A DNA stretch of 64,000 nt. Source: an uncultured Thermoplasmata archaeon. Its GTDB lineage: Archaea > Thermoplasmatota > Thermoplasmata > Lutacidiplasmatales > UBA184. This document shows, piece by piece, positions 1 through 64,000 of this stretch (positions within the stretch are counted from its first letter, which is position 1; each line of letters opens with the position of its first letter). The position numbers were made by a program, and so were the translations under genes. The DNA lies in assembly GCA_963804525.1 (NCBI GenBank), contig CAWDQO010000005.1, positions 738,844-802,843 on the forward strand. The letters are read 5' to 3'. The notes beneath the pieces were generated by a model. It ran no database searches, had not been told where the DNA came from, and worked only from the letters and a program-made list of their open reading frames with translations.

Positions 1-652
1 TGAACCGGTACGTCCGCCCGATCTCCTTCCGGCCGATCCGGGACTTGCTCGCGATCTCATCGAGGGTCCGCGGCACGTTGCACTGCCGGCAGCTGCCGTA
101 GAGCGAGGCGGCCACGACCCCCTCAATCGAGCGGCCGCGGATCAGGTTCCGGTTGACCGCCTTCCGGTAGATCATCGCCGCCGTCTCGCGGACGTTGCGC
201 GGAAGCGCCATGGACGAAGCGATCCGGTCGAGCTCCGCGAGCGCGAACGCGAGGTTCCGCTCGGTCGCGTTCGAGACGCGGATCCGGCGCTGCCATTTCC
301 GGAGCCGGTAGAGCTGGGCCCGGTTCCGGGTCGGGATCGATTTCCCGTACGGGTCGCGGTTCTTCCACCCGATCTCGGTCGAGAGCCCCTTGTCGTGGAT
401 CGTGAGGGTGGTGGGGGCGCCGGTCCGGGTCCGCTTCTCGCCCTGCTCGGCGTCGAACGCCCGCCATTCGGGTCCCTGGTCGATCATCGCCTCCTCGAGG
501 ACGAGGCCGCACTCGTCGCAGACGAGTTCCCCGCGCTCGTAGTCCCGGGTCAGGTGGGTGGAGCCGCAGTTGGTGCAGCGGGTCGGTACCGCGAGGTCGG
601 AAGGCGGTGCCGGCGCTTTCTCGCCGTTCGAGGCCGTCTCATCCTGCTGCAT
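1..652 (-). CDS. tfb: Transcription initiation factor B (TFB/TFIIB), N-terminal ~217 aa; gene runs off the window start
   Basis: Absent from the ORF track because it leaves the window. My translation from ATG at 652-650: [67 protein letters not shown]...[53 protein letters not shown]. This is a CxxC..CxxC Zn-ribbon plus the first cyclin-like repeat of archaeal TFB. Confidence 0.9.
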
Positions 653-935
653 GGGGTCGACCCTGCTCGGTGACCAGGGGCTGCCCGACGAGCGCGACGC
701 CCTCGGCCGGATTCGGCGCCCGGCGGAGCCGGACGCTGAAGTACGGCCGGGAGACCGGGCCGAAGACGCGCGTGACGCGTCCGCGGTGCCGACCGGAGCC
801 GTCGGCGACGACCGTCCCCTCGGACGGAAACCGCTCCCCGAACGCCCTCGCGATCAACTGACCGGTCGGACCGACTGCGTGCACCACGCCAACAGTCCGC
901 TCGCGCGGTTCCGCGCGAAGTCCCTGGCGAGCCAA
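639..935 (-). CDS. gar1: H/ACA RNP component Gar1
   Basis: ORF 639..935(-). [17 protein letters not shown]...[19 protein letters not shown] matches the Gar1 barrel motif (V.DVFGPV..PY). It lies directly upstream of tfb and overlaps its ATG by 14 nt, the usual archaeal gar1-tfb arrangement. The track start is TTG, so the true start is uncertain. Confidence 0.75.
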
Positions 936-969
936 GTGGTATAAGGGACTTGCGATAGGTATTTAGTCG

Positions 970-2136
970 TTACGGTCGACCGCCCCGTCGAGAGCGGCCC
1001 CGGCTCGACGTGGGGAGCCCGTCGTCGGGCGGAACGAGCGGGGACGGCCCGATCGTGTCGAAATCGAACGCATCGTCGTCGTCGTCCGCCTCGTCGTCGT
1101 CGCCGGTCCCGAGCTCCCCGGTCGCCCCCGGAGGGACGGTCGGCTCGGCCGGAAGCTCCCCGACCGCACCGGGGGGCGGGGTGACGCGGGACTCCGCGGG
1201 GGGCGAGGGCCGGGGCGGGGCGGCAATCGGGGGCGCGCCGGCGCGGCCGTCCGACAGGCCCTCGGGGCTCGTGCCGAGGCGGCCGGGGGTCCGTTCCTTC
1301 GTGAGCCGGTCGACCTCGTTCCAGAGGGCTTCGATCTCCTCCTCGGGGGTCCCGTACCGGCGTTCCTCGGACAGCGCGGCCCGGACCTGGTCCCGGAGCC
1401 GGGCGGCGCTCTGGGCGTCGTGGGCCTTCCCCTTGATCCGTTGCAGTCGGCGGGCGAGCTTCCGGGCCTCGAGGAGGATCTCCTCCTCCTCGTTCCCGGC
1501 CTTCGGCGGGACCGTCCCCACCGTCGGGGCCCGCGGGATCCGTGCGACCGCCTTGCGGACGTCGATGAGCTGGCGGGCCGTCGTCAGGAGCTGTTCGTCC
1601 TGGACGGCGCGGAGGAACTTCGAGAACTCCCGGGTCGCCTCGGAGACGTCCTCGCCCCGGTTCCGGGCCACCCGGATCTGGACGCCGAGCGCCTGACCCT
1701 CTTGGACGCAGAACTTCGGGATCGTGTCGTTCAGGACGGCGAGGCTCGCCGACGCCGACGCGGCCGCCTTCTCGAGCGAACCCTGCGAGAGCGGGGCGCT
1801 CTTCAGGCGCGCGCGGGCGTTGCCGACGCGGGCGTCGAGGTGCTCGAGGTCGATCCCCAACTGCTGGGCGACGTCGCGGAGCTCGTCGGCCCGTTGGAGG
1901 AGCGCCCGGACCCACGTCCAGTCCCGGGCCGCGGAGGAGTACAGGGTCTCGGCACGCAGCAACAATTTCAGGGCCTGGTCCCGGTGGTCCTCGGCGAGCG
2001 CCGTCTCGACCCCCGTCCGCACCTGGTCGGTCGGGTACGGGAGTCCTTCGGCCTCGAGCGCATGGCCCTGCTCGACGAGCCGGCGGAGACGCTCGACCGG
2101 GTCGAGCCCGAGCGACGATGCCATCGTTCCGCTCAC
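970..2136 (-). CDS. Hypothetical long alpha-helical protein with Pro-rich then poly-acidic C-terminal tail
   Basis: ORF 970..2136(-), 388 aa, with protein-like composition (helical heptad-like segments such as EEEILLEARKLARRLQRIKGK). The tail is PPRPSPPAES...GDDDEADDDDDAFDFD. Its start overlaps the stop of the upstream gene by 4 nt. No family recognised. Confidence 0.7.
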   Translation of the reverse strand: MSGTMASSLGLDPVERLRRLVEQGHALEAEGLPYPTDQVRTGVETALAEDHRDQALKLLLRAETLYSSAARDWTWVRALLQRADELRDVAQQLGIDLEHLDARVGNARARLKSAPLSQGSLEKAAASASASLAVLNDTIPKFCVQEGQALGVQIRVARNRGEDVSEATREFSKFLRAVQDEQLLTTARQLIDVRKAVARIPRAPTVGTVPPKAGNEEEEILLEARKLARRLQRIKGKAHDAQSAARLRDQVRAALSEERRYGTPEEEIEALWNEVDRLTKERTPGRLGTSPEGLSDGRAGAPPIAAPPRPSPPAESRVTPPPGAVGELPAEPTVPPGATGELGTGDDDEADDDDDAFDFDTIGPSPLVPPDDGLPTSSRGRSRRGGRP

Positions 2137-3470
2137 GGCTCCTGCGGGACCTCGGCGGCGAGCGTGCGCATGAGGCGAGAGAGCGTCGCGTCCGCGTCCT
2201 CGAGCTTGCGGGCCCGCAGCTGCTCGGTGGCCCGCCGGATCTCGCCGGCCGCCTCGTAGGCGAGCTCGCTATCGGACGGGAGCGACCGGACCCGGGCCGC
2301 GAGTCCCCGTGCCTTCGTCAGTAGGCGCCCGAGCGCCCGTTCCGACGATTCGGGGTCGTCGGCGCCGTCGGCCGGCACCTCGTCCACGTCGGACTCTCCC
2401 TCGCCGTCGGCGGCCGGCTCGGGCGGCCCGAGCTCGCCGATCGCCACCCGGAGCTCGCGCAGTCGGGTCGTCGCCTCGACGATCTTGCCCCGCCGCAGAT
2501 GGCGGGTCGCCTCGGCATGGACCGTCCGGGCCGGACGGGAGGGAGCGTGGTCGGGGCCGTACGCGGCGAGGACCTGGGCGTGCCGCTCGAGCTCCTGCTC
2601 GATCGCCGGCGGGAGCGCCTCGTTGAGGAGCATGAGCGCCCGGGCGGCGATCTGGGCCCCCTCGTCGAGCGTGTCGGTCGAGAGGTCCGGCTGGGTGAGG
2701 AGCGCCTTGACCTGCTGGACCGCCTCCTCGACCTCCGCCACGGGGCGACCGACGACCTCCGCCGAGTCCCGGAGTCCGTCGATCTGCCGGAGGAGTCCCT
2801 TCAGCCCCTTCCAATCGGTCTCGATGCGGCCGAGTTGCTCGTCCGCCTCGACGAGGCGGTCGATCGCCTGCTCGGAACGCCCGGCGTCGATCTCGGCCCG
2901 GATCCGGACCGTCTCGGGTCCGAACGAGACCGCGACCCCCTCGTTTCGAAGGACCGCCTGCCGTTCCTCCAGGGACCGGAGCCGTCGCCCGAGAGATTCG
3001 TTCGTGGCCTCGTGGAGGCGGGCGAGCGCCGAACGAAGGAGCGAAAGCGCCTCGACCGTCCTACCATCCGCCTGCGTGAGCGCGGCCTGGTGAAGCTCGA
3101 CGGTGATGTCGGCGGTCGCTCCTCCCAGACGGTGCACGAGGCGGAGGGTCCGGTCGAGCTCCTGCGCCGTCTTCTCGACCTGCTCGGCGGTCGGGTCCCG
3201 GGTCGCGGGGCGGGCGGACCGCGGGGGCGGCTTCGGCCGGGAGCCGGTGGCCGGGAGCGGAACCGCTTCGGTCTCGGAGAGGCCGCGGAGGGCGTCCACC
3301 GCGAGTCCCGTGGGATAGCCGCAGACGGCACAGGACGTGGCTGTGGTCGGGTTCTCGGCCTCGCAGACCGGGCAGTCGGAGGTCGGGGAGCGAGCGTACC
3401 TAGACACCTTGGTTATCGTAGAATGGTACGCGTCCGACCTTAATCCCTCCGCCAATGGCCGGTTACCCAC
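2133..3470 (-). CDS. Hypothetical Zn-ribbon + long helical protein
   Basis: ORF 2133..3470(-). N-terminal CPVCEAENPTTATSCAVCGYP ribbon, then about 350 aa of helical sequence and an acidic patch (GEGESDVDEVPADGADD). The more likely start is GTG at 3407-3405 (VSRYARSPTSDCPVC), about 30 nt downstream of the AT-rich GGATTAAGG. Confidence 0.7.
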   Translation of the reverse strand: MGNRPLAEGLRSDAYHSTITKVSRYARSPTSDCPVCEAENPTTATSCAVCGYPTGLAVDALRGLSETEAVPLPATGSRPKPPPRSARPATRDPTAEQVEKTAQELDRTLRLVHRLGGATADITVELHQAALTQADGRTVEALSLLRSALARLHEATNESLGRRLRSLEERQAVLRNEGVAVSFGPETVRIRAEIDAGRSEQAIDRLVEADEQLGRIETDWKGLKGLLRQIDGLRDSAEVVGRPVAEVEEAVQQVKALLTQPDLSTDTLDEGAQIAARALMLLNEALPPAIEQELERHAQVLAAYGPDHAPSRPARTVHAEATRHLRRGKIVEATTRLRELRVAIGELGPPEPAADGEGESDVDEVPADGADDPESSERALGRLLTKARGLAARVRSLPSDSELAYEAAGEIRRATEQLRARKLEDADATLSRLMRTLAAEVPQEP

Positions 3471-3678
3471 CGGAGAACGTCGGGACGACCGTGAGGCGCG
3501 TCTTCGCCTCGATCGCGGTGTCCAGCGGTACCGGAACGCCGGCGATCAGCACCGCCGACCCCTCCGCCGCATGACCGAGGTCCCGCAGGACGGCCCTCAC
3601 GGGGGTCCCGGGTCGAACCCATCGGACCACCGGCGGCCCCGGGCGAGCCCCCCGCGCGACACGGACCTCGACCCGGAC
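3463..3678 (-). CDS. Ubiquitin-like beta-grasp protein (ThiS/MoaD/SAMP family) ending in Gly-Gly; start unresolved
   Basis: C-terminal 71 codons of ORF 3463..3774(-): VRVEVRVARGARPGPPVVRWVRPGTPVRAVLRDLGHAAEGSAVLIAGVPVPLDTAIEAKTRLTVVPTFSGG*. This is the ThiS/MoaD pattern with a terminal GG. The remaining upstream part of the ORF overlaps tRNA-Ser(CGA), and there is no ATG/GTG/TTG between the tRNA 3' end and VRVEV. Confidence 0.5.
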   Translation of the reverse strand, partial: VRVEVRVARGARPGPPVVRWVRPGTPVRAVLRDLGHAAEGSAVLIAGVPVPLDTAIEAKTRLTVVPTFSGG

Positions 3679-3698
3679 CCCGGAAGGAAAGGGAGAGG

Positions 3699-3818
3699 CG
3701 CTGAGGGGGAGATTTTCCGGGACCGGTCGCGGGCGGCCGGTCCCCTTTGAACTCCCGCGATGCATACGCACCACCAGATCTCGAATCTGGCGCCTTGGCC
3801 GGGCTAGGCTACCTCAGC
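3699..3818 (-). tRNA. tRNA-Ser(CGA) with ~33-nt insertion in the T-loop
   Basis: Hand fold on the minus strand: acceptor GCTGAGG/CCTCAGC; U8A9; D stem GCCT/AGGC; anticodon arm CCAGA-TTCGAGA-TCTGG (anticodon CGA); variable arm GGTGC-GTAT-GCATC; T stem GGGAG/CTCCC with loop TTCAAA[GGGGACCGGCCGCCCGCGACCGGTCCCGGAAAA]T. The parts sum to exactly 120 nt. No encoded CCA. Confidence 0.8.
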
Positions 3819-3842
3819 ACCCAACACCTCGGAGGGTCGCCC

Positions 3843-3850
3843 CTATTTGG
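3843..3850 (-). promoter_or_regulatory. TATA-like box for tRNA-Ser(CGA)
   Basis: Minus strand CCAAATAG, centred about 29 nt upstream of the tRNA 5' end at 3818. Confidence 0.45.
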
Positions 3851-3995
3851 CAGTTGTCCGACGACTGATTCCGGCGCTCGGCGGCGGTCGGGGGAAGAGC
3901 CGGAACGACACGGAGTTCCCGGTTCCCCGCGAACCCGTGGCAAGGAGCACGGGTGCCCCGACCCCCTTTCCGTACGGTGAGGGGGTTCCCGTCGA

Positions 3996-5114
3996 GTGCC
4001 GGGGGGTCTAACGCGCCCGGACCCGGTCGAACCGACACGGCGCGGCGGGCCGACTGCCCCCCCGTCGGAGGTTGGAGTGCTGCACGAGGAGGAGGTCGCC
4101 AGCGACCGCGCAGCGTCGAATTGGCGTTCGACGGCGCTCTCGATCGGTCTCCTGCTGCTGCTCGTGGTGATCGGCGCGGTCGTCTTCACCCTCGTCCGCC
4201 AATCCGGCGCGCTCCCCCGGTCGGACGACACCTACCTCCGGCTCGTGCTGCTCATCGGGCTCGGGGTGGTCGCGGTCGTCATCATCGGGCGGATCGTCCA
4301 CAACGTCTCGGCCCGATTCGCCGGTCGACGGCATGCCGGCCTCGTGGTGGACATCTACCGGATCGTCGCCTACTCCGTGCTCGGGGTCCTCGCCCTCTAT
4401 GCCGTCGGGGTCAACGGCTACGCCCTCCTCGCCGGGGGGACGTTCGCCGGCCTCGTCGTCGGGTTGGCCAGCCAAACCGCTCTCGCGAACGTCGTCGCCG
4501 GGATCGTTCTCGTCCTCGCGCGCCCGTTCGAGCCGGGGGACCGGATCACGCTCACGAGCGCGCAGTACAGCTTCCTCCTCCCGTCGTACGCCCCGAAGTT
4601 CTACTCCCAGGACCTCCTCATTCCCGGGTACACCGGCTCGGTCCAAGACGTCGGACTGATGTACACCGCGTTGCGCCTCGATGATGGACCCACGGTCCTC
4701 TTCCCGAACAGTCTCGTGATCGTCGGCGCCGTGATCTCCCACAACATCGCCGAGCGCTGGGTCCGGGTGAAGTACGAGGTCCCGTCGACGGTCGACCCCG
4801 TCCGCGCGCTCGCGGCGATCCGGGCGGCCGTCGTCGAGGACGCGTGGGTCGTGGGGAAGAAGTCGGTGCGGGTCGAGGTCAACGCGGCGATGATCGCCTC
4901 GTACGCCGTCTCCGTCGACGCGCTCTGCGCCGGGAACCACGAGGAGGCCCCGCGGAGCGCGCTGTATATCCGGATCATGCACGCCGTCGCGGCGCTGGTC
5001 CCTCCCGGCACCTTCGGGGTCGCCCTCACGAGTCCTGCCGCGCCGCCCGGGGCCCCGCCAGCGGCGGGACCGCCGCCGTCCCCCCCGAACAGCAATGCAC
5101 TCGCCGGACACTGA
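3996..5114 (+). CDS. Small-conductance mechanosensitive channel (MscS family)
   Basis: ORF 3996..5114(+). TM helices, then the MscS core LAGGTFAGLVVGLASQTALANVVAGIVLVLARPFEPGDRI...GSVQDVGLMYTALRLDDGPTVLFPNS. The likely start is GTG at 4077, preceded by GGAG. Confidence 0.85.
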   Translation: MPGGLTRPDPVEPTRRGGPTAPPSEVGVLHEEEVASDRAASNWRSTALSIGLLLLLVVIGAVVFTLVRQSGALPRSDDTYLRLVLLIGLGVVAVVIIGRIVHNVSARFAGRRHAGLVVDIYRIVAYSVLGVLALYAVGVNGYALLAGGTFAGLVVGLASQTALANVVAGIVLVLARPFEPGDRITLTSAQYSFLLPSYAPKFYSQDLLIPGYTGSVQDVGLMYTALRLDDGPTVLFPNSLVIVGAVISHNIAERWVRVKYEVPSTVDPVRALAAIRAAVVEDAWVVGKKSVRVEVNAAMIASYAVSVDALCAGNHEEAPRSALYIRIMHAVAALVPPGTFGVALTSPAAPPGAPPAAGPPPSPPNSNALAGH

Positions 5115-5293
5115 GCGCGACCGGGGAACGGAGCCGTCGGACGCGAAGCATGGGCTCCGCGGGTCGAGTCACCGGACGGTTCGGCAAGTTCCGGTCGCGA
5201 GCGCCGCTCCCCGAAGCTGGGCCCGGGACGTTCGCAGTCGGATTCGACCCCGGAACTTTCCGACTCCCGAGCCCGGCGGAGGCGCGCGGGAGG

Positions 5294-6322
5294 TCAGCGC
5301 TTCGCGACTGCGGCCTTGAGCCGGTCGATCGCGTCGATCCCGTACGGGTCGACGCCGCCGAGCTCGGCGAGGTGGAGCGAGAAATGGTCGCCGTAGCTGA
5401 CCCCGTCGAGGAGCGCCTCGAGCCGGTCGTCGGCCCGGAAGATGATCCGGTCCGCGACCACGCCACGCCGGATCAGCAGTCGCCCGAGGTGGGCCATCCC
5501 GGTCGACGTGCTCGGGTCGAGGGTGGCCCCCTCGAGGGCGAATACCGCCCACCGACGCGCATCGGCCTTCGGGAGCGCATCCCAGGCGACGATCGAATTG
5601 TGAAGGAGCTCGGGGAACGCGTCGAAGTGGGCCAGCCGCTTTGCGTTCTCCTCGACCTGGGTCGCCCAGCGGCGCGCCAGAGCGGCGTAGGCGACGTCCC
5701 CGTAGAACTGGGGGATCCGCGTGCCGACGCGCTTCGCGAGCAACGCCGGGGCGCCGCGGGGGCTCGAGTAGTCCGACTGGAGTTCCGCGAGCCGCGTCGC
5801 GACCCGCTCGACCCGGCTCTCGTTCGATTCCGGAAAGTACGGGTCGAGCACGCCGAGGAGTCCGCCGAGCATGTACCCGAGGGCGGCGCGCGGCGGGAGG
5901 CCCGGTGGAAGGACGATGAGGGGGACCCCGTCGCGCTCCGCCCGTTCGGCGAGGGTCCCTCCCGAGGTCATCGCGATCCGCGTCGCGCCCTGGCGGCGGG
6001 CGGTGTCGTACGCCGCGAGGGTCTCCCAGGTGTTCCCCGAGTAGCTCGTGAGGACCGCGAGGCTCGTCCGTCCCGCGGCCCTCGGGAGGAACGGACCGCG
6101 CCCGACCGAAAGGAGGAGGCTCGTCTCGGCGTCGGTGATGCCCCGGACGAGGTCGGCGGCGATCGCCGAGCCGCCCATCCCCGCGACGATCGCCATGCCC
6201 GCCTGGCGGGGCAGCCGCGCGTCGGCGTCCCGGCCGAGCCGGAACCCCTCGCGCAGGTGGTTCGGGAAGTCGACGGCGAGGCTGCGCATCCGGACCGCGC
6301 CGACCCCGGGCTTGCCGACCAT
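5294..6322 (-). CDS. Bifunctional phosphoglucose/phosphomannose isomerase (SIS domain, archaeal PGI/PMI type)
   Basis: ORF 5294..6322(-). Motifs IVAGMGGSAIAADL, LTSYSGNTWETLAAY and LGYMLGGLLGVL match the PGI/PMI family. Confidence 0.85.
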   Translation of the reverse strand: MVGKPGVGAVRMRSLAVDFPNHLREGFRLGRDADARLPRQAGMAIVAGMGGSAIAADLVRGITDAETSLLLSVGRGPFLPRAAGRTSLAVLTSYSGNTWETLAAYDTARRQGATRIAMTSGGTLAERAERDGVPLIVLPPGLPPRAALGYMLGGLLGVLDPYFPESNESRVERVATRLAELQSDYSSPRGAPALLAKRVGTRIPQFYGDVAYAALARRWATQVEENAKRLAHFDAFPELLHNSIVAWDALPKADARRWAVFALEGATLDPSTSTGMAHLGRLLIRRGVVADRIIFRADDRLEALLDGVSYGDHFSLHLAELGGVDPYGIDAIDRLKAAVAKR

Positions 6323-6507
6323 TGGCGGGTCCGAGTCGGCCGAATATTAGGGGTTGCGGGTGCCCGGCACGGTGTCGCAAGTTGCGGCGGGGAATCGTCC
6401 CCCCTCGGCGCGCGTCGGGACGCCCGAAAAACGAAAGGGATTATCTGGGGGGCTCAACCATTCGCCAGTACTCTCGACGGACCCTCGAGGTCCGGGGAGC
6501 GAAGAGG

Positions 6508-9045
6508 GTGCCGAGTACGCCGGCGGGGGAGCTTCCGCCGGCGCCCCCGGAACAACGGCTCTCGACGGGCAACCGGAAGGTCGACGCGATCCTGATGGGG
6601 GGGCTCCTCCCCCACCGGCCCTACCTCATCGTCGGGCCGTCGGGGACCGGGAAGACCAAGCTCGCGCTCCAGTTCCTCTGCGAGGGGGTGCGGCGCGGGG
6701 AGAACTGCCTCCTCGTCACGCTCGAGGAGCCCCCGAACGAGATCCGGCAGAACCACCGGGGCCTCGCCCCGGACCTCGACCAGGTCTGGGTGTTCGACGC
6801 GATCCCCGACGTGATGCGGTACGAGCGGGCCCCGTTCAAGGACATCGCCGCGGTCCGCCACTCGGTCCGGTTCGCCGACGTTCCCCCGGCGATCCGCAAG
6901 ACCCCCGAGCTCTCGAGCGTCGAAGTGACGTTCACCGCGCTCGAGCAGACGCTGAAGATGGAGGTCGTGCGGCGGCAGTATTCGCGGCTCGTCGTCGACA
7001 GCCTGACCGCGCTGCAGTACTTTTGCATGAAGGGGGTCGACGAGACCCTCGGGGCCCAGACGTTCCTCCGGTTCCTCTCCGACCTCCGGCTCACTACCGT
7101 GCTCAACGTCGAGGCCGCCGTCGAGGATGTCGAGACCCCGGAGCGGCTCCTCGCCCGGGGCGAGATCCGGTTGTTCCGGTGGGAGCTCGACGGCCAGACC
7201 GTCCGGGCCGTCGGGGTCGAAAAGTACCGGGGAAGTTCGCACGACATCCGGCTCCACCCGTACCGGATCACCTCGGCCGGTCTCGACGTCAACCTCGATG
7301 TGACGATCAGCCGCGACACCCGACGGATCGTCGAACCGGAACTGCCCACGGTCGTGGCGCCGGCGGCGGCGCCGGTCCCGGCCGACCCGTTCGAGGTCCT
7401 GGAATCCGACCTGCGCGACCTGACCGCGGTCGGACTCGACACCTCCTCCCCCCGTGCGGAGGTCGAAGCCGCGGCGCGCGCCCGGACCGCCGGCGCGGGA
7501 GAGGAGTTCGCGCGGCGACTCGGTCTCGCGAAGGGGGCGGTCACCGAGGTCGCGCAGCACCTCGACCCGAAGCTCCTGCAGAGCGGCGACCTCAACGTCC
7601 GCCGCTCCGCGCTTCGGGTTCAACGGCTCGGTTCGTTCGGCGCCGACCTCCGGACCGGGACCCCGCCCCGCGGTTCGATCCTGGCGTCGCCACCGGACGT
7701 TCCTTCGCGGCCTTCGCCACTCGCGGAGAGCGCCCCGCCGGAACCCATGATGGCGCGACCCCCTCCGGCGGTTCCGGCCCCCGCGGAGCCCCCGACCGCC
7801 GCCGTTCCCCCTCCGACTTCCGCCCCGGCGCCCCCGCCGGTCCCATCCATTCCCTCGCCTTCCCCACCGGCGCCGGAGCCACGCGCCGAACCCCCGCCTC
7901 CGCCCGCCCCGACGGAAAGCCAGGCTCGGACCGAAAATCTGGTGGCCCCGACTCCCGCTCCCTTGGCGCCGCTCGCGCCAACGACACTCCCTACCGCGGC
8001 CCGACCTCCGCCGACGCCCCCCGGCCCGCCGCCTCGGGCGACCGCCGAACCAATCCGGATCCCCAAGCGAGCGGTGCCCCCGCCGCCTCCTCCACCCCCT
8101 CCGCCCCCGCCTCCGCCGCCTACTCCGGCACCTGCCGCAACGTCCTGGCCCGCGCCGGCCCCCAGCGCTCCTCGGCCCGCCGTGCCGGCTCCCGCACGGG
8201 GTCAGCTCCCCCCGCCGCCCCCGCCCCCTCCCCCGCCGCCGGGAGAGGGTGCCTCCTCCGCGACCGGAATGGAATCCGGTCCCCGGGCCGCTCGACGCCC
8301 TCCCCCTCTTCCGACCAAGCGGAGCGTTCCCGAGCCACCAATCGCGCTGGCCCCACCGCCACCGCCGCCCCCGCCTCCGGGGGAATCCCAGCCCACGACC
8401 GTCGCACTCCCTCCGGAACCGTCGTCGGGAGCCCACGAGCCCCCCGCCGACACGGTGGGAGTTCCTCCAACCCCGGCACCCGAGGTCGTTCCCCCTCCGT
8501 TGGCGCCGGCATCCGTACCGGCACGCGTCGAGCCGGTTCCACTTACTGCCAACGAGCCTCGGGTGACGGAGGCACCGACGAACCCACCCCCGCCCGCATC
8601 GACTTCGGGACTTCCCGAATCCCCGCCGGGAAAGCCCGAGACGGGTGACTCCGCGACGGTTCCGGTAAAGCCGAAGCGGAAGCGCGCGCCGGCGAAGAAG
8701 CGCGTCCCCCCAGCGGACGATCCCCCTGCCAGTCCGACCCTCCGGACCGATGAGATCGCCGAGACACGCCCCCCGGCGGCGCCACCGAGCCCGTCGGCAC
8801 CCCACCGGACTCCAGCTCCGCCCGTCGCTCCCGAGCCGGAGACGACCGCGACCGAGCCCACGGGCTCGGAACGACCTGCGACCACCGAGGGCCCCCCCAC
8901 CCCCCCGCTCCGGCCCAAGCGGAAGGCCCCGCGGCGCCGCAAGGCGTCGCCGGTGACCGGGGCCGAGCCCGCGGGAGGGACTCCCGCCGGCGCGCCGTCC
9001 GAGGCTCCGCCCCCTTCGTCGTCCCCGCCGCCGTCGGAGGACTGA
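6508..9045 (+). CDS. KaiC/RecA-superfamily ATPase (single KaiC-like domain) with very long Pro-rich C-terminal region
   Basis: Frame of ORF 6322..9045(+). RLSTGNRKVDAILMGGLLPHRPYLIVGPSGTGKTKLALQFLCEGVRRGENCLLVTLEEPPNEI contains Walker A, and LVVDSLTAL is the Walker B region. The likely start is GTG at 6508, downstream of AT-rich GGGATTATCT (about 6440). Confidence 0.85.
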   Translation: MPSTPAGELPPAPPEQRLSTGNRKVDAILMGGLLPHRPYLIVGPSGTGKTKLALQFLCEGVRRGENCLLVTLEEPPNEIRQNHRGLAPDLDQVWVFDAIPDVMRYERAPFKDIAAVRHSVRFADVPPAIRKTPELSSVEVTFTALEQTLKMEVVRRQYSRLVVDSLTALQYFCMKGVDETLGAQTFLRFLSDLRLTTVLNVEAAVEDVETPERLLARGEIRLFRWELDGQTVRAVGVEKYRGSSHDIRLHPYRITSAGLDVNLDVTISRDTRRIVEPELPTVVAPAAAPVPADPFEVLESDLRDLTAVGLDTSSPRAEVEAAARARTAGAGEEFARRLGLAKGAVTEVAQHLDPKLLQSGDLNVRRSALRVQRLGSFGADLRTGTPPRGSILASPPDVPSRPSPLAESAPPEPMMARPPPAVPAPAEPPTAAVPPPTSAPAPPPVPSIPSPSPPAPEPRAEPPPPPAPTESQARTENLVAPTPAPLAPLAPTTLPTAARPPPTPPGPPPRATAEPIRIPKRAVPPPPPPPPPPPPPPPTPAPAATSWPAPAPSAPRPAVPAPARGQLPPPPPPPPPPPGEGASSATGMESGPRAARRPPPLPTKRSVPEPPIALAPPPPPPPPPGESQPTTVALPPEPSSGAHEPPADTVGVPPTPAPEVVPPPLAPASVPARVEPVPLTANEPRVTEAPTNPPPPASTSGLPESPPGKPETGDSATVPVKPKRKRAPAKKRVPPADDPPASPTLRTDEIAETRPPAAPPSPSAPHRTPAPPVAPEPETTATEPTGSERPATTEGPPTPPLRPKRKAPRRRKASPVTGAEPAGGTPAGAPSEAPPPSSSPPPSED
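7655..9042 (+). other. Pro/Ala-rich low-complexity coding region of the KaiC-like protein
   Basis: About 460 codons dominated by P, A, S and T. There is a run of 15 consecutive Pro codons at 8077-8121 using mixed codons (ccc/ccg/cct/cca), plus further P9-P10 runs. It is continuous in frame with the ATPase domain. Confidence 0.8.
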
Positions 9046-9051
9046 CGTCCC

Positions 9052-9822
9052 ATGGTCGCCGAAGGTCGAGTGTCGACCGGCGTTCCCGGCCTCGACCGGA
9101 TGCTCGGAGGCGGGCTGATGGCTGGCCGGCCCTACCTCGTGACCGGCGGGACGGGGAGCGGCAAGTCGCTCCTGGGCCTCTCGTTCCTCCTCGAGGGACT
9201 CCGATTGGGGGAGGAGGTCCTCCTCGTGGCGGTCGATGAGCCGCCCAACGAGATCGTCGAGAACGTCCGGGCGTTCGGGTGGGACCTCTCGGCGGTCCGG
9301 ACCCTCGACGCGAACCCGGGGACGCGGGCGATCAAGCGGATGGCCGACGTCCAGGAGATCCGGGCGCTGGCGGACCTGAAGTCGATGCGGGACCTTTCCT
9401 CCGAGCAGCGGAAGGCCGGTGACGCCGACGACATCTCGATCCAGTCGATCCACCTCAAGCTCCGCCAGCAGATGGGCGGGGGCCGGTTCACGCGGGTCGT
9501 CGTCGATTCGCTGACCTCGATCCGTCGGTTCGGAATGAAGACGATGACCCCGGGCGACATGCAACCGGAGCGGACGGAGGTCCAGTCGCTCCTCCGGTTC
9601 CTCAGCGAGATGGAGGTGACGACCCTCCTCACCGCGACCCCGGGAAATCCGATGGTCCTCTCGCCGGAGGAGATCCTGACCCGCGGGGAGATCCTTCTCA
9701 CCCGGAAGTGGGTCGGCGACCGCTCGATCCGCCAGATCAAGATCGTCCGCATGCGCGGGTCGGCCCACGACCCCGAGCGGCGTCCGTTCGCGATCACCAC
9801 GCAGGGATTCGTCGTCGGGTAG
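9052..9822 (+). CDS. KaiC/RecA-superfamily ATPase (single KaiC-like domain)
   Basis: ORF 9052..9822(+). RVSTGVPGLDRMLGGGLMAGRPYLVTGGTGSGKSLLGLSFLLEGLRLGEEVLLVAVDEPPNEI; VVVDSLTSI; KIVRMRGSAHD. It starts 6 nt after the preceding stop. Confidence 0.85.
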   Translation: MVAEGRVSTGVPGLDRMLGGGLMAGRPYLVTGGTGSGKSLLGLSFLLEGLRLGEEVLLVAVDEPPNEIVENVRAFGWDLSAVRTLDANPGTRAIKRMADVQEIRALADLKSMRDLSSEQRKAGDADDISIQSIHLKLRQQMGGGRFTRVVVDSLTSIRRFGMKTMTPGDMQPERTEVQSLLRFLSEMEVTTLLTATPGNPMVLSPEEILTRGEILLTRKWVGDRSIRQIKIVRMRGSAHDPERRPFAITTQGFVVG

Positions 9823-9950
9823 ACCCGCGGCCAACGGCTGTCCGCGGGCCCAGCCCGGGTTTGTTTGGCTCCGACCCGACGACGGCGCCGCCGGCGCCGC
9901 TCGGCATATCTATCTACATAGACCAAATGCCGATTTCCGAGGGCGTCCGG

Positions 9951-10517
9951 ATGAGACCAGTTATCGTGGTAGTGGGGATCGTGCTGCTGATCGTAGGCGC
10001 CGTCTTGCTGTTCGAGCCCGTCGTGCCGCAGGCGAACCAGACGATCACCTCCCAGTCGAGCCCCCCGATCGACATCGAGAGCGTCAGCGGATACTCCGTG
10101 ACCGGCGCGATCGCCGTCCATATCGCCTGGACCTCGGTCGAACCCGTCACCGTCGTCGCCGCCACCTGTTCCGCGAACTGCAACACGACCTCGACCGCGT
10201 CGGGCGTCACCCTGCAGTCGGGGACGAGCGGCTCGTTCACCCTCAACCAGCCGAACGGCGGGGAGATCGCCTTCGGGGCGCTCAACCTGACCAGCGGAAA
10301 GGGCGGGAACGCGACGTTCACGATCTCGACGGCGCTCGCCACCGTCGGAACCCTCCTCGTCGTCGTCGGGATCCTGCTCGTGATCGCGGGCATCATCCTG
10401 AAGTCCGACCAGGCGAGGGCCAAGGCGGCCGCCGCGACGCAGGCGGCTCCGACCCCCGCGACCCCGACCTCGGGTGACTCGGGAGCGGCAATGCCCCCGA
10501 CCCCGCCGTCGTCCTGA
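9951..10517 (+). CDS. Hypothetical membrane protein (N- and C-terminal TM helices, sequon-rich ectodomain)
   Basis: Frame of ORF 9708..10517(+). MRPVIVVVGIVLLIVGAVLLF...NQT, NCNTT, NLT, NAT...TVGTLLVVVGILLVIAGIIL. AT-rich ATATCTATCTACATA lies at 9906-9920. An alternative ATG is at 9927. Confidence 0.7.
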   Translation: MRPVIVVVGIVLLIVGAVLLFEPVVPQANQTITSQSSPPIDIESVSGYSVTGAIAVHIAWTSVEPVTVVAATCSANCNTTSTASGVTLQSGTSGSFTLNQPNGGEIAFGALNLTSGKGGNATFTISTALATVGTLLVVVGILLVIAGIILKSDQARAKAAAATQAAPTPATPTSGDSGAAMPPTPPSS

Positions 10518-10568
10518 GCCGGGCCGCTCGTCCTGCGGGTGGGTCGGCCGACCCACCCGCTCCCTCCG

Positions 10569-11596
10569 TCAGTTCCGCCCGCGCACCTGTTCGTAGAGCG
10601 ACAGGTGCTGCCGGACCACGGCGCTCCACGCGTACTTCGTCTCGGCGGCCGCCCGGGCCGCAGCGGACATCCGAGTCCGGAGCTCCGCATCCGTGAGGGT
10701 TCGAAGCCGGTCGGTGAGGAACGAGGTAATCTCCGGCGGGGGCGCCCCCGACGGCGCGGTCCAGCCCGTGAGCCCCGGTTCGACGAGGCCGGAGACCGGA
10801 TCGGCGCCGAGGACCGGCAAACCCGCGGCCAGCCCCTGGAGCACCGCACCGGCCAGGATCTCCACCCGGCTCGGATGCAGGAGAACGTCGGCCCGCGCGT
10901 ACTCGCGGCGGAGGTCCGTGTCGGTCAGCTCTCCGAGGAGCTCGACCTGGGGACCGAGCGACCGGAGCGACGCGGCGTACCCGGGTCCGGGGTCGGACCA
11001 ACGAGCCGGAAGGACCATCCTGCGGACCGGGCCGCCTGGGCCGCGAGCTCCCACCGCTTCATCGGGACGACCACGCCGACGCCGAGCGCGACGCGCCCGG
11101 TCCGCGCCGATGGGTCGGGGCGGAATCGGTCGGTGTCGACGCCGATCGGAATGACCGTGAGCCGGTCGCCTGCCGAAGGCACGCTCCCTGCGATTTCCGC
11201 GCGCAGCCGCGCGGTCAGGGCGACCGTCGCCCGGGCCCGGGCGACCGCCCGGCGTTCGAGCCAGTAGCCGAACCGCTGGCGCCCCCCGCTCCGCTCGAAC
11301 CAGTGACGCGAGTGGGACGTGTAGACGAACGGGATCCGGGCGAGGGCGAGCCGGTTGGCGACGACCGGCGTACTCGCGTGGACCACGTCCGGTCGGGATG
11401 CCCGGACGAGGGCGGGGACGGAGAGCGAGAACAGGTACTCGTCGACCGAGCGTCCGTGGCGGACCCGGTTCAGAACGACCGGCTCGTGCCCGGCCGCCCG
11501 GAGCGCGCCCGCGAACTCCGCGATCGTCCGCTCGACTCCGCCGTACCCGACCGGCGGGATCGCCTGGACTCCGGTGCCGACGAGGGCCACCCGCAC
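10569..11596 (-). CDS. Glycosyltransferase family 4 (GT-B), frame-interrupted near 10980
   Basis: The N-terminal half is ORF 10925..11596(-) (MRVALVGTGVQAIPPVGYGGVERTIAEFAGAL...). The C-terminal half is the tail of ORF 10569..11645(-) (YAASLRSLGPQVELLGELTDTDLRREYARADVLLHPSRVEILAGAVLQGLAAGLPVLG). The two join at the G/C runs GTACCCGGGTCCGGGG. Confidence 0.8.
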
Positions 11597-11669
11597 GTCG
11601 AGGGGAAGGCGGGTCGGGGATAAACTTGAACTCGGGAAGCGTCAACTAGGGTCCGGGCCGTCCGCGCCC

Positions 11670-12155
11670 ATGGCCCGCTGGCTCGTGAAGGAGGAGCCGA
11701 CCCACTACGCGTACGCCGACCTCGCCCGCGACGGGAAGGCCGAGTGGAACGGCGTCCACAATGCGCTCGCCCTCCGGCATCTGAAGGCGATGCGTCCGGG
11801 GGACGAGGTCCTCTACTATCACTCCGGGGACGTACGGGCCGTCGTCGGGATCGCGAAGGTGGGCGGAACCCCGCGCCCCGACCCCGACGACGACCGCGGG
11901 TCGTGGACCGTGGTCATCCGTCCGGTACGGCCGCTCCGGAGTCCGGTGACGCTGGCGACGTTGAAGGGCGACCCGACGCTTTCGGAGTTCGACCTGGTCC
12001 GGATCGGGCGGCTTTCGGTGATGCCGGTGGGGGATGGACAGTGGACCCGGATCCTCTCGTACGAACAGTCGCCGGGAGCGGCGCCTCAGAGCAAGGCGGC
12101 CGCGCGGCGTCCGAGCCGGCGTTCCGCCACCGCGCGGAAGCGCGGGTCGACGTAG
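11670..12155 (+). CDS. EVE (PUA-like) domain protein
   Basis: Frame of ORF 11355..12155(+), from ATG 11670. MARWLVKEEPTHYAYADLARDGKAEWNGVHNALALRHLKAMRPGDEVLYYHSGDVRAVVGIAKV...RLSVMPV matches the EVE/DUF55 pattern. Confidence 0.8.
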   Translation: MARWLVKEEPTHYAYADLARDGKAEWNGVHNALALRHLKAMRPGDEVLYYHSGDVRAVVGIAKVGGTPRPDPDDDRGSWTVVIRPVRPLRSPVTLATLKGDPTLSEFDLVRIGRLSVMPVGDGQWTRILSYEQSPGAAPQSKAAARRPSRRSATARKRGST

Positions 12156-13351
12156 AGCGACGCGGACCAGACGCTCGGCGGACGGATCGCGAGCGACCTC
12201 CACACGCTCGGCGGGCGGAACGGGTGGACCACCCGCCCGTCCTCGGACACGCCGACCTCGGCCCAGTCGGCGCCGCGCGGTTCGCGGGCATCCAGCCCCG
12301 CGAGGTCGAACAACACCGCCCCGGACGGGGCCCCGATCCGGTCGGCGAGCGCGTCCTCCCGGGCTCGCCGTTCGACCGGGCGGCGGACGAGCTTGCGGAG
12401 CCCGTCCCGCTCGGCCGGGGTGAGGCGTTTCCAGCCGACGACCCGCTTGTGGAGCCGGCGCTCTCGCAACCCGACTCCCAGCGCGGCCGACCGGCCCCCG
12501 GCGACCTGGAGCGCGACGAGGAGGTCCCCGTCCGTCCCCTCGAGAAGCGGGCGGGCGGTGCCGGGGTATCCCGGGAGTCGCTCGACGGCACCCTGCGCCA
12601 TGACCTCGGCGGCGCGGACGGTCTTGTGGTAGTAGACGGAGGAGTACATCAGCGCCCGACCGACGAGGAACCCCTCGACGGCCTGGCGGCCCTTCTCCGC
12701 GAAAACGAGCCGTGACCTCGTGGCCCGGACCGTGTCGAGGAGCCGGGCGGCGTCGATCGTGCCGTGGGCCACCCCGGTGTAGTACGCATCGCGCTGGAGG
12801 TAGTCGATCCGGTCGGCGTCGATGGCGCCGTGAAGGATCGCGCGGAGGAGGGGAGGCGGCGACCGTCCCGTCGGGTCCACAAGGTCCCCGACCGACCGGG
12901 GGACGATGCCGTGCTTCTCGAGCAGCTCGGCGACCGACGGACCGGTCCCCGCCCCGAGGAGGGAGTCGGGGTCGCCGGAGATGACGGCGCGGCTCCGCGC
13001 CTCGTGGCCCGCCCCCGTCACCTCGCGGAGGGTCGGCTCCAGGGTGTGCGAGAGCGGCGTGTGACCGAGGTCGTGCAAGAGTCCTCCCGCGGCGACGCGG
13101 GCCGACGACTCGGCGTCGAGCCCGAGTCGCTCGGCCATCGTGCGGACGACGGCGTAGACCCCGAGGGAGTGCTCGAGCCGCGTGTGGTTCGCCCCGGGGA
13201 ACACGAGGTGGGCGAGCCCGGTCTGCCGGATCCCCCAGAGCCGCTGGAACGCGCGGTGGCCGACGAGGTCGAGCGAGGCCCCCTCGAGGGCGATGACACC
13301 GTGGACCGGGTCGAAGATCGTCTTGCGGGGTCCCCGCCGCGCGGTCCGCAT
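12086..13351 (-). CDS. HD-domain phosphohydrolase (COG1078/SAMHD1-like)
   Basis: C-terminal 421 codons of ORF 12086..16144(-), from ATG 13351. IFDPVHGVIAL...HTRLEHSLGVY...LLHDLGHTPLSH...DADRIDYLQRDAYYTGV. The rest of that ORF is antisense to the TPR gene. Confidence 0.85.
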   Translation of the reverse strand: MRTARRGPRKTIFDPVHGVIALEGASLDLVGHRAFQRLWGIRQTGLAHLVFPGANHTRLEHSLGVYAVVRTMAERLGLDAESSARVAAGGLLHDLGHTPLSHTLEPTLREVTGAGHEARSRAVISGDPDSLLGAGTGPSVAELLEKHGIVPRSVGDLVDPTGRSPPPLLRAILHGAIDADRIDYLQRDAYYTGVAHGTIDAARLLDTVRATRSRLVFAEKGRQAVEGFLVGRALMYSSVYYHKTVRAAEVMAQGAVERLPGYPGTARPLLEGTDGDLLVALQVAGGRSAALGVGLRERRLHKRVVGWKRLTPAERDGLRKLVRRPVERRAREDALADRIGAPSGAVLFDLAGLDAREPRGADWAEVGVSEDGRVVHPFRPPSVWRSLAIRPPSVWSASLYVDPRFRAVAERRLGRRAAALL

Positions 13352-13421
13352 CGTCGACCGGGGAGTCGCGTCCCTCGATAAAGCGCGGCCCCTCGCGCGG
13401 ACGGTTCCCCGCGCGCCGAAC

Positions 13422-13430
13422 CTATTTATC
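13422..13430 (+). promoter_or_regulatory. TATA-like box for the TPR gene
   Basis: CTATTTATC, centred about 31 nt upstream of ATG 13457. Confidence 0.45.
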
Positions 13431-13456
13431 GGCGGTACCGGGTGCCCGGTCGACGA

Positions 13457-15748
13457 ATGCCGGCCGCAGCCGACCCGGCGCGCCGGGAACCGCCGACCCC
13501 GAACATCGAGGAGGCCCGACGGCTCTTCGCCGCGTCGGAGGAATCCGAGAGCCGCCCGGACCGCGGGCGCCAGTCCGACCGGCTGAAGGCGTTCCTCGCC
13601 TACGTGGAGGGCCACAAGGACCCGCTCATCCCCGACGGACCGGAGGTCGCCAAACGGCTCGACGAGGCGAGCGTGGTATTCTACCGGTCGAACCAGCCCG
13701 AGCTCGCGCTCCGTGCCGTCGATGTCGGGCTCAGCTTCGCCCCGGGCAGCTCCGCCCTCCTCCACCACAAGGCGCTCGTCCTCCTCGCGCAGAACCGGAA
13801 CGTGGACAACGTGGTTCCACTCCTGGATAAGGCGCTCGAGGCGAACCCGCACGACAAGGCGATCTGGGCCACGAAGGGCGACGCCCTGAAGCTGCAGGGC
13901 CGGGGGAACGACGCTGCCGAGGCGTACCTCCGGGCCCAGCAGCTCGACGTCGCCTCGATGCAGTACGTCGAGAAGGCGCTCAAGGCGGCGCCGAACCACG
14001 CGGGGGCCCTGAAGGCAAAGCTCCAGCTCGCCCGCTCCCAGGGAGGGGACCGGCCGGCGCTCGAAGCCGCCGAGGCGCTCCTCGCCGACAATCCCGACGA
14101 CCCGGAGCTGCAGCTGGCCCACGCCGAGCTCCTCGCGGCCGTCGGCGAGCTCGACCGGGCGCTGGCCGCGGTGACTCCGCTCCGGCGCGAGCGCCCCGAC
14201 GATGCCCGGCTGCTCCTCCTCGCCGGACGGCTCGACCTCGCCCTCGGCAAGACGGCGGAGGGGATTGCGGCGTTCCGGTCGGCGGTGGAGGGGTCGTCGT
14301 CCCTCGAGCCGGTCCAGCTCGCGGAGATCGCCGAGCGGCTCGAGGCCGCCGGCGCCGACCTCGCGCTCGCCGTCGAGGTCCGGGGAAAGCTGCGGGACGC
14401 CGAGCCCCAGAACCTCGCGAACCTCCAGGCGCTCCAGGAGCTCGCCCGTCGGACCGACGACCCGGCGCTCGGGATCGCCACGTGCACCCGGCTCCTCGAA
14501 GGGTCCCCGGACAACCTCGATGCGCTCCGCTCCCTCGCCGAGTTTCAGCTCGCCGCCGGCACCCTCGACGCCGCGTTCGCCACGTACGCCCGGATCCAGG
14601 CGGCGCACCCGAACGCGACCGCCGAGCTCCGGAAGGCGGTGGAGGCGGCGCGGGCGAACAGCCGGTCGGACCTGGTGGTCGCGTTCGCCCGGGCGCTCGT
14701 CGAGGAAGAGCCGACCGACCTCTCGGCGAAGGCCGAGCTCGCCAAGGCGCTCGACGGGGCCGGGGACCGGGAGGGGGCGCTCGCCCTCTACGGCGACCTC
14801 CTGACGCACCAGCCCGATTCCCTCGAGTGGGTCCGGGAGCGGACCCGGCTCCTCCGCGACCTCGGTCGCCTCGATGAGCTCCCCGCGGCGTACGATGCCT
14901 TGTTCCGGCTCGACCCCACACGGGCCGACGTCGCGTTGGAGCGGGGCAACCTCATGCTCGACCTTGCCCTCGCCCGCGGCGACGGGTCTCCCGAACGGGC
15001 CGAGTCGGCCCGCGCGGCGCTCGTCTCGTACGAGCGCGCCTCGCTCGACCCGACGCTCGCCGAGCCAAGCCTCCTCGGCCTCGCCCGGGCGTCCCGGCTG
15101 GTCGGGGACCACGACCAGGCGATCCGCGCGTACCGACAGTTCCTCCAGCTCGGGGCGAACTCCCAGCGGGCCGACGTGAAGAAGGAGCTCGGGCACGCGC
15201 TCCGGGAGACCGGGCAGCTCGCCAGCGCCGAGACGTCGTACGAGGAGGCGCTCGCGCTTGGCCTCGAAGACCCCGACCTCCTCTGGGGCGCCGTCGAGGT
15301 GCTCAGCCAGCAGAACGAGGAAGCGAAGGCGCTCCGGTTCCTCGAGGTCCTCCTGGGGCGCGAGCCGAACAATCCGATGTACCTCCGTCGGCGCGGCCAG
15401 CTCCTCCTGAAGTCCGGCCACCGGACCGAAGGGCTCCAGGCGCTGCACGCGGCGGTGGACGCCGCGGGCGCCGACCCGCACGTCCGGTTCGAGGTCGCGG
15501 AGGCGCTCCGCGCCCAGGGGGCGTACGCGGACGCGGTCCTCCAGTACCGACAGGCGCTCCAGCTCGACCCGAAGAGCCGGCCCGGCCGGCTCGCCCTCGC
15601 CGAAACGCTCGTCGTCGCCGGCCGGTACAACGAGGCGATCCCGATGGTCGACGAGCTCCTCACCGACGACCCGAACGACCTCGGCGCCTGGAAGTCCCGC
15701 GCCGACGCGTACCGGGCGCTCGGCCGGACCGCCGACCTGCAGGACCTC
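13457..15748 (+). CDS. TPR-repeat protein, N-terminal segment (frame breaks at ~15745)
   Basis: Frame of ORF 13442..16072(+). Dozens of TPR-like units (for example AIWATKGDALKLQGRGNDAAEAYLRAQQLD and AWKSRADAYRALGRTADL). After about 15750 this frame turns into R/P/G-rich junk. Confidence 0.8.
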
Positions 15749-15749
15749 G

Positions 15750-17939
15750 CTGCAGGCGATCCTCCTCCTCGACCCGAACCACGCCCCGGCGCTCCTCGAG
15801 CAGTTCCGGCTCCACCAGCAGTCGGGAGAGAAGTCGGAGGCGTACGAGGCGCTCCACCAGATGCTCGCGGCCGAGGGGGCCGACGCGTCCGACCCCGCGC
15901 TCTTCCTGCAGGCCGGCGACCTCGCCGCCGAGCTCGGCCGGGGGGAAGAGGCGAACCGCGCGTACGAGCGCGCCGCGGCGCTCGACCCGAGCCTCCTCGG
16001 AGAGATCGCGAACCGCCGGGCCCGTCTGCGGCTCGCCGCAGGACGACCCGACCTCGCCCTCGAGGTCCTTGACCTGACGCTCGCGCAGGGACCCGCGTCC
16101 GAGCGGCCCGTCGGCACCCTCCTCCTCCGCGCCCAGATCCTCATGGCCCTCGAGCGGCAACCCGAGGCCCAATCGGTCTACCAGCAGGTCCTCGAGCACG
16201 AGCCGCGCTCGCCGAGCGCGCTCGCGGGTGTCGGCCGATGTCTCCTCGACCAGGGGAAGCACGCCGATGCGAAGTCGTTCCTGACCCAGGCGATCCCGCA
16301 GGTCCCTCCGAACGCGACCCTCTTCCTCCTCCTCGGCGAAGCCGAGAGCGGCCTCGGCGACCTCGCGGCCGCCGTCGAGGCGGTGCGCAAGGGGACCGAG
16401 TCGCTGCCGAAGTCGGCCGAGCTCTGGGTCCGCCTCGGGGAACTGCAGATCGCGCGCGAGACGTGGTCGGAGGCGGCGGGGGCATACGCCCACGCCATCG
16501 CCCTCGACGCGGCGAATCCCGAGCCGATGCTGCGCGCCGGCTTCGTGGCCGAGAAGCTCGGCCACCCGAACGAGGCGCTCGCGTTGTACGAGCACGCGAC
16601 GACGGTGGCCCCGGCGAACAAGTACGCCTGGTGCAGCCGCGGCGTCGCTCTCCTCGCCACGGGCCGGCCGGACGAGGCCCGGGAGAGCTTCGACCGGTCG
16701 CTCGCCCTCGACTCGGATTTCGTCGCCGCCAAGGAGGGCCGGCAATCGGCGCTCCAGAAGACCCGCGAGGGGCAGGTCGAGCGGTTCGGCCGAGAGGCGC
16801 TCGTCCTCGAGGCGAAGAGCCGGCGGGCCGTCACGCGGAACGACCTCTTTGTCACGCTCCACGTCCCGTTCGACCTCCTCGAGCCCGTGCTGCAGGCGCT
16901 CTCACGGAACGTCAAGGTCGACATCGACCGGCTCGACGAGGCCGAGATGAAGGAGCTCGAGGGGGCGTCGTACCGGCTCGTGACCGCGGCGCTCGAGCAC
17001 CGGCCCGAGGGGCTCGACCGGAGGGGGTTCACCTTGGCCGACGTCGCGGTCCTCTGCCCCCCGACCACCTCGCTCCCCCAGATCCAGAGGCTCTTCGGGT
17101 ACGTCCGGACCGTCCTCGAGCTCGACGTCCGGCCCGAGAACCTGAAGCTGACGCCGGACGTCGAGGAGCTCGCCCGCCGGGCGCTCCTCCTCCCGGAGAA
17201 CCAGCGCACGCTGTTCCAGCTCGTCCGGACCCTGAAGGTCGGGCTGTTCAAGGCCCGGCTCATCAAGGCGGTCGAAACGGCCGGCTCCGCCGTCCACGCC
17301 CCCCTCCCGTCGCTCGACCTCGGGCAGTACGGACCGGAGTTCCGCTCCTCCGAGCCTCTCCCCAGCGACGACGCCGACTTCTTCCCGGCCGACTCCGGGG
17401 GCGCGAGCCCATCCTCCGGCCCCCATCCCGTCGCCGCGGCGGCGCCGCCGGCACCGCGGGGACCTTCTGGCCCCGTGGCCCGCGGGGCCCCGACCGGAGC
17501 CCGCTGCGTGGGGTGCGGCGGCGTCGCGACGGTCGTCCACGGGTGCGGTGCTCCGGTCTGCATGCACTGCATCGCAGAGTTCCGTACTTGCCCGAAGTGC
17601 GGCCAACCGGTCGCCCTTCCCGCCCCGCGGCCGGCGTCGGCATCCCCCGGCCCGGGCCACGCAAGTTCGAGTCGGTCGTCGCACTCCGAGCCCGCGGCGA
17701 AACCTCCCCATCCGGCGAAGGACGACCACGCGAAGCCGAAACCCCCGGCGACTCCGCCGCACGCCCCTCCGAAACCGGCCACGCCGGACCCCACCGCGAA
17801 ATCCGTCGGAAAGCCACCGGCCGCCCGCGCAGCTCCCCCCGACTCACCGCCGGCGGCCCCCGAACCGGCCGCTCCGTCCGCCCCCGCGAAGCCACCCCGG
17901 CCGCCCCGGGAGCGGACCGACGACGAGCCCCGGCTATGA
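15750..17939 (+). CDS. TPR-repeat protein, C-terminal segment with Cys/His finger and Pro-rich tail
   Basis: Frame of ORF 15861..17939(+). My translation upstream of its ATG continues as LQAILLLDPNHAPALLEQFRLHQQSGEKSEAYEALHQ, which is contiguous TPR sequence. It ends with CVGCGGVATVVHGCGAPVCMHCIAEFRTCPKCG and KPPHPAKDDHAKPKPPATPP... Confidence 0.8.
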   Translation: MQAILLLDPNHAPALLEQFRLHQQSGEKSEAYEALHQMLAAEGADASDPALFLQAGDLAAELGRGEEANRAYERAAALDPSLLGEIANRRARLRLAAGRPDLALEVLDLTLAQGPASERPVGTLLLRAQILMALERQPEAQSVYQQVLEHEPRSPSALAGVGRCLLDQGKHADAKSFLTQAIPQVPPNATLFLLLGEAESGLGDLAAAVEAVRKGTESLPKSAELWVRLGELQIARETWSEAAGAYAHAIALDAANPEPMLRAGFVAEKLGHPNEALALYEHATTVAPANKYAWCSRGVALLATGRPDEARESFDRSLALDSDFVAAKEGRQSALQKTREGQVERFGREALVLEAKSRRAVTRNDLFVTLHVPFDLLEPVLQALSRNVKVDIDRLDEAEMKELEGASYRLVTAALEHRPEGLDRRGFTLADVAVLCPPTTSLPQIQRLFGYVRTVLELDVRPENLKLTPDVEELARRALLLPENQRTLFQLVRTLKVGLFKARLIKAVETAGSAVHAPLPSLDLGQYGPEFRSSEPLPSDDADFFPADSGGASPSSGPHPVAAAAPPAPRGPSGPVARGAPTGARCVGCGGVATVVHGCGAPVCMHCIAEFRTCPKCGQPVALPAPRPASASPGPGHASSSRSSHSEPAAKPPHPAKDDHAKPKPPATPPHAPPKPATPDPTAKSVGKPPAARAAPPDSPPAAPEPAAPSAPAKPPRPPRERTDDEPRL

Positions 17940-18030
17940 GCCGGTGACGCACGGGCCCGGAGGGGCCGCGGCGCCGTTCCTCTAAGCTGAAATAGGCGTC
18001 ATCGCCTCGAAGGTTTCTGGACCTCCGACG

Positions 18031-18555
18031 ATGACGAACGCACCGGCCCGACCGCAATCCCCCGTGCTCGGCACGGCGATCGTGGGCATCCTCGTCCTCG
18101 TCGCCGCGCTCCTGTTCGCCGCGGTCTACCTCTTCCTCCCGGGGAACCAGCACTTCTACGGCCTGCTGACGATCGGGATCCTTTCCCTGGTCTTCGCCCT
18201 CGGGTGCTACCTCGCCCAATCGATCGCGCCGAACCCGGTCGTGCCGCGCGCCCTCTCCTGGGGGTTCGCCGGGCTCGGATTCGCCCTCTTGTTCGGGACG
18301 GTCGCGATCAACCCCGGGTCGACCCTCAGCTCCCTCGGCCAGATCCTGACCCTCGTGGTCGTCCTCCTGTTCCTCGCCGTCACCCTCGTCGGGGCGTACT
18401 GGCGGACCTGGACGGTGGCCAGCGCGCGGACCCGGGTCGAGCGACGCGAGGCGTTCCAATCCCAGCCCCCGCGCTCCGCCCTGGAGTACGCCGCGGCGCA
18501 ACACGACCGGGACGTCACCCAGCCCTCGACGGCCACCTCGAAAGGTCCTCCATGA
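18031..18555 (+). CDS. Hypothetical 4-TM membrane protein
   Basis: ORF 18031..18555(+). Four hydrophobic helices: AIVGILVLVAALLFAAVYLF, LLTIGILSLVFALGCYLA, WGFAGLGFALLFGTVAI and ILTLVVVLLFLAVTLVGAYW. Confidence 0.75.
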   Translation: MTNAPARPQSPVLGTAIVGILVLVAALLFAAVYLFLPGNQHFYGLLTIGILSLVFALGCYLAQSIAPNPVVPRALSWGFAGLGFALLFGTVAINPGSTLSSLGQILTLVVVLLFLAVTLVGAYWRTWTVASARTRVERREAFQSQPPRSALEYAAAQHDRDVTQPSTATSKGPP

Positions 18556-19253
18556 GTACTCCGATGGGAACCCCCCCGACGCCACCGGCGTCCCCCGGCC
18601 CGTCCCCCGGGACGCTCGCATGCCCGAAGTGCCAGACCCCGAACTCCCCCTCGAGCAAGTTCTGCTCGGCGTGCGGCGCCCCGCTCGGTCCCGCGGCCGC
18701 CGGATCCCCGGGGGCTCCCCCCGCGCCCGTCGTCGACATCCGGCAGAAGGTCGACCAGGACCGAGGGTTCCTGAAGAAGCTCCAGCTCCTGATTCCGGGG
18801 TTCCGGGGGTACCGTCAGGGAGAGGACGACCGGGCGGCCGACAGTATCCTGAGGATGCAGGTCGCCGACCGGGTCCACCGGGCCAGCGGGATCGCCACGA
18901 CCGCGCGGGCCTCGCTCACGAACTCCGGCGATTTCGCCCATCTCGGCGACCTCGCGCAGATCCTTTCCGAACTGGGCGTCCTCGAAGGGCAGATCCGGCA
19001 CGGGGAGCAGGGGTACACGGGGATCTCCCCCGCGGTCCGGATGAGCGTCACCTCACTCGACAAGCTCTACGAGTACGACTACGGGTTCGTCCAGGCGGCC
19101 GACACCCTGACCGAGACGCTCGCCCCGCTCAACGTACCGGCCCCCTCGACCGCCGACGCCGCGACGGCCATCCAGAACGCCCGGGGCGTCATCCGCCAGC
19201 TGCAGGCCGCCTTCCAGGCCCGGACGAAAGCGGTTCAAGGGATCCAGGTCTAA
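18552..19253 (+). CDS. Hypothetical Zn-ribbon + helical protein
   Basis: Frame of ORF 18204..19253(+), from ATG 18552 (ATGA overlap with the upstream stop). CPKCQTPNSPSSKFCSACGAPL, then about 180 aa of helical sequence. Confidence 0.7.
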   Translation: MSTPMGTPPTPPASPGPSPGTLACPKCQTPNSPSSKFCSACGAPLGPAAAGSPGAPPAPVVDIRQKVDQDRGFLKKLQLLIPGFRGYRQGEDDRAADSILRMQVADRVHRASGIATTARASLTNSGDFAHLGDLAQILSELGVLEGQIRHGEQGYTGISPAVRMSVTSLDKLYEYDYGFVQAADTLTETLAPLNVPAPSTADAATAIQNARGVIRQLQAAFQARTKAVQGIQV

Positions 19254-19265
19254 CGGAGGTCGACG

Positions 19266-20441
19266 ATGGTCACGAACAAACCGGTGCCAGCGAAGGGAGG
19301 CAGCCTTCTCGGGGCGACCACGGTCGTCTGGGAGGACGCCTACAAGGGGCCGAACGTGATGTGGCGCGTCCCGCGCAACATCCGGTACGGCGACAACATC
19401 GTCGTTCGCCAGGACGAGACCGCCGTGTTCTTCCGGGACGGGAAGGTCCTCTCGTACCTCGACCGCCCCGACCGGTACGCCCTCACGAGCCTCAACGCCG
19501 GGATCGTCGGGAACCTGATCCAGTCGTTGAGCGGCGTCCGCCAGGAGGCGGAGGTCTACTACCTGCAACGGCGGATCTTCGACGGGAAGTTCGGCAGCCA
19601 GGAACCGTACGTCTTCAAGGACCCCGATTTCGGGCTCGTCAGCCTCCGGGTCTTCGGCGATTACCGGTGGAAGGTCGGCGGACCGGACCTGTTCATCAAT
19701 CAGTTCGTGGGCACGTTCGGCGCGGCGACGACCGCCGACGTCGAATCCCGGCTCCGCGACCAGATGGTCCTGCTCGTCTACAACACCCTCGGCAAGCTGA
19801 AGGACCAGGGGATGCACGTCACCGACCTCGCCGGGCAGCTCAGCACGATCGAGCAGGCGGTCCTCGGGTTCGCGCCCCAGCACTTCCAGACGCTCGGCGT
19901 GGAGGTCCAGCAGCTCCAGGGGCTCTCCGTCAATCTCCCCGACGAGGTCCAGAAGGCGGTCAACACGCGCTCGACGATGAGCGTCCTCGGCGTCAACTAC
20001 ATGCAGTACCAGGCCGGCCAGGCGATGACGACCGCCGCCGCGAACCAGTCCGGCGGCGCCGGCCAGTTCGCCGGCGCGGGCGTCGGGCTCGGCGCGGGGC
20101 TCGGCATCGGGTACGGGATGGCCGGTTCGATGCAGGGCGCGTACGCCGGGACGGGTACGCCGGGCGGGGCTCCCGGCGGCCAGACCCCGTGTCCGAAGTG
20201 CGCCACCATGGTCCCGGTCGGCTCGAAGTTCTGCCCGTCGTGCGGCGCGACGATCGGCGCCCCGGCCGCCGGTCCTCCGTGCCCCAAGTGCGGGGCCGCG
20301 ACGCAGCTCGGCCAGAAGTTCTGCCCCTCGTGCGGCCAGTCGCTCGCCCCCGCGCCCGCCCGAACCTGTGCGAAATGCCAGGCGAGCGTGCCGGCGGGGA
20401 CGAAGTTCTGCCCGAACTGCGGCACCGCGATGCCGCCGTAG
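19266..20441 (+). CDS. SPFH/Band-7 family protein (YdjI/COG4260 type) with three C-terminal Zn-ribbons
   Basis: ORF 19266..20441(+). VVWEDAYKGPNVMWRVPRNIRYGDNIVVRQDETAVFFRDGKVLSYLDRPDRYALTS, a Gly-rich linker, then CPKCATMVPVGSKFCPSCG, CPKCGAATQLGQKFCPSCG and CAKCQASVPAGTKFCPNCG. Confidence 0.8.
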   Translation: MVTNKPVPAKGGSLLGATTVVWEDAYKGPNVMWRVPRNIRYGDNIVVRQDETAVFFRDGKVLSYLDRPDRYALTSLNAGIVGNLIQSLSGVRQEAEVYYLQRRIFDGKFGSQEPYVFKDPDFGLVSLRVFGDYRWKVGGPDLFINQFVGTFGAATTADVESRLRDQMVLLVYNTLGKLKDQGMHVTDLAGQLSTIEQAVLGFAPQHFQTLGVEVQQLQGLSVNLPDEVQKAVNTRSTMSVLGVNYMQYQAGQAMTTAAANQSGGAGQFAGAGVGLGAGLGIGYGMAGSMQGAYAGTGTPGGAPGGQTPCPKCATMVPVGSKFCPSCGATIGAPAAGPPCPKCGAATQLGQKFCPSCGQSLAPAPARTCAKCQASVPAGTKFCPNCGTAMPP

Positions 20442-20470
20442 GCGGACTCGGCCCTCGCCCCGACCGGTGG

Positions 20471-20950
20471 TTACGAACCGGCGGACCGGTTCGACGACCC
20501 CCGCCTTCGCGGGACCCGCTGGATCGTGTAGCGGACCGGTACCCGCCGGCGCCGGTGCATCCAGTACCCGCAGCGAGGGCACCGCAGGCCGAGGGCGACA
20601 ACGTCGCCGGTCAGGGTCCGGTTCCGGATCGGCTTCAGGGGCCCGTCGCACACGGGGCAGCTCTCCGGGGGATTGGGGTCGGCCCGCTCGGTGTACCGGA
20701 CGAGGAGCCGGACCCCGGGGGTCTCGACGAGGAGCGAGCGGAGCCGGGGGCCGCCGATCCGCATCGACGGGTCCTCGGCCCGGAGCGCCGGCCCGAACGC
20801 GCGGAGGAACGCCGCCTGCGAGGAGTAGTGGCCGATCCCGAGGACGAGGAGACGGTCGAGCGCGGCCCGGACCGTGTCGGCGTCGGCCCGGCGGAACGCC
20901 GGCGTTTGCCGGGGCTCAGAGGGCCCCGCCGCGGTGGCCTTCGCGGGCAC
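20471..20950 (-). CDS. Hypothetical small protein with C-terminal Zn-ribbon
   Basis: Tail of ORF 20471..21280(-), from GTG 20950. ...DTVRAALDRLLVLGIGHYSSQAAFLRAFGPALRAEDPSMRIGGPRLRSLLVETPGVRLLVRY...CPVCDGPLKPIRNRTLTGDVVALGLRCPRCGYWM. It overlaps the stop of the AAA+ gene by 35 nt. Confidence 0.55.
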   Translation of the reverse strand: MPAKATAAGPSEPRQTPAFRRADADTVRAALDRLLVLGIGHYSSQAAFLRAFGPALRAEDPSMRIGGPRLRSLLVETPGVRLLVRYTERADPNPPESCPVCDGPLKPIRNRTLTGDVVALGLRCPRCGYWMHRRRRVPVRYTIQRVPRRRGSSNRSAGS

Positions 20951-22367
20951 CGATCTCCTCCTCGTAGAACTGCCGGGCGAACGCCCCCTCCTCGCGCCCG
21001 ATCGGGATCGGGCCGTCCCCGGGCCGGGCGAAGTAGGCCACGAGCGACGCCGCGGCGGCGAGCCGGACCGCGCGGGACTTGAGGCGCGGGGAGAACTTCG
21101 GGTGGGTCGTCCGGGCGAGCGCCCGCTCGCTGACCTCCCGGAGCGAGGTGTAGAGCCCCGGGTCGAGGCGGACCGGGCGGCTCCGGAACTTCCCCGAGAC
21201 GAGCGGGTGGTGAGTCTGGATCGCGTGGACGAGGGTGAGGTGGTCCCGGATCCGCTCCGCGAGCGGGAACTCGATCGCACCGAGCTCGAGCCGCTCCGCG
21301 CTCGCCTCGACCGCCCGGAACCGGTCCCGGGTCATCGGATGGAACCGGAGGAGCATCCGGTCCTCGAGCGCGGCGAAGTTCGGGTCGGCGATCGTCGTCC
21401 AGTAGTCGTCGGCGCCGCCGGTCCGGACGTTGTAGTTGACGGAAAAGAACGAGTGGAACGTGTACGGGCCGATCGTGCCGAGCGTCGTCTCCCACTTCAC
21501 CTCGCGCTGCTCCATCACGAGCTTCAGCGGTTCGACCATCCCCTTGTACCTGAACCAGTCATTGAACTCGGGGACGATGAAATTGAACGTCCGCCCCGTG
21601 TAGGACGCCCCGACGCGGAGAAACTGGACCGGGGTGATCCCGCCGCAGTACCGGTTCCGGCCCGCGAGCCCGTGGGCGGGGACCCCCGTCCGGGGGTTGC
21701 CGCGGATCATGTCGTCGATCGAGAACGTCTTCCCGGTCCCGGGCGGGCCGAACAGCGCGAGATGGAACCCGGTCGTCCCCGTCGTGCGGCCGGTCGGGGC
21801 GATCAGCGGGACGTCGGCGAGGGCGTACTGCTGGAGGAGGGAGATGAGCGAGTCGACGTAGAGCACCTCCCCGAACAGCTCCCGGAGGTACCCGGCGAGC
21901 GCGTCGACGCTGAACGTCTTGCCGAACGCCACCGTCTCGGCGAGCCGGTGGTGGAGGACGTCGCGGAGGTGGTCGACGAACTCGCTGTCCATCGAGCGAA
22001 TCTCCGCTCCCTCGTCCTGGACCGGCATGAACCCGGCCGGCTCGGGGGCCGCCAAGCGCGCGACCTCGCCCAGAAGGATCCGCCGGAGCTCGTCCGGCAG
22101 CGGGACGTGGTACCAGCGGTCTCCCTTCCCCTCGGGGAGCTCCTCGACGAGTCCCCGCCGCTTCAGCCGCTGGAGGAGGCGGGACGGGTCCTCGAACACC
22201 CGCTCCTTGAGGAGGCGGGCCCGGAGCTCGGAGAGGCGGAACCGCGCCCGGCCGGAGGCGACCCCGCGGACGACCCGCCGCCGGTCGCAGTCGGCGACGA
22301 GGGCGGCGAGGACCCGGGCCGCGGCCTCCTCGTCGACGAGGATGCCGAGGTCCGGGGACGCCGCCAC
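20916..22367 (-). CDS. AAA+ ATPase with N-terminal winged-helix-like region, uncharacterised family
   Basis: C-terminal 483 codons of ORF 20916..23642(-), from GTG 22367. LLQRLKRRGLVEELPEGKGDRWYHV; Walker A LALFGPPGTGKT; Walker B-like FNFIVPEFND; then VMEQREVKWETTLGTIGPYTFHSFFSVNYNV, a Mg-chelatase/MCM-like layout. Upstream of 22367 the ORF is antisense to hjc and the thiolase gene. Confidence 0.75.
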   Translation of the reverse strand: MAASPDLGILVDEEAAARVLAALVADCDRRRVVRGVASGRARFRLSELRARLLKERVFEDPSRLLQRLKRRGLVEELPEGKGDRWYHVPLPDELRRILLGEVARLAAPEPAGFMPVQDEGAEIRSMDSEFVDHLRDVLHHRLAETVAFGKTFSVDALAGYLRELFGEVLYVDSLISLLQQYALADVPLIAPTGRTTGTTGFHLALFGPPGTGKTFSIDDMIRGNPRTGVPAHGLAGRNRYCGGITPVQFLRVGASYTGRTFNFIVPEFNDWFRYKGMVEPLKLVMEQREVKWETTLGTIGPYTFHSFFSVNYNVRTGGADDYWTTIADPNFAALEDRMLLRFHPMTRDRFRAVEASAERLELGAIEFPLAERIRDHLTLVHAIQTHHPLVSGKFRSRPVRLDPGLYTSLREVSERALARTTHPKFSPRLKSRAVRLAAAASLVAYFARPGDGPIPIGREEGAFARQFYEEEIGAREGHRGGAL

Positions 22368-22390
22368 GAGCGTCGGCCGATGCCCCGACG

Positions 22391-22400
22391 AATCTATAAT
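22391..22400 (-). promoter_or_regulatory. TATA-like box for the AAA+ gene
   Basis: Minus strand ATTATAGATT, about 25-30 nt upstream of GTG 22367 (near-leaderless geometry). Confidence 0.5.
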
Positions 22401-22423
22401 GACCCCGCTCCAGAGACGGGCGT

Positions 22424-22978
22424 GTGGGTCGGGGTTCCTCGGCGTACGAGCGCGAACTGAAGGAACTCCTCCAGGCCAACCCCGACACGCTCGCCCGGGT
22501 ACTCGAAATCGCTGGCCCCCTCGGATCGCCCCCAGCTCGCCGCGTTCGAGCGAGCCCCGTTCCTCGTCGTCCGGGCCGCGGGGTCGCTCGGGTTCGACCT
22601 CGTCGCGCTCCGCTCGGAGTTCGCGTTCCCGCTCGAGGTGAAGGCGTCGGCGTCGGACACGATCCGGTTCAGCGCCGCCAGTGGGCGGGCCGCCGTCCAG
22701 CTCGAGCAGCACCGCCGGGCGGTCGCCCGGGTCGGGCTCGTGATCCTCTACGCCTACCGGCGGGTCGGCCGGGGCCACGGGGAACCGTGGCGCGTCTACG
22801 CCGGCGGCGTGGGCCCGTCGACGGGCCGGTACCGCGTCCTCAACCGCTGGCTCCCCCCCGTGGAGGCGACGAAGGAGGGAAACGGGGTGTTGCGATGGGG
22901 GGCCGGGATGCCGCTCAGCCGGTTCTTCACCATCGTCGCCAGCCTGACCGAGCCGGCGGCCGGATCCCCCCGCCATGA
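22424..22978 (+). CDS. hjc: Holliday-junction-resolvase-like nuclease (Hjc family), frame-interrupted twice
   Basis: The N-terminus is in the frame of ORF 22424 (GSSAYERELKELLQ). The core is in the frame of ORF 22638 (my upstream translation: DRPQLAAFERAPFLVVRAAGSLGFDLVALRSEFAFPLEVKASASDTIRF...VGLVILYAYRRV). The core frame has no start and no stop before 24437. The breaks fit the C5 run at 22516-22520 and the C6 run at 22966-22971. The frame-A stop forms ATGA with the thiolase start. Confidence 0.65.
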   Translation: MGRGSSAYERELKELLQANPDTLARVLEIAGPLGSPPARRVRASPVPRRPGRGVARVRPRRAPLGVRVPARGEGVGVGHDPVQRRQWAGRRPARAAPPGGRPGRARDPLRLPAGRPGPRGTVARLRRRRGPVDGPVPRPQPLAPPRGGDEGGKRGVAMGGRDAAQPVLHHRRQPDRAGGRIPPP

Positions 22979-24117
22979 AGGTCGCGGTCACCGCGACCGG
23001 CGTCGGGCGGTTCGGCAAGCGGACCGAGACGCTCGTCGAGCTCCTCTGCGAGGCCGGCCGGGAGGCGCTCGACGGCCTCGGCCGGAAGCCGGTCGACCTC
23101 CTGGTCGTCGGCCACATGGCCGGCGGATCGCTCGGGGGGGTCGAGAACACCGTCGCGAAGGTCGCGGACCGGCTCGGGCTCGACGCAGGGTCCGGGGTTC
23201 GCGTGGAGTCGGCGAGCGCGAGCGGGGCCGCCGCCTTCCACACGGCGGTCGCGATGGTCCGGTCCGGCCAGTACGAGCGGGCGCTCGTCGTCGCGGGCGA
23301 GAAGATGACCGACCTGCCGAACGCCGACGCGACGAAGATCCTCGCGGGGTCGCTCGCCCCGTCCGAGGTCGCCCACGGGGCGACGATGCCGGCGCTCGCG
23401 GCGCTCGTCGCGGGCCGGTACCTCGAACGGTACCGCCTCGACGAGGGGGACCTCGACCTGGTGACCGTCGCCGCGCGCGCCGCGGCGGCCCGAAACCCGA
23501 ACGCCCAGTTCTCGAAACCGGTGACGGCCGCGGAGGTCCGCGGAAGCCGACCGGTCGCGCTCCCCCTCCGACTGCTCCACTGCGCCGCCGTCTCGGACGG
23601 GGCGGCCGCCGTCGTCCTCGAGCCGGGGACTGGACCGGCCACGGTGCTCGGCCTCGGTCAGGCGACCGACCACGTCGAGCTCGTGGAACGCCCGGAGCTG
23701 ACGAGCTTCCGGGCGACCCGGGTCGCGGCGCAACGCGCGTACGAGTCGGCTCGCCAGACTCGGAAGGAGGTCGATTTCGCCGAGCTCCACGACGCGTTCG
23801 CCCCGTTCGCGATCATCGACCTCGAGGACATCGGCGCCGTCGGCGCCGGGGAGGGAGCCGCGTGGTTCCGGGGCGGAGCGACGGGGCCCGACGGCCGGTT
23901 TCCCGTGAACCCCTCCGGAGGGATCCTCGGGCGGGGCCACCCTGTGGGAGCCTCCGGCCTCGTCCAACTCGCCGAGGTCGCCCGACAGCTCCGGGGCGAG
24001 GCGGGCGCCATGGCGCTGCCGAAACTCCCCCGCCGAGGACTCGCCCAGTCGATCGGCGGGCTCGGCTCGCACAACTTCGTCACCATCCTCGGCCATTCCG
24101 GGGGCGCGGCACCATGA
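22975..24117 (+). CDS. Thiolase-like acetyl-CoA acetyltransferase (archaeal type)
   Basis: ORF 22975..24117(+). MKVAVTATGVGRFGKR...ESASASGAAAFHTAVAMVRSGQYERALVVAGEKM...NPSGGILGRGHPVGASGL. Confidence 0.85.
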   Translation: MKVAVTATGVGRFGKRTETLVELLCEAGREALDGLGRKPVDLLVVGHMAGGSLGGVENTVAKVADRLGLDAGSGVRVESASASGAAAFHTAVAMVRSGQYERALVVAGEKMTDLPNADATKILAGSLAPSEVAHGATMPALAALVAGRYLERYRLDEGDLDLVTVAARAAAARNPNAQFSKPVTAAEVRGSRPVALPLRLLHCAAVSDGAAAVVLEPGTGPATVLGLGQATDHVELVERPELTSFRATRVAAQRAYESARQTRKEVDFAELHDAFAPFAIIDLEDIGAVGAGEGAAWFRGGATGPDGRFPVNPSGGILGRGHPVGASGLVQLAEVARQLRGEAGAMALPKLPRRGLAQSIGGLGSHNFVTILGHSGGAAP

Positions 24118-24437
24118 GCATGCCCGGCGACCATTCCGATCGTCCGATGCGAACACTGCCACGGGCGGTTCCTCCGCATCCCGGCCCGTGCCCCCGGTGT
24201 GGCTCGACCGACCTTGTGGCCGGGGAGATCCCGGCGAGCGCCGTCGTCCTCGCCGCGACAGAGCTCCTCGCGCCAGCGGCCGGTTGGACAAGCCCGCACC
24301 GCCTCGTGATCGCCGAGGGAGCGGAGAACGTCCGGATTCTCGCCACCGTCGCCGGTCCGCTCCCCGCGGTCGGCTCGCTCGTCACGGTCCGTCAATCCGG
24401 CGACCGGTACGAAGTCACTGCGACCGGTGCCACGTAG
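24114..24437 (+). CDS. DUF35-type OB-fold/Zn-ribbon protein (thiolase partner)
   Basis: Tail of ORF 22638..24437(+), from ATG 24114 (ATGA overlap with the thiolase stop). CPRCGSTDLVAGEIPASAVVLAATEL...VRILATVAGPLPAVGSLVTV. The position after the thiolase gene is the conserved archaeal arrangement. Confidence 0.65.
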   Translation: MSMPGDHSDRPMRTLPRAVPPHPGPCPRCGSTDLVAGEIPASAVVLAATELLAPAAGWTSPHRLVIAEGAENVRILATVAGPLPAVGSLVTVRQSGDRYEVTATGAT

Positions 24438-24479
24438 GCCCAGGTCGGTGCCCGCTCGACGTCGAGCGAGGAACTAGGA

Positions 24480-24594
24480 CGCGGGGAGGGGGAATTTCCG
24501 GCCGCCGGTCGGTCCCGGCACCCGTTTGAACCCCCGAGGTGAAATCACCACAGGATTAGCAATCCTGCGCCTTACCGGGCTGGGCCATCCCCGC
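24480..24594 (-). tRNA. tRNA-Ser(GCU) with ~31-nt insertion in the T-loop
   Basis: Hand fold on the minus strand: acceptor GCGGGGA/TCCCCGC; D stem GCCC/AGGC; anticodon arm CAGGA-TTGCTAA-TCCTG (anticodon GCT); variable arm GGTG-ATTT-CACC; T stem GGGGG/CCCCC with loop TTCAAA[CGGGTGCCGGGACCGACCGGCGGCCGGAAAT]T. The parts sum to exactly 115 nt. Confidence 0.8.
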
Positions 24595-24619
24595 GCGGTG
24601 CGGCCGAGGTCGGTTCGCT

Positions 24620-24628
24620 CCTTAAAGG
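24620..24628 (-). promoter_or_regulatory. TATA-like box for tRNA-Ser(GCU)
   Basis: Minus strand CCTTTAAGG, centred about 30 nt upstream of the tRNA 5' end at 24594. Confidence 0.45.
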
Positions 24629-24683
24629 TTCGGCCGTCGCCGTCCCTTCGTTATGTAGGAGGCTCGCGGTCGCCGGTGCGGGA

Positions 24684-25660
24684 GTGGGTGGGATGCGGGT
24701 GGCGAAGGCTGGGGTCGTCGGCGCCGGGACGATGGGCGCGGCGATCGCCGAGGTGCTCGCCTTCAACGGAATCCCGGTCGTCCTGACCGATGTCGACGGG
24801 GCCGCGGTCGACCGGGGCCTCGGCCGGATTCGCTTTCTCATCGAGGAGCTCGTCGCCTTCCACGCGACGCGCGCCGACCGCGAGGTCGCCCGGATCGCCG
24901 AGTTGGGCATCGAGCTCTCCGGACCGCAGGTGGCCACGGTGCGGGAGCGCCTTGCGCCCAAGGTCACCCCCGCGCGCGGCGTGGAGATTGCGGCCCGCGT
25001 GCGCGGCACGACCGATTGGGCCGAGTTCTCGGACGTCGACTTCGTCGTGGAGGCGGTCTTCGAGCAGGAGGGCGTGAAGCGGCCCGTCCTCGAGAAGCTC
25101 GACCGGGCCCTGCCGGACCATGCGGTGCTCGGCTCCAACACCTCCTCCCTGTCGATCACGCGGCTCGCGAAAGGGCTCGCCCACGTCCGCCAGACGCTCG
25201 TCACGCACTTCTTCAATCCGCCCGGAACGCTGCCGCTCGTCGAGGTTGCCGGTGGCGTCGACACCCGCGAGGACGTCGTCCTGGAGACGATCGACTTCCT
25301 CCAGGGGCTCCGGAACCACCGATCTCCCCTCGTTCCGATCCGCGTGAAGGAGTCGCCGGGGTTCGTCGTGAACCGGATCCTCCTCCCGGTGCTGAACGAG
25401 GCGTGCTTCGCCCTGGAGGAGGGGCTCGCCTCGTCCCGGGACATCGACCTCGCGATGAAGGCCGGCGCGGGGCTGCCGATGGGGCCGTTCGAGCTCGCGG
25501 ACCTCATCGGCCTCGACGTGACCCTCGAGGTCGCCGAGACCCTCGTCCGGGGAACCGGAGACCCGAAGTACCGCCCAGCGCCCGCGCTCCGGAGGCTCGT
25601 CGACGCCGGCCACTCGGCCGGAAGACCGGGCGCGGCTTCTACGACTACTCGACCGGCTGA
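24684..25660 (+). CDS. 3-hydroxyacyl-CoA dehydrogenase, frame-interrupted near 25613
   Basis: ORF 24684..25967(+) carries VVGAGTMGAAIAEVLAFNGIPVVLTD...NTSSLSIT...GFVVNRIL...PMGPFELADLIGLD...LRRLVDAGH. The canonical ending LGRKTGRGFYDYSTG* is in the frame of ORF 25016..25660. One C appears to be missing in CAC(C)TCGG. Confidence 0.85.
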
Positions 25661-25693
25661 CCGAACCGAGCCGGCGCCGCCAAGCGCCGGCCC

Positions 25694-26266
25694 TCAGGGC
25701 GGAGTGGTTTGTCGGGCCAGTTGGAGCGCGCGGGCGTACCACACGAGAGACTCGAACATCGGTGCGAGTCGCTTGCGCCACTTCTCCGGGTCGTTGGGGC
25801 CCGCGGCGGTGAACTCGGTGGCGACGCTCGGTACGAGGACCGACGCGGGAACCGAGATCGCGGCGACCCCGGGCAGGACGATCCGGAGGCCGTCGATCGC
25901 CCTCGCTCCGCCCGCCATCCCGCCCGCACCCACGAGGCCGAACGGTTTGCGGTTCCACTCGTCGTAGAGGCTGTCGAGGAGGTTCTTCAGGGCCCCCGGG
26001 AACCCGTAGTTGTACTCGGGCGTGACGATGACGAACCCGTCCGCGCGGGCCATCGCCTCGACGAACGGGGCGACCCGGGGGTCCGGGTCCTCGAGTTCCC
26101 ATTCGCGGCGCACGAGATTGCCGAACGGCAGGTCGCGCGGGTCGTAGAGGTGCGTCTTCACCCCGGGTCGCTTGGCGAGCTCCGCGGTCACGAACTCCGC
26201 GACCGGGAAGCTGACACGTGCCTCGCGGACGCTGCCGTAGAGGACCGGAAGGAAGAGGTCGGCCAT
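25694..26266 (-). CDS. NADPH-dependent FMN reductase family protein
   Basis: Tail of ORF 25694..26689(-), from ATG 26266. MADLFLPVLYGSVREARVS...FVIVTPEYNYGFPGALKNLLDSL. Confidence 0.8.
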   Translation of the reverse strand: MADLFLPVLYGSVREARVSFPVAEFVTAELAKRPGVKTHLYDPRDLPFGNLVRREWELEDPDPRVAPFVEAMARADGFVIVTPEYNYGFPGALKNLLDSLYDEWNRKPFGLVGAGGMAGGARAIDGLRIVLPGVAAISVPASVLVPSVATEFTAAGPNDPEKWRKRLAPMFESLVWYARALQLARQTTPP

Positions 26267-26342
26267 GGCGGCGGAACGACGCTCGGGGCTAAACCCCGTC
26301 GGTTCCCCCAACTTAACCACCCGTCGCCCTCGTCCCGACTCG

Positions 26343-26744
26343 ATGCCGAAGTTCCCGTCGGCCGAATGGGCCGAGCTCCTGCGGGCCGCGGTGAACGCCG
26401 ACGCGGCGTACGCCGAGGCGGCCCGCGCGTGGGAGGGGGACGTGCTCCTCCGGGTCCTCCCGGACGACGCCGCGGCGCCACCGCCCGGGATCCACCTCGA
26501 CCTCTCCCACGGGTCGTGCCGGTCGGCCGCGTTCGTGGCCGACAGCCGTCCGGTCGACAGCGAGTTCGTCTTCGAGGCGAGCCGTTCCGATTGGCGGGAG
26601 GTCCTCGAGGGCCGGCTCGAGCCTGTCCCGGCGGTTCTCTCGGGGAAAGTGAAGGTCCGAGGAAACCTCGCCAAGGCGATGCGGTTCACGAAAGCCTCGG
26701 GGCTGCTGATCGCGGCGGCGTCGACGGTCCCGACCGAGTTCTAG
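26343..26744 (+). CDS. SCP2 sterol/lipid-binding domain protein
   Basis: Frame of ORF 26265..26744(+), from ATG 26343. MPKFPSAEWAELLRAAVNAD...EFVFEASRSDWREVLEGRLEPVPAVLSGKVKVRGNLAKAMRF. Confidence 0.75.
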   Translation: MPKFPSAEWAELLRAAVNADAAYAEAARAWEGDVLLRVLPDDAAAPPPGIHLDLSHGSCRSAAFVADSRPVDSEFVFEASRSDWREVLEGRLEPVPAVLSGKVKVRGNLAKAMRFTKASGLLIAAASTVPTEF

Positions 26745-27825
26745 GCGGCTGGCGGAGCGGGGACCGCCGGGCCGGGGCCGGCGGGGACGACGGTGCCGCA
26801 GGGGGAGCGAGAGGCTTGGCGGGGGCGGGAGCGGCGGACTTGACCGCGGTGGCGGGCGCCCCGGGAGGGCCGATGGCCGCCCCCACCGATTTGACGGGAG
26901 GCGTCGGCGGCTTGGGGGGCGGCGGCATCAGCAGCCGCTTGTAGAACGCGACGATGTGGGCCCACGTCGCCTCGGCCCGGTTCTGGTCGTACGCGCGGAG
27001 GTCCCGCGAGAGGAAGTCGTGGCCGACCTCGGTCACGGCGTCGAACTCGACCTGCTTCGGGATGACCTTCTCGAGCTGGGCGCGCGCGGAGGCGGCGACC
27101 TTGTCGCGGGTGCCGGCGACGAAGAACACCTTCGCGGTGACGAGCGTGAGGGCGTCCGGGGGAGCGAGGGGGCCGGGTAGGCGACCGCCACCGCGGTCAG
27201 CTTTTGGTCGAGGCCGGCGAGTGCGAGCGCGAGCGACCCGCCGTACGAGAGGCCGAACACCGCCGTCCGGTCCGGGTCGACCATTTCCCGGCCTCGGAGG
27301 TAGGTCAGGGCGTCGGCGTAGTCCTCCGTCAACTTCGACACCCTCGGGGAGGTCACCGCGAGTCCCCCCTTGGTCCGGAGGCCGATCCGAGTACCTGAGA
27401 TGGTCACCGGGGCCGAACAGGCTGGTCTTGCCGAGGTCCGGGACCAGGACCTCGAACCCCTCGCGGGCGAAATGGATCGCGGCGTCGAGGAGGGCGGTCG
27501 TGATCCCGTACACTTCCGGTGTGATCAGGATCCCCGGATGCCGGACGACCTTCGTCGGACGGAGCGCCAGGGCGTACGCCGCGCCGGAGGGAACGGCGTC
27601 GGTGGGGAACGAGACGGTCTCGCTCCGGTACGGGGGAAGCGGCGCGCCGGGCTTCTGCTCCGACCCGGTCCAGGTCTTGTTGAGGAAGTCGATGACGCAG
27701 AGCTTGTACCGCTCCTTCTGCAGGACGATGACCGCCTGCCGCTTCCCGCAGATGTCACAAACGCCGATGACCCCGCTCCCGAACTCGAGGTCCGGGGTCT
27801 TCAGCATCAGGTCGTCGTCGCGCAT
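26686..27825 (-). CDS. Dienelactone-hydrolase-family protein with Cys-containing N-terminal extension and Pro-rich tail; frame-interrupted twice
   Basis: The ends are in ORF 26686..27825(-) (ILITPEVYGITTALLDAAIHFAREGFEVLVPDL ... VFFVAGTRDKVA...VGHDF). The middle is in ORF 27033..27407(-) (DYADALTYLRGREMVDPDRTAVFGLSYGGSLALALAG). The breaks are near 27395 and 27170. Confidence 0.75.
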   Translation of the reverse strand: MRDDDLMLKTPDLEFGSGVIGVCDICGKRQAVIVLQKERYKLCVIDFLNKTWTGSEQKPGAPLPPYRSETVSFPTDAVPSGAAYALALRPTKVVRHPGILITPEVYGITTALLDAAIHFAREGFEVLVPDLGKTSLFGPGDHLRYSDRPPDQGGTRGDLPEGVEVDGGLRRRPDLPPRPGNGRPGPDGGVRPLVRRVARARTRRPRPKADRGGGRLPGPLAPPDALTLVTAKVFFVAGTRDKVAASARAQLEKVIPKQVEFDAVTEVGHDFLSRDLRAYDQNRAEATWAHIVAFYKRLLMPPPPKPPTPPVKSVGAAIGPPGAPATAVKSAAPAPAKPLAPPAAPSSPPAPARRSPLRQPPRTRSGPSTPPRSAAPRLS

Positions 27826-27829
27826 CCGG

Positions 27830-28287
27830 TCAGCCTCTCGCCGCAGGACGACGACCGAGCGGGGTGCGGGCTTTAACCATTGCCCGGCCCGGGGCGAGGC
27901 CCGTCGGGAGTTTCAGGTCGAGACGGGACCGGTCGCGGGGGGCGAGGACGGCGACCCCGTGCGCTCGGAGACGAGCCTGGAACGCCCGGTCCGAGGTCGC
28001 GACCACCGCGCCCTTCCCCGTGGCGGCGGCCAGGACGCCCGCGTCGCCCCGGCCCCGGACCGGGAACGGCGGCCATCGGTTCGCGAGAGAACGGGCGGCC
28101 GACGCGTGGGGGATGTTCCGTGCGACGAGACGGTCGAGCTCGGCGAGCGCCGACGTGGCGACCACGACGCGGGCTCCGGCGGGGAAGATCCGGCCGACCT
28201 CCGCGTCGATCCGGACCCCGTGGGTGAACGGCCAGAAGAGCGCGTTGGCGTCCAGGACGACGAGGGTCTCGCCGTCCGGGGGGTCAC
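27830..28287 (-). CDS. PIN-domain nuclease, start separated from body by a frame break in a G6 run
   Basis: ORF 27830..28165(-) plus my upstream translation: DGETLVVLDANALFWPFTHGVRIDAEVGRIFPAGARVVVATSALAELD...AVVATSDRAFQARLRAHGVAVL. The only start is GTG 28287 (GTGA overlap with the acs stop). It is one frame off, across the GGGGGG run at 28278-28283. Confidence 0.65.
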
Positions 28288-29903
28288 GGGCGACGGAGGG
28301 CGATCCCGAGCGCTTCGCGGTCGTACTGTTCGCCTCCGGTCCGCTGGCGTAGGACGTAGCGTTGGGCCTTCTGGTTCGCGGTCTTCGGGACCTCGACGAG
28401 GAACTCGAGGTACCGGGGGACCATGAAGAACGGCAGGTGCTCGTTGCAGAACCGGAACAGGTCCTCGGCGCTCGCCGACGCGCCGGGCCGGAGCTGGACG
28501 AACGCCTTCACGTCCTCCTCGCCGAGCGGGGACGGGACCCCGACCACCACCGACTCGAACACCGCGGGGTGCCGGTTGAGGACGCTCTCGACGTCGTACG
28601 GGGCTAGGTTCTCCCCGCGGCGCCGGATCACGTCCTTCTTCCGGTCGACGAAATAGTAGTACCCGTCCCCGTCCCGCGTCACGTAGTCGCCGGTGTGGAA
28701 CCAGAGGTTCCGCCACGCCTCGACGGTCTGCTCCGGCTTGTTGCGGTACCCGAGGAACATCGTGTACGGGGCGCTCGGGCGGACGACGAGCTCGCCGCGG
28801 ACGTTCGGCCCGACCGGCTCATCGGCGTCGTCGACCACCTGGGCCTCCACGAACCCGAGCGGCGTGCCCACCGACCCGACCCGGACCCGGTCGGGCGGGT
28901 TCATGAGCGTCGTGCAGCCGCACTCGGTCATCCCGTAGAGCTCGATGATCGAGAGGCCGAACCGACGCTCGAACTCCGGCCAGACCTCGCGCGTGGTGCC
29001 GGCCGTGAGCGCGGTCCCGACCGTGTGCGTCCGGTCGGTGGGACGCTCGGGCTGCTTGAACAGGACGTTGATCATCGAGATCAGCAGGGAGACGTGGGTC
29101 GCGCCGAACGTCGCGGCCGTCTCCCAGAAGCCGGTCGCATGGAACCGCTCGTCGAAGGCGGCCGTGAGGTCGTACTCGAGCGCCGTGAGGGACGTCATCT
29201 CCTGGGCGTTGCAGTGGAACAGCGGGAGGGCGCTGAACAGGACCGACCCCGGGGTCAACCGGCTCCGGGCGCCGATCTCGCGCGGGGTCCGGAGGTACTT
29301 CTCGTGGGGGATGACCGCCCCTTTCGGCGGGCCGGTCGTGCCGCTCGTGTAGAGGATCGCCGCCGGGTCCCCGCCGGTCAGCGGGGTGGAGGCGACCGGA
29401 GCCCGGCGCTCCTCCAGTTCGGACCAGGCGCGGAGCCCGGGGGGAAACGGATTGTCCGAGGCCTCCGCGTCGACGACCCACTCGGTCCCGATGGCGAGTC
29501 CGGGACGGAGCGGCTCGTAGGCGGACCAGAGCCGTCGGTCGACGACGAGCCCCTTCGGCTCGGCGTCGGCGAGCTCGTACCGGAGGATCTCCCCCTTGAG
29601 GGCCGTGTTCAGCGGAACGGCGACCGCGCCCAGCTTCGCGAGGCCGAGCCACGCGAGGACGAACTCCGGGCCGTTGAGGAGGAGCAGGGCGACCCGGTCG
29701 GTCCGGCCGATCCCGGCCTCGACGAGATTTGCCGCGACCCGGTCGGTCGCCTCGTCGAGCTGCTCGTAGGTGAGGGTCCGTCGGGCGAACCGGACCGCGG
29801 GGCGGGTCCCGTTCTTCCGCGCCTTCGCACGGACGAGGGTGGCGAGGTCGTGGTAGACCTCCTCCGCCTCCAGCATCCGGGCCGGCGAGGCGCCCACGCC
29901 CAT
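28284..29903 (-). CDS. AMP-forming acyl-CoA synthetase / fatty-acid-CoA ligase
   Basis: ORF 28284..29903(-), 539 aa, intact. AMP-binding motif ILYTSGTTGPPKGAV; YGMTECG; TGDYVTRDGDGYYYFVDRKKDVIRRRGENL. Confidence 0.9.
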   Translation of the reverse strand: MGVGASPARMLEAEEVYHDLATLVRAKARKNGTRPAVRFARRTLTYEQLDEATDRVAANLVEAGIGRTDRVALLLLNGPEFVLAWLGLAKLGAVAVPLNTALKGEILRYELADAEPKGLVVDRRLWSAYEPLRPGLAIGTEWVVDAEASDNPFPPGLRAWSELEERRAPVASTPLTGGDPAAILYTSGTTGPPKGAVIPHEKYLRTPREIGARSRLTPGSVLFSALPLFHCNAQEMTSLTALEYDLTAAFDERFHATGFWETAATFGATHVSLLISMINVLFKQPERPTDRTHTVGTALTAGTTREVWPEFERRFGLSIIELYGMTECGCTTLMNPPDRVRVGSVGTPLGFVEAQVVDDADEPVGPNVRGELVVRPSAPYTMFLGYRNKPEQTVEAWRNLWFHTGDYVTRDGDGYYYFVDRKKDVIRRRGENLAPYDVESVLNRHPAVFESVVVGVPSPLGEEDVKAFVQLRPGASASAEDLFRFCNEHLPFFMVPRYLEFLVEVPKTANQKAQRYVLRQRTGGEQYDREALGIALRRP

Positions 29904-29978
29904 AAGCGCGCGGGCGACGCCGGTCCGCGCGAGCCGTTAAACTCCCCGGCGCGACTCGCGTCGGCAGGGGCGGCACCG

Positions 29979-30434
29979 ATGCGAAGGTCGAGCCAGGAGT
30001 TCCGGAACGACCGGCCCGCCCGCGCCGAGCTCGCCGCGGGTGCGGCGGTCGTCGACCCCGTCCGGCGGGAGCTCCTCCTCCTCCACCTGACCGAAGAGGA
30101 CCGGTGGTGCTTCCCGAAGGGGCACGTTGAGTCCGGGGAGTCGGTCGAGGTCGCCGCGTCCCGCGAGCTCGAGGAGGAGACGGGGCTCGCCGGCCTCGTC
30201 CTTGGCCCCGAGATCGGCCAGGTGACCTACCGGTTCTACCAACCAAAGAAGGACCGGAGCGTCGTCAAGACCGTCGTCTACTTCCTCGTCACCGCGCCGG
30301 TCCGGCCGGTCCGCCCGGAGCACCTGTTCGACCGGGCCGAATGGGTCCCGCTCGCCGTCGCCCGCGACCGGCTCGAGTTCGACGCCGACCGGGCGGTCCT
30401 CGACCTCGTTGAAAAGTGGCTCGCGACGCACTGA
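29979..30434 (+). CDS. NUDIX hydrolase
   Basis: Tail of ORF 28695..30434(+), from ATG 29979. Nudix box GHVESGESVEVAASRELEEETGL. Confidence 0.8.
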   Translation: MRRSSQEFRNDRPARAELAAGAAVVDPVRRELLLLHLTEEDRWCFPKGHVESGESVEVAASRELEEETGLAGLVLGPEIGQVTYRFYQPKKDRSVVKTVVYFLVTAPVRPVRPEHLFDRAEWVPLAVARDRLEFDADRAVLDLVEKWLATH

Positions 30435-30509
30435 GCGCTTCCCTGCCAAACGACCGCGGGAAAAGGTTGGAGGACCGGGGGCCGAAGCCCCCGGTCCCTG
30501 GGCACGACC

Positions 30510-31908
30510 CTACGGTCCGCCGCTCGGGGGACTGGGGGGCGTCGGGCCCTGCGGGGGCGGGAGCCCCTGGGACGACGGCACCTGCTGGCTGTACCCGCCG
30601 ACGAGGCGCCCGCCGGACTTCCGCCGGGACCAGCTGCGGTACTCGACCACGCCGACCGACCCGACGGCCGCCACTGCGACCAGCCCGACGACGAGGAGCG
30701 GCAGGATCGACCCCGCCACGCCTCCCGTCGAGCCGCCGCCGCAGCTGCCCTGCAGGCACGAAGCGTCGTACTGGGCCGTCGCGACGCTCTCCGGCTGGCC
30801 CTGGACGGTCGCCTGGGACGGGGTCGGACCCGCCTGGGACGCCGTCGCGGTCACCGTGGCGCTCGACGCGAGGCTCTCGTCCTCACCCTGGTAGCTCGTC
30901 GCCGAAGCGACGACCTGGACCGAGTGGGTCGGGGCGTTGAGGGCGAGGTCGAGACGGTCGGTCGCGACCGACTCGCTACCGATGTTCGCGCCCGCGAATA
31001 CGTGGCCGCCGGCCCCGAAGATCTCGAAGCCGTGGGGCACCAGGATGAACCCGTCGACGTCGTCGAACGGACCGGTGATCTGGATCGCGATCACCGGGAC
31101 CGTGCGGCCGTTCGCGAGCGTCACGGTCCCGAGGTCGGTCCCGATCAGGGTGACCGTACCGGTGCCGGTGACGCTGCCGTTGGGGTTCCCGGACCCGCTC
31201 GAGTTGACCCCGAAGAGGCCCGAGTTGCTCCACTGGTATGCGAGCGACCACGTCCCGCTCGCCGTGTAGGCGGCGGTCGAGTTCCACGTCGCGCCGGTCG
31301 TGAGGTTCCACGGCACGAGACCGAACGACGGCGAGAACGACACGGCGCTCTGCGAGCTGCCGCGCGCGTCGAGGTGGCCCGACGCGGTCTTGCCGAGGTA
31401 GGTCAGCGAGTACGACTCCGTCAGGTTCGACGCGCCCCGGGCGGAGGCGTTGTCGATCCCGACCGCGCTCACGGGCGTACCGTTCTCGTACACCTGGGCG
31501 GTCGCGCTCAGATTCGCGAACCCGGTCTCGGACTCATGGCCCTGGATCGACAGGTTGCCGGAGGCCCGCGCGCCGTTGTACTGCGCGAAGAGGTCGGCCG
31601 CCATCGTCCGCTGGGCCTCGAGTTCCACGGTGCCCGCGCTCGTGTTCGTCGCGGTGTAGATCACCTGCCAGCCGAAGAACGCGTGCGACTGGTACGTCGC
31701 GTTCCCCAACTGCGCGGAGACGTTCACCCACTTTTCGCCGCCGTACGCCCACTGCTGGCTCGTCGACGCGCTCGCGGCGGTCGAAGGGCCGGGCAGCGGC
31801 GACGGGGGCGGCGCCCGCCGTCGCGGCGAGCACCGGGAGGACCAGTACCATCGCCGCGACGACGCCGAGCGTCGCCAACATGCCCATCGTTCGTCCGTTT
31901 CGCTGCAT
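30510..31908 (-). CDS. Secreted, C-terminally anchored glycoprotein (sequon-rich), signal peptide in a different frame
   Basis: The body is ORF 30510..31970(-): many N-x-S/T sequons (NATY, NTSA, NLSI, NGTP, NASA, NLTE...) and a C-terminal TM helix [21 protein letters not shown]. The signal peptide [28 protein letters not shown] is in ORF 31534..31908(-). They join at the G5 run at 31804-31808. Confidence 0.7.
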
Positions 31909-32037
31909 TCCGTTCTCCTGTGGGACCGCCTCTCGCCGTCCCGAACGAAGCGAGCCCGGTTTTTCGACATAAACCCCCGTCCCGGGAGGTTGGGGGGTCT
32001 CGGGACGGTGTGCTAGGCCGTCGCAGCCGGGGTCCGG

Positions 32038-33730
32038 TCATCGCCCGGCCGACGGCCGGTCGGTCACCCCGGGGATCCAGAACCTCGCTGTCTTGGCAAC
32101 TTCGAGCGAGGTCTCGTACCCCGCATCGGTATGCCGGGCCACCCCGAGTCCCGGGTCGTTGTGAAGGACACGTCCGATCCGACGGTCGGCCTGAGTCGTG
32201 CCGTCGGCGACGACCACGAGACCGGCGTGGATCGAGTTCCCGATCCCCGTGCCGCCCCCGTGGTGGACCGAGACCCACGACGACCCGGAGACCGCGTTGA
32301 GGAGGGCGTTGAGGATCGGCCAATCGGCGATGGCGTCCGAGCCGTCCTTCATCCGCTCGGTCTCCCGGTACGGGCTGGCGACGCTGCCGGTGTCGTGGTG
32401 GTCCCGCCCGATCGCGACGGGAGCGGCGAGCGCTCCCGAGCGGACGAGGTCGTTCACGAGGTGGCCGAACCGCTCTCGGTCGCCGTACCCCATGTAGCAG
32501 ATCCGGGCGGGCAGTCCCTGGAAGTGGACCCGCTCGCCGGCGAGCCGGATCCACCGGGAGAGGTCCGGGTTGGACGCGAACTCGGTGAGGAGCACTCGGT
32601 CCACCCTCGCGATGTCGGCCGGGTCCCCGGACAGGGCGACCCAACGGAACGGGCCACTCCCCACGGCGAACAGGGGTCGGATGTAGGCGGGGACGTACCC
32701 GGGGATGTCGAACGCGTCCGTGACGCCGGCGTCCCGGGCCTGGGTACGAAAGTTGTTGCCGTAATCGAACGTCTTCGCGCCCCGGCGGCGGAGTTCGAGA
32801 ATCGCCCGGGCCTCGACGGCGATTGACTCGCGGACTTCCCGAAGATAGGCGTCCCGGTCGGCTCGCGCGCGCCACCGCGGCGCGCTCCGGCGTGAATCCG
32901 ACCGGGAGGTAGCCGACCTCGATGTCGTGGGCCGCGGTCTGGTCGGACACGATGTCCGGGAGAACCCCGCGCCGGACGAGCTCGGGGTAGACGACGGCGG
33001 CGTTCGCACACAGCCCGACGGAGCGGGGCCGTCGTTCGGAGGCGGCCTCGCGGACCCGGGTGACAGCGTCGTCCAACGACGCCGCCTCCTCGTCGAGGTA
33101 GCCGTTCGCGAGCCGGCGCGCGAGCGCACGGGGGTCCACGTCCACGATCAGCGCGGCCCCGCCGAGCATCGTGACGGCGAGCGGCTGGGCACCGCCCATC
33201 TCGCCGAGCCCGCTCGTGAGCATCCATTTGCCCGCGAGGTCGGGCTGGCCGAACTCGATCCGCGCCAACGACGCGAGGGTCTCGTACGTCCCCTGGAGGA
33301 TTCCCTGCGTACCGATGTAGATCCAGCTCCCGGCGGTCATCTGGCCATACATCGTCAGCCCCCGGGCCTCGAGCGGCCAGAACTCGGCGTCGGTCGCCCA
33401 GTGCGGGACGATCATGGCGTTCGAGATGAGTACGCGGGGAGCCTCGGCGTGGGTCGGGAAAACACCGACCGGCTTTCCCGACTGGACGAGGAGCGTCTCT
33501 TCGTTTCCGAGGACCTTCAGGGTGGCGACGATCTGGTCGTAGGCCGCCCAGTTCCGCGCCGCTTTGCCGCGACCTCCATAGACGATCAGATGCGCCGGGT
33601 CCCGGGCCACGTCCGGGTCGAGGTTGTTCATCAAGAGCCGAAGGGCGGCCTCCTGGCTCCACCCACGGCACGCGAGGGTCGGACCGCGAGGGGCGTGGAT
33701 CGGTTCCCGTCTCACGTCGTCCATGGCCAC
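32038..33730 (-). CDS. hutU: Urocanate hydratase, frame-interrupted near 32865
   Basis: The N-terminal part is in ORF 31724..33730(-) ([24 protein letters not shown]...[12 protein letters not shown]...[24 protein letters not shown]). The C-terminal part is in ORF 32038..33129(-) ([10 protein letters not shown]...[11 protein letters not shown]...[20 protein letters not shown]...[12 protein letters not shown]). The break falls in a GCGCGCGCG tract. Confidence 0.9.
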
Positions 33731-33927
33731 CCGCCACCGAGGCTCGGAGCCTTGAAAGGTTGCGCGGGCTTAGGCGGGCCGACGGGGGCTGGGATTGGCG
33801 GGACAACGGGTCGTCGCGCAACGTCCCACGCCCCCTCGTCGCAGCGAACGCGGGCGGACGGCGTGGGGCCCACCACGACGGGGAAACGCTGCCGTCCGAC
33901 GTGTCTTCGTCGTATCTTTGACGGTCC

Positions 33928-33934
33928 CTTATAC
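33928..33934 (+). promoter_or_regulatory. TATA-like box for the PKD/GNGS glycoprotein operon
   Basis: CTTATAC, centred about 28 nt upstream of ATG 33959. Confidence 0.45.
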
Positions 33935-33958
33935 CCCGCTGGCACGCCAGAATCGTCC

Positions 33959-36184
33959 ATGCAGCGCCGCCGGGCAACCGAGGCCCCAGTGAGTCGAACG
34001 AGGGACGAGCCGTCGCGAGGCGATCGCCGCGGCCGTGGATGGGCCGCGCTCTTGGCCGTCGTCGCCGTGGGGGTGCTGATCGGGCTTCCCGCCATCGCTC
34101 TCGGAGGGGTTCCTCCCGCTCCATCGCACGGGCCACTCCCCGCCGCACACGCTCCCCTTGGTTCTCACTCGGCGAACCGGTCGGGGGGAGGGTCTGGGAA
34201 CGGCTCGGGCGGATCGGGTAACGGCTCTGGCGGGGGCTCCGGGAACGGCTCCGGAAGCAGCTCCGGCAACGGTTCCGGCTCTGGGTCTGACAACGGCTCG
34301 GGTGGGGGTTCCGGAAATGGCTCCGGCTCGGGCAACGGGTCGGGGAACGGATCAGGTTCCGGGAACGGTTCGGGGTCCGGCGGGAACCGGACCGGCGGGA
34401 ACGGAACGACGGGAAACCTCAGTGGCGGGTCGAATGTGACCGTACTTTGGCAGAACTCGTCCGGCGGGTCGTTCCAACTCTCCGCATGGAACTACTACCT
34501 ACGATTCTCCGCGGTGGCGTCGGTTCGTGATGGGATCAACGCCGCGAATCTCACGATTACCGGGACGGCGTACTGGCCGGCCTCCCCCGCCGTGGTCGCG
34601 ATCCAGTTCGTGAACCTCTTCACCTGGAATCAGACGATGAATGGATCCCGGGTCGGCTACGGATCGTTCTCCGCGTCGTACGTCTACACCCAGTCGGGAC
34701 GGTACAACCTCGTGATCGAGCTGAGCGACCCGACCGCCTCCACGTTCGTCCAGACCTGGCTCCCGGTGACGCTTACCTCGGGATCCGGAACCGGGGGCGG
34801 TTCCGGCAGCGGGGGCGGGAGCGGTTCCAACTCCTCCGGCGCAGGGTCCAGCGTGGTTCTCGAACCGAACTCGACTTCGAACTACATCGAGTACGACCTC
34901 ACCGCGTGGAACGGCTCGCTCACGGTCACGGCCGACGCGGCCCTCACGACCAGCAACAACTCCGCGTACCTCAACGTCAACGGCTACGCGTGGTGGCCCA
35001 CGTCCCCCGTCCGGGTGGTCGTCCTCTTTGGCGACGGTAATGGATGGAACGGGACGTACACGGGCTCGAACTCCAGTCAGGGCGCCGGAGGCTTCTTCGC
35101 GAGTGACACGTACACGACGGCCGGGTGGTACACCGTCGCCATCCGAATCTACGACGCGAACTCCTCCGCCGGCGTGCAGAACGCGTTCGAGGTCGTCTTC
35201 CCGGGAACCTCCGGAAACGGCTCGAGGGGCAACGCATCGGCCGGGAGCTCGGTGACCTCGTGGTTGAACACCTCGAATGCGCTCGGGTATGACCTCCAGG
35301 CGTGGAACGGGACGTTCCGGTTGAACGCGTTCCTCTACATCTGGGAGAACTCGACCGTGATCCTCGCGACGATCTCCAACTTCACCCTCACGGGCGGCGC
35401 GTACCCCTTCGTGAACTACACGATCGCGTACGGAGACGGCAGCTTTGGTTTCGGATTCAATCCTGAGAATATGAGCGCGCAAACCGTCGGGACCGCGTCG
35501 TACGCCGCTCCCGGGAACTACACGCTGTCGATCACCGCGGCGAATCTCGGGATCAACGTGAGCGGAGCGACCCTCGGCGTCTCGGTTCCGCTGGACCTCG
35601 CCTATGGCCCGAGCACGAACCCCCCGGCCCCCTACCCATCGTCGGTGACCGTTTGGGTCGGCGCTTCCCCGGTGACGGGGTCGGTTCCGCTCAACACGAC
35701 CCTGTCCGCGTACGTGAGCGGAGGGGCCCCTCCGTTCGTCGTGACCTGGAGTCTGCCGGGGAGCAACATCTCCGGGAACCTGACCGGCCTGATGGTCTCG
35801 GTCTCGTACGCGACTGCGGGCTGGTACCCCGCCACCGCGTTCGTGTACAACACGACGTCTCCCTGGGGGACGGTCCTCGTGGGGTACGGCAGTGTCTGGA
35901 TCTATGTCGCCGGGGTCGGGAACTCGGGCGGGAGCGGGAACGGCAGTGGGTCCGGGAACGGGTCCGGAAACGGCTCCGGGAATGGCTCGGGCCTCACGCC
36001 GATCGTTGGTCACGGTCCGGCGGTGGGTATGGGCCCGACGGCAATGATCGGCGCTCTCCTCATCGCGGCGGCCGTGGCCGGAGCGGTCGTCGGATCGGCG
36101 AGTGGGTTCCTCTTCGGGCGGAGGTTCCCGCCGCGCGCGAGCGCCGGAGCTCCGTCCGGGCCGGACAGAACGGGTCCGGACTGA
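33959..36184 (+). CDS. Large surface glycoprotein with repeated Ig/PKD-like modules and GNGS arrays, N- and C-terminal TM helices
   Basis: Tail of ORF 32927..36184(+), from ATG 33959. [23 protein letters not shown]; a repeated module ending in W.P.SPV..V..F and YT.[AS]G.Y.[LV].I; PKD-like [14 protein letters not shown]...[15 protein letters not shown]; C-terminal [20 protein letters not shown]. Confidence 0.75.
34181..34432 (+). repeat. In-frame (G/S)-N-G-S tandem array (about 84 codons)
   Basis: [79 protein letters not shown], encoded by degenerate ggc-tcc-ggg-aac units. Confidence 0.85.
35917..35993 (+). repeat. Second in-frame GNGS array
   Basis: [27 protein letters not shown], immediately before the C-terminal TM helix. 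Confidence 0.8.
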
Positions 36185-36194
36185 GGCGCGCCGA

Positions 36195-37170
36195 ATGAGT
36201 TCGGCAGAGGGCGAACCCCCGAACCCGGGAGGCGCTCCGGGCAGCACCCGGAGGGACACCCGCTGCCCGGACCCCCGCCGTTGGGTGGTGCCAGGGGTGC
36301 TGGTCCTCGCGGTCGTCCTTTCGGTCAGCGGGCTCGCGGCCGCCCCGGTCACCGACCGCGCGGGACCGACGCCGGTGTCAGGGGCCCTTCTCCGAGTCGC
36401 CGACACCCCGATCCTCACCCTGGTCCCGTCGCCAGCCTCGGGGAACGCGCCCCTGCTTGTCAACGTGAGCGTCACGGTCTCGGGCGGCGAGGCGCCGTAC
36501 AACCTGTCGCTGTGCTTCGGCACCGTGGACCACGAGAGTTCGTCCCCGGACTGCGGGACCGGCGCCGCGGGCTGGAACGGCTCGACGGCGCTCTATTTCC
36601 AGCATCTCTACGAAACCCCCGGAAACTTCAGCGTCACCGGGGTCGCGACCGACCACGACGGTGCCGGCGTGGGGTCGACGGCCCTCATCGTCGTGACGGA
36701 CCGCTCTGCGCTGAATGCGACGGTTGAAGAGCGCACGACCTCGGGCCCGGCCCCTCTCTCGGTCACGTTTGATGAGAGCGTGGCCGGCGGCACTGCACCC
36801 ATCACGCTCCAGTGGTCGTTCGGGGACGGGACGGTCGGCTCGGAGCTACCGGGGGTCCCGGTGGTCCACGTATACGAGTCCGCGGGGACGTTCACGCCGA
36901 CGCTTACGGTCACGGACGGAGCCGGTCACCGGACCGTCCGAACTCTCGCGCCGGTCACGGTCTCGGTCACGAGCGGCTCCGGCCGCCGGGCCGGGTGCGC
37001 TGGGGGGTCCGACCTGGCTCGCGGTCGGGGCAACGTTCGCAGGCACGGCGCTCGCGGTCGGCGTCCTCGTCCGCCTCCTCCAACGCCGCCGCTGGCGGAA
37101 GGAGGGGAACGCTCTGCTCGCCGAACTCGGACGGGACCCCGTCGGACGGCCGCCACCGATGGGACCGTGA
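36195..37170 (+). CDS. PKD-domain membrane protein, frame-interrupted near 36985
   Basis: Frame of ORF 36102..38471(+), from ATG 36195. VVPGVLVLAVVLSVSGLAA; two PKD-like units (SGNAPLLVNVSVTVSGGEAPY; SGPAPLSVTFDESVAGGTAPITLQWSFGDG...YESAGTFTPTLTVTDGAG). The TM anchor and tail GPTWLAVGATFAGTALAVGVLVRLLQRRRW...MGP* are in ORF 36715..37170. Confidence 0.7.
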
Positions 37171-38471
37171 GCCGGCCCCGAAACCGTCCTCGCCACCGAC
37201 GATGGCTGCCGGTCCCGGCCGGCGTGGCCGCCGCGCTCCTGGCGATCGGGAGCATGCTTGGGAGCGTGCTCCCGCTCGTCGGTGCGGCGGGAGGGCACCC
37301 GATGCCCACCTCGTGTGGATACACCGTGGACGTGACCGCGACCCCTTCGACCGGGAGTGCTCCCCTCCTCGTCCGCCTGAGCGCGACCGTATCCGGGGGA
37401 ATCCCGACGGCGTACGATTGGGCGTTCGGCGATGGAAGCTACTGGAACAGTTCGCAGGCTGGGGCGGAGAGTCCGTTGCATCGCTACGCGACCCCGGGAG
37501 CGTACAACGTGAGCGTCCTCGTCATCGAACCGTCGTGCGAGGTCACGGGAGGGGTCACGCTCGTCGCGACCCCCAGCCCCCTGACGATCGCCCTGAGCGC
37601 GACGCCCACCTCCGGCGTGGCACCGCTGACGGTAGAGTTCGTGGCGACGGTGGCCGGCGGGAGCGGGACGTATGCCAGCGTCTTCTGGTCGTTCGGGGAC
37701 GGGGGGGTCGGCGCGGGAGTCGCGGTCAACTACACGTACGTCCGGACCGGGACCTACACCGTCTCGGTGAACGTCACCGACTCCGAGGGACACTGGGCCA
37801 CCGCCCACGAGACGATTGGTGTCCAGGACGGATCGACGGCGCCGAGTGCGGGGTTCGGAGGGGCCGACGATCTTGTGCTGACCGTCGCGGCCGGGGCGGC
37901 GCTCGCCTTCTTGGCGGTTGGCCTCGCTTGGCGCATCGCCGTCCGGGCTCGAGAGAGGGCAGGGACGACCCCAATCCGTACGGCCGCGGGGGAAGCCGGC
38001 GGGTCATCTTCGGGAGAGCCGAGCCGACCGTCCGGCCCATCCGGCGCGTCACCGGCGTTGGCGGGAGCGGCGGGCCCCGCGGTGCCCGCTTCGAGAGCGA
38101 CGGGAAACAGCCCGCAGGCGGATCCGCGCGTCGTTCCCGACCCGCGGGGCCTCCAGTTGACCCAGCGTGTGATCCTGCATATCGGGGCCCAGGGCCGCTT
38201 GTCCCCGGACGATGTCGCCCCGCCCGGGCTCACCCAAGCCGGGATTGCGGACGCCCTCGGGACCGGGCAGAACTCGGTCACGAACGTCCTCCGGAGGCTC
38301 GTCGCGGCGGGTGTGGTCGTCCACGATGTCCGGCACGTCTCGGGACAGCCCCGACGGCTCCGAGTCTACCGGTTCACGGATCGAGGCGAGTCGGTCTACC
38401 GCGATCTTTGGAACCGGTCGAACGCACGGGGGGAGGAGCAGGCGGGGCCCCCTGGCGGAACCTCTCCGTAG
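37167..38471 (+). CDS. Two-pass membrane protein: extracytoplasmic PKD domains + cytoplasmic winged-helix DNA-binding domain
   Basis: Frame of ORF 36102..38471(+), from GTG 37167 (GTGA overlap with the upstream stop). RHRRWLPVPAGVAAALLAIGSMLGSVLPLVG; PKD units (STGSAPLLVRLSATVSGGIPTAYDWAFGDG; TSGVAPLTVEFVATVAGGSGTYASVFWSFGDG...TGTYTVSVNVTDSEG); TM helix LVLTVAAGAALAFLAVGLAW; then LTQRVILHIGAQGRLS...LTQAGIADALGTGQNSVTNVLRRLVAAGVVVHDVRHVSGQPRRLRVYRFTDRG. Confidence 0.75.
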   Translation: MSRPRNRPRHRRWLPVPAGVAAALLAIGSMLGSVLPLVGAAGGHPMPTSCGYTVDVTATPSTGSAPLLVRLSATVSGGIPTAYDWAFGDGSYWNSSQAGAESPLHRYATPGAYNVSVLVIEPSCEVTGGVTLVATPSPLTIALSATPTSGVAPLTVEFVATVAGGSGTYASVFWSFGDGGVGAGVAVNYTYVRTGTYTVSVNVTDSEGHWATAHETIGVQDGSTAPSAGFGGADDLVLTVAAGAALAFLAVGLAWRIAVRARERAGTTPIRTAAGEAGGSSSGEPSRPSGPSGASPALAGAAGPAVPASRATGNSPQADPRVVPDPRGLQLTQRVILHIGAQGRLSPDDVAPPGLTQAGIADALGTGQNSVTNVLRRLVAAGVVVHDVRHVSGQPRRLRVYRFTDRGESVYRDLWNRSNARGEEQAGPPGGTSP

Positions 38472-38724
38472 GAACGCGGACTCCCCCGGTGACGCGAATT
38501 CTTCGGGTTCCATTGGGTCGGGTCGACCACCCACCGAGTGACGGCTCTGCTTCCGCGATGGGCCCACTCAGCCTGGACCCATCACATCCGCCGGCCCACA
38601 GGCACGTGGGCTCGCCAACGGCAGAAGCGATGGTGCTGCATCGCGCGCTCGTTGCGGGCACCCGTCATTGGACGCGCGCGCGATTCTTAAGGGCCTTCGC
38701 CATCGGGCCGGTCCAGGGGCGCGG

Positions 38725-39186
38725 ATGGCCGAAGGGAGCCCAGCGCAGTCGCAACGGTTCGTCGTGGGCTGGGGGGACCTCGATGGCAACAATCACATGG
38801 GCAACACCGCCATCCTGGACCGTGCCGCGGACACCCGGTTCCTGTACTTCGCTTTCCATGGCTTTCCGGGGCAGCGGTTCGCGGCCGAGAGAGTTGGACC
38901 GGTGATCGTTCGGGATGAGCTGGTCTACCGAAAGGAACTCAGGCTCCTCGACCAGTTCACGGTGGACCTCAAGGTCGTCGGTCTCTCGAAGGATGGGGTA
39001 CGGTTCACTCTGGAGAACACGTTCCGCGACGTCAACGGCGAAGTCACCGCAATTGTGAACTCCGAGGGTGTCTGGTTCGACTTGGATCGGCGGAAGCCCC
39101 GTTCCCCGCCGCCCGAGCTCGACGCCGTCCAGCGGGAGATGCCGCGAGCGGAGCGGTTCCGAGAGATCCCCGCGCGGAGTCGCTGA
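38725..39186 (+). CDS. Hotdog-fold acyl-CoA thioesterase (4HBT/YbgC-like)
   Basis: ORF 38668..39186(+), probable ATG at 38725. FVVGWGDLDGNNHMGNTAILDRAADTRFLYF...VIVRDELVYRKELRLLDQFTVDLKVVG. Confidence 0.75.
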   Translation: MAEGSPAQSQRFVVGWGDLDGNNHMGNTAILDRAADTRFLYFAFHGFPGQRFAAERVGPVIVRDELVYRKELRLLDQFTVDLKVVGLSKDGVRFTLENTFRDVNGEVTAIVNSEGVWFDLDRRKPRSPPPELDAVQREMPRAERFREIPARSR

Positions 39187-39282
39187 CCGCCGTTGCCGGC
39201 CCTGGTACCTCCCGCGAAGCTCATCGACGGCGCTCGCCGCCGATAAGGCTCGCGCGGGATAGGGGAGGCACGGACCCCGGGA

Positions 39283-39420
39283 ATGACCGAACCGAACTCC
39301 GCGACGATGTGCCCGACTTGCCAAACCGTCGTGTCGACCGAGCCGGGATGGCGGCTGGTGCAATGCCCGAATTGCGGGGCGATCATCTCGCGAATGGCCG
39401 AAGACGGCTCGTTCGACTGA
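39283..39420 (+). CDS. Small Zn-ribbon protein (45 aa), below the ORF-track cutoff
   Basis: My translation: MTEPNSATMCPTCQTVVSTEPGWRLVQCPNCGAIISRMAEDGSFD*. Preceded by GGGGAGG and GATAAGG. Confidence 0.4.
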   Translation: MTEPNSATMCPTCQTVVSTEPGWRLVQCPNCGAIISRMAEDGSFD

Positions 39421-39554
39421 TCCACGTCCCTGCGGCCCGGCCTCGCGCGTTGGTCTCGGTGATGCCATCGAGCGCGTGGTCCTCACATGAAGCAAGCGCG
39501 GTCTCGGACCCCGCTCGGAACGCCCGGCCCGAGGCTTCTGAGAAATGCCCAGAT

Positions 39555-39932
39555 TCAGCTCTTGTGAACGTCCTCGACATCGTGGCCGTCAGGATCGAGA
39601 ACCCATGTCGCATAGTAGCCCAGATCGTATGCGAGCCGAGCACGGGGTGCTTCCTTGCTCCTGCCTCCCGCCTTCAGAGCCGCCTTGCAGAACGCATCTA
39701 CGTCAGCGTGGCTTTTCGCGACAAGTCCAACGTCGACCGCTTCCGGATCGGGCGTGCCTTCCCTGAGCCAAAGGAAGGCTCTCGTGCCGTCGCCGAAACC
39801 CTTCAAATCCGGGTGTCCTTCGTGGCCCTCGTAATCCACAAAGTTGGAGATCGCGAGCGGTTCCAGGGCCTTGGAATAGAAGGCAACGGAGCGCTCGAAC
39901 TCACGGACTGTGAGGATCACGTGATCGATCAT
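39555..39932 (-). CDS. VOC-family (glyoxalase/bleomycin-resistance fold) protein
   Basis: ORF 39555..40004(-), probable start at M25 (39932). MIDHVILTVREFERSVAFYSKAL...YYATWVLDPDGHDVE. Confidence 0.8.
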   Translation of the reverse strand: MIDHVILTVREFERSVAFYSKALEPLAISNFVDYEGHEGHPDLKGFGDGTRAFLWLREGTPDPEAVDVGLVAKSHADVDAFCKAALKAGGRSKEAPRARLAYDLGYYATWVLDPDGHDVEDVHKS

Positions 39933-40162
39933 TGCCTTCCCAGTCTCCGCCCGGCCGTCCGCCTCCGACGGGTACTCCTCGCCCAACACCTCGAATTCGT
40001 ACATGAATCTGAACCGGTGGCCCCCGCTCTTCTTCCGGTCCCGTCATCGAACCCGCGCTCCCTTCTTGAAGCTCACGCCGAGTCGGTGCAGTCGCGGAAT
40101 GCTCACCCCGACCAACTCGCGAGCCTGCTTCCCAAGGTCCCCGATCGCGGCCTCCGCCACCG

Positions 40163-40996
40163 ATGGCTCGACAGGCTCGAACTGCCTGCTCGCTTCGGTC
40201 CCCCGTGACCGATTCGGCGCCGAATTCCAGCCCGAAGCCGGGCTCTCCTCGGTCCCGCGAAGAGGGGGCTCTCCTCCTCCTCCTCGACATTGGGGCTGCG
40301 CTGCTCCTTGCGTCCCTCTTCGTCGGATGGTATCAGGTCCATGAAGTCAATCGGTTCGGCTGCTCCGGGATCACCGAGTCGTTTTCACCGTTCTGGGTGA
40401 CCGTCACGACAAGCGGCTCGGATTGTCCTCCCTCTGGGGCCGGCACCTTGCAATCCGCCGGGCTTCCCCAGACCGGAGCGCTCTACGCCGCCGCGGGCAT
40501 CCTCACCGCGATTGCCGGGGTGCTTGCGTTGGCGCCGATAGGGCTGAAGGAAGCCGGGCGGCGTTCCCGTCGGGTCTCCATCGCTCTCCTCGCTCTCTCG
40601 GCCCGCGTGCTCGCTATCGGAGCACTCGCTCCAGCCCTCCTCGTGATGGAGCAGACTTCGACGGTTTGCCACGATGAAGGGGTCTCTCAGACGCCGTTCG
40701 AGGTCCCTCTCGGAGGGCCGTCGCCTGGGGCGGTGAACATCTACCTTAACCAGAGTCCGCCCGCCCCCCCGGACCTCCGTAACGACTGGTCGTTCTGGAC
40801 GGGGAGCAGCCCCGGCTCGACTTGGCCGGTCTGGTTTGGCGCTTCCGGACCGTGGAATTCCTTTGCCGGGACAAACTCGTCGGCCGGTGCTGCCTTGGCT
40901 TGGGGCCCAGGATTCGGATTGGCGATCGATCTCGGGGGCCTCGCTCTTCTCGCCGCAGGCCCCGTCCTTGTCTGGAAGCTGAAGCCGCCGAGCTGA
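40163..40996 (+). CDS. Hypothetical membrane protein
   Basis: ORF 40163..40996(+). Hydrophobic helices: LLLLLDIGAALLLASLFVGW, ALYAAAGILTAIAGVLALAPI, IALLALSARVLAIGALAPALLV and LAIDLGGLALLAAGPVLVW. The start is uncertain. Confidence 0.6.
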   Translation: MARQARTACSLRSPVTDSAPNSSPKPGSPRSREEGALLLLLDIGAALLLASLFVGWYQVHEVNRFGCSGITESFSPFWVTVTTSGSDCPPSGAGTLQSAGLPQTGALYAAAGILTAIAGVLALAPIGLKEAGRRSRRVSIALLALSARVLAIGALAPALLVMEQTSTVCHDEGVSQTPFEVPLGGPSPGAVNIYLNQSPPAPPDLRNDWSFWTGSSPGSTWPVWFGASGPWNSFAGTNSSAGAALAWGPGFGLAIDLGGLALLAAGPVLVWKLKPPS

Positions 40997-41157
40997 GTCA
41001 CGGCGAGGCGCCCGATCCATCGCCACGCTCCTCGGGATCACGCGTTCTCGGCCACACGTTCCACTTCGTGAGGCTCGCCCGTCCGCGATTCTCCGGGGTT
41101 CCGCATCGTTCGGAGAGTACGGCGATTCGGCCCATCGGATCGAGGTTGCGGGAGTGG

Positions 41158-41601
41158 TCAGTTGATGTCGAACTCGTTGCCTTCCGGGTCCAGCATCGCC
41201 ACGGCGTAGTGATCGACTCCTTCCTCGAACAGCTCGCGGAGCCGCGTCGCACCCAGACCGGACAGTCTCCCCGCCTCGGCCTCCACCCGCTGTCGCCGCA
41301 CCGCCAGGGGAGTGCTTCGTCCGCCGCCCGCCGCAATGTCGAAGTGGACCCGGTTCTTGACCGTCTTCGTCTCGTCCACCACTTGAAACCAAATGCCGGG
41401 TCCCGACCCGGAGGGGTCGACGAGGCGGTCGGGCCCGGCGCCCAACTCGTCCTCGGGGACCCCGACATCTCTCCAGTAGTCGTCCCAGTTCGCAAACCCC
41501 GCGGGGGGCGGTGCGATCTCGTATCCAAGTGCGGCGGCCCAGAATCGCGCCATGCGGGCGGGGTCCTTGCAGTCAATGACGACTTGGAACTCGAACGACA
41601 T
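41158..41601 (-). CDS. VOC/glyoxalase-like domain protein
   Basis: ORF 41158..41601(-). MSFEFQVVIDCKDPARMARFWAAALGYE...RVHFDI...HYAVAMLDPEGNEF. Confidence 0.8.
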   Translation of the reverse strand: MSFEFQVVIDCKDPARMARFWAAALGYEIAPPPAGFANWDDYWRDVGVPEDELGAGPDRLVDPSGSGPGIWFQVVDETKTVKNRVHFDIAAGGGRSTPLAVRRQRVEAEAGRLSGLGATRLRELFEEGVDHYAVAMLDPEGNEFDIN

Positions 41602-41700
41602 CGTTCGCTCCTCCCATCGGCCACGTGGTCAATCGTCCGCGCTCCTCGCGGTCCCGTGAACGGCCGTGCGGTCGGGTCATCCGATTTGCCCTCAGAGATC

Positions 41701-42573
41701 CTAGGCGGCGAGGAGTCCGAATTCCCTCAGCATCTTCCGGGCGGTCTCCTCGATTTCTGGAACGGGAGGGAACAGTTCTCCCTGGACCCGCGTATCGGCG
41801 ACATACTTGCCCGTGGCGAAGTACTCGGCCATGGCCGTCATGTCCGCCGACCCCTGGGGCATGGGCTGGACCTGGAGCTTCCGACCCATCATGCGCCCCA
41901 GGAGTTCCGCCAGCTCGGGGCTGGACAGCGGACGGTCGGAGCCGAGATCGATCTTCTTCCCAATGGCCCGGGGTTCATCGACGGAGAGCGCTAGGGCCCG
42001 TGCGACTTCGTCGGGATCAATGAAGGTGATTCGCACGTCCGGAGGGGTCATGCCCATCACGCCGCCGTACTCAAGTCCCCTCTTCATCCAAGGGCCACCC
42101 AGAAAGGCACCCGGCCGGAGAGAGACGAACGGCACCCCCTGCTCTCGGAGGTGGTCCTCCGTGAGCTTCTTGGGCCAGAAATGCGGCACACTTTCCGCCT
42201 GGTCGCAGGTCAGGATGCTCTGAAACACGAATCGGGGGACATCGCACTTCCGCGCCGCATCCACGAGGTTCCGGTTCCCCTCGGTATCGGTCCTGAGCGA
42301 GTCGGTTTCCCGGCGGCGCGAATAGCCGATGGCAGTCGACACGACGGCTGAGACCCCGACCATGGCAGGACCGAGTGATGCAGGCTCCAACATGTCGCCG
42401 CGCACCACCCCGACACCTTGAGCCACCAGTCCCGATGGATCGCTCCCGGGTCGGACGAGGGCCCTGACCTTCTTTCCGCGCGCCAAAAGCGCCCGCACCG
42501 CACGGCCACCGAGATCCCCGGTTCCACCGACGACCAGAATCGGCCCGCCTACCGGGGAGACCTTTGCACTCAC
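41701..42573 (-). CDS. NmrA-like / atypical SDR NAD(P)-binding protein
   Basis: ORF 41701..42717(-), probable GTG at 42573. ILVVGGTGDLGGRAVRALLARGKKVRALVR...GNRNLVDAARKCDVPRFVFQS. Confidence 0.8.
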   Translation of the reverse strand: MSAKVSPVGGPILVVGGTGDLGGRAVRALLARGKKVRALVRPGSDPSGLVAQGVGVVRGDMLEPASLGPAMVGVSAVVSTAIGYSRRRETDSLRTDTEGNRNLVDAARKCDVPRFVFQSILTCDQAESVPHFWPKKLTEDHLREQGVPFVSLRPGAFLGGPWMKRGLEYGGVMGMTPPDVRITFIDPDEVARALALSVDEPRAIGKKIDLGSDRPLSSPELAELLGRMMGRKLQVQPMPQGSADMTAMAEYFATGKYVADTRVQGELFPPVPEIEETARKMLREFGLLAA

Positions 42574-42726
42574 GACGAGCGGACTCGGTCCGTGGGTATA
42601 TCGATTCGTACACGGAGATTCGCGTCGCGGCGGCCCTGCCTCGCCGTACCGGCCCGGGTCCGTCGGGGGGCTCCGGTTATCGACCTCCGCATGCGGTGGT
42701 CCCCCATCTGGTCGCACCGCGAGCTC

Positions 42727-42752
42727 CTCGCGGTCATGTCATCGGCCGCGCG
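42727..42752 (+). repeat. Intergenic repeat copy 1: CTCGCG-N7-CATCGGCCGCGCG
   Basis: Exact 13-mer CATCGGCCGCGCG at 42740-42752, with CTCGCG at 42727-42732. The same 13-mer recurs at 44017-44029 and 45448-45460. Confidence 0.7.
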
Positions 42753-42826
42753 CGTCCTTCGTGGAGCCTGCGCGGTGGCAGTGCTCCTCCCTTTCGGTCA
42801 CCAATCTCGCGGAGTCCGGTTCAACC

Positions 42827-43366
42827 CTACACCGGGGGCTGGCCGGGTGGACCGGAACCGCGTCCCGGAATCAATGGGGTGAGTTGCTCGATGTCGTGAC
42901 GAGCGCGGAGGGTCTGGATGGCAGCCTGGTCGGGTGGCCCTCCCTTTCCGAGTAACTCGCCGAGCTCAGCCTGGTAGAGCTCGTGACCGGACGGGCTGGC
43001 TAGAAAGAGCATTCGAGCTGTGGCGGTCCCGGGGTTGGTGAAGGCGTGCGGGCATCCCGCCGGAACGAACATGGCGCTTCCCGGGCCCCCTCGAACCGCT
43101 TTGGCTCCTGTCTTCGATTCCCAGCTACGCCAGTCGGCCTTCGTGCGAATGCGTGGCTCGAACGCGAGCAATTCAAGTTCGCCATCAAGAATGTAGAAAA
43201 GTTCCTCGGCTTCTCGGTGGACGTGGGCCCCCACGTCGAACCCGGGCGGAACCTCGACCTCGAAGACCGACCACCTCTTCGACCGATCTGCGCCGAACTT
43301 GAGCGTCATACCTGGAGTTCGAAGCTTTCGCCCCTCGCCCGCCGAGAGCACCAATCCGTCGGTCAT
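42827..43366 (-). CDS. Cupin-domain protein
   Basis: ORF 42827..43366(-). GAHVHREAEELFYILDGELELL...FVPAGCPHAFTN. Confidence 0.8.
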   Translation of the reverse strand: MTDGLVLSAGEGRKLRTPGMTLKFGADRSKRWSVFEVEVPPGFDVGAHVHREAEELFYILDGELELLAFEPRIRTKADWRSWESKTGAKAVRGGPGSAMFVPAGCPHAFTNPGTATARMLFLASPSGHELYQAELGELLGKGGPPDQAAIQTLRARHDIEQLTPLIPGRGSGPPGQPPV

Positions 43367-43512
43367 CTTCGTTGTCCCCCTAGCACAGGCGGATCCACGG
43401 AATTGCGGGAGGAGCGAGCCGATACTTTAGGGCGGTGAGCCGGCGCGGTCCCTCGCGCGCTCCTCGCGGTCCGCCATCGACCGCGCGCGTCGCCGATGAA
43501 GCTCGCGCGAAG

Positions 43513-43902
43513 TCAGGCGGGCGCGTACGTCCGTCGCCAGGCTTCGAGACGCTGGCGCTGGTATGGGTTGAGTGCAACGCGGGTCGGGATGCCGAGCCAC
43601 TCCCCGTAGAGGTACGCCTCCACCTCCCGGAGGTGGACGTTCCCCCACGGGTACTTCTTCCGACGGAGGCCGAAGTCAATTTCCAAGCCCGCGGCGGAGA
43701 CCAGAATGTTCCTGGGGCATGGGACCGCGAGGAAGTAGAGCACGTTCGCGGGGAGGGCGATCGCGGTCATCAGGGCGAGCTGAACGACGAAGGAGAGGAG
43801 TACGGAATCTGTCCCGACCGGGACGAGCAGATCCGCCAGGGTGAGGCCCGCTCCGTACGCTGCTGCGAGAAGAACCCAGTCCCCGAGGAACCAGGTGATC
43901 AT
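43513..43902 (-). CDS. Hypothetical membrane protein
   Basis: ORF 43513..43977(-), probable start at M26 (43902). MITWFLGDWVLLAAAYGAGLTLADLLV...LLSFVVQLALMTAIALPANVLYFLAV. Confidence 0.55.
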   Translation of the reverse strand: MITWFLGDWVLLAAAYGAGLTLADLLVPVGTDSVLLSFVVQLALMTAIALPANVLYFLAVPCPRNILVSAAGLEIDFGLRRKKYPWGNVHLREVEAYLYGEWLGIPTRVALNPYQRQRLEAWRRTYAPA

Positions 43903-44001
43903 CGAGTCGCCTCTCAGCCACTCGGTCGGCAATGGCCGTCCTATCACGCCAGGGACACGGCACCCGCCCGAATCCAATCTCGGAGCGAGTGGCTCGCGCT
44001 A

Positions 44002-44029
44002 CTCGCGGTCCCCGGTCATCGGCCGCGCG
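44002..44029 (+). repeat. Intergenic repeat copy 2: CTCGCG-N9-CATCGGCCGCGCG
   Basis: 13-mer at 44017-44029, directly abutting the epimerase stop codon (44030-44032). CTCGCG at 44002-44007. Confidence 0.7.
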
Positions 44030-44908
44030 CTAGAAGGCTCCCGCGTCCAAGGCCGAGTAGCACGATGGGTAGAGCGGCCGGAAACCCAACTTCTCGCGGG
44101 CCCGCCGGGTGTCCAGTAGACCCTCCCAAGGATCGAAGGGCAAGGAGAATCTCTCGGGGGACGGCTCCGGCTCTCGGGCAAGCCGCGTCAACTCGAGGAG
44201 CGTGATGGGCGCGTCGTCGGCGATATTGTAGACCATCCCCTCCCGTGTCCCCCGATCCAACGCCCGAAGCACGGCCTGGCCCACGTCGGCGTGGTGAACG
44301 GAGTGCATCCGTCGTGACGGATTCCACCCAGCTACGTGAGGCGTCATCTCCCAAACGTGACGGTCCCCCTCTCCGTACACAAACCCGAGCCGGAGGATGC
44401 AGAGTCCTAGGCCCCCGTCCCGATCCAACTCCTTCAACTTCGCTTCTGCGGCCACTTTGGAGGCGGGGTACGGGTGGGAGGGGGGAGTCGGACCCGGCGA
44501 ATCGCTCTCCTGCGCGGGGCGATTCAATCCGGCGGGATAGACGTTGCTGGTGCTGGCGAAGATGAACTGCTTGACTCCTGCCCGTCGGGCCGCTTCTGCC
44601 AACCGCTCCGCGCCGACCAGATTCACCTCACGGGCCTGCTCGGGGGTTGCGCCTCGGAAGAAGGCAGCCAGGTGGATCACGGTCTCCACGCCCTTCAGGG
44701 CCGGGCCCAGGGAATCCGCCCGGAGCAAGTCCCCCTCCACGATGTCCGCCCCCTGGTCTCGAAGCTTCTGGACATTGGGTCCCGGACGGACAAGGGCCCT
44801 GACCCGAAGACCCCGGGCCAGAAGCCGAGGAACGAGATGCGAACCGACTTTCCCGGTGGCGCCTGTAACGAGAATCGGTTCTGATCCCTCTAAGGCACGG
44901 CTAATCAT
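44030..44908 (-). CDS. NAD-dependent epimerase/dehydratase (extended SDR)
   Basis: ORF 44030..44908(-). ILVTGATGKVGSHLVPRLLARGLRVRALVR...YPASKVAAE. Confidence 0.85.
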   Translation of the reverse strand: MISRALEGSEPILVTGATGKVGSHLVPRLLARGLRVRALVRPGPNVQKLRDQGADIVEGDLLRADSLGPALKGVETVIHLAAFFRGATPEQAREVNLVGAERLAEAARRAGVKQFIFASTSNVYPAGLNRPAQESDSPGPTPPSHPYPASKVAAEAKLKELDRDGGLGLCILRLGFVYGEGDRHVWEMTPHVAGWNPSRRMHSVHHADVGQAVLRALDRGTREGMVYNIADDAPITLLELTRLAREPEPSPERFSLPFDPWEGLLDTRRAREKLGFRPLYPSCYSALDAGAF

Positions 44909-44920
44909 TAGCCGGCTAAT
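44898..44920. promoter_or_regulatory. Overlapping perfect palindromes, candidate MarR operator
   Basis: CGGCTAAT-C-ATTAGCCG (44898-44914) and ATTAGCC-GGCTAAT (44907-44920). They lie in the 62-nt divergent region between the epimerase and marR-like genes and cover the epimerase ATG (44908-44906). Confidence 0.5.
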
Positions 44921-44970
44921 GCACGGAAGGGATTTAACGGCTCGCGCCGCAGCAGGGTAGACGGATACTC

Positions 44971-45408
44971 GTGGCGACCCCCGATTTCTGGGACGATTTC
45001 GTCCGCGTGGCGAAGCTATCCCGGACCGCGGTCGACGAGATCATGAAGCAATACGGGGGCCGTGGCGGGCAGAACCACATCCTCTGGGCTCTGTACGAGA
45101 AAGATGGGCTTACGCCCATCGAGGTCGCCCGGAAGCTCGGGATCTCCGCGCCGACTGTTGTGAAGATGTCGTCGCACATGGTCGCCTCGGGGCTCATCAC
45201 AAGGCGCAGAGACTCCGTCGACCGACGCCGCGTTCACCTTTATCTGACCGACCGAGGTCGCGCGGTCAAGAGGCCGATCGAGGAAGCGACCCGACAGTTC
45301 CGGCGCGCGACCAGCGCCGGATTGACGGCCGAGGAACGCACGGTCATGTCGAGCGCCCTCGCCAAGATCGTGCGAAACTTGGAACGCTCAGCCCGAAGCG
45401 CCGAATAG
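44971..45408 (+). CDS. MarR-family transcriptional regulator
   Basis: ORF 44971..45408(+). ILWALYEKDGLTPIEVARKLGISAPTVVKMSSHMVASGLITRRRDSVDRRRVHLYLTDRG. Confidence 0.85.
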   Translation: MATPDFWDDFVRVAKLSRTAVDEIMKQYGGRGGQNHILWALYEKDGLTPIEVARKLGISAPTVVKMSSHMVASGLITRRRDSVDRRRVHLYLTDRGRAVKRPIEEATRQFRRATSAGLTAEERTVMSSALAKIVRNLERSARSAE

Positions 45409-45432
45409 GATCCGTCGGCCGCGCCGCCCCCC

Positions 45433-45460
45433 CTCGCGATTCCCCAACATCGGCCGCGCG
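45433..45460 (+). repeat. Intergenic repeat copy 3: CTCGCG-N9-CATCGGCCGCGCG
   Basis: 13-mer at 45448-45460 and CTCGCG at 45433-45438, 25-52 nt downstream of the marR-like stop. Confidence 0.7.
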
Positions 45461-45831
45461 GTACCTTCAAGACACTTTATTGGACGCGAGCCCCGCCCGA
45501 ATGACTGCCGCGTGTGCGACCGACGCGGCTCCCCCGGCGTCGGAGGGTCCGAGACCCCCGAGCCGCGGGCCGGACGCGCCGGGGTCGACTCGGGGGTGCG
45601 CCGGGGACGGTTCACCGGCCCGCGACGAACCGCATGCGGTCCTGGGGAGGCGGCTCACAAGGATGGCGACGAGCGCTCGATGCAATGGCGGTTCAGCGTT
45701 TCGGACCGAACCAGCCGCCCACTGAACGACGCGGGGGGGGGCTGACGAGCGCGCCGCACCCCGGGGGGGCATTGCGTCGTCCGGCCAGACGAGGGGGCGT
45801 TCGTTTCGGCCCCAGCGGGTGGAGGTGCTTG

Positions 45832-45838
45832 AATATAT
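45832..45838 (+). promoter_or_regulatory. TATA-like box for tRNA-Thr
   Basis: AATATAT, centred about 32 nt upstream of the tRNA 5' end at 45867. Confidence 0.5.
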
Positions 45839-45866
45839 GGCAAATCGGGCATTTTCTCTGACGTGT

Positions 45867-45939
45867 GCCGCCATAGCTCAGTCGGGAGAGCGGCTGATTT
45901 GTAATCAGCAGGTCGGGAGTTCAATCCTCCCTGGCGGCT
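45867..45939 (+). tRNA. tRNA-Thr(UGU), no intron
   Basis: Hand fold: GCCGCCA-TA-GCTC-AGTCGGGA-GAGC-G-GCTGA-TTTGTAA-TCAGC-AGGTC-GGGAG-TTCAATC-CTCCC-TGGCGGC-T. Anticodon TGT. 73 nt. Confidence 0.9.
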
Positions 45940-46097
45940 CCGTACTCCGGCCAGGACGACTGGTCCCTCTCGGGACCGGGACCGAGGTCGGGGCGATCTG
46001 CGACGGCGAGGACGGCCCCGGTCCTGCTCCAGCCGCGGTCATTCCGCGCAATAGTTATGAGTGCCGGCCCGTCGAGCCGATTCGTGACGACCGGGCC

Positions 46098-48899
46098 ATG
46101 AGTCGATTCCACGGGTTTACGACGGCCGCTGTCCTCCTTGTCCTGATTCTGCTCACCTCCGGGTCGTTCGCCGTGCTCGCCTCAGCGTCCCCGACCCTCG
46201 CGAACACCGAGTTCGCTCGCGAGCGGGGCGGGGCGGAGACCTCCGAGGGAAGTACCCTTGCCCACTCTACCGCGGCGAACTCAGGTTCCAACCTCCTCGC
46301 GCCTTCGATCCGTGCCTCGAGCACCCTCCCCGCCCTGGGCGCCTCGTACGGCAGGGTCGCGGAGACCCTCGACCTCCTGAACGATTCGCTCATCCACGGA
46401 AACTTCACGGATGTGGCAAATGGCATCGCGCCCTACGCGGTCGTGGCCGATTCGGCGAACGGGAACGTGTACGTCGCGGATTCGAGTTCGCTCGGTGTCT
46501 CGGTGGTTGACGGCTCAAATGGAACGCTCATCGGCTCGATTCCGACGGTAAACACCCCCACCGCTCTTGCGGTCGACCCCAACCACGGTGTCCTGTTCGT
46601 CGTTACGCGGCCCGTTGAGTTCCTCGGCACGATGGGGAACGTGACCATGGTGGCGACGTCGACCGACCGGGTGATCGCGACGGTTCCGGTGCATGGAATC
46701 CCCTCCGCGGCGACGTACGACCCTGCGAACGGCTACCTCTACGTCACGCTCGTCTCCAAAGACGTTGTCGCGGTTGTCAACACCGCGACGGACGTTTTGG
46801 TCGGTACTCTCCCCGTCGGAACCTCCCCGGATGCGGCCGCCTACAATGCCGGCAACGGGTTTGTGTACATCGCGAACAACGGGTCAGCCAACATTACGGC
46901 GATCGACGGGGCGAACGACTCGATCGCGAGCAGCATTCCGGTCGGGACGGATCCTGTCGCTCTCCAGCCGTTGGACGGGACCGATGACCTCTATGTTGCC
47001 GAGTTCGGGTCGGACGCTCTCGGAATCGTGAACTGGACGACGAATGAGCTCGTCGACTCCGTCTCGCTCGGGTTCGGTCCCCAAGGACTCGCGGAAGACA
47101 GTTCGCTCGGGCTCGTGTACACCGACAACTCCTCCCTGAACGTCTTCGACGCCATCAATTTCCGAACGCAATCGGTGATCACCACGGTCCCGGTCGGGCG
47201 GGGACCCGCGGGGCTCGTGGTGGACCCGGGGAACGGCGACCTCTACCTCGCGGAGTCCCTCTCGGACAATCTCACGGTTGCCAATGCTGCCTCCCGAGGG
47301 ATCGTCGGGTCGATTCAGCTCGGCCTTGAGCCAGAGGCCGCCGCCTTCGACACGGCGAGCGACGAGCTCGGGGTGGTCATGTCCGACCAGAACGCCCTCT
47401 GGCTGTTCAACGCCACGACCGACGTTCGACTCCAGACGATCCCGGTCGGCGTGGCTCCCGCGGACATCGTCTACGATTCGATCAACGAGTGCTTCTACGT
47501 CAGCAACTCTGGCTCGTCGACGGTCAGCGTGGTCAATGGAACTACGAACCACCTGGTCGCCACCGTCTCGGTGGAGACCCAACCCGGCGCGATGGCGTTC
47601 GCTCCGTCGTACGGCTACGTGTTTGTCGCCGACGGAAACGGGCAGGGTTCGCCCGATGTGACCGAGATCCGGGGCGCCGACAACACGGTCGTCGCCCACC
47701 TGCCCATGGGGGGCACGGTCGCGGGTGTCGCGTACGACGCCACCAACGGGGACCTGTACGTCGGGACGGGAAGCGGAATCACGGTCCTCGACCCAATCTC
47801 CAAGGCGACGGTGACGACCATCCCGACGGCCTACCTGCAGCCAACGTTGGGGATCGATGGGGCCACCGGCGAGGTCCTCGCCGGCGGGGTTTTCGATACC
47901 TCGTTCGGGATCTCCGCAAACCTTTCGATCATCGACCCGGCCACGAACCAGATCCTCGCGAACGTGACGGTCGGGGACGCGACCGATGGGATCGACTACG
48001 ATGTCGAGACCGGTCTCGCCTACGTGGCGAGCGCCTTCAACGACACCGTCAGCGTCGTCAACATTTCGGAATCTACGACGGTCGGGACCCTCTCGGTCGG
48101 CTCGTCGCCCGCCGGAATCTCCGACGACGGTTCGGCCGGTCAGCTGTTCGTCACCAATCCGGACTCTGGAACGCTCTCGATCGTTACCATCCCGGGCGCG
48201 GGTCGCTACCCGGTCAACTTTACCGAGCGCGGGCTCCCGACCGGCCAATCCTGGGCCGTCACGATCGCGGGACACGTCGTCTCCTCGACTTCCTCGAGCC
48301 TCGTGGCGGTGGAACGAGACGGTACGCTCGGTTACACCGTGACCCCCGTCGTCGGGTTCACCGCCTCTCCGAATGCATCTTCGGTCACCGTGGACGATTC
48401 GTTCGCCGCGGTCTCCATCTCGTTCGTGGCGCTCCCGCCCACCTTCGCGGTCGAATTCGTCGAGAGCGGGTTGCCGACCGGTGCGAACTGGTCGGTCCAC
48501 TGGCAAGGGCAGGTGAACGTCACCACCCATGCCTCCTCCATCACGGTCGAGTCAGTGAACGGGAGCTTCTCCTGGACGGCGTCCTCCGACGCCGGCTACT
48601 CCGCGAGCCCCGACCACGGGTCCACGACGGTCTCGGGGTTGCCCCTGACGGTCGACATCGCCTTCACGGCGAGCCAACCGGGATCGACTACCTCGAACAA
48701 CGCGGGGGTGTCCGCGTTCGCGGCGTACGAGGGCTTCGGTGTCGCCGGGATTGCCGCCGTCGTCGGGGCGTTGGCGGGGGCGCTCGTTCCACGGAACCGG
48801 GACCGGGTGTCGCCTCCCAGCTCATCCTCTCCCGAACCCCCCGGTGAACCTTCGACGGAGCCGTCGGCCGAACCCCCGGCTGAGCCCCCCGCGTCGTAG
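46098..48899 (+). CDS. Surface protein: YVTN-type beta-propeller repeats + two GLPxGxxW (thermopsin-type) modules + C-terminal TM anchor
   Basis: Frame of ORF 45819..48899(+), from ATG 46098 (upstream of that the ORF overlaps the tRNA). Signal peptide AAVLLVLILLTSGSFAVLASA. More than 12 repeats of the type G..P.G.A.D...G.LYV.N..S.TVSVI. NFTERGLPTGQSWAVTIAG and EFVESGLPTGANWSVHWQG. TM helix GFGVAGIAAVVGALAGALV. Confidence 0.8.
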   Translation: MSRFHGFTTAAVLLVLILLTSGSFAVLASASPTLANTEFARERGGAETSEGSTLAHSTAANSGSNLLAPSIRASSTLPALGASYGRVAETLDLLNDSLIHGNFTDVANGIAPYAVVADSANGNVYVADSSSLGVSVVDGSNGTLIGSIPTVNTPTALAVDPNHGVLFVVTRPVEFLGTMGNVTMVATSTDRVIATVPVHGIPSAATYDPANGYLYVTLVSKDVVAVVNTATDVLVGTLPVGTSPDAAAYNAGNGFVYIANNGSANITAIDGANDSIASSIPVGTDPVALQPLDGTDDLYVAEFGSDALGIVNWTTNELVDSVSLGFGPQGLAEDSSLGLVYTDNSSLNVFDAINFRTQSVITTVPVGRGPAGLVVDPGNGDLYLAESLSDNLTVANAASRGIVGSIQLGLEPEAAAFDTASDELGVVMSDQNALWLFNATTDVRLQTIPVGVAPADIVYDSINECFYVSNSGSSTVSVVNGTTNHLVATVSVETQPGAMAFAPSYGYVFVADGNGQGSPDVTEIRGADNTVVAHLPMGGTVAGVAYDATNGDLYVGTGSGITVLDPISKATVTTIPTAYLQPTLGIDGATGEVLAGGVFDTSFGISANLSIIDPATNQILANVTVGDATDGIDYDVETGLAYVASAFNDTVSVVNISESTTVGTLSVGSSPAGISDDGSAGQLFVTNPDSGTLSIVTIPGAGRYPVNFTERGLPTGQSWAVTIAGHVVSSTSSSLVAVERDGTLGYTVTPVVGFTASPNASSVTVDDSFAAVSISFVALPPTFAVEFVESGLPTGANWSVHWQGQVNVTTHASSITVESVNGSFSWTASSDAGYSASPDHGSTTVSGLPLTVDIAFTASQPGSTTSNNAGVSAFAAYEGFGVAGIAAVVGALAGALVPRNRDRVSPPSSSSPEPPGEPSTEPSAEPPAEPPAS

Positions 48900-48962
48900 G
48901 GTCGGAGTCCCGCGACTGGGTGGGCATCTCCGTCACCGGAACCGAGGGTCGTCGGTTTGCGG

Positions 48963-49659
48963 CTACCGACGACGAATGAGGGAACTCCAGACCCGGAAGA
49001 CCCACGAGGGTGTGGGACGCGGCCGGCTCGTGACCAATAGCGGTCCCAGGGCCGTCCCGGAAACCTCGGCGATGGTGTTGATTGCGTACACCGCCGCGCT
49101 CGTGCCGTACGGAGGATAGCTCCAATGCAGGACGACCGACCAGATCACTAGAGCGCCGCCGAAGACCACCGCAACCGCCGCGGTCGGAGGGTCCCAGCCG
49201 AACCTCTCCCACGATACGAGGAGGAGGCTGGCCACGAGGAGTTCGGCGAGGAACCACGTGCCGAAGCCGGCCCACCCCGCCGTTGGGAAGGTGGGTCCGG
49301 GGATGAGCAGGCCAGGGCGCCCGGTCGAGAACGAGTATGCGATCGCGTAGAGAGCCTCGAACGCCCCGAGGCCGGCAACTGCGAGGATCCCCGATTCGAG
49401 AATCGTCGCCTTGCGCCACCTCGCGACGACCCCCGCGACGAGAAGGCTGGCGACCGTGAACAGGTAGATTCCATGCCAGGCGACCGGAACACCGGACGCT
49501 ATCTCATCGGACCGAAACACCGGCCCCATTCGCGCAGCGATCAGTCGCGGGGCGAGGAGGGCAAGGCCAACGACGGCGAGAACGAGGCAGGTTGCGATCC
49601 AGCGATCCGACCGCCGGGTCGGTCCACTCTTCGCCCGCGAACCGGCGTCCGCTGTCCAT
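48963..49659 (-). CDS. Hypothetical multi-pass membrane protein; first TM helix and ATG lie in another frame
   Basis: ORF 48963..49529(-) is hydrophobic throughout. My in-frame upstream translation gives a further helix, RWIATCLVLAVVGLALLAPRLIAAR, with no start codon. The ATG at 49659 (MDSGRRFAGEEWTDPAVGS) is one frame off, with the break near 49600. Confidence 0.6.
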
Positions 49660-49852
49660 CGTGTCGTAGAGAATCCTAAGGGTCGGTCGGCTATGAACCT
49701 CCCAGCCGCAGAGGTCGGCGCCGGACCGGCACCTCTTCGGAGTCGGGCCCGCGAGATTGCAGCCGCTCGCCGAACGGGAGCCCTGGGGCGCAGTGGGGCT
49801 GCTCGAGATCGCCCGCGACGGACCCATTAACCCCTCCGGTCATCCGTCCGCG

Positions 49853-50703
49853 ATGGCCGGGGCGCTCCACGTCGGCTGCTCGTCCTGGACGAGCGAGGCA
49901 TGGAACGGGCGACTCTATCCGCCGGGGCTGCCGCCGGGCCAGCGGCTTCCGGTACTACGCGAGGTTCTTCGACTGCGTCGAGGTCGACGCGACGTACCTA
50001 CGCCATCCCCGCCCGGTCGATGGTGCGCGGCTGGGCGCACCGGACGCCGGAGTCGTTCCGGTTCGCCCTGAAGCTCCCGCGGGAACTGCTCGAGCGCGAC
50101 CACCCCCTCGACGAGGGGAAGGCGGACACGTTCGTCGCGGCGGCGCGAGAGCTTGGCCCAAAGCTCGCCGGGGTCGTGGCCCAATTCCCTCCCTCGTTCC
50201 GCCCGCCGAAGGAGGGGGAGGGGGGAGGGGCCGCTCAATTGGTCCACCTCCTCGAAGCGTTGGCCCCGCGCCTGCCGATGGCCGTCGAGCTCCGGGACAA
50301 GGGTTGGTTTTCCGGCGGCAGGGCGGAATGGCTCTACGACCGCTTGCGCGCGCACGGTACGGCGCTCGCCTGGTCGTATCTGACGTACCTCGACGTCCCG
50401 CCCGAGGTCACTTCGGACCGGATCTACCTTCGATTCATCGGAGACCATACGACGATTCCCGAGCACGAACTCGGGGAGACCCGGGTCGACCGGACGGCTG
50501 AGACCCGGCGCTGGGCGGCCGCGGTGCGCGAACGGCTCGACGAGGTCGAGAGCGCCCTCGTCTTCTTCAACAATCACTTCGCCGGGTACGCCCCGGCGTC
50601 CGCGAACTCGTTCCTCGCGATGCTCGGTCGGCCGACCATCCCGGGGACCTCGGGACCCGACACGCCCCCAGGTGGTAGCGGGACGGGAGTCGGGCTCGGC
50701 TAA
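49853..50703 (+). CDS. DUF72-family protein, frame-interrupted twice
   Basis: Three frames carry consecutive DUF72 sequence: ALHVGCSSWTSEAWNGRLYPPGLPPGQRL (ORF 49757), RYYARFFDCVEVDATY (my translation), and YAIPARSMVRGWAHRTPESFRFALKLP...VFFNNHFAGYAPASA (ORF 49900..50703). The breaks are at about 49948 (TTCCGG) and 49994-50001 (GTACCTAC). Confidence 0.8.
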
Positions 50704-51176
50704 ACCGCGATCGGGACGCCCTCGGTCGGGACGTCGACCGGGGTCCGTCCGACCAGGTAGAGGATTCGCGCAACCGCCGCCACGGAGAGGAGGAAGGCGA
50801 TGTCCATGCCGAACGAGTACGCGTTGTTCTGGGTCGCCGCGTAAGCGAATCCCTCCTGGATCGCGAACGCCAGGAAGACGACGAGGAGCGCGGCGACATT
50901 CCGTAGCCTCCGCAGCCCGGACCGGTGGCAGACGACGAGGTAGTACGCGGCGAACAGAAGCATCAGGAAGCCGTTCAGGACATGGACCGCGAGGACCGGG
51001 ATCGAGGTGAAGATCGCGAGGATCGCGCCCGTGCTCGGAAGCGTGACGTAGAGGTTGGCGAAGATGCCGAGCACGTTCTCCACGAGGAGGAGCACGAGGA
51101 GCCCCCACGCCATCCGACGGAGCCTCGGGAGGTCCGGTTCGAGGACGGGCCGTGCGCGGGAGTCGGGGGTCGCCAT
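50700..51176 (-). CDS. Hypothetical 4-TM membrane protein
   Basis: ORF 50700..51176(-). WGLLVLLLVENVLGIFANLYV, ILAIFTSIPVLAVHVLNGFLMLLFAAYYLVV, VAALLVVFLAFAIQ and IAFLLSVAAVARILYLV. A TATA-like CTTAGATAG on the minus strand lies at about 51198-51207. Confidence 0.7.
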   Translation of the reverse strand: MATPDSRARPVLEPDLPRLRRMAWGLLVLLLVENVLGIFANLYVTLPSTGAILAIFTSIPVLAVHVLNGFLMLLFAAYYLVVCHRSGLRRLRNVAALLVVFLAFAIQEGFAYAATQNNAYSFGMDIAFLLSVAAVARILYLVGRTPVDVPTEGVPIAV

Positions 51177-51396
51177 CGGGCGGGTCGGGTCGTGTCGCTA
51201 TCTAAGGAGCCGGTTCGTTCGCAGGCCATCCCGGGGGACCGGGCGGCGTCCCGGCGAATCGGTCGAAATCTCGTCGGTCGGAGGAGACCGCCCCCGCGCC
51301 AAGTTTATATCGAGGGAAGAGCAGCGCGGTCGAACTGCCGTTCGCGTGCACCGGGTGCGCGTTGAGGGGCGAAACCGGGAGCCATAAGAACCGCAT

Positions 51397-51564
51397 ATGC
51401 CGCGACCAAGGAAGCCACAGGAGTCTCGCCGAGTTCCCCTTGCCGTCTACGCCCCGCCGGCCGTGCTGCGTCGCCTCCGGGCGGTCGCGGCGCGCGACCG
51501 AAGGTCGCTGTCGACCCAGGCCCTGATCCTGATCGAGGACGGGCTGAAGTCGCGGAAAGCCTGA
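51397..51564 (+). CDS. Ribbon-helix-helix (CopG/Arc-like) small protein, 55 aa, below the ORF-track cutoff
   Basis: My translation: MPRPRKPQESRRVPLAVYAPPAVLRRLRAVAARDRRSLSTQALILIEDGLKSRKA*. It shows a beta-strand then two helices in the RHH pattern. Confidence 0.55.
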   Translation: MPRPRKPQESRRVPLAVYAPPAVLRRLRAVAARDRRSLSTQALILIEDGLKSRKA

Positions 51565-51775
51565 ACCAGTCCTCGGCCGGGCCTCCTCGCCCGGCCGCTC
51601 CCTCGCGGAGCCGCGTACCTCGAGTCGGTGGCCCCGCAGCTTCCGGACGCCATACCCCTACCGGCGGGGCCCCGAGAGGCCAACGAAGGAGGGGCCGAAC
51701 GGAAGCCGCCTCCGGCGTACCCGCGCCTCGTCCAGCCCGAAGGGGAGTCCGGGCCGGCCGCGGGGCCGCAGGATC

Positions 51776-52165
51776 CTAGTCGGAGGCCGGCATCTCCCAC
51801 AACCCGATGGTGTTCCCCTCGGAGTCGCGGATGTACGCGATTGAGCCCATCGCGCCGATCGACGTCTTCGGGCTGAGGGTCGACCCGCCGTTCTTCTGAA
51901 CCGTCGCGAGCGCCGCGTCGATGTCCTTGACCTCGATCGTGATGACCGGGTGAGCGACGTTGTCTCCCCGCTGAGCGATTCCGCCGCCGATGTACCCCGG
52001 CGCGGTCGGGAACCCGTCCTTGTCCGCCGGACCGGTTCCCACGATCGTGTAGTTCATCGCGGGCATCGGGTTGATCGTCCACCCGAACGTTCCCTCGTAG
52101 AACTTGCGCGCGCGTTCGACGTTGTCGGCGGGTACCTCGAAGTGGACGACGTTTCCGTGGGACAT
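51776..52165 (-). CDS. VOC-family (glyoxalase fold) protein
   Basis: Tail of ORF 51776..52684(-), from ATG 52165. MSHGNVVHFEVPADNVERARKFYEGTFGWT...IAYIRDSEGNTIGLWE. Confidence 0.8.
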   Translation of the reverse strand: MSHGNVVHFEVPADNVERARKFYEGTFGWTINPMPAMNYTIVGTGPADKDGFPTAPGYIGGGIAQRGDNVAHPVITIEVKDIDAALATVQKNGGSTLSPKTSIGAMGSIAYIRDSEGNTIGLWEMPASD

Positions 52166-52331
52166 GAGCGACTCCGATCCCCCTGGGGCACGAACCTCTA
52201 CTTGAGCCCCGCGGAGGCTCCGGCGAAACTGGAGGCGCCCGGACGGAGGGGGGACAGGGGGCCGGGGCGGGGAATGAAAGCCTCTCCTCGGGGCTATCAA
52301 AGGGCGACGCGTCCGAGCCGGCGGGGGACGG

Positions 52332-53277
52332 GTGGCCATTTCGACACGGCAGCACTTCCGAATCGAACGGGTTGCGACTGGCATTTGGGCCGCGATCGCC
52401 CGCGACGGTGGGTACGGTCTCTGCAACGCCGGGATCGTCGACCTCGGCGGTACGACCGTCGTATACGACTCGATGCTGACGCCGATGGCCGGGGAGGAAC
52501 TCCGCCGGAGCGCGCGTCGGTTGACCGGACGGGATCCGGCGGTGGTCATCAATAGCCACTGGCACGGGGACCACATCCGCGGAAACGGCGCGTTCGCCCC
52601 CGCGGCAATCGTCTCGACGGCAAGGACGCGGGAGCTGATTCGGACCGCCGGGGTCCAGCAGTGGACCTCCGACCGCCGCAGCATGCCCGCGGCCCTCGCG
52701 TCCCTCGACGCTCCGGAATCGGACGTTCCCCGAACAGAGCGGGCCCTATACCGGGGATGGTTCGAGGGAACGCTACGGGTTCCAATTCCGTTTCGACCCG
52801 CTCCCCCGAACGTGACCTTTGAGCGCGAACTGTCCCTCGCAGGGACGCGCCGGGAGCTTCGCGTCCTGACCTACGGGGGAGGACACTCCCCCAGCGACGT
52901 GTTTGCGTTTGCCCCGGAGGAACGGGTCGCTTTCCTCGGGGACCTCGTGTCGGTCGGGTTGCACCCGTCCGTGGGCGACGGAGCGCCGTCCCCCTGGCGT
53001 CGCATCCTGCGTCGGATCCGTCGGCTCGGGATTGGCCGGGCGATTCCCGGGCATGGGCCCGTAGGGGGGGCTCCACAAATCCAGCAGATCGAGCATTATC
53101 TGGCCGACCTAGGACCGGTTGGCCGGGCGAGCATTCCAGCGGGGCGACTCCCGGAAGGTCCTCCGGGATGTTCCAATCCCTCCCCTTTACCGCGAGTGGC
53201 GCTTCTCAGCGTTCTTCGCTGGGAACCTGATCCGGGCGTACAGCCTCGCGCAGGCCCAACGCGTCCGAGCCGGGTGA
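52332..53277 (+). CDS. MBL-fold metallo-hydrolase, frame-interrupted near 53110
   Basis: ORF 52332..53579(+) carries VINSHWHGDHIRGN...GGGHSPSD...PGHGP. The natural-looking ending DRLAGRAFQRGDSRKVLRDVPIPPLYREWRFSAFFAGNLIRAYSLAQAQRVRAG* (stop at 53275-53277) is one frame off, starting at CCTAGG (53108-53113). Confidence 0.75.
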
Positions 53278-53400
53278 GTGGACCGAAACGTCACAAACGA
53301 CTCGCGCTCGGGACGGGACCGTCCGCGCACGGATGCCCGCCCCGTTCGCCGTTCGAGTGCACCGCAGGGTTCTTGAACGCGTCCTCCGCGTCCGATTCCG

Positions 53401-53676
53401 ATGCCGTCGTCGGGAGGGCTGCTCGCCATCGACCCGGACCGGGAGCTCGCCCGACTGCTTCCTCGGGACCACCGGGTCCGGTTCGCGAGCGCGGAGTTCC
53501 AGCAAAACCTGGCCCAGCTCGAACTCGACCTGACCTTGTTCCGCGAAGCGTGGTTCTCCGACCCGCCGCGGTTCGATGACGGCCGCCGCGCGATCGCGGA
53601 CCTGCTCGCGTCGGCCCGCAAGGTCGAGGCCGCGGTTCGCGAGCTCGAAGCGATCTGCCGGCCGCTCGACCCGTAA
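53401..53676 (+). CDS. Hypothetical small helical protein
   Basis: ORF 53401..53676(+), ATG start, with balanced composition (ELARLLPRDHRVRFASAEFQQNLAQLELDLTLFREAWF...). No family recognised. Confidence 0.4.
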   Translation: MPSSGGLLAIDPDRELARLLPRDHRVRFASAEFQQNLAQLELDLTLFREAWFSDPPRFDDGRRAIADLLASARKVEAAVRELEAICRPLDP

Positions 53677-53732
53677 CGACGGCGAGGGTCGCCCTTTTTC
53701 CTCCGGACCGCTTCGGGGATCCGGGAGCGAAG

Positions 53733-54881
53733 ATGAAGGTCGTTGCCGTGCTCTACCCGGGAGGCGCTGCCGCGAAGGAAACGCCGGAACTCCTGAACTG
53801 TACCGAGCATGCGCTCGGCCTTCGGCCCGTGCTGGAGGCGAAGGGCCACACCCTTGTCGCGACGTCGGAGACGGGCGCGGGGCTCGACCGCGAGCTCCCC
53901 GACGCGGAGGTGCTGATCGCCACGCCGTTCTGGCCGGCGTACATCACGAAGGAGCGGATCGCGGCCGCCCCGCGATTGAAGCTGCTCCTGACGGCCGGGG
54001 TCGGGTCCGACCATTTCGACCTCGCCGCCGCGGCCGCGCGGGGGATTACCGTCGCGGAGATCACCGGGAGCAACGTCGTCTCGGTCGCCGAACACGTGGT
54101 GATGCAGGTCCTGGCCCTCGTCCGGAACTACATCCCCTCGTACCAGCAGGTCATCGCCGGGGGGTGGGACATCGCGGCCCTCGCGGCGCACGCCCACGAC
54201 CTCGAGGACAAGACGGTCGGCATCGTCGGAATGGGCCGGATCGGTCAGCGGGTGGCCGCCCGCCTGAAGCCGTTCGACGTCCGGATGTTCTACTACGACA
54301 ACCGGAGGCTGACGACGACGGACGAGCAGGTGCTGGGCGCCCGGTACATGCCGCTCGACAACCTCGTCGCCGCGTGCGATGTCATCAGCATCAACGCCCC
54401 CCTCACCCCCGGAACCGACCGACTCTTCGATGCAGCCCGGCTCGGGCGCATGCGAAAGGGGTCGTACCTCGTCAACACGGCCCGGGGTCGCATCGTCGAC
54501 ACCGACGCCCTCGTCGAGGCGTTGCGGTCCGGCCATCTGGCGGGGTACGCGGGGGACGTTTGGTACCCCCAGCCCGCCCCGAAGGACCACCCGTGGCGGT
54601 CGATGCCGAACCACGCGATGACACCGCACCTCTCGGGCACGACGCTCGAGGCGCAGAAGCGGATCGCCGAGGGGATCCAGGACTGCATGGCCCGGTATCT
54701 CGCGGGCCGCCCCCTCGAACGCGATTATCTCATCGTCGAGGGGGGCAAGGTCGTCAGCCCCTCCTACAGCTACGCGTACGAACCGGCTGACCCTCGCAAG
54801 GACGTCGCCCCTCCGGGTCCGATGCGCGCAGATTCCGCGCGGTCCGGGGGGTTCAAATCACGGCCCGGCGTTCGGGTCTCG
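53733..54881 (+). CDS. NAD-dependent formate dehydrogenase; ORF has no stop and reads through to 55064
   Basis: ORF 53733..55064(+). TPFWPAYITKERIAAAPRLKLLLTAGVGSDHFDL; ITVAEITGSNVVSVAEHVVM; GIVGMGRIGQRV; GDVWYPQPAPKDHPWRSMPNHAMTPHLSGTT. The family-typical length (about 380-400 aa) is reached before codon 384, where an RHH-like module begins. Confidence 0.85.
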
Positions 54882-55064
54882 ATGCCCCGGTCGCGTCTCT
54901 CCCCCATCACGATCGAGTGGCTCGACTCGGTCGCCCGCACCGGAGAGTCCCGGAACGAGACGATCGCGCGACTCCTGAAGGACGTGGACCACCGGGCCTC
55001 GGTCGGTCCCACCGATGACCTCCTCGTCCGCCGCGACGTGCGCCTCCATCTCGACGACCTCTGA
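54882..55064 (+). CDS. Ribbon-helix-helix-like module (60 aa), in frame with the formate dehydrogenase ORF
   Basis: MPRSRLSPITIEWLDSVARTGESRNETIARLLKDVDHRASVGPTDDLLVRRDVRLHLDDL*. It has its own ATG, and its MPR.R N-terminus resembles the RHH at 51397. Confidence 0.45.
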   Translation: MPRSRLSPITIEWLDSVARTGESRNETIARLLKDVDHRASVGPTDDLLVRRDVRLHLDDL

Positions 55065-55149
55065 CGGTTCGATCCCGACTCGCTCGCCCCCCCCGGAAGC
55101 GAGGTACCTCCAGGGTTCCTCGAGTTCCGGTCGGGGCGGGAACGCCGAC

Positions 55150-56223
55150 TTACGACGCTACTCCGGCAGGATGGGTGCCGGGCACCCCCTCGGGGGGCGA
55201 GTATCGCCGCCAGAGATGCCAGAAGAACCAACCCGCCACGAGATCCGCGACCACGACCACCGGGACCGCGATTTGGCTCACGAGGCCGACCATCATGAGG
55301 GGGGCGACCAGCCCGAACGCGAGTGCGATCAGGTGGGGTTCGTTGGACCTCTGGCCGATGACCCGCAGGAATCCGTAGAGGAACGCCGCGAGGAGCCCGA
55401 CGACGGCGAGGAACGCCACCGCGGCCGGAGCGCCGACCGCCCCGCACACGCCCTCGAGGACGATGACCGACGGGAAGAAGGCGAGGCCGGTCAGGGCGAA
55501 GACGAGCGGCCGCCGGCGGGGCTCGGCGGTCCGGGGCTTCAGGGCCCCCGCGGGCAGCCATCGTGCCGCCGCGACGAGCCCAGCGATCGCCGCACCGCTG
55601 CCGACGAGGAGGGGAAGTCCCGCGAAGAAATGGACCCCAAGGTCCACGACCGTGAGGAGGACGGCCGTGTCGAGCCCGAGAACCACGAAGGCGGTCGCCA
55701 TCCCGCGTCGACCGAGAAGAGGGAGCCCCCGCGTCTCTGGCAGGGCGAGGTCGAGGAGGTAGATCGGGACCGAGATGGAGAAGACGACGTGGACCGCGAG
55801 GACCCCGGCGAGCCAGACCCAGCTCACGCCGAGGAAGTGGCCGTACTCGCCGAGGACCCCGCTCACGCCGGCGTGGGGGTTGAACAACGTGGAGAGGGCG
55901 ATCCCCTCCTCCACGATGCCGTACGCGGCGCCGAGCAGGAGGACCGACCCCCACCCCGCGTTCCATCGGATCCGGGCCTCCCGGATGAGGAGCACCCCGG
56001 GGACGTAGAGCCCAAGATTCCCGGCCAGGAGGAGAAAGAACAACGGGGGAGCGACGACGAGTCCACTGAGCGCGCTCGACCCACTCAGATACTCGACGAT
56101 TCCCGGGCTCAGGCAGGGGATGAGAACCAGTGGGTGCCGAGCAAGCCATGCCCGAAACCTCGCAAGCGGTCCCGGCTTCCGGCCGCTCGGCAGCCCAGCC
56201 ACCGGAATCGGGAAGGTCGTCAC
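55150..56223 (-). CDS. Hypothetical polytopic membrane protein (about 10 TM helices)
   Basis: ORF 55150..56385(-), probable GTG at 56223. Continuous hydrophobic helices, for example LFFLLLAGNLGLYVPGVLLI, VWLAGVLAVHVVFSISVPIYLL and VAFLAVVGLLAAFLYGFL. Confidence 0.7.
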   Translation of the reverse strand: MTTFPIPVAGLPSGRKPGPLARFRAWLARHPLVLIPCLSPGIVEYLSGSSALSGLVVAPPLFFLLLAGNLGLYVPGVLLIREARIRWNAGWGSVLLLGAAYGIVEEGIALSTLFNPHAGVSGVLGEYGHFLGVSWVWLAGVLAVHVVFSISVPIYLLDLALPETRGLPLLGRRGMATAFVVLGLDTAVLLTVVDLGVHFFAGLPLLVGSGAAIAGLVAAARWLPAGALKPRTAEPRRRPLVFALTGLAFFPSVIVLEGVCGAVGAPAAVAFLAVVGLLAAFLYGFLRVIGQRSNEPHLIALAFGLVAPLMMVGLVSQIAVPVVVVADLVAGWFFWHLWRRYSPPEGVPGTHPAGVAS

Positions 56224-56246
56224 GGCGAGGAAATCGCGCCGTTCCG

Positions 56247-56848
56247 CTACTTGAACCCGGCGGAAGATTCGTCCCGGCCTCCGCCGAGGGGGTCCCGGCA
56301 AGTGCGGCCGCGAGCTCGCGCGACCGGTCCCCCGATCCGTTCGTCGCCGTGGCGACCACGACCCGCCGCCCGCCCCGGTCGCCAAGGACCTCCCAGTTCC
56401 GGGATCGGGCGACCGCGCTCCAGACCTCGAACGACGGACCAGGTTCCGCCGGCGACGACCCCGGCGTCGGATCCGGCTTTGGGACTCCCGAGCCGAATCG
56501 GATCACGGCGAGATCGCCCACGAAATCCACCCGGGGGAGCAGTACGACGAACCCCACCGCGCCGATCGCCCCCAGCGCGATGCCGAAGGTGCCCTCCCAT
56601 CCGGGGAGCCCTCGGGCCGAGAGGTCGAGGCCGCCGAGAACGGCTGCGCACACTTCCACGGCGCAGGCGAGCAGTCCCACTCGAATCCGGCGCAGCGCGG
56701 TCGCGTCCATTCGGAGTTCGGACTCCGCCACGAGGCAGACCCGACCCTCGGCATCGAACTCCGTCGCCGAGAGGCTCCATCCCGCCCGTGTCAGCGCCGC
56801 CGTTCGTTCGGGAGCGGTTCGTGGCGACGGGCCGGGTTCTCGGCCCAA
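56247..56848 (-). CDS. Hypothetical membrane protein; 3' end probably in another frame
   Basis: N-terminal part of ORF 54770..56848(-): ...RRIRVGLLACAVEVCAAVLGGLDL...TFGIALGAIGAVGFVVLLP...FEVWSAVARSRNWEVLGDRGGRRVVVATA. This frame has no stop until 54770. A TAG at 56247 in the neighbouring frame, reached across a C5 run near 56290, would end the gene 24 nt before the next gene. Confidence 0.35.
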
Positions 56849-57078
56849 CGCAACCGGAGCGCCGTCCGGAGGTTCTGGGACGACGTCAAACCTACGTGGA
56901 GAGAGGATCGGACCGGATTCGATGGGCCTCAGCCGGTGACCCCGGAGGACCTCGCCCGGAACGGGCGTACCCCCGGGGAAGTCGGGCCCGGAGTCTCGAT
57001 GCGGCTCGCCGAGCTAGAACTCGCGACGGCCCGAGCCGGGTCGGAAGGGACGCCCACGCGGCTCCGTCGGGCGCGGGC

Positions 57079-57531
57079 TCACCGCCGGACGAGGTACTCG
57101 ACCGTCGTGGACTTCCACGCCGATTTGTTGGTCCACGGGTCGCCGGAGTAGACCTCGCGCGAAGACCGGACCGCCTTCACCTTGCCGTCCTTCTTGCGCC
57201 ACCGGAGCCAATCGTTCAGCCCGTGATAGACGACCGCCGGTGAGACGACGTCGGGGTCGAAGGTGACGCGGGCGACCGCCGACGCGGGGAAGGTGCGGAG
57301 ACGGATCCCGCCCGTCGTCTTCGCGCGACCACGGACCTCGAGGCACGCCTCGAACTTGCCGCCCGCGGATTCCCGGACGATCCACTTGCCGGTCCGGAGG
57401 CCGCTCGATTTCGCCCAAGCCTCGAGCTTCGCGAACTCGGGGCGACAGATGTTCTCGCTCCACTTTCCCTGCGCCGCGAGCGTCGCCACCACGTACTTCG
57501 GCGCCTTGCCGAACTCAAAGTCCACGGTCAT
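57079..57531 (-). CDS. GyrI-like small-molecule-binding domain protein
   Basis: Tail of ORF 57079..57837(-), from ATG 57531. MTVDFEFGKAPKYVVATLAAQGKWSENICRPEFAKLEAWAKSSGL...REVYSGDPWTNKSAWKSTTVEYLV. Confidence 0.6.
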   Translation of the reverse strand: MTVDFEFGKAPKYVVATLAAQGKWSENICRPEFAKLEAWAKSSGLRTGKWIVRESAGGKFEACLEVRGRAKTTGGIRLRTFPASAVARVTFDPDVVSPAVVYHGLNDWLRWRKKDGKVKAVRSSREVYSGDPWTNKSAWKSTTVEYLVRR

Positions 57532-57631
57532 CGGTACCGGAGGATATTCCGGACCGTACTTGAAGCGCCCCGTCGCGGTCGGGGGGCTCGGAAGCCGAGC
57601 TGGGCCGCGCGAATACCCCGCGAGGGAACGC

Positions 57632-58204
57632 TCACCTCCTGGACCGTCGGGGAGGCTTCGACCGGTGCCGGACCTCGGAGTACGCCGCGGTTTTCTGTTC
57701 GGTCGAGCGGTGGGCGAGGTGGAGCTGCGCTTCCTTCGCAAGCCACTCAAAGTTGGAGTAGGCGCTGAAGTCGTGCCCGTATTCCTTCGCGAGGTACTTC
57801 GCGTGGGCCTCGAACACCTGCCAATCGCGGACCACAAGGTACTGGAGGGAGTCGAGGACGATCTCCAGGTCGACGATGTTCGACCGGGCCATCTGGCCCA
57901 GCAACTCGTAGACGTACGCGAAGTTCCGGATCTCGAGGTCCTCCGGGGACTCGAAGGCGTCTCGCCAGCCGGTCTCGCGGAACTTCTGCAGCGTCACGAA
58001 CATCCGGGCTCGCCGCCGCGGGAACGCCTCGTCGGTGATCCGTTCCATCACGTTCAGCGAGAACGTCGCCTGGGACTGGTTCAACGTCGCCTGGAGGAGA
58101 CGGGCGTTTTGGCGCAATTGGAGGAGCACGAAGATTGCGCTCAGCACGACCGCGGCCGAGCTCGAGGCGCTCAGGATCGGAATGACCGTCGTGGTGTCGA
58201 CCAT
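57632..58204 (-). CDS. Hypothetical protein with a single N-terminal TM helix and a helical domain
   Basis: ORF 57632..58270(-), probable start at M23 (58204). MVDTTTVIPILSASSSAAVVLSAIFVLLQLRQN.... The locally lower GC and balanced composition support coding. Confidence 0.6.
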   Translation of the reverse strand: MVDTTTVIPILSASSSAAVVLSAIFVLLQLRQNARLLQATLNQSQATFSLNVMERITDEAFPRRRARMFVTLQKFRETGWRDAFESPEDLEIRNFAYVYELLGQMARSNIVDLEIVLDSLQYLVVRDWQVFEAHAKYLAKEYGHDFSAYSNFEWLAKEAQLHLAHRSTEQKTAAYSEVRHRSKPPRRSRR

Positions 58205-58308
58205 CGGGCGCCGCTCCCGAGCCACCGCCCCGCTATCAACCCCGTGGCCGCTGAAGTCCGGTCCTCCCAAGACCGAGCCGACAAATACAGCGGACCCGTC
58301 CGAGGGAT

Positions 58309-59044
58309 GTGGCCGGGTTCCTTCCCGCGTCCGAAGGCGACCTCCTCCGGTCCCGTCCGGGCTCGAATCGCCCGGGCGTGTTCCCGCCGGGGGCCCTGCT
58401 CGCCGAGGAGAAGATCGTCTACGAAACCCGTCCCCGCCTCATGGGCTTGCATCCGGCCCTGGTGCTCGCCCCCCTCCCCTTCGCCTTCCTGTTCGGGGCT
58501 GCAATTGTCGTCGGGGTCGCGCAGGGCGTCGGAGGCACCGGGTTCGCGATCGCTGGCGTGATCGTGGTACTCCTGATCCTCTCCCCCGCTCTCTACGGGG
58601 TGTACGACTGGCGACGCACCGCCTATGTGATCACCGACCAGCGGGTCGCCGTTCGGAGCGGGGACAGCTACGAGACGGCCACGTTCGAGATGGTGCGGAA
58701 CGTGAGTCTCGCCCCCGACTCGAGCAAAGTCGTGTTCGAGCTCCTCCCCCCGCCCGACGCGCCGCCGCGCGCGGGGTTTCGGCTCTCGCGGAAGAGCCGG
58801 CTGGTTTGGGTGGGGCTCGAAGGGGCCCCGGCCGTCGCTTCGTTCGGGCAGAGCGCCATCGAGTACCTACCGACTCCAAAATCAGCAGCGGCTCCTTCGG
58901 CAGAGTCTCGTCGTGTCGTCGATGTCCAACACGGTCGTGTGTGCGTACTGCGGCGCGTTGGTCGACCTCTCCTCGGTGAGCGGGTCGGCCCCGCGGTGCC
59001 CGAAATGCTCGGCGTTCCTCACGGTCGCGCCGAGCGGACTCTAG
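58309..59044 (+). CDS. bPH (YdbS/YdbT-like) membrane protein with C-terminal Zn-ribbon; frame-interrupted at 58863-58870
   Basis: ORF 58309..59124(+). EEKIVYETRPRLMG, two TM helices, then YDWRRTAYVITDQRVAVRSG. One frame off after GTACCTAC, my translation gives YRLQNQQRLLRQSLVVSSMSNTVVCAYCGALVDLSSVSGSAPRCPKCSAFLTVAPSGL* (stop at 59042-59044). Confidence 0.65.
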
Positions 59045-59189
59045 GGCCCGCCGACCGGTGGGGCCGACCAAGATCCCGGTTCGCACGCCTGGGCGGCGGC
59101 GACCGGCAGCGGACTCTGTATTAGGGGGGCCCGACCACTCCCAAGACGCGGGCACGGCGAACGGTCGTCCCCGCACGAGATCCGTCCGA

Positions 59190-59993
59190 ATGGCCGCACT
59201 CCCGTCCTCGCTCCCGCCGCCCCCCGATGCGGCGCTTCGGTTTGACGGCGTCTCGAAGCGGTATGGGGCCGTCGAGGCGCTCCGGTCGGTGAGCTTCACC
59301 GTCGGGGCCGGGGAGGTCGTCGGGCTCCTCGGGCCGAACGGAGCCGGCAAGTCGACGGCGATGAAGATCGCCCTCGGGATCGTTCGACCCGACTTCGGCA
59401 CCGTCCGGGTCCTCGGGAGCGAGATCGGCCCGGAGACGATGGCCCTGAAGCGGCAGGTCGGCTACGTCCCGGAGAATCCGTCCCTCTACGAGTTCCTGAC
59501 CGCGGCGGAGTACCTCGACTTCCTCGCGGACATGTACGACCTCCCCCGGGCCGGCCGGCAGGAGCGGGTCCAGTCGTTCCTCGCCGCCCTCGAGCTCGCC
59601 GGGCACGAGAACGCGATGATCAGCGGGTACTCGCAGGGGATGAAGCAGAAGGTCGCGCTCATCGGCGGCCTCCTCCACCGCCCCCGACTCCTCGTCCTCG
59701 ACGAGCCGTTGAACGGCCTCGACCCCCGCTCCGCCCGGATCGCGAAGGAACTCCTGTCGAGCCTCGCTCATCGCGAGGGGGTCGGGATCCTGTTCAGCAC
59801 CCACGTCCTCGAGATCGCACAGGCGATCTGCGACCGCCTCGTCATCGTCCACCAGGGGAGCGTGCTCGCCACCGGTACGGTCGACTCGCTCCGCGCGAGA
59901 GCGGGCCTCCCCGGCTCGGGGCTCGAGGAAGTGTTCCTTGCGCTGACGGGCGCCTCCACGGTCGACGACATCGTCGCGGCGCTCGCCCACTAG
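59190..59993 (+). CDS. ABC transporter ATP-binding protein
   Basis: Frame of ORF 59058..59993(+), from ATG 59190. Walker A GPNGAGKST; signature YSQGMKQK; Walker B LLVLDEP. Confidence 0.9.
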   Translation: MAALPSSLPPPPDAALRFDGVSKRYGAVEALRSVSFTVGAGEVVGLLGPNGAGKSTAMKIALGIVRPDFGTVRVLGSEIGPETMALKRQVGYVPENPSLYEFLTAAEYLDFLADMYDLPRAGRQERVQSFLAALELAGHENAMISGYSQGMKQKVALIGGLLHRPRLLVLDEPLNGLDPRSARIAKELLSSLAHREGVGILFSTHVLEIAQAICDRLVIVHQGSVLATGTVDSLRARAGLPGSGLEEVFLALTGASTVDDIVAALAH

Positions 59994-60043
59994 GGGGAAC
60001 GCCGACGAATCTCCGGAAGGTTGCCCGGCTCACCCAGGTCCTG

Positions 60044-61621
60044 ATGGCCTCCCAGATGCGCTCCGGTCGGGCTTCGTCCGACCCAGGGAGCTTCTTCGGC
60101 CGCCCCCGCGCCATCGCCCTGGCCGACGCGGGGGCGTTCCTCTTGTTCTTCTTCGGGAGCTACTACGCGGGCCGACTCCTCGAAGGGTTCAGCCCGGGGT
60201 TCGCCGCGTCCGTCTTGCCCGGGTTCCTCCCCTTCGTGCCCCTCCTGGGCGTCGCCGCCGTCCTCGTCGGCGGGCTCATGTTCGAGTTCGCCGCGAGCGC
60301 CCGGTTCGCCACGAGCGATGCGGTCAACTGGCTTCCGGTGACGAGCGAGGAGTACGTCGTCGCGTCGTCGGCGGCGCTCGCCGGGCTCTACTCGTTCTCC
60401 ATCGCGCTGCTCGGTGGGGTCGCCCTCGGAATCGGGACCGTCGCCGGCGAGCTCCCCATCGCACTGTTCGCCGTCGCGCTTGGCGTGGTCGGCCTCTTCG
60501 AGGGGGCGCTCCTGATCGAGGTCCTCCGCGCCCTCACGCAACGGGCCGGCACCCTCGGGAAGCGCCGCGGGTCGGCCGCGCTCGTCGTCCGGGCGGCCGG
60601 GTTCCTTCTCGTGTTCCTCGTTTTCGAGCTGTTCTTCAATCCGGTCATCCTGTTCGCCGCGGCGAAGAGTCTGAGCGACGTCGGCCCCGTCGGGCTCGCC
60701 ATCCCGTTCTTGTGGGGCTCGGAAGCGGTCACCGCGGTGCTGAACGGGAACGTCCCGGTCGCCGCGTTCACGGTCGCCGGGCAGGTCCTCCTTCTCGCCG
60801 GGACCGCCTACGCGGCGGCCCGCTGCCGCGCCCGCTACTGGGTCCCGACCGGAGGCGAGGTCGAGTTCGAGGCTCATGCGTACGGCCCGACGCACTCCGC
60901 CCTCGGCGCCCTCGGGCTGACGCGCCCGGAGGCGGCGATCGTGGCCAAGGACCTGCGCGGGCTCGTCCGCCGACGCGAGCTCTTGCCGGTCCTCCTGCTC
61001 CCGTTCGTGATCGGGATCGTCCTTCTGGCGGAGGACTCGGGCGCCCGGGGCGGGGCGGACTCCTTTTTCACGCTCTGGCTGATCGCCTGGGTCTCCGGGC
61101 TCTCCGGGCTCATCCTCGCCGCCTCGTCGTTCGGGCAGGAGCGGCGGGGCTTGATCCACCTCTACATGCTTCCGGTCGCCCCGGGGAGCGTCCTCCGGGC
61201 GAAGGCGGTCGGGGCGTTGCTCGTCTCGCTCCCGATCGGGCTCGCGCTGGCGGTCGCCGGGATCGCGATCACCCGTCCTCCCCTGCCGGCCCTCCCCGGC
61301 GCCCTCCTGACCCTGACTCTTGCCGTGGTCGAAGGGACCGCCGTGGGTCTCCTGTTCGCGACCCGGTACTCCGATTTCCAGGACCGGCCCCGCCCCCAGT
61401 TCGTCCGCCCGATGCCGATGCTCGGCGCGACGGTGGTGCAGTTCCTGCTCGGTGGCGGCACCGTCGCCGTTGGACTCGCCCTTTCGTTCGGTGGTCCGAC
61501 GTTCCTCCTGAGCCCTCCGGTGATTGTCGCGGCAGTCCTTGTCGTCGGCGCGGCGCTCGGGGGGATCCTCGTCCTGACGGCCCGGAACGGGCGTCGCTTA
61601 CTCGAGGAGCTTCCGACGTAG
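60044..61621 (+). CDS. ABC exporter permease (about 12 TM helices)
   Basis: ORF 60044..61621(+), 525 aa, hydrophobic throughout. It lies immediately downstream of the ATPase. Confidence 0.8.
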   Translation: MASQMRSGRASSDPGSFFGRPRAIALADAGAFLLFFFGSYYAGRLLEGFSPGFAASVLPGFLPFVPLLGVAAVLVGGLMFEFAASARFATSDAVNWLPVTSEEYVVASSAALAGLYSFSIALLGGVALGIGTVAGELPIALFAVALGVVGLFEGALLIEVLRALTQRAGTLGKRRGSAALVVRAAGFLLVFLVFELFFNPVILFAAAKSLSDVGPVGLAIPFLWGSEAVTAVLNGNVPVAAFTVAGQVLLLAGTAYAAARCRARYWVPTGGEVEFEAHAYGPTHSALGALGLTRPEAAIVAKDLRGLVRRRELLPVLLLPFVIGIVLLAEDSGARGGADSFFTLWLIAWVSGLSGLILAASSFGQERRGLIHLYMLPVAPGSVLRAKAVGALLVSLPIGLALAVAGIAITRPPLPALPGALLTLTLAVVEGTAVGLLFATRYSDFQDRPRPQFVRPMPMLGATVVQFLLGGGTVAVGLALSFGGPTFLLSPPVIVAAVLVVGAALGGILVLTARNGRRLLEELPT

Positions 61622-61991
61622 AGTTCAAGCGGACCGCCCGGCCGCAGACGGACCGTCGCCGCCGGGGGGGATGGCGGTGCGCAAGCTCGGCGGCCGACCC
61701 GTCCGCTCTCGTGCGCCGGCAGCTCGAGTGCCTTCATCGACAACCTCGCTCGATCTTGTCAGAATCCCGATCCGCAAAGTTCCACGCCGTAGACGGTGGT
61801 TCGCACCATGGGTTGGCTTGCGGGGGGGTCGGCCGAGGCTGGCTCAGCCGATTCCGATCGTGGGTGGGAATCGGGGTCGCGCGCGTTCGGACCAAGATCC
61901 CGGAGGGGAGCTGGTTGGGGCGTGCCTCGTAGGGCGGCGGCCACGAACCGGGGCGGAGGGAAAAGGTTGGGCTACGGGCCCCGGGGCCCGC

Positions 61992-64000
61992 CTACGAGAA
62001 CGACCCGGTGACCGTCCCCGAGCCGTCGAGCGTCACGTACGTCGACGCCTTCGTCGATGCGAACGTGATTGTTCCCGTGGTGACCGTCTTGCTCCAGCCG
62101 CTGAACGACACGCTCGTGCCGTTCTCCGCCATGAGCGGGAGGACCGTCCCACCGAGGTAGTAGCCGGTTCCCGAGGGGGAGATCGAGCCGCCCGCGGTGC
62201 CGCCCGTCTGGAACGTCACCTGGTACTCCTCCCCGTAGACGACCGCCACGTACGCCTCGGTCGGCACCGCGAGGGAGCCGGACGACGGCAGCGCGTCCCA
62301 CTGGATCCCGACCCCGCCGTACATGTTGGTCGAGGCGCCCCAGCTGTACGACCCGTAGGAGACTCCCGTCACGTTGATCCACGGCGAGGACGAGTAATAG
62401 ATCTGCCCGGAGAGGGAAACGCCCCACGTCGTCCCGCTCGGCAGACCGTACTCGACGTAGTGGACCGTCGCCACGGGGACGACGAAGTTCGCCGTCAGCG
62501 TCGCCGGGCCCTTGACCGTGAACGCGGTCGAGGCCTTGGATGGGCTCGTCACGGTGAGGTTGGTGCTGCTCGCCGTCCACGACGTGAACTTGTACGTCGT
62601 GGTCCCGACCCCGTCGTTGACGCCCTGGCTGCCTGCCGGGTACCATCCGGAGCCGTACGACACGCCCGCGCCCGAGTACTGCGGGTTGACGGCCATCGTG
62701 ACGTAGTACTCCTTGACGTAGACGAACGTGATCGAGTTCGTCTCACCGAAGTACCAATACCCGCTCGCCGTCTGGCTCTCCGGGTAGTACTGGACACCGT
62801 ACTGACTGGTTCCGAGCGGACTGTACGCCTGCCAGCTGGCCGCAGCGGTGAGCCCGGTCACGGCGATCGACCCCGCCGTCGAGGTGTACTGGTTCCCGTT
62901 GAAGGTAACCCCCCAGCCGGTTCCCGCGGGGAGTCCGACCTGGTAGAACGTCAGCGAGCAGGTCGTGCAGGCGGTTCCCGTGACGAACTTCGCCGTCAGG
63001 GTTCCGGTCCCGGCGATCGTCGCGTTCGTGCCCGCGGTCGATTTGCTGTTGATCCCGAGGACCGCCGAGCTGCTCGACGACCATCCGGAGAACTGCCAGG
63101 TGCCCGAGTCCCACGCGGTGATCGGCAGGTTGGTGCCGTTCGTGTAATAGGCGCTGCCGACGGTCGGGGTCGTCGACCCGGACGAGGAGGGGTTCGTCGC
63201 GAACGTGACGTCGAACTGCTTGACGAACACGATCGCCTGGGTCGTCAGGTACGGGACCGACATCGTGCCGCTCGCGGGGCTGGGAGCGTACGAGATCCCG
63301 TGCGGCAGGGCGACGGCAGAGACGGTCCAGCTGATCCCGCCCGCAGCGTGGGAACCGGTCGCGATCGTCGCGGTGCCGCTGAGGTAGGAGGTGCCGCCGT
63401 ACACGACCGACCACGACGTTCCGGTCGGGAGTCCGACCTCAGTGAACGTCGTCGCGTACTTGGTCGCGTTGAAGTGGGCGGTGACCGTGCCGGTCCCGAG
63501 GACCGTCAGTTCGGTCGCGGGGCGGGTCGCGACGCCCAGGACGAAGTTCGTGGTCTTCGTCGCGGTCCAGTCATGGAACGCGTAGCCGTAGGTCGCGGCC
63601 GCCTGGATCTCGAGGGTCGAGCCGCTGTTGTACCAGTTGGTCCCGGGGTTCGCCGACCCCGAGCTGACCGGCGTCACGCCGAAGTTGACGTAGTACTGGG
63701 TCGTGAACGGGTCGGTGATGGTGAGCTGGTTCGGCACGGTGATGCAACCGTACGTCGAGTAGGCCACGTACCGGGTCGTCGTCGGCGAGCCCGTGACCGG
63801 GCTCGTGACGCTGTAGCAGTACGAGCCGGCCGAGAGGCCGGAGTAGGTCAGCGTGGACCCGGTTCCGGAGTTCGTCACGCTGTTGAACACCGCCGTCCAG
63901 CTCGTCCCCGCCGGGAGCCCGGTCTCGTTGATGGCGACCGAGTAGGTCGTCGTCGCCGAGACGAGTCCGGTCCCGAGGTTCCCCAAAAGCAATGCCACGA
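61992..64000 (-). CDS. Surface protein built from repeated GLPxGTxW (thermopsin-type) modules; 5' end at or beyond the window edge
   Basis: ORF 61992..63998(-). INETGLPAGTSWTAVFNS, FTEVGLPTGTSWSVVYGG, FYQVGLPAGTGWGVTFNG and VEYGLPSGTTWGVSLSG, at a period of about 170-190 aa, with interleaved F.GW modules (FHDWTAT, FSGWSSS, FTSWTAS, FSGWSKT). Confidence 0.8.
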   Translation of the reverse strand, partial: VALLLGNLGTGLVSATTTYSVAINETGLPAGTSWTAVFNSVTNSGTGSTLTYSGLSAGSYCYSVTSPVTGSPTTTRYVAYSTYGCITVPNQLTITDPFTTQYYVNFGVTPVSSGSANPGTNWYNSGSTLEIQAAATYGYAFHDWTATKTTNFVLGVATRPATELTVLGTGTVTAHFNATKYATTFTEVGLPTGTSWSVVYGGTSYLSGTATIATGSHAAGGISWTVSAVALPHGISYAPSPASGTMSVPYLTTQAIVFVKQFDVTFATNPSSSGSTTPTVGSAYYTNGTNLPITAWDSGTWQFSGWSSSSSAVLGINSKSTAGTNATIAGTGTLTAKFVTGTACTTCSLTFYQVGLPAGTGWGVTFNGNQYTSTAGSIAVTGLTAAASWQAYSPLGTSQYGVQYYPESQTASGYWYFGETNSITFVYVKEYYVTMAVNPQYSGAGVSYGSGWYPAGSQGVNDGVGTTTYKFTSWTASSTNLTVTSPSKASTAFTVKGPATLTANFVVPVATVHYVEYGLPSGTTWGVSLSGQIYYSSSPWINVTGVSYGSYSWGASTNMYGGVGIQWDALPSSGSLAVPTEAYVAVVYGEEYQVTFQTGGTAGGSISPSGTGYYLGGTVLPLMAENGTSVSFSGWSKTVTTGTITFASTKASTYVTLDGSGTVTGSFS

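Follow-up and report, generated by a model that had tools for sequence, protein, structure and literature searches.

Does a tRNA gene whose T-loop is broken by some thirty extra nucleotides still provide a working tRNA, and if so, what becomes of the additional sequence? This question is raised by the tRNA-Ser(CGA) locus of the window, that is, the whole stretch of 64,000 nt analysed here, for which a first-pass annotation had proposed a T-loop intron at a non-canonical position (58–60), shared by both serine isoacceptors of a Thermoplasmatota-like genome. We argue below that both loci are, with a probability of about 90%, functional tRNA-Ser genes, each carrying a short, protein-spliced intron of the bulge–helix–bulge (BHB) type between positions 59 and 60.

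The tRNA-Ser(CGA) gene and its insert

The gene lies on the minus strand and is composed of the following elements:

3699–3818, minus strand: tRNA-Ser(CGA) gene with its putative intron, 120 nt from G1 to the discriminator G73; CCA is not encoded
3746–3818, minus strand: exon 1, 73 nt, positions 1–59
3781–3783, minus strand: anticodon CGA, reading UCG
3713–3745, minus strand: predicted intron, GGGGACCGGCCGCCCGCGACCGGTCCCGGAAAA, 33 nt, between positions 59 and 60
3699–3712, minus strand: exon 2, 14 nt, consisting of U60, CTCCC, CCTCAGC and the discriminator G73

Read on the minus strand from 3818 downward, the 5′ part is GCTGAGG TA GCCT AGCCCGGCCA AGGC G CCAGA TTCGAGA TCTGG TGGTGCGTATGCATCGC, and the 3′ part, ending at 3699, is GGGAG TTCAAA GGGGACCGGCCGCCCGCGACCGGTCCCGGAAAA T CTCCC CCTCAGC G. 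This is the organization of a class II tRNA with acceptor GCTGAGG/CCTCAGC, discriminator G, D arm GCCT-AGCCCGGCCA-AGGC and anticodon arm CCAGA-TTCGAGA-TCTGG, exon 1 comprising the 5′ strand of the acceptor, the D and anticodon arms, the long variable arm, GGGAG and TTCAAA (U54–A59). The T stem GGGAG/CTCCC surrounds TTCAAA, the insert and a single T; the insertion, first put at about 33 nt, is exactly 33 nt long, and its coordinates are confirmed. It contains the 8-bp hairpin GGGACCGG/CCGGTCCC and the 3′-terminal GGAAAA that had been described from inspection of the sequence. The unspliced RNA folds into a cloverleaf plus the insert hairpin at −62 kcal/mol (z = −3.78), a stability reached by none of 200 shuffled sequences.

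Standard tools do not recognize the interrupted gene. On the whole window, ARAGORN made a sole call, tRNA-Thr(TGT) at 45867–45941, and the Rfam tRNA model at its gathering score returned the same single tRNA; neither detected either of the two Ser genes. When the Rfam thresholds were made permissive, the 5′ part of Ser(CGA) scored 21.8 bits, against a cut-off of 29. With the 33-nt insert deleted, ARAGORN reported a tRNA-Ser(cga) with a standard cloverleaf and long variable arm. ARAGORN had been named as a check on the intron claim: it misses both genes with the insert in place and calls Ser once the insert is deleted, in line with the earlier statement that removal restores a textbook TTCAAAT loop.

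A detector written for BHB motifs at 59/60 found no interrupted tRNA in the window or in 135 loci beyond the two Ser genes, and the third tRNA of the window, Thr(TGT), is uninterrupted according to ARAGORN. A third match to GGGGGTTCAAA, at 54847–54857 on the plus strand, resembles a T arm and was set aside as a chance occurrence, having neither a tRNA context nor an Rfam match. When ARAGORN was run with its intron search on every locus, most calls were spurious, their supposed introns spanning hundreds to thousands of bases, and this approach was discarded.

The tRNA-Ser(GCT) gene

The claim that both isoacceptors are interrupted holds: a 31-nt insert occupies the same T-loop position in tRNA-Ser(GCT).

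24480–24594, minus strand: tRNA-Ser(GCT) gene with its putative intron, 115 nt; exon 1 at 24525–24594, exon 2 at 24480–24493
24494–24524, minus strand: predicted intron, CGGGTGCCGGGACCGACCGGCGGCCGGAAAT, 31 nt, at 59/60

Its Rfam score, 25.1 bits, is likewise below threshold, and ARAGORN calls a tRNA-Ser when the insert is removed. The junctions can be drawn as a BHB with TTCA/GGAA as central helix and bulges AA/C and AT/T, the slash marking the predicted cut.

For comparison, metagenomes were scanned with the anticodon arm of this gene, and matches were obtained from many archaeal lineages. All copies sharing the body of the window gene (variable arm GGTGATTTCACC, or GGTGCTTGCACC in one copy) carry an insert of 30–34 nt. 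These homologous introns comprise 27 distinct sequences in which the layout is kept with compensatory changes: the strand opposite U54–A57 reads [G/T]-G-[A/G]-[A/G], and each of the first eight positions of the inner helix is paired in 78–100% of cases, by GC, AU, GU, CG and UA pairs. Nine further copies are insert-free and read GGGGGTTC(A/G)AATCCCCC; they have the same acceptor and T stems and different variable arms. In other archaeal lineages represented among the metagenome loci, Ser(GCT) genes are disrupted differently: the T-loop insert of L236 measures 37 nt and forms a perfect central helix with TGAA, those of L155, L178 and L230–L232 are longer, and L188 and L190 have inserts located in the variable-arm region.

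A bulge–helix–bulge motif at the junctions

That a BHB motif should be recognizable at the junctions had been named as a check on the proposal. Such a motif can be drawn, and it is kept, with compensatory changes, across 112 distinct Ser(CGA) introns. In the window gene its elements would be as follows (i1, i2 and so on denote intron positions):

3748–3751, minus strand: 5′ strand of the central helix, U54 U55 C56 A57 (exon), partner GGAA at 3715–3718
3745–3747, minus strand: 5′ bulge, A58 A59 / G(i1); predicted 5′ splice site 3746/3745
3737–3744, minus strand: 5′ strand of the inner helix h′, GGGACCGG, i2–i9
3719–3726, minus strand: 3′ strand of the inner helix h′, CCGGTCCC, i20–i27
3715–3718, minus strand: 3′ strand of the central helix, GGAA, i28–i31 (G•A57, G-C56, A-U55, A-U54)
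3712–3714, minus strand: 3′ bulge, A A / U60; predicted 3′ splice site 3713/3712

The outer helix h corresponds to the invariant 5-bp T stem and the inner helix h′ to the 8-bp hairpin of the intron. Four stacked positions separate the two 3-nt bulges, AAG on the 5′ strand and AAU on the 3′ strand. The central helix consists of three standard pairs, made by U54, U55 and C56, and a non-standard A•G at A57, the base facing A57 being G in 94% and A in 6% of the Ser(CGA) introns. The motif is consequently not the strictest form of 3-4-3 hBHBh′. In two other metagenomic Ser(GCT) lineages, the A57 partner is U (TGAA in L236, TGGA in L145), giving a full 4-bp central helix, which supports counting A57•G as its fourth position.

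In a BHB motif, each bulge is cleaved behind its second base. In the window alone, a run of A residues leaves positions 56/57 to 59/60 indistinguishable. The 3′ bulge bases vary in the relatives, and no other cut gives UUCAAAU throughout; the intron position, first proposed as 58–60, is on this comparison exactly 59/60, with predicted cuts at A59/i1 and i33/U60. Cutting there and joining the exons gives the same junction as in natural intron-less copies, whose score with the Rfam tRNA model is 57.5 bits. The spliced RNAs are predicted to read ...GGGAGUUCAAA/UCUCCC... for Ser(CGA) and ...GGGGGUUCAAA/UCCCCC... for Ser(GCT), the slash marking the junction, and to measure 87 and 84 nt, respectively, without CCA.

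Thermodynamic folding did not predict the 3-bp UUC/GAR helix and placed a 7 × 7 internal loop there instead. With the nearest-neighbour model, the BHB conformer is 2.9 kcal/mol less stable than the minimum free energy (MFE) structure for CGA (−24.5 versus −27.4 kcal/mol) and 5.5 kcal/mol less stable for GCT (−24.6 versus −30.1 kcal/mol). Similarly, RNAalifold applied to 102 T arms predicted the T stem and the inner helix, the 3-bp central helix being absent. Since both approaches omit the central helix, folding energy is not usable as a test of the motif, and pairs were counted across relatives instead.

Conservation in related genomes

Seven further genomes, in which the identity of the neighbouring isomerase falls from 87% to 54%, were the first relatives compared; all have the insert at the same site, with essentially identical exons and different insert sequences. 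A species-representative genome collection was then scanned for the exact 21-nt anticodon arm only, a pattern blind to the T-loop and to the insert; the scan is a sample of at least 120 loci in which anticodon-arm identity is partly imposed by the search. Among the 120 loci listed, 108, all from Thermoplasmata, have the same gene with an insert at the same T-loop position. Six have the same tRNA body without insert, three are cut by contig ends, three are insert-free tRNA-Ser genes from other lineages (two Hydrothermarchaeota MAGs and one labelled Methanobacteriota) and one is a chance match in an actinomycete; these categories total 121 because L055, which has an intron-bearing and an intron-less copy, is counted twice. 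Recurrence in 108 of the 120 loci listed, by a scan that did not require the insert, places its position far beyond chance, and the T-loop intron, as predicted here, is conserved in more than 100 related species.

Pooling the scan loci listed with those found earlier gave the 112 distinct Ser(CGA) introns, of which 102 are 33 nt long, six 30 nt and four 32 nt. As a side observation, such constancy of length at a mean pairwise identity of 54% is not explained by the BHB alone. Identity is lower in the interior (46%) and in the hairpin loop (34%). By comparison, exon 1 occurs in only nine variants among 106 complete copies from related genomes, and exon 2, the sequence of which was required by the classifying pattern, is identical in 120 of 120 intron-bearing copies.

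The bases conserved inside the insert are exactly those that a BHB requires. The i2:i(N−6) pair is always G-C, and the intron strand opposite U54–A57 reads [G/A]-G-[A/G]-[G/A, rarely C]. While the layout persists, the bulge bases change freely, both in the 112 Ser(CGA) introns and in the 27 Ser(GCT) introns: i1 is G in 94, A in 11, C in six and T in one of the former, and their last two bases, the first two of the 3′ bulge, are AC in 54, AG in 22, AA in 12 and others, including GC and AT, in the remainder. Pair counting was performed on an alignment of the 102 T arms with 33-nt introns (A3, from loci L001–L135). The BHB pairing was satisfied in 88.0% of cells, compared with 79.6 ± 0.6% in shuffles, and the covariation score was 0.240 versus 0.123, neither value being equalled in 500 shuffles; when the partners were slid by one to three columns, pairing fell to 34–67%. 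In the inner helix, both partners have changed in eight of the nine pairs. Of the central-helix cells, 98.7% are paired, and changes there are restricted to A↔G exchanges opposite U54 and U55.

The six intron-less copies (in L055, L041, L063, L079, L102 and L103) read GGGAGTTCAAATCTCCC, the junction predicted to result from splicing, with its TTCAAAT loop. In L055, a 2.9-kb contig of the MAG JOPF193, an intron-bearing copy (254–373) and an intron-less copy (1342–1428) lie 1 kb apart, both on the minus strand. This pair is a natural control for the effect of the insert on detectability: the intron-less copy scores 57.5 bits with the Rfam tRNA model, and the interrupted copy 21.8 bits. The two copies have near-identical promoters, GAGAACG[A/T]CCAAATA[G/C]GCGCGACGCTC, and different variable arms, and an ORF is located between them.

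Promoters and codon usage

Candidate promoter elements are present upstream of both genes:

3844–3848, minus strand: TATA-like box AAATA of Ser(CGA), −30 to −26
3853–3858, minus strand: A-rich BRE-like box of Ser(CGA)
24621–24626, minus strand: TATA-like box TTTAAG of Ser(GCT), −32 to −27, read from the window sequence alone

Upstream of Ser(CGA), 120 distinct sequences, drawn from genomes with a G+C content of about 70%, are 93–97% A/T at positions −30 to −28; a further A-rich box, from −39 to −36, completes a BRE/TATA arrangement. The Ser(CGA) locus displays the cloverleaf, long variable arm, Ser anticodon, G73, purifying selection and promoter of a class II tRNA-Ser.

Of 114 serine codons counted in five confident window genes, 51 (45%) are TCG, the commonest, and 23 (20%) are AGC, which ranks third. 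AGY codons are read by tRNAs with a GCU anticodon only. Given this heavy use of UCG and AGC and the exclusive role of the GCU class in reading AGY, both tRNAs must work; the inserts must thus be either removed or tolerated, and the conserved BHB argues for removal.

Removal, retention or decay of the insert

Tolerance would mean that the insert is never spliced and stays in the mature tRNA as an expansion of the T-loop with an additional hairpin. The MFE fold, a plain cloverleaf plus this hairpin, is what such a molecule would look like. A 7-nt T-loop is, however, required for the T-loop/D-loop elbow according to established knowledge of tRNA; besides, the insert bases that are conserved are those forming the BHB with U54–C56, the hairpin loop being left free (34% identity), and copies with the same body and no intron exist. 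We therefore regard retention as very improbable. Still less credible, to the point of being practically negligible, is the idea that the loci are decaying tRNA pseudogenes hit by a random insertion, even though both covariance-based and heuristic tRNA finders give them sub-threshold scores. Covariance models had indeed been put forward in the first-pass annotation as a check that might expose a pseudogene; the sub-threshold scores materialized (21.8 and 25.1 bits), but the pseudogene verdict does not follow from them. Exons that are near-invariant in more than 100 species-level genomes, next to an insert whose identity drops to 54%, together with the conserved upstream BRE/TATA-like box, argue that the Ser(CGA) locus is not a pseudogene; the insert itself is conserved in position and nearly constant in length, and among the serine codons of the five window genes the cognate UCG ranks first and AGC third.

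The intron could also be spliced and yet persist through a role of its own. The 33-nt length found in 102 of 112 distinct introns in spite of 54% identity would fit this view, as would the retention in L055 of an intron-bearing gene only 1 kb from an intron-less copy. On the other hand, no intron sequence is conserved beyond the needs of the BHB, no C/D-box or guide-like element was recognized, the Ser(GCT) intron is more variable in length (30 to 34 nt), and the constant length could be accounted for by a hairpin rich in G+C that is simply inherited and rarely acquires indels. On balance, we judge a role of this kind highly unlikely. A broader proposal, somewhat speculative and in our opinion unlikely, would make the intron a selected, clade-defining feature of Lutacidiplasmatales Ser-tRNAs, with its own role and dependent on an independently broadened specificity of the tRNA splicing endonuclease (EndA). 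Such a role may, for example, be exerted by the excised or circular 33-nt RNA, by shielding of the 3′ half of the gene from integrating elements or by control of T-loop modification. If true, an EndA going beyond the strict α′2 type of cultured relatives would be needed to process an intron with A•G in its central helix.

Proposed splicing pathway

Under the favoured reading, that of functional genes with a spliced BHB intron, the steps of cleavage and ligation and their order are inferred from established archaeal tRNA splicing. A BRE/TATA-type promoter of its own would drive transcription of each Ser gene. The T stem (49–53/61–65) of the precursor would serve as outer helix, U54-U55-C56-A57 would pair with the 3′-proximal GGAA of the intron to form the central helix of four positions (three standard pairs and A•G), the two 3-nt bulges, one on each strand, would consist of A58-A59-i1 and i(N−1)-i(N)-U60, and the hairpin of the intron would provide the inner helix. 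EndA would then cleave each bulge behind its second base, leaving 2′,3′-cyclic phosphate and 5′-OH ends. Ligation of the exons by an enzyme of the RtcB type would re-form the T-loop UUCAAAU, and the same ligase would probably circularize the excised intron. T-loop modification would follow, as well as addition of the CCA, since the latter is not encoded.

A point against this reading is that both the α4 and the α′2 EndA of Euryarchaeota, including Thermoplasmatales, are described as needing the strict 3-4-3 motif (PMC3239211, PMC5829648), the EndA of cultured Thermoplasmatales being reported as α′2 (PMC5829648). The homodimeric enzyme of Ferroplasma is reported to cleave minimal BHB substrates (PMC8707768). 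The EndA of the present host is likely to be of the strict type as well. A phmmer search with Methanocaldococcus jannaschii EndA (a query identical to PDB 1a79) against ORFs of at least 70 aa in the 1.8 Mb of DNA examined revealed no EndA gene.

Relation to known archaeal tRNA introns

The geometry of the putative Ser introns is that of the canonical intron at 37/38, with the T arm taking the place of the anticodon arm. In both cases the outer helix is a 5-bp stem closing a 7-nt loop, the intron follows the sixth base of the loop, four loop bases pair with the 3′ part of the intron, and 3-nt bulges lie on opposite strands; the EndA and RtcB machinery is presumed to be common to the two. In the T arm, the exon strand is the universally conserved UUCA, which forces the intron strand to be YGAA-like; the GGAR found here leaves the A•G.

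Position 59/60 is a listed non-canonical intron position (PMC4090602). The closest parallel is provided by ARMAN-2 (Ca. Micrarchaeum acidiphilum), in which tRNA-Cys(GCA) and tRNA-Pro(GGG) are interrupted at this very site by a T-arm motif of the BHB type: pre-tRNA-Cys contains a 13-nt hBH intron at 59/60 that is cleaved in vitro by its own ε2 EndA, and pre-tRNA-Pro contains strict motifs at 53/54 and 59/60 (PMC3239211). ARMAN-2 differs from the present case in belonging to a DPANN phylum and in the isotypes concerned. Its tRNA-Pro intron has a strict hBHBh′ motif, whereas that of tRNA-Cys is a relaxed hBH, processed by a three-unit ε2 EndA of broad specificity (PMC3239211). The introns described here, by contrast, are 31–33 nt long, have both bulges, reside in Ser(CGA) and Ser(GCT), and are conserved throughout an order-level clade of Thermoplasmatota.

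Non-canonical introns are described as being concentrated in Crenarchaeota, Thaumarchaeota, Nanoarchaeota and some DPANN and Asgard archaea (PMC4033280, PMC8450103, PMC5829648). Those of Thermoproteales, Thaumarchaeota and other groups likewise depend on a BHB, occur outside 37/38, including at 59/60 (PMC4090602, PMC4033280, PMC8450103), and are also missed by tRNA finders unless these are intron-aware. They differ in being numerous in each genome, often with relaxed motifs, in being served by an (αβ)2 EndA with a specificity loop, and in that similar introns are found in many tRNAs, suggesting transposition. Here, the interruption is seen in two Ser genes only, and Thr(TGT) of the window is intact. 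T-arm introns of nucleomorphs and of Cyanidioschyzon merolae are similarly removed by a protein endonuclease (PMC4090602, PMC9602550); they are eukaryotic, some being just 3 nt long, and there is no reason to assume common descent.

The T-loop BHB intron is a type already known in other archaea; no new mechanism is involved. We found no report of T-loop introns in Thermoplasmatota in the literature searched, the coverage of which was incomplete, and the word 'intron' is absent from the description of Lutacidiplasmatales by Sheridan et al. 2022 (PMC9287336). An intron at a non-canonical position would here extend over a whole clade in an order of Thermoplasmatota, a phylum whose cultured Thermoplasmatales are cited as having a strict-type EndA. 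Specialists may be interested in its order-level conservation, its restriction to Ser genes as far as seen, the A•G of the central helix, the near-fixed length of 33 nt, the coexistence of intron-less copies and the probably strict-type EndA of the host. The more than 100 natural variants amount to a mutational scan of a T-arm BHB already carried out by nature, and the coexisting intron-less copies should be useful for studying intron gain and loss. In practical terms, Lutacidiplasmatales MAGs annotated with ARAGORN or Rfam will seem to be devoid of tRNA-Ser(CGA) and tRNA-Ser(GCT), and gene callers run spurious or over-extended ORFs across the Ser(CGA) tRNA. The archaeal mode of tRNAscan-SE 2.0 may well call such introns routinely.

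Host lineage and gene neighbourhood

The attribution to a Thermoplasmatota-like genome can be narrowed: the host lies within or beside Lutacidiplasmatales. The window has a G+C content of 70.3%, and Lutacidiplasmatales, formerly TMEG (Terrestrial Miscellaneous Euryarchaeota Group), have been described with about 69% G+C and genomes of about 2.1 Mb (Sheridan et al. 2022, PMC9287336). Matches among the scan loci listed include MAGs of the AcS and SubAcS series, UBA184, 'Ca. Lutacidiplasmatales archaeon GcC5-34' and 'Ca. Lutacidiplasma silvani AcS3-62', the last (L135) having nearly the same intron as the window. The phosphoglucose/phosphomannose isomerase gene next to tRNA-Ser(CGA) (5294–6322, minus strand) encodes a protein found in identical form on soil metagenome contigs, and its homologues are named 'Thermoplasmata archaeon'.

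Synteny around the tRNA is conserved and comprises the isomerase, the tRNA, a small ORF resembling ThiS/SAMP (small archaeal modifier protein), two unknown genes and TFIIB. The small ORF (about 71 aa, 3463–3678, minus strand), directly downstream of tRNA-Ser(CGA) and with a C-terminus ending in TFSGG, is found at the same position in relatives; its Pfam matches are weak and below threshold (SAMP2, 18.5 bits; ThiS, 18.7 bits). Gene callers extend this ORF in the 5′ direction over the tRNA, as in L007, where the predicted gene occupies 11140–11442 and the tRNA 11087–11206. On the other side of the isomerase, a KaiC/RecA-type ATPase ORF (6322–9045, plus strand), the equivalents of which in relatives match PF06745, has a very long, proline-rich C-terminal tail of low complexity, and is adjoined by a second ATPase gene of the same family, encoding 256 aa.

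Follow-up and report, generated by a model that had tools for sequence, protein, structure and literature searches.

Many recognisable genes that carry frameshifts next to intact neighbours are a feature of mass pseudogenisation, as in Mycobacterium leprae or recent obligate symbionts, and genuine decay of this kind leaves lesions that persist in accurate reads and are accompanied by stop codons, by deletions and by a relaxation of sequence conservation. Programmed +1/-1 frameshifting, known from prfB, dnaX and IS3-family transposases, relies on sites that the DNA itself carries and that relatives share. Nanopore-only assemblies retain residual indels, classically deletions in long homopolymers, which occur genome-wide, are blind to coding status, give rise to spurious frameshifts and a low marker completeness, and are removed by short-read evidence. 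Finally, Liu et al. (2024, Genome Res, PMC11610603) report that DNA modification induces nanopore read errors. Here, we analysed a 64,000-nt stretch (the window) of contig CAWDQO010000005.1, part of a soil archaeon genome bin (6 contigs, 2.19 Mb, 70% G+C), for which a preliminary description had listed genes that change reading frame and had attributed these breaks to probable indel errors of an unpolished long-read assembly, with mass pseudogenisation as the less likely cause.

With the window as reference, Illumina-derived Logan contigs were aligned along its full length; they stem from at least five studies of soil metagenomes and from as many as 12 public runs. Runs X1–X4 stem from one study and X5, X6, X8 and X9 from four others; Nextera adapter remnants account for loose contig ends and identify the runs as Illumina tagmentation libraries. 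The comparison rests on Logan contigs of 2-10x depth, not on raw reads, and the bin's own library is not among the runs compared. Short-read coverage has gaps, for instance at ~7400-8900 and in parts of 36000-38900, where further errors are possible. Read-supported edits were applied to the window, and ORFs, coding scores and Pfam matches were compared before and after.

The window differed from the short-read contigs by short indels at 28 sites (27 of one base, one of two bases), with 14 missing-base and 14 extra-base sites. At 27 of the 28, no contig from nine runs of at least five studies was shown to carry the window's form; where several runs covered a site, the runs agreed. As a point against, a second contig of the same run did not display the difference from the window at 15745 (X3), 22497 and 61637 (X1), and 49951 (X4); these contigs may represent contig ends, relatives or the window's form. 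Accurate short-read contigs, the kind of check called for by the preliminary description, clearly do not confirm every indel. The edits join split ORFs, and continuous Pfam matches then cross the edited positions, which, together with the short-read comparison, supports the original attribution. The indels are missing from short-read data of the same population, which restore every gene; we therefore conclude with high confidence that the frame breaks arose as errors in the consensus of a metagenome assembled from long reads and are not part of the organism's DNA. They are present in the sequence file and almost certainly absent from the organism. The artefact is of a known kind, and the platform was most likely Oxford Nanopore.

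Several genes are split outright in the window. The GT4 glycosyltransferase gene (10569-11596, minus strand) has lost one G (10982..10985, G3 for a true G4), which an X4 contig carries behind 10982; the merged ORFs give 342 aa, with Glycos_transf_1 at residues 165-315 spanning the edit at residue 206 (Pfam). An extra C at 15745..15746, absent from X2 and X3 contigs, divides the TPR protein gene (13457-17939, plus strand, 1493 aa), whose two ORFs merge upon its removal, with the coding score rising from 294+233 to 645. The urocanate hydratase gene hutU (32038-33730, minus strand) is interrupted by an extra G at 32860..32861 that is missing in X1, X2, X3, X5 and X6 (three studies); the corrected protein has three complete urocanase domains, including the Rossmann-like domain (profile 1-209/209) across the edit at residue 291. 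In the gene of the 'bPH protein' (58309-59044, plus strand), the break is an extra C in GTACC (58866..58867, true AGTACT), absent in X2 and X3; correction raises the score from 37 to 76 and yields 244 aa, the family name being putative given a sub-threshold bPH_2 match (E 0.026).

Other genes contain more than one error. The Hjc-like gene (22424-22978, plus strand) is first broken by an extra G in GGGTAC (22497..22499, true GGTACT), a base absent in X1, X2 and X3, and the corrected protein matches Pfam Hjc at residues 8-98, spanning the edit at residue 25; a second break near the C-terminus reflects a C6 run (22966..22971) short of one C, which the same three runs supply behind 22965. This second site had been anticipated, the first having been placed in the C5 run at 22516-22520. 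The DUF35-like zinc-ribbon protein (24114-24437, plus strand), flagged as a possible case and now found to be real, harbours a compensating pair within 24123..24175 that garbles 17 codons: one C too many at 24123 is offset by one C too few at 24173, and both edits are seen in X1, X2 and X4. Its corrected text regains the first CxxC (CEHCHGRF...CPRCGS) and, in this version only, gives a weak zf-ChsH2 match (E 0.012); the gene upstream is thiolase-like (Thiolase_C_1/Thiolase_N). Three errors (26773..27395) affect the dienelactone hydrolase gene (26741-27825, minus strand): one G has been lost at each of 26773 (G4) and 27167 (G5), and the C at 27394 is surplus (GTACC, true AGTACT), as read from X1–X5. 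Their correction lifts the coding score from 63 to 149, and the DLH profile aligns over 3-215/217 across edits at residues 144 and 220. The DUF72 gene (49757-50703, plus strand) has two extra bases 46 nt apart (49951..49998), at GGTACT (49951) and GTACCT (49997), each a doubled outer base of GTAC; X1–X4 are one base shorter at each site, and the corrected protein covers profile positions 1-216/217 across edits at residues 65 and 80. For the 107-nt stretch with this double error in the window's version, no indexed public run contained more than one of 8 sampled words.

In a further group, the damage lies towards one end of the protein. The 3-hydroxyacyl-CoA dehydrogenase gene (24693-25660, plus strand) has a complex error, reading TCGG in the window at 25613..25617 and TTGGG in the reads, which breaks the C-terminus; four runs give the same corrected sequence via two equivalent alignments, in which the 3HCDH C-terminal domain is complete (profile 1-97/97, residues 223-319) and spans the edit at residue 308. 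In the glycoprotein gene (30510-31887, minus strand), an extra G at 31791..31793, absent from an X5 contig, parts the signal peptide from the mature portion, and the corrected protein runs in one frame; that the gene is broken had been recognised, and the break had been assigned to the G5 run at 31804-31808. The PKD gene (36195-37170, plus strand) lacks the dinucleotide GC at 36985..36986, which severs the PKD domains from the membrane anchor at the C-terminus. GC is present behind 36985 in an X9 contig (36940-37160), and the corrected protein ends ...VTSGSGRPGPGALGGPTWLAVGATFAGTALAVGVLVRLLQRRRWRKE.... The metallo-beta-lactamase-fold gene (52332-53277, plus strand) is disrupted towards its C-terminus by an extra G at 53112..53113 that is absent in X2, X3 and X4. 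A 314-aa ORF forms only after the edit, and Lactamase_B matches residues 28-241. The NAD-dependent formate-dehydrogenase-like 2-hydroxyacid dehydrogenase gene (53733-54790, plus strand), also raised as a mere possibility, is indeed affected at its stop: a G is missing after GTAC (54779..54780), 11 nt before the true stop, and the window's ORF continues to 55064 with a false 91-aa tail. All four runs have the G behind 54779, and the corrected protein of 352 aa comprises complete 2-Hacid_dh and 2-Hacid_dh_C domains. The small membrane protein gene (56247-56710, minus strand), absent from the earlier list, has an altered C-terminus and stop through a missing C (56260..56261) that X3 and X4 carry behind 56260; once corrected, the frame closes with ...GTNLPAGFK*, immediately ahead of the following gene.

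Indels also fell outside coding sequence. Between hutU and the glycoprotein gene, a G4 run (32028..32032) is missing a G that all four runs contain, which leaves every coding ORF untouched. A glyoxalase-like gene (39555-39932, minus strand) is preceded, at a distance of about 38 nt from its start, by GGGTAC at 39970..39972 (true GGTACT), with an extra G that is absent in X1, X3, X4, X5 and X8. At 42652..42655, probably the 5′ region of the gene at 41701-42363 (minus strand), CCCGGG is short of one base, the contigs reading CCCCGGG in X1, X2 and X4 and CCCGGGG in X3. A missing G (G3) adjoins GTACC at 56962..56965 in a region of low coding score, and a G5 run (59992..59997) directly after the TAG stop of an ABC ATPase gene (59190-59993, plus strand) is short of one G; in both cases all four runs supply the base. 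Two further intergenic sites are an extra C at 61637 and a G7 run at 61664-61670. The latter is G6 in X1 and X4 and G7 in X2 and X3 (the X3 record being gapless from 61647), and since two runs show the window's form, it is probably a real length polymorphism. Of 26 sites from 9000 to 64000, 7 are intergenic or in 5′ regions, and the indels show no sign of selection. A compensating pair within 3388..3399 is supported by X1, X3 and X4: the window has lost an A behind 3388 and gained a C at 3399 (GTACC, true GTACT).

Overall, 13 of the 15 genes named in the preliminary description were matched, and in 12 of these the indel was no more than 5 nt from the proposed site; these close matches include GT4 (10982), TPR (15745), hydroxyacyl-CoA dehydrogenase (25613-25615), dienelactone hydrolase (27167 and 27394), hutU (32860), PKD (36985), DUF72 (49951 and 49997), the metallo-beta-lactamase-fold gene (53112) and the bPH-like gene (58866). 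The sites at 26773 (the third in the dienelactone hydrolase gene), 32028, 39970, 42652, 56260, 56962, 59992, 61637 and 61664 had gone unlisted, and the pair at 3388 and 3399 lies outside the range described. The two genes that did not bear out the proposal were PIN and a 'membrane protein'. For the PIN_9-family gene (27830..28286, minus strand), X3, X4 and X1 contigs span the suspected G6 run (28278-28283) with 0 gaps and confirm its length. A codon walk found no ATG, GTG or TTG before 28165 in this ORF, with the PIN domain beginning at 28261; the PIN_9 profile is matched over 1-116/116, starting at VVLDANAL. The absent start codon is real DNA, and not every oddity of the window is an artefact. 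The membrane protein (49504..49827, minus strand), thought to be broken at ~49600, has no indel in short-read contigs: the only gaps in a 3.5-kb X3 contig (48515-52052) are the two of DUF72, and an X2 contig (49254-49824) has 0 gaps. The gene at 48963-49529 (minus strand) has its first start codon at 49529, and a hydrophobic stretch is located upstream of this codon.

As to where the errors occur, the earlier view that they sit mostly at G/C homopolymers was half right: four of the 28 sites are in runs of at least five bases, and seven are at GTAC. Missing-base errors fell in G/C runs of 1-6 bases in 12 of 14 cases, at a rate per run of 0.01%, 0.03%, 0.15%, 0.3%, 0.9% and 1.8% for lengths 1 to 6, respectively. 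Extra bases adjoined GTAC at 6 of 12 sites, as compared with 1.4% of G/C runs (P = 7e-9), or at 7 of 14 when 3399 is included, the true sequence being GTACT at all seven; only ~8% of GTACT sites are affected. The spectrum is hence one of short G/C-run deletions plus GTAC(T) insertions, not simply of long-homopolymer miscalls. The pattern extends beyond the window: another contig of the genome has 8-9 indels in 20 kb, and a genome-wide coding-score scan detected 381 frame-switch events. Of the extra-base type, 39% lie within 15 nt of GGTAC/GTACC (background 5.3%; P = 5e-49), and a G/C run of at least five is found close to 33% of the missing-base type (background 9%). A rate of ~0.44 indels per kb corresponds to roughly 950 in the genome. 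As in nanopore-only assemblies, the errors are one base long, except for the single 2-nt deletion, the deletion rate climbs with G/C run length, and a highly contiguous assembly goes along with a marker completeness of only 80.8%; such completeness despite only 6 contigs is typical of a frameshift-ridden long-read bin. In contrast to the classic picture, most affected runs here are short (1-4 bases) and half of the errors are insertions; the platform itself is a presumed one.

Could the frameshifts instead be real mutations of the binned strain, with the short-read runs representing intact sister strains? As in mass pseudogenisation, many recognisable genes are frame-interrupted amid intact neighbours; the runs do show scattered substitutions relative to the window, so that strain variation exists and the bin's own strain could in principle differ from the runs, the homopolymer at 61664-61670 is polymorphic among them, and the PIN gene truly has no start codon. 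However, lesions of decay would not vanish in short reads, as all but one of the 28 do here, nor would corrected proteins match their profiles end to end. The strain in X3 is almost identical to that of the window, its long contigs showing 16 substitutions over 26.7 kb (99.94% identity in substitutions), yet these contigs still carry 10 indels relative to the window; natural divergence yields a far lower ratio of indels to substitutions than the 0.6 seen here. Moreover, core enzymes with complete domains (hutU, hydroxyacyl-CoA dehydrogenase) are affected at the intergenic rate, and pairs 11-50 nt apart (3388/3399, 24123/24173, 49951/49997) as well as the strict GTACT context are in keeping with an artefact of the consensus and not with decay, leaving real mutation very improbable. 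Programmed recoding, by ribosomal frameshifting or transcriptional slippage with GTACC/GGTAC or G/C runs as slippery sites, would account for frames that change where a short sequence recurs, and the motif's presence at half of the +1-type breaks lends it a superficial likeness to a recoding signal. Recoding, though, needs the frameshift in the DNA, and short-read contigs from the same population encode these genes in one frame; extra bases linked to the motif also occur in non-coding sequence (39970, and 3399 in a region of doubtful coding status), and only ~8% of GTACT sites carry an error. We consider this explanation to have next to no chance of being correct.

Within the consensus-error interpretation, the GTAC bias could stem from DNA modification at GTAC or, independently of modification, from the way in which the basecaller or polisher handles this sequence context. 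Modification of GTAC in the archaeon, for example as N4-methylcytosine set by an orphan methyltransferase, may have distorted the nanopore signal; we regard this as a tentative and rather unlikely proposal. The motif specificity is strong: the errors gather at a single short palindromic motif far beyond chance, as a methylation motif would lead one to expect. Modification is known to cause nanopore read errors (PMC11610603), although the errors here are outer-base insertions and not substitutions, and the GTAC modification is hypothetical. Persistent orphan GTAC m4C methyltransferases have been described in several archaeal lineages (PMC10609329), and the genome has at least five full-length N6_N4_Mtase (PF01555) genes as candidates; a short form (~645 nt) has matches in many genomes of the genus. 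Against modification speaks the small affected share of GTACT sites.

In sum, the indels strike coding and non-coding DNA alike, at ~0.44 per kb, and form two equally large classes: one with a base missing, mainly in G/C runs and with a per-run rate increasing ~3-fold per added base, and one with a base extra, half of which double the first or last base of GTAC (giving GGTAC or GTACC) at sites that truly read GTACT. As consensus errors, they are a caveat for gene calling on this contig, on which about a quarter of the window's genes look split, truncated or extended while being intact in the cell.

Short-read contigs disagreed with the window at 28 sites. Illumina-derived Logan contigs from public soil-metagenome runs that contain this stretch (X1–X12) differed from it by short indels, compared at the level of contigs and not of raw reads. 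A base is missing from the window at 14 sites (positions 3388, 10982, 22965, 24173, 25613–25615, 26773, 27167, 32028, 36985, 42652, 54779, 56260, 56962 and 59992), with the site at 25613–25615 being complex (TCGG in the window vs. TTGGG) and that at 36985 involving two bases (GC). An extra base is present at the other 14 (3399, 15745, 22497, 24123, 27394, 31791, 32860, 39970, 49951, 49997, 53112, 58866, 61637 and 61664). At 27 of the 28 sites none of the Illumina-derived contigs, from runs of at least five studies, demonstrably carried the window's allele, and runs were concordant wherever several of them covered a site. The preliminary description had attributed frame changes in at least 14 genes to indels in a long-read assembly, as opposed to mass pseudogenisation, and had proposed short reads as the test; carried out here with the Logan contigs, this test largely confirms the observation and supports its interpretation.

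Runs X1–X4, which belong to one study, were aligned over the whole window, X5–X8 over 27000–40500 and X9–X12 over 36000–39000. Nextera adapter remnants, found as loose contig ends, identify the runs as short-read tagmentation libraries. Their contigs measure 150–3500 nt at a low depth of 2–10x and leave coverage gaps, e.g. at about 7400–8900 and in parts of 36000–38900. Most apparent exceptions to the indels were contig ends, i.e. at 10982 (X1), 32860 (X4), 39970 (X2) and 53112 (X1). At four sites (15745, 22497, 49951 and 61637), one of the runs also had a second contig without the indel. The sole site at which short-read contigs carry the window's allele is the intergenic G7 at 61664–61670, which reads G6 in X1 and X4 and G7 in X2 and X3; since the window's form occurs in the latter two runs, this is probably a true homopolymer length polymorphism in the population. 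A further variant was observed at 42650–42658, where the window has CCCGGG and the contigs read CCCCGGG in X1, X2 and X4 vs. CCCGGGG in X3, suggesting a real C/G variant in addition to the base missing from the assembly.

Twelve of the sites fall within 5 nt of positions proposed from the sequence alone, namely those in the genes for the glycosyltransferase GT4 (10982), the TPR protein (15745), the hydroxyacyl-CoA dehydrogenase (HADH; 25613–25615), the dienelactone hydrolase (DLH; 27394 and 27167), hutU (32860), the PKD protein (36985), the DUF72 protein (49951 and 49997), the metallo-beta-lactamase-fold (MBL) protein (53112) and the so-called bPH protein (gene 58309–59044; 58866), as well as the second break in the Hjc-like gene (22965), the Pfam-supported archaeal Hjc-type resolvase gene of the window. 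For the first Hjc break and the glycoprotein, the right gene had been named with the wrong site: the indels lie at 22497, not 22516–22520, and at 31791, not 31804–31808, the nearest homopolymer having been chosen in both cases. Two suspicions voiced with a "possibly" proved sound. A compensating pair (24123/24173) lies in the DUF35-like gene that follows a thiolase-like gene, and its correction brings back the first zinc-ribbon CxxC, while a G missing at 54779 gives the formate-dehydrogenase-like (FDH-like) gene a false tail of 91 residues.

Read-supported edits fused the fragment ORFs, and Pfam matches ran uninterrupted over the edited residues. After correction, the Urocanase Rossmann-like domain of hutU was matched in full (1–209 of 209; edited residue 291), as was the 3HCDH C-terminal domain of the HADH (1–97 of 97; edited residue 308), and the matches to DUF72 (1–216 of 217; edited residues 65 and 80) and DLH (3–215 of 217; edited residues 144 and 220) were nearly complete. 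The Hjc-like match covered residues 8–98 (edited residue 25) and the Glycos_transf_1 match of GT4 residues 165–315 (edited residue 206). Correction also gave the MBL and FDH-like genes back their proper C-termini, returned the signal peptide of the glycoprotein to frame, recovered the C-terminal membrane anchor of the PKD protein and turned the TPR protein into a single ORF of 1493 residues. No indexed public run contained the DUF72 stretch with both errors as they stand in the window.

Two of the proposed indels did not hold up. Across the G6 run at 28278–28283 in the PIN gene, contigs of X3, X4 and X1 aligned without a gap, and at the membrane protein break placed at about 49600 an X3 contig of 3.5 kb and an X2 contig likewise aligned gaplessly, with no indel in the short-read contigs over 48963–49600 of the minus strand. 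The membrane protein gene there (48963–49529, minus strand) has its first start codon, a putative start, at 49529, preceded in frame by a hydrophobic sequence that resembles a transmembrane segment (WIATCLVLAVVGLALLAP). The PIN_9-family ORF (27830–28286, minus strand), the DNA of which is matched by the Illumina contigs, has no ATG, GTG or TTG from the upstream stop to 28165, although its domain begins at 28261 with VVLDANAL, the first catalytic strand. With G6 lengthened to G7, the gene would gain a GTGA-overlapped start with the reading MTPPDGETLVVLD; this repair is contradicted by the G6 of the Illumina contigs, and such a start is also unused in the relatives' genomes G023, G006, G012 and G019. 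Two of these (G023 and G006) use a GTG directly before the first strand, LVLxD, while G012 and G019 are without a canonical start there. The PIN gene is a small real oddity, with either a non-canonical or a decayed start codon.

The frame breaks belong to a known class of assembly artefacts and are almost certainly absent from the organism. Were they the result of pseudogenisation or genome decay, the frameshifts would reside in the organism's own DNA; yet the indels are missing from the short-read contigs, and the only real DNA features on the side of decay are the PIN start-codon defect and the one intergenic G7/G6 polymorphism. Programmed recoding would call for a conserved, DNA-encoded frame change, but in the short-read contigs the genes are single-frame. 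Run X3 represents practically the same strain: over 26.7 kb, its long contigs differ from the window by 16 substitutions and by as many as 10 indels, a ratio foreign to natural divergence. Moreover, the sites are blind to function, given that seven of the 26 between 9000 and 64000 are non-coding (intergenic or in a 5′ region) and the rest fall in enzymes with perfectly conserved domains. Three close pairs resemble local slips of the consensus: two are compensating (3388/3399 and 24123/24173), and the third (49951/49997) consists of two extra bases separated by 46 nt.

The phenomenon extends over the genome, as indicated by eight to nine comparable indels in a 20-kb stretch of another contig of the bin (C6) and by a whole-genome scan of coding scores, which returned 381 frame-switch events; this signature catches only about one third to 40% of known coding sites and was therefore used for relative enrichment, not absolute counts. 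Coding scores came from a codon log-likelihood model for which long ORFs of this genome served as the training set. A GC3 frame plot and a comparison of GC3-filtered ORFs were dropped as too noisy, since antisense frames resemble coding ones at 70% G+C. Weak scores were observed for long ORFs at 6508–9045 (54.6; 845 aa) and 37170–38900 (about 72; 724 aa), where short-read coverage is patchy, suggesting more, undetected frame errors in both. Low coding scores also mark 38000–46000, in which G+C falls to 0.66 (0.69–0.74 elsewhere in the window) and which may be foreign or mobile DNA.

As to the origin of the errors, the indels occur in contexts typical of the platform, i.e. G/C runs and a systematic GTAC motif. 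The bin, in which the window spans C5:738844–802843, comprises 2.19 Mb in six contigs at 70% G+C, and a soil-metagenome bin with contigs of 0.8–0.9 Mb can hardly derive from a source other than long reads. Contig size together with the error spectrum points to Nanopore data, from which we infer the platform; no Nanopore run with this stretch was among the public runs listed. Marker completeness of the bin is only 80.8%, though it has just six contigs. Three genus-mates (G003, G010 and G013) consist of 2–8 contigs each, yet reach completeness values of 74–83%, which suggests that they, too, were assembled from long reads and suffer from frameshifts in the same way.

Missing-base errors occurred mainly in G/C runs of length 1–6, with a per-run rate that climbs steadily with run length, from 0.01% and 0.03% for lengths 1 and 2 through 0.15% and 0.3% for lengths 3 and 4 to 0.9% and 1.8% for lengths 5 and 6. 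Extra-base errors are a distinct class. In seven of 14, the outer base of GTAC is doubled (giving GGTAC or GTACC), and the true sequence reads GTACT in all seven. This enrichment was significant in the window (P = 7e-9, for the six sites then known vs. 1.4% of G/C runs abutting GTAC), where seven of ~87 GTACT/AGTAC sites (about 8%) were affected vs. none of ~175 other GTAC sites. Genome-wide, GGTAC or GTACC lay within 15 nt of 39% of extra-base events vs. 5.3% in the background (P = 5e-49), and a T followed GGTAC in 44% of events vs. 17%; G/C runs of at least 5 were near 33% of missing-base events vs. 9%. The earlier statement that breaks sit mostly at G/C homopolymers therefore needs amending, as long homopolymers are not the majority.

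The GTAC class may arise from a bias of the basecaller or polisher in this context. Alternatively, the GTAC(T)-linked extra bases might reflect a modification of the DNA at GTAC in this Thermoplasmata archaeon, with N4-methylcytosine set by an N6_N4_Mtase-family enzyme of its own as one candidate, a tentative reading to which we assign a rather low probability. In its favour, the errors are enriched at one specific short motif, GTAC and more exactly GTACT, and the genome encodes at least five full-length methyltransferases of family PF01555, the specificity of which for GTAC is putative. Nanopore errors induced by DNA modification are documented (PMC11610603), and several archaeal lineages are known to carry persistent orphan m4C methyltransferases that act on GTAC (PMC10609329). 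One N6_N4_Mtase-family gene of this genome (G000:C6:418453–419097; L001 18453–19097) has matches of the same length and span (~645 nt, profile positions 1–220) in many genomes of the genus and may be a persistent orphan methylase.

The density of about one indel per 2.3 kb amounts to roughly 950 over the genome, and about a quarter of the bin's gene calls are wrong, with genes that appear split or truncated or carry false extensions or fusions. The compensating pair at 3388–3399 (an A to be added behind 3388; an extra C at 3399 within GTACC), outside the range covered by the preliminary description, lies ~65 nt from a ubiquitin-like ORF and a tRNA-Ser region, and gene models there come under the same caveat. 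Any supposedly novel small ORF, unusual fusion, missing start or apparent pseudogene of this genome needs comparison with short reads or relatives before interpretation, and for further analyses of the window the site list provides corrected frames. As a diagnostic, the insertion signature at GTAC(T) is easy to use: in such bins, frame breaks located at GGTAC or GTACC are almost certainly spurious. The only importance of these results is practical, not biological: they give users of the genome a warning and a list of sites. If the extra bases do mark a modification, methylation motifs of uncultured lineages could become inferable from the error maps of unpolished long-read bins, without raw signal.

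Follow-up and report, generated by a model that had tools for sequence, protein, structure and literature searches.

Two serine tRNA genes in the 64,000-nt stretch of DNA analysed here (hereafter the window) are interrupted in the T loop, by 31 and 33 nucleotides, which raises the question of whether these inserts are introns of functional genes, parts of the mature tRNAs or marks of damage. We consider it very probable that both loci are functional tRNA-Ser genes, each bearing one protein-spliced intron of the bulge-helix-bulge (BHB) type between tRNA positions 59 and 60. We infer cleavage, ligation and the enzymes involved from sequence, and the steps that lead to this reading are set out below.

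The serine tRNA genes and their genomic setting

The window has a G+C content of about 70% and encodes archaeal-type proteins, among them a bifunctional PGI/PMI-type isomerase domain, a KaiC-like ATPase and a thiolase. The thiolase gene (22975..24117) lies beside tRNA-Ser(GCU), and its nearest relatives (79-86% identity) are found in Thermoplasmata metagenome-assembled genomes, with Candidatus Lutacidiplasma silvani AcS3-62 and sister genomes among the closest; a look-up for contigs encoding the identical thiolase protein gave no match. These sequences point to a high-GC Thermoplasmata archaeon near Candidatus Lutacidiplasma as the host of the window. The Lutacidiplasmatales (formerly TMEG) have been described as high-GC (~69%) archaea originating from acidic soil, in a paper that makes no mention of tRNA introns (PMC9287336). 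The tRNA-Ser(GCU) gene is housed in a beta-oxidation neighbourhood (22975-29903) with genes for the thiolase, a 3-hydroxyacyl-CoA dehydrogenase, SCP2 and an AMP-binding acyl-CoA synthetase, and the order thiolase - tRNA-Ser - dehydrogenase is maintained throughout the clade: among the 120 metagenome loci listed, the thiolase adjoins in 94 and the dehydrogenase in 80.

In the window, the dehydrogenase gene (24684..25967, + strand) lacks one C of a CC run that is present in five relatives (GGCCA-CTCGG in the window versus GGCCACCTCGG in the relatives, at 25600-25660), and the conserved C-terminus (LGRKTGRGFYDYSTG, followed by the stop) lies in a different frame after this 1-nt loss. The frameshift is either a small assembly indel or the sign of a recent pseudogene. 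Elsewhere, G+C falls from about 0.72 to about 0.66 across 38000-50000, the stretch that holds tRNA-Thr(UGU); an open reading frame following this tRNA gene in the low-G+C stretch (45819..48899) encodes a beta-propeller repeat protein of about 1000 residues.

The tRNA-Ser(GCU) gene reads, as the reverse complement of 24480..24594, GCGGGGATGGCCCAGCCCGGTAAGGCGCAGGATTGCTAATCCTGTGGTGATTTCACCTCGGGGG-TTCAAA-CGGGTGCCGGGACCGACCGGCGGCCGGAAAT-T-CCCCCTCCCCGCG. It has a 7-bp acceptor stem (GCGGGGA/TCCCCGC), a Ser-type D arm, the anticodon loop TTGCTAA (anticodon GCU) and a long variable arm (GGTG-ATTT-CACC), and its T stem, GGGGG/CCCCC, encloses a 38-nt loop that consists of TTCAAAT and 31 extra nucleotides between positions 59 and 60 (Table 1). 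Direct reading bears out the preliminary description in this T stem around TTCAAA, 31 nucleotides and T, in the GCCGG/CCGGC hairpin within the insert, and in a second interrupted tRNA-Ser gene about 20 kb away, the measured distance being 20.8 kb. In this second gene, tRNA-Ser(CGA), the T stem GGGAG/CTCCC holds TTCAAA, 33 nucleotides that include an 8-bp hairpin (GGGACCGG/CCGGTCCC) and end in CCGGAAAA, and T; the insertion thus occupies the identical T-loop position in both isoacceptors, as had been claimed. The tRNA-Thr(UGU) gene of the window (45867..45939) has no insertion, again as described, and neither tRNA-Ser gene encodes CCA.

Table 1. Features of the two interrupted serine tRNA loci, in window coordinates
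Feature	Position	Strand	Remarks
Promoter-like BRE and TATA element, CGAACCTTTAAGG	24620..24632	-	TTTAA at -32..-28 from the mature 5' end
tRNA-Ser(GCU) gene with intron	24480..24594	-	115-nt pre-tRNA body, CCA not encoded; direct reading
5' exon, tRNA positions 1-59	24525..24594	-	70 nt; GGGGG 24535..24531, TTCAAA 24530..24525
Predicted intron between positions 59 and 60, CGGGTGCCGGGACCGACCGGCGGCCGGAAAT	24494..24524	-	31 nt; ends in CCGGAAAT
3' exon: U60, CCCCC (24492..24488), TCCCCGC, discriminator G	24480..24493	-	Direct reading
BHB central helix, 5' strand U54 U55 C56 A57	24527..24530	-	Partner counts in 109 distinct GCU introns
5' bulge: A58, A59 and intron nucleotide 1	24524..24526	-	Predicted 5' cut 24525/24524
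Intron hairpin h'	24500..24523	-	GG/CC base, then GCCGG-GACCGA-CCGGC; MFE fold and covariation
BHB central helix, 3' strand GGAA, intron positions -6 to -3	24496..24499	-	Pattern in relatives
3' bulge A-U-U60	24493..24495	-	Predicted 3' cut 24494/24493
tRNA-Ser(CGA) gene with 33-nt intron	3699..3818	-	5' exon 3746..3818, intron 3713..3745, 3' exon 3699..3712

A combined tRNA-Ser pattern matched the window exactly twice, at the two tRNA-Ser genes, and matched none of 100 shuffled sequences, which excludes a chance origin of the pattern; the GCU precursor folds with a z score of -3.6. Neither tRNA-Ser gene was detected in the window by ARAGORN or by an Rfam tRNA search at the gathering score, and a permissive Rfam search returned the 5' parts alone of both. 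When the inserts were removed in silico, ARAGORN reported an 84-nt tRNA-Ser(gct) and an 87-nt tRNA-Ser(cga), neither of which was called in the unspliced form, and both spliced sequences are collinear with intron-less orthologues (L159, L092 and L107, see below). Joining of the exons yields a normal tRNA-Ser cloverleaf, and the misses by ARAGORN and Rfam reflect a limit of the tools, not evidence against the genes. ARAGORN likewise mis-folds three intron-bearing relatives (L089 1155-1246, L105 700-780 and L156 2878-2965), which it models as shifted or shortened 'tRNA-Ser' with intron sequence taken as T arm or acceptor.

The 114 distinct regions upstream of the GCU gene give the consensus CGAAGCTTTAAGG, which spans roughly -36 to -26 relative to the mature 5' end, with positions -31..-28 being 96-98% A/T in a lineage of about 70% GC. 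The element resembles an archaeal BRE/TATA promoter, and an AAATA box lies equally far upstream of the CGA gene. The motif CGAAssTTTAAGG, about 30 nt upstream of tRNA-Ser(GCU) in L001-L158, is sharply kept and provides a clean BRE/TATA consensus for an uncultured order.

Conservation of the insert across relatives

Of 38 loci fetched via the thiolase, 30 contain tRNA-Ser(GCU) with unchanged location and orientation; the remaining eight comprise six loci of distant homologues and two contigs that break off beside the thiolase. Each of the 30 syntenic genome loci, that of Candidatus Lutacidiplasma silvani AcS3-62 among them, carries an insert of 29-33 nt at exactly 59/60. In addition, metagenomes were scanned with a tRNA-Ser pattern that did not require an intron, which matched at least 120 contigs. 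Among the matches listed were at least 105 tRNA-Ser(GCU) genes with an insert of 30-34 nt, at least six tRNA-Ser(CGA) genes, every one with a 33-nt insert at 59/60, at least two intron-less GCU genes (L092 and L107) and at least seven truncated copies; these matches comprised the GCU and CGA isoacceptors only. The position of the insert is constant and its length is 29-34 nt in at least 136 GCU copies. Compared with the window GCU gene, the exons of the 30 orthologues differ at 0-6 of 84 positions, the introns are 55-94% identical, and every intron-bearing copy has an identical 3' exon. When the collected loci were scanned generically for further T-loop introns, the known Ser genes and chance matches in coding sequence were the only results.

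The two genes might be pseudogenes disrupted by an insertion, such as a mobile-element scar or an attachment-site remnant, or the inserts might be assembly errors. Both genes are missed by standard tRNA finders, and the 1-nt frameshift in the adjacent dehydrogenase gene indicates that the assembly may contain small indels. However, an assembly artefact is excluded, since the same insert recurs in more than 100 metagenome contigs as well as in 30 independent assemblies of genomes, and the exons of these copies are near-invariant. The promoter is conserved, changes within the insert are compensatory (see below), synteny is kept on both sides in the proportions given above, and neither the window nor the examined loci of the clade showed a GCU or CGA gene free of the intron. 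Disruption or misassembly is therefore already contradicted by the evidence, and we regard its probability as close to negligible; the synteny conserved on both sides also rules out an origin from a mobile element or attachment site. The suggestion in the preliminary description that the inserts represent a conserved, processed element and not random damage, for which it proposed a check of relatives for the 59/60 intron, agrees with their presence in the 30 syntenic Thermoplasmata loci and in the metagenomic GCU and CGA genes.

Intron-less orthologues, which the same description had linked to an assembly artefact should they occur in the lineage together with read-level heterogeneity of this assembly at the site, do exist (L092, L107 and L159), but they belong to other Thermoplasmata lineages. 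Their contigs have a GC content of 55-59% (55-58% for L092 and L107) and lack the thiolase/dehydrogenase synteny. A neighbouring gene ties L092 and L107 to other Thermoplasmata, one of which is the complete genome CP070808.1 (L159). In all three, the tRNA-Ser(GCU) gene reads GGGGG-TTCAAAT-CCCCC at the junction, the exact product expected from splicing at 59/60. On this sequence comparison, the intron is specific to the clade within the Thermoplasmata. The intron-less orthologues encode the 3' CCA (L159 4470-4556, L092 2807-2893 and L107 2507-2593), and in L159 a T run directly follows it.

Architecture of the insert

At intron positions -6 to -3, the GCU introns carry a tract that can pair with the T-loop nucleotides U54-U55-C56-A57. 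Among 109 distinct GCU introns, U54 faces A in 72 and G in 37, U55 faces A in 74 and G in 35, C56 faces G in all 109, and A57 faces G in 107 and U in 2; A57 likewise faces G in six of six CGA introns. Three positions of this central helix always pair (U-A/U·G, U-A/U·G and C-G), and the fourth is mostly an A·G apposition with correct spacing. A58 and A59 are invariant and are followed by a first intron nucleotide that is free (G52/A47/C10); the last two intron nucleotides vary freely and precede an invariant U60. The central helix is thus flanked by two 3-nt bulges on opposite strands, A58-A59-i1 and N-N-U60, with a predicted splice site in each, by an outer helix h, the 5-bp T stem, and by an inner helix h', the intron hairpin. 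The predicted 5' cut is placed by the symmetry of this motif and by the 7-nt T loop TTCAAAT of the intron-less orthologues. The six metagenomic CGA introns and the window CGA intron obey the same rules.

Covariation was examined in a gap-free alignment of 60 distinct 31-nt introns (alignment A2). The proposed structure pairs 87% of the cells in this alignment, compared with 33-69% when the partners are slid against each other. In h', nine of ten pairs are changed on both sides, the observed covariation was reached by none of 500 shuffles, and in a separate test pairs 2-8 lay above all 1000 shuffles; RNAalifold independently finds the T stem and the hairpin. Intron columns that never vary belong to the BHB motif, and the near-invariant columns belong to the apical helix. 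The apex of the hairpin, CGG...CCG, is unusually constant (alignment A2 columns 19-21 and 28-30, window 24516-24514 and 24507-24505), two of its pairs being at least 87% constant and the lower pairs covarying freely.

In minimum-free-energy folds, a 7x7 internal loop takes the place of the short central helix; in our judgement, nearest-neighbour folding would not be expected to favour a short helix between two bulges. The restriction of substitutions opposite U54 and U55 to A and G, by contrast, argues that the central helix forms. Of the BHB motif whose formation in silico the preliminary description had proposed as a check, the comparison of introns shows the layout and a covarying hairpin, the fourth central position being A·G in 107 of 109 distinct GCU introns. 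In the window GCU copy, the first intron nucleotide, C, could pair with the G opposite A57, which would leave AAA as the bulge beside a central helix of 3 bp; the occurrence of G, A or C as the first intron base across the family argues against this register as a general one.

Two distinct introns, found at three loci (L047, L124 and L129), have U opposite A57 and can form four standard pairs. These loci represent a lower-GC branch, the L047 and L124 contigs having a GC content of about 56-57%, and the branch shares the variable-arm sequence GTGCTTGCAC with L025-L029.

The two window inserts had also been described as having related 3' ends. The likeness stands (CCGGAAAT in the GCU gene and CCGGAAAA in the CGA gene, sharing CCGGAAA(T/A)), but common descent need not follow from it, as the GGRR strand must pair with U54-U55-C56-A57 of the T loop in either case. 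The shared ending is no proof of homology by itself, and the remainder of the introns is too short and too GC-rich to decide between common and separate origins. A box C/D guide within the intron was considered and rejected, the introns being 29-34 nt long and the alignment A2 consensus containing no C (RUGAUGA) or D (CUGA) boxes.

Taken together, the alignments show an intron that, as judged from sequence variation, is constrained only where the BHB motif requires it, joined to exons under strong constraint. This pattern bears on the possibility that the insert is retained and that the mature tRNA-Ser bears an extra hairpin in the T loop. The 59/60 site would be suited to such an extension, loop nucleotides facing outward there. 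The GGRR tract, however, is complementary to U54-U55-C56, which must build the T-loop fold and touch the D loop at the elbow; the selected complementarity (A or G opposite U, G opposite C56) suits a precursor and not a mature tRNA, and the intron-less orthologues have the standard 7-nt loop. We hold retention of the insert to be highly improbable, and favour its removal by splicing.

Predicted processing and relation to known introns

Based on these results, we suggest the following course of events for the spliced intron. A BRE/TATA promoter located some 30 nt upstream would drive transcription. The T loop would be unformed in the precursor, with U54-U55-C56-A57 pairing with the GGRR tract of the intron in a central helix of three Watson-Crick or G·U pairs and an A·G apposition (A-U in a few lineages). 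This 4-position helix would lie between the two 3-nt bulges, with the T stem closing outside and the GC-rich intron hairpin inside. The archaeal splicing endonuclease would cut between nucleotides 2 and 3 of each bulge, at A59/i1 and iN/U60. Sealing of A59 to U60 by an RtcB-type ligase would then restore UUCAAAU as the T loop, with the predicted spliced junction GGTTCAAA|TCCCCC. CCA would be added after splicing, as it is not encoded.

The type of endonuclease can be approached through relatives. Thermoplasma acidophilum, a relative, has a narrow-specificity alpha'2 endonuclease (PMC6379350), and Cluster II euryarchaea are said to encode the alpha'2 type only (PMC5829648); an alpha'2 enzyme in the lineage of the window is accordingly a presumption from phylogeny. 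A BHB motif can be moved to new sites and is recognised at any place where it forms, rRNA precursors included (PMC6379350). The alpha4 and alpha'2 enzymes require a strict 3-4-3 motif (PMC3239211, PMC4033280), and an alpha'2 enzyme failed in vitro on a relaxed 59/60 mini-helix without one bulge (PMC5829648). Whereas one bulge was absent from the substrate of that assay, the introns of the present clade have both bulges and the flanking helices in every copy, and retention of both bulges and both flanking helices is what we would expect if a narrow enzyme must process them. Searches by tblastn, with M. jannaschii EndA (identical to PDB 1A79) and the A. fulgidus catalytic domain as endonuclease queries, found no EndA in the window or in 1.17 Mb of related loci, and RtcB was likewise absent from both. 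A search with a 75-aa EndA fragment gave 14 matches, all unrelated; with a 5-sequence EndA profile, the best 120 of 5351 matches were mostly from methanogens and a few other euryarchaea, none of them named Thermoplasmata.

The A·G apposition at the fourth central position, present in 107 of the 109 distinct GCU introns, stands against a strict motif, as it does not provide four standard pairs. It might instead be a specific recognition feature, the insert being removed by means other than the standard endonuclease acting on a BHB motif, for example by an endonuclease of the lineage with altered or broadened specificity or by another RNase acting on the 7x7 internal loop. In line with such processing, G stands opposite A57 in nearly all GCU introns and in all six CGA introns, although U would pair in a standard manner, and published work ascribes a requirement for the strict 3-4-3 form to the alpha4 and alpha'2 types (PMC3239211, PMC4033280). 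Yet bulge sizes, spacing, flanking helices and predicted cut positions all fit the standard motif, and the G is not obligatory, U being found opposite A57 at L047, L124 and L129. Non-standard removal thus seems to us very unlikely, and cleavage by the standard endonuclease is the reading carried forward here.

Viewed as a BHB intron, the insert closely resembles the canonical intron at 37/38. In both, a 5-bp outer stem carries a 7-nt loop, bulges of 3 nt flank a central helix of four positions, and the intron forms a hairpin (hBHBh'); both introns are located one nucleotide before the 3' strand of their arm. Positions 54-57 match 32-35, positions 58-59 match 36-37, and position 60 matches 38. 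A further pair links the first nucleotide of the loop to the intron nucleotide three places ahead of the 3' splice site, and we take this pair to be the equivalent of the anticodon-intron pair of canonical introns. The two differ in the arm concerned and in the fourth central position, which is A·G in nearly all 59/60 copies. On these sequence correspondences, the T-arm intron at 59/60 appears to be the counterpart of the canonical 37/38 intron.

Position 59/60 is among the documented sites of non-canonical introns (PMC4090602), and introns at this position are known in tRNA-Cys and tRNA-Pro of ARMAN-2 (PMC3239211). The ARMAN-2 introns are similar in their T-loop position, short length and BHB-type boundary, in the pairing of exon loop nucleotides with the intron 3' end, and in a predicted splicing endonuclease and ligase (PMC3239211, PMC4090602). 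However, the ARMAN-2 tRNA-Cys intron has 13 nt, forms a relaxed hBH motif and is cut by a broad-specificity epsilon2 enzyme, whereas the introns described here have 29-34 nt with both bulges and the flanking helices, relatives of the window lineage have the narrow alpha'2 enzyme, and the intron is fixed clade-wide in two tRNA-Ser isoacceptors. For the Euryarchaeota, tRNAscan-SE 2.0 lists 25 non-canonical introns in 144 genomes (PMC8450103, supplementary file 5, Table S7), including six in three genomes of Methanomassiliicoccales and one in five genomes of Thermoplasmatales (PMC8450103); these introns belong to the same class (Thermoplasmata) and the same intron category, and the table gives counts alone, with no positions or isotypes (PMC8450103). 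In the published literature, we found no description of a clade-wide 59/60 intron in tRNA-Ser of Lutacidiplasmatales. The kind of intron is known and its position is rare but documented; its occurrence in this lineage was previously undescribed.

A stronger version of the splicing model can be envisaged, in which the 59/60 intron is ancient, functional and obligatory in all tRNA-Ser isoacceptors of the order, and in which the specificity of the endonuclease has shifted such that A57·G serves as a recognition element. We consider this version unlikely. If true, the intron might serve to order T-loop modification, in quality control or in shielding the 3' half of the gene from integrating elements, and tRNA and endonuclease would have co-evolved within the alpha'2 euryarchaea, a group to which published work assigns canonical introns only.

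The general picture of archaeal tRNA splicing is unchanged by these findings. In practice, tools that have no model of non-canonical introns miss or mis-call two serine tRNAs throughout a widespread clade of acidic soil and peat, which affects the tRNA complements and completeness estimates of metagenome-assembled genomes. The more than 100 natural variants of a single intron provide a ready mutational map of the requirements of the motif, including the preference for G opposite A57. Finally, according to reviews, the introns of euryarchaea that have an alpha4 or alpha'2 enzyme are confined to 37/38 (PMC4090602, PMC4033280). A fixed 59/60 intron that retains both bulges and both flanking helices in a clade of Thermoplasmata qualifies this statement for the euryarchaea, and it is the pattern to be expected if a narrow enzyme accepts any position as long as the motif stays near strict.

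Follow-up and report, generated by a model that had tools for sequence, protein, structure and literature searches.

The window analysed here, a stretch of 64,000 nucleotides, comes from an uncultured soil archaeon of the Lutacidiplasmatales (Thermoplasmatota). A preliminary description of this DNA had placed three co-directional genes at 33959-38471, and our ORF analysis bore this out (g1, g2, and g3; Table 1). The gap between g1 and g2, previously given as 11 nt, is 10 nt (36185-36194); the 4-nt overlap between g2 and g3 was correctly described, the g2 stop codon TGA (37168-37170) sharing the sequence GTGA with the GTG start of g3 (37167), and g3 is translationally coupled to g2. Because the g1-g2-g3 layout was found again at three other loci (L001, L012, and L030) and the architecture of g3 in at least 46 proteins, each of which stands for one cluster at 50% identity, the arrangement is not due to chance.

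Table 1. Features of the locus, with positions in the window.
Feature	Position	Strand	Description and basis
hutU (urocanase)	32041..33730	-	Divergent from g1; context, outside the unit
Conserved upstream block	33875..33934	+	Inverted repeat and TATA-like box; alignment of window, L001, and L012
g1	33959..36184	+	741 aa, membrane-anchored surface glycoprotein; ORF and hydropathy analysis
g2	36195..37170	+	Partner protein, ~324 aa after frame correction; ATG at 36195
g2 anchor end and juxtamembrane tail motif	37054..37140	+	Alignment of 12 partner proteins
g3	37167..38471	+	434 aa, membrane-tethered wHTH protein; GTG start
g3 TM1	37212..37292	+	Residues ~16-42; hydropathy
g3 ectodomain	37314..37826	+	Two PKD domains, residues ~50-220; Pfam
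g3 TM2	37866..37955	+	Residues about 232-263; hydropathy 2.39 and AF2 helix 234-263
g3 linker	37956..38156	+	Residues 264-330; AF2 pLDDT <50
g3 C-terminal wHTH	38157..38441	+	Residues 331-425; family profile, AF2, and Foldseek

At its N-terminus the g1 product carries a TM helix or signal peptide, and at its C-terminus a TM helix; it also contains beta-rich repeats. It had been described as a 741-aa glycoprotein with GNGS arrays, in agreement with its 43 N-X-S/T sequons and with the Gly/Asn/Ser-coding arrays (periods of 12-24 nt) that TRF finds at 34174-34415 and 35948-35988. Its PKD match is weak (Pfam E 0.017). Orthologues of g1 lie at the same position in L001, L012, and L030, and urocanase adjoins the unit in these three loci and in L013, L025, and L026, the L012 call being made from ORF position and length only. 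A search for a palindromic operator upstream of 33959, as had been suggested, revealed an inverted repeat, ACGACGGGGAAACG / CGTGTCTTCGTCGT, at 33875-33888 and 33900-33913. It is followed by TCGTCGTATCTTTGAC and then by a TATA-like box, CTTATA (33929-33934), which precedes the g1 ATG by about 30 nt. This block is nearly invariant in an alignment of the window, L001, and L012, three fairly close genomes, and the remaining intergenic region is poorly conserved. In most other loci TATA-like boxes lie 27-33 nt 5' of the start codon of the partner gene (the counterpart of g2), and no common operator motif was found across the paralogous loci. We regard the block as a candidate operator plus promoter.

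In the raw sequence, g2 and g3 are read as one ORF of 789 aa (36102-38471) because of a 1-nt indel. The preliminary description had noted a frame break near 36985, and two observations place it at ~36970-36990: the GC3 of the raw ORF frame at ~36940-37120 is 0.57-0.59, compared with 0.84 in the +1 frame, and the g2 orthologue of L001 matches frame 0 as far as 36983 and, between 37012 and the stop codon at 37170, frame +1. Identity between g2 and the orthologue is 65-71% across the two frames, and in L001, L012, and L030 the whole of g2 lies unbroken in a single frame. Frameshifts are also present in the genes for urocanase and a neighbouring glycoprotein, both within 7 kb, with ~77-88% identity on either side of the breaks. 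The apparent frameshift in hutU lies near 32861, and a tblastn search with the L001 urocanase found its first 290 aa in frame -1 and aa 290-563 in frame -2, with 87.6% identity for both parts. A near-identical copy in another assembly (P0003) has frameshifts at different places. Because the orthologues are intact and two neighbouring genes are also frameshifted, we take the indel in g2 to be, most likely, a sequencing error without biological meaning. An artefactual split of g2 and g3, which had been raised as a possible objection, is not what we found: they are separate genes in L001, L012, and L030, and most likely here. That the 789-aa (or 758-aa) ORF is real and encodes one protein with four PKD domains and a winged helix is very improbable: the raw sequence does lack a stop codon in that frame, but it is the +1 frame that has the high GC3 and codes for the conserved TM anchor and tail, g2 of L001, L012, and L030 has its own stop codon overlapping or just before the g3 start, and frameshifts recur in the neighbouring genes.

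Once the frame is corrected, g2 conforms to the PKD protein of about 325 aa with a C-terminal anchor described earlier (Pfam PKD E 3.5e-17): an N-terminal TM helix or signal peptide and two PKD domains are followed by a C-terminal TM helix and a conserved tail. The ectodomains of g2 and g3 are 34% identical over both PKD domains (E 3e-13) and, by this similarity, are paralogues. The tail of g2 (…VRLLQRRRWRKEGNALLAELGRDP) comprises an Arg-rich stretch and then a short [G/S/A]-x-x-L-[hydrophobic]-x-x-[L/M] helix, a motif that aligns in 12 partners with differing ectodomains (PKD only or Kelch plus PKD). An HMM of the tail recovered four held-out partners (L017, L028, L029, and L030) and had no match besides partners in the six-frame translation of 181 kb; in the same 181 kb it did not match the TM-anchored g1, the g1 orthologues, or the upstream glycoprotein, and in the alignment, too, the motif is absent from the g1 tail.

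The gene upstream of the regulator could be read in 17 loci (the window, L001, L012, L013, L017, L018, L021-L030, and one JGI locus), and in each of them it runs in the same direction and encodes a surface protein. In 16 of the 17 (16 loci with DNA sequence) this partner ends in a TM helix and the conserved Arg-rich helical tail, and partner and regulator are often spaced by a 4-nt overlap. The preliminary description had suggested checking whether the three-gene unit is conserved. Our comparison supports the triplet in L001, L012, and L030, but g1 occurs only in these closest relatives, and it is the partner-plus-wHTH pair that is widely conserved. The predicted cytoplasmic tail of the partner is a feature that goes beyond that first reading.

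The order of parts given earlier for the 434-aa product of g3 (TM1, two PKD domains, TM2, linker, wHTH) is supported alike by hydropathy, Pfam, and AF2, and residues 15-429 share 55% identity with an orthologue in Ca. Lutacidiplasma silvani. An Arg-rich N-terminus (MSRPRNRPRHRRW) precedes TM1, with six Lys/Arg before TM1 and none after it; AF2 predicts a helix at residues 18-31, and TM1 may be a signal anchor or else a signal peptide, whether cleaved or uncleaved. The ectodomain, with two conserved cysteines and four N-X-S/T sequons, matches Pfam PKD and PKD_4 with E values of about 1e-21 to 3e-21, and its PKD domains reach a pLDDT of 94-98 in the full-length AF2 model. Directly after TM2, on the cytoplasmic side, follows WRIAVRARERAG. 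In each of the 46 long-form members, Lys and Arg are more numerous on the C-terminal side of TM2 than on its N-terminal side (3.59 versus 0.22); in the 46 relatives, sequons number 2.69 per 100 aa in the ectodomain versus 0.07 in the C-terminal part, and the cysteines are all in the ectodomain. Charge, N-glycosylation sites, and cysteines therefore agree in putting the PKD domains on the outer face of the membrane and the wHTH on the inner, and these sequence statistics agree with the N-in/C-in topology predicted previously. The linker of g3 is rich in Pro, Ala, Ser, and Gly and is predicted to be disordered; across the family it spans 42-151 aa (median 86) with 21% Pro and no sequence conservation. 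The predicted layout is that of two outward-facing, glycosylated PKD domains and a disordered linker holding a cytoplasmic winged helix. PKD domains are generic surface modules, and ligand sensing by g3 is our inference.

The wHTH of g3 consists of helix 1, helix 2, a recognition helix, a beta-hairpin wing, and a C-terminal helix. It had been described as MarR/TrmB-like; the MarR side of this assignment stands in the form of a PadR/MarR-like domain, and the TrmB side was rejected (Pfam E 0.13). The matches of g3 itself to Pfam wHTH families fall under the curated cut-offs (HTH_Crp_2 1.6e-4, MarR_2 2e-4, and PadR 0.014), which places g3 in a separate, uncurated family within that clan; among 150 family members, 31 match HTH_Crp_2, 26 PadR, and 26 MarR_2. 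A profile of 40 family members searched against the PDB gave a significant match to the PadR-family protein Rv3488 (E 9.3e-7, 82 of 97 profile positions), followed by SlyA (2e-3) and AdcR (5e-3). AF2 models the domain with high confidence (pLDDT 94.6 alone and 92-97 in the full-length model). Almost all of the top 50 Foldseek matches, and all of the best, are PadR or MarR DNA-binding regulators, including the MepR-DNA, SlyA-DNA, RovA-DNA, and PadR-DNA complexes. Arginines in the recognition helix and wing tip (R377, R396, and R397) are nearly invariant, and the wing signature R-R-x-x-V-Y-x-L-T-x-x-G resembles the PadR consensus. Profile and predicted fold together indicate that the wHTH is real and closest to PadR and MarR.

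Library searches returned 1330 matches at E≤1e-3, 552 at E≤1e-10, and 61 at E≤1e-30; at E≤1e-10 the family comprises 552 clusters, and every named match is from Thermoplasmata. Within this family, some proteins are PKD-tethered, some have just a TM helix as tether, and others are soluble or fused to a STAND ATPase. The stand-alone homologues of 100-170 aa are annotated as MarR or PadR regulators and all come from Thermoplasmata. One relative, a STAND ATPase with TPR repeats, carries the same domain at its C-terminus as output, a layout that is typical of regulators. The tail-bearing partner is common to the PKD-tethered, TM-only, and soluble forms. The pair of partner and wHTH protein belongs to a large unstudied family that probably links cell-surface events to gene expression.

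We consider it probable, with moderate confidence, that g3 is a membrane-tethered one-component transcription regulator that works with its partner g2. DNA binding by g3, surface sensing, the operator, pairing of the ectodomains, and docking of the tail are what we infer. At the cell surface, the g2 and g3 ectodomains would form a pair that signals surface contact or the presence of a ligand. In response, the winged helix in the cytoplasm would change in its dimerisation or its availability; it is as dimers that PadR-type domains bind DNA. Still on its long tether, the winged helix would bind an operator such as the conserved inverted-repeat block just upstream of the g1 TATA box, and by binding there would control the surface-protein operon g1-g2-g3 and perhaps further genes. 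The tail of the partner may serve to dock this winged helix or hold it back, which would explain why relatives that are TM-only or untethered still lie beside a tail-bearing partner.

Alternatively, the winged helix might be inactive while tethered, and on a surface signal a protease might cut the linker or TM2 and free the soluble PadR-like domain to diffuse to its operators, as in anti-sigma factor processing. A protease could plausibly act on the linker, which is long, unconserved, Pro-rich, and disordered, and the soluble homologues show that the domain can act untethered; cleavage-dependent activation has also been reported for CadC (PMC11484849). We nevertheless consider this route unlikely: no protease gene is associated with any locus examined, the linker has no conserved cleavage motif, and for membrane-bound regulators such as CadC and the transmembrane regulators of Vibrio, DNA binding in the anchored state has been described (PMC6320335, PMC11856585).

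It is similarly doubtful that the partner is only cargo. On that reading g2 and the Kelch/PKD proteins would be the regulated genes, and the regulator would sense by its own ectodomain or sense something else. Regulators are often encoded beside their targets, soluble family members have no ectodomain at all, and the tail motif is short: its Arg-rich stretch and short helix resemble a generic positive-inside anchor and could be an anchoring or sorting signal shared by a class of surface proteins instead of a docking site. However, the tail HMM passes over the other TM-anchored surface proteins in the 181 kb, translational coupling by a 4-nt overlap is frequent, and the tail persists across unrelated partner ectodomains and all three regulator forms. 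A winged helix that does not bind DNA and serves as a protein-protein or scaffold module, connecting surface PKD proteins to cytoplasmic components, is improbable. Winged-helix folds do bind proteins in some systems and the g3 matches are below Pfam thresholds, but every close relative, by sequence or by structure, is a DNA-binding regulator, the nearly invariant arginines and PadR-like wing argue for DNA contact, and the stand-alone homologues and STAND fusion fit an output domain.

The product of g3 shares its DNA-binding fold with the PadR short subfamily (M. tuberculosis Rv3488, PDB 5zhc/5zi8) and with MarR proteins (SlyA, MepR, and AdcR), its best matches in both sequence profile and structure. 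The PadR and MarR proteins known so far occur as soluble dimers in the cytoplasm and sense small molecules, whereas the domain of g3 lies C-terminal to a membrane anchor and a long disordered linker, and the long form adds an extracellular PKD module. Soluble regulators can also be sequestered at the membrane, as Mlc is by PtsG and sigma factors are by anti-sigma factors. For the soluble and TM-only members such sequestration would apply provided that the winged helix is kept at the membrane by the tail of the partner, although there is no homology to these systems and the interaction is hypothetical. ArnR and ArnR1 of Sulfolobus acidocaldarius are characterised membrane-bound archaeal transcription factors (PMC13286277, citing Lassak 2013 and Bischof 2019); like g3 they are archaeal proteins with a membrane-anchored HTH, and they control surface structures. 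ArnR has an N-terminal HTH, C-terminal TM helices, and no large ectodomain, and is regulated by phosphorylation, whereas g3 has the reverse order, a PKD ectodomain, and a wHTH of another family, and belongs to another phylum. The likeness to ToxR and CadC drawn in the preliminary description does not extend to the layout: in ToxR, CadC, and TcpP the winged helix is N-terminal and of OmpR type, and the topology is N-in/C-out, whereas the PadR-like winged helix of g3 is C-terminal and its sensor N-terminal to the last TM helix; the proteins have no sequence relationship, and the host of g3 is an archaeon with TATA/TFB-type promoters. What stands is the functional analogy: in both, one polypeptide combines an extracytoplasmic sensor, a membrane span, and a cytoplasmic winged helix attached through a disordered linker, and some regulators of the ToxR/CadC/TcpP type, like g3, have a co-transcribed membrane partner such as ToxS.

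The three co-directional genes encode a surface glycoprotein (g1), a surface protein with two PKD domains (g2) and a protein in which two PKD domains between TM helices precede a linker and a winged helix-turn-helix (wHTH) domain (g3). They lie in DNA of about 70% G+C, and the ORF listing merges g2 and g3 into a single frame. Third-position GC (GC3) marked the g2 frame as coding to about 36940; it stood at 0.57-0.59 at 37000-37120, against 0.84 in the +1 frame, and the coding signal was back in the original frame from about 37170. A TM helix and a tail are read in the +1 frame of g2, which ends at the TGA overlapping the g3 start. Among the genomes of the species collection, the closest is that of Candidatus Lutacidiplasma silvani (Thermoplasmatota, Lutacidiplasmatales); its related locus, L001, has all genes intact: a glycoprotein and a urocanase gene, both on the opposite strand, then g1, g2 and g3. 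There g2 is a single unbroken frame with the TM helix and tail at its end, and g3 starts at its stop; against the window, the L001 g2 protein aligned in frame 0 as far as 36983 and in frame +1 from 37012 on. The gene model and frame break of the preliminary description are therefore right, and its concern that the split of g2 and g3 might be an artefact is not upheld; the gap between g1 and g2 is 10 nt instead of the 11 nt it gave.

Two neighbouring genes on the minus strand are also frameshifted. The urocanase gene switches frame near 32861 (87.6% identity either side of the break), and an upstream glycoprotein gene of the 466-aa type does so near 31781-31828 (85% and 77%). A database protein near-identical to g3, P0003 (377 aa), stems from a different assembly and has different frame errors, two of which compensate each other after TM2, and a stop codon is read through into downstream sequence; this is independent evidence of indels in assemblies of g3's organism. 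From the intact L001 orthologues, the two frameshifted neighbours and the P0003 errors, we infer that the assembly behind the window probably contains indel errors, which may affect other ORF calls in the window as well. Most likely, g2 and g3 are separate, translationally coupled genes: GC3, the orthologues and the neighbouring frameshifts rule out the single 789-aa ORF as a genuine gene, and we regard a real fusion as extremely improbable. The sequence 3' of g3 contains a weak T-rich stretch and nothing stronger; predictions of bacterial promoters and terminators were disregarded for this archaeal host.

In the g1 product, a hydrophobic segment lies at the N-terminus and a TM helix at the C-terminus, and the N-X-S/T sequons number 43; Tandem Repeats Finder (TRF) located Gly/Asn/Ser-coding arrays in the gene with periods of 12-24 nt. 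Its orthologues (size range 551-746 aa) are about 45% identical in the C-terminal half only; towards the N-terminus they differ in how many Gly/Asn/Ser arrays and repeat modules they have, as would be expected of a fast-evolving surface glycoprotein.

Coordinates of the genes and sequence elements in the window and in related loci
Feature	Locus	Position	Strand	Remarks
g1	window	33959-36184	+	start ATG 33959; 741 aa, from ORF listing
Raw ORF spanning g2 and g3	window	36102-38471	+	789 aa in ORF listing
g2 start	window	ATG 36195	+	10-nt gap after g1
g2 tail	window	37054-37140		
g3	window	GTG 37167 to 38471	+	434 aa; start overlaps g2 stop TGA 37168-37170
Two frameshifted neighbour genes	window	30510-33730	-	intact orthologues, 77-88% identity around each break
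g1 orthologue	L001	5331-6986		
g1 orthologue	L012	2260-4044		
g1 orthologue	L030	785-3025		
Urocanase gene	window	32041-33730	-	
Urocanase gene	L001	3413-5104		
Urocanase gene	L012	342-2048		
Urocanase gene	L013	2456-4255		
Urocanase gene	L025	2043-2933		
Urocanase gene	L026	261-1943		
Urocanase gene	L030	1-562		
Loci with partner and without g1	L013, L018, L021-L029, one JGI locus			JGI locus from protein data only
Inverted repeat	window	33875-33888 / 33900-33913		upstream of g1
GTATCT element	window	33912-33934		
GTATCT element	L021	about 2200-2257		
GTATCT element	L025	about 2980-3036		
Cas12f1-like/TnpB gene	L021	542-1888		PF07282
Region ahead of short-form wHTH gene	L018	4798-5001		gene annotated from 5001

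With its two PKD domains, g3 scored 75.5 bits against a cut-off of 23.5 and 76.2 bits against a cut-off of 27 with the two Pfam PKD profiles (PF00801 and PF18911; E about 1e-21), and AlphaFold2 (AF2) modelled both domains as beta-sandwiches with pLDDT above 94. PKD was also found in g2 (62.6 bits, Pfam). The g2 and g3 ectodomains are paralogous, with 34% identity across both PKD domains (E 3e-13), in keeping with the earlier remark that the sensor shares its domain type with the surface protein.

Topology was judged from charge, N-glycosylation sequons and cysteines in 46 long forms, that is, relatives with the g3 architecture. In all 46, Lys and Arg were enriched in the 15 residues past TM2 (mean 3.59, against 0.22 ahead of TM2), and in 31 the N-terminus ahead of TM1 was more basic than the segment past it. 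Sequon density was 2.69 per 100 aa in the stretch from TM1 to TM2 and 0.07 past TM2, and all cysteines lay between the helices. Together, these independent signals agree on a predicted topology with the PKD module outside and the linker and wHTH inside, which is the N-in/C-in arrangement proposed at the outset; the conclusion is the same whether or not TM1 is cleaved as a signal peptide. A full-length AlphaFold2 model, with an alignment of the 46 long forms as input, showed a TM helix at 234-263, disorder at 264-330 and a confident wHTH at 331-425.

Pfam matches to g3 residues 350-411 were all below threshold: HTH_Crp_2 (E 1.6e-4), MarR_2 (2e-4), PadR (0.014) and TrmB (0.13). Among the best 150 of 1330 relatives, matches at E<=1e-3 were obtained for HTH_Crp_2 in 31, for MarR_2 in 26 and for PadR in 26 (best PadR E 5.7e-7). 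The g3 domain itself reached 15.9 bits with PadR (PF03551), below the curated cut-off of 27, and is tied to PadR at clan level, without curated membership. It also stayed below the MarR cut-offs (PF12802, MarR_2, 21.9 bits against 27; PF01047, MarR, 14.2 against 24.6), and an NCBIfam search of g3 returned no informative family.

A 40-member profile searched against the PDB gave the PadR-family protein Rv3488 (E 9.3e-7, positions 9-90), followed by SlyA (2e-3) and AdcR (5e-3). AlphaFold2 modelled the isolated domain (pLDDT 94.6) as helix 1, helix 2, a recognition helix, a beta-hairpin wing and a C-terminal helix. Foldseek against the PDB placed Rv3488 at ranks 1-3 and the PadR entries 5h20, 3hhh, 6abt, 9qbc and 5x11 within the top 50; MarR-family regulators were also among the best matches. 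The PadR-type fold, a wHTH with beta-hairpin wing and C-terminal helix, is present, and solved PadR proteins are its nearest relatives. At about 95 aa with one C-terminal helix, the domain is set against about 140 aa in the MarR targets (target-normalised TM-score 0.44-0.52), and the MarR arrangement of dimerisation helices on both sides of the wHTH was not found in it. TrmB (PF01978) was rejected, with 12.6 bits against a cut-off of 25.6 and no TrmB structure among the top PDB matches of either the profile or Foldseek. The winged helix is real, as the Rv3488 match and the confidence of the domain model attest. Of its original MarR/TrmB-like label, the MarR/PadR clan relation stands and the TrmB part falls: the domain is nearest to the short PadR type within that clan, and forms a family of its own, PadR/MarR-related yet under the curated Pfam thresholds.

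The full g1-g2-g3 unit with a divergent urocanase gene was also found in L001, L012 and L030 (the L012 urocanase from ORF position and length only). In more distant members g1 is absent, and a co-directional, TM-anchored surface-protein gene, the partner, lay directly upstream in every locus examined, often with a 4-nt overlap. Conservation of the three-gene unit, which the preliminary description asked to be checked, holds for the triplet in these three loci and for partner and wHTH gene in the distant ones. The partner is upstream whichever form the wHTH protein takes (long, TM-only or soluble), and comes in two types, one of 315-458 aa with PKD domains alone and one of 629-1009 aa in which PKD accompanies a Kelch beta-propeller.

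Partners end in a TM helix, an Arg-rich stretch and the pattern [G/S/A]-x-x-L-[hydrophobic]-x-x-[L/M]; the g2 tail reads RLLQRRRWRKEGNALLAELGRDP. An HMM built from 12 partner tails gave the g2 tail 41 bits, and nothing else rose above noise in 181 kb searched in six frames, g1 and other anchored surface proteins included. Applied to held-out upstream genes, it gave E 1e-3 in L017, 2e-4 in L028, 0.24 (top rank) in L029 and 2.6e-7 in L030. With these four, a tail-bearing partner was found in the window and 15 other loci. The partner module is a previously undescribed addition to transmembrane one-component regulators.

Two other genes were seen beside the module. Urocanase (hutU) adjoins partner and wHTH gene in seven loci, divergently in some and co-directionally, directly upstream, in others, including distant loci with wHTH proteins 35-45% identical; the adjacency may reflect simple synteny, or else regulation tied to the use of histidine. 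L021 also has a Cas12f1-like/TnpB gene, about 370 nt ahead of its Kelch partner gene; this is probably a mobile element with no connection to the module.

When a profile made from 3 sequences of the C-terminal domain was run exhaustively with HMMER, 1330 cluster representatives passed E<=1e-3; 552 of them also passed E<=1e-10, and 61 passed E<=1e-30. Wherever source names gave an organism, it belonged to the Thermoplasmata or Lutacidiplasmatales. A word-indexed protein search found 2 relatives only with the domain alone and only proteins of 176 aa or fewer with the 40-member profile, the long forms surfacing in the exhaustive search; a metagenome locus scan with 3 sequences yielded 6 loci only. 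The 64-kb window contained no second wHTH copy. Sorting the best 150 of the 1330 matches by hydropathy and Pfam gave long forms of 380-500 aa (PKD in 68 members), TM-only forms of 180-230 aa with an N-terminal TM helix, linker and wHTH, and forms of 100-170 aa without a TM helix, annotated at source as MarR or PadR regulators. In P0097 (989 aa; Logan contig), the wHTH is the C-terminal domain of a STAND ATPase (AAA_16) that also has TPR repeats; regulators are typically laid out in this way, and the protein is a soluble signalling architecture with the wHTH as output. No paper describing the family was found in a literature search; JGI annotates one member as 'PKD repeat protein/DNA-binding MarR family transcriptional regulator', so the combination of PKD and wHTH has already been picked up by annotation pipelines.

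In L018 (and also L015, L019 and L020), the 200 nt ahead of the annotated start of the short-form wHTH gene encode a conserved in-frame TM helix (GC3 0.89). This stretch has no ATG, GTG or TTG after the partner stop, and ATC 4821 and CTG 4851 are the only candidate starts. The annotated start may be wrong in some 'soluble' members, and the short-form gene might use a non-canonical one.

Comparison of the window, L001 and L012 showed little conservation in the urocanase-g1 intergenic region (228 nt) save for one nearly invariant block: ACGACGG, a spacer of about 20 nt, CGTgTCTyCGTCGTATCTyTGAC, 5-6 nt and TTATA, with the ATG about 25 nt further on. The block contains an inverted repeat with ACGACG/CGTCGT arms and, on the evidence of three genomes, is a candidate for the palindromic operator upstream of 33959 that the preliminary description suggested looking for. 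Most partner genes have a TATA-like box 27-33 nt ahead of the start codon, a spacing that suggests leaderless transcripts. A 7-mer census found no operator motif common to paralogous loci beyond the three orthologous genomes, which is expected if paralogues diverged in specificity. In the window clade and the distant loci L021 and L025, the TATA-like box is preceded at 11-13 nt by a GTATCT element, which might be a shared cis-element; the sharing was not significant after multiple-testing correction.

The three-gene PKD operon with a membrane-tethered wHTH is thus confirmed, and its interpretation is supported with amendments: g3 is a membrane protein that exposes its PKD domains outside and holds a PadR-like wHTH inside the cell by a long flexible tether, translationally coupled to a paralogous surface protein with a conserved cytoplasmic tail. 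We propose that the g2 and g3 ectodomains would interact and report a surface event, which would set whether the wHTH dimerises or is available; this domain would bind near the g1 promoter and regulate the surface-protein operon, and the partner tail might dock it. All these functional steps are predictions. A wider and tentative possibility, which we consider rather unlikely as a whole, is a Thermoplasmatota-specific two-protein surface-to-gene system. The conserved tail of a variable receptor, built of PKD alone or of a Kelch propeller and PKD, would dock a PadR-like wHTH, tethered through PKD-TM or TM only or else soluble, and receptor events would release or activate the regulator. Archaea would then have their own equivalent of anti-sigma/sigma signalling or membrane sequestration, with hundreds of paralogous modules.

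Two alternatives to the proposed action of a tethered wHTH are unlikely. The wHTH might be freed by proteolysis; the linker that tethers it varies across the family from 42 to 151 aa (median 86), consists of 21% proline and shows no conservation. Equally unlikely is that the partner is mere cargo with a tail for anchoring; the tail follows a TM helix, and its pattern recurs with both partner types. A g3 wHTH that does not bind DNA is very improbable: although its Pfam scores are below threshold, Arg residues are conserved in its recognition helix and wing, and several of its best Foldseek matches are bound to DNA. Dimeric, sequence-specific binding is what we predict for the tethered wHTH. If it binds the block upstream of g1, it would offer a direct handle on archaeal surface-glycoprotein regulation and a new type-I-like design among transmembrane one-component regulators. 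The family combines 552 clusters at E<=1e-10 with a clear testable architecture and a fixed partner, and its soluble, TM-only and PKD-tethered variants are a natural series on what tethering adds to a regulator.

The hosts are abundant, uncultured archaea of acid soils. To our knowledge, sensing of the surroundings by cell-wall-less or glycocalyx-covered Thermoplasmatota is poorly understood, archaeal membrane-bound transcription factors are barely documented, and an extracellular N-terminal sensor joined to a C-terminal DNA-binding domain is a topology hardly known in prokaryotes. As two PKD domains and a wHTH, with no kinase or receiver and no other Pfam or NCBIfam domain, g3 has the composition of a one-component system, the PKD module being its putative input domain. 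Regulators of the ToxR/CadC type, to which g3 had been likened, begin with a winged helix of the OmpR type (Trans_reg_C) and continue through one TM helix to a periplasmic sensor at the C-terminus. The membrane-bound one-component layout is common to both, whereas g3 has no Trans_reg_C match, a wHTH of another class and the opposite domain order, with sensor N-terminal and DNA-binding domain C-terminal; its likeness to ToxR, CadC and the Vibrio transmembrane regulators is purely functional. In the literature searched, ArnR and ArnR1 were the only characterised archaeal membrane-bound transcription factors. These proteins of the Sulfolobales have an N-terminal HTH, C-terminal TM helices and no ectodomain (PMC13286277). 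The domain order of g3 is the reverse of the one described for ArnR. Alongside these systems, g3 is a predicted transmembrane one-component regulator type with an undescribed partner module.
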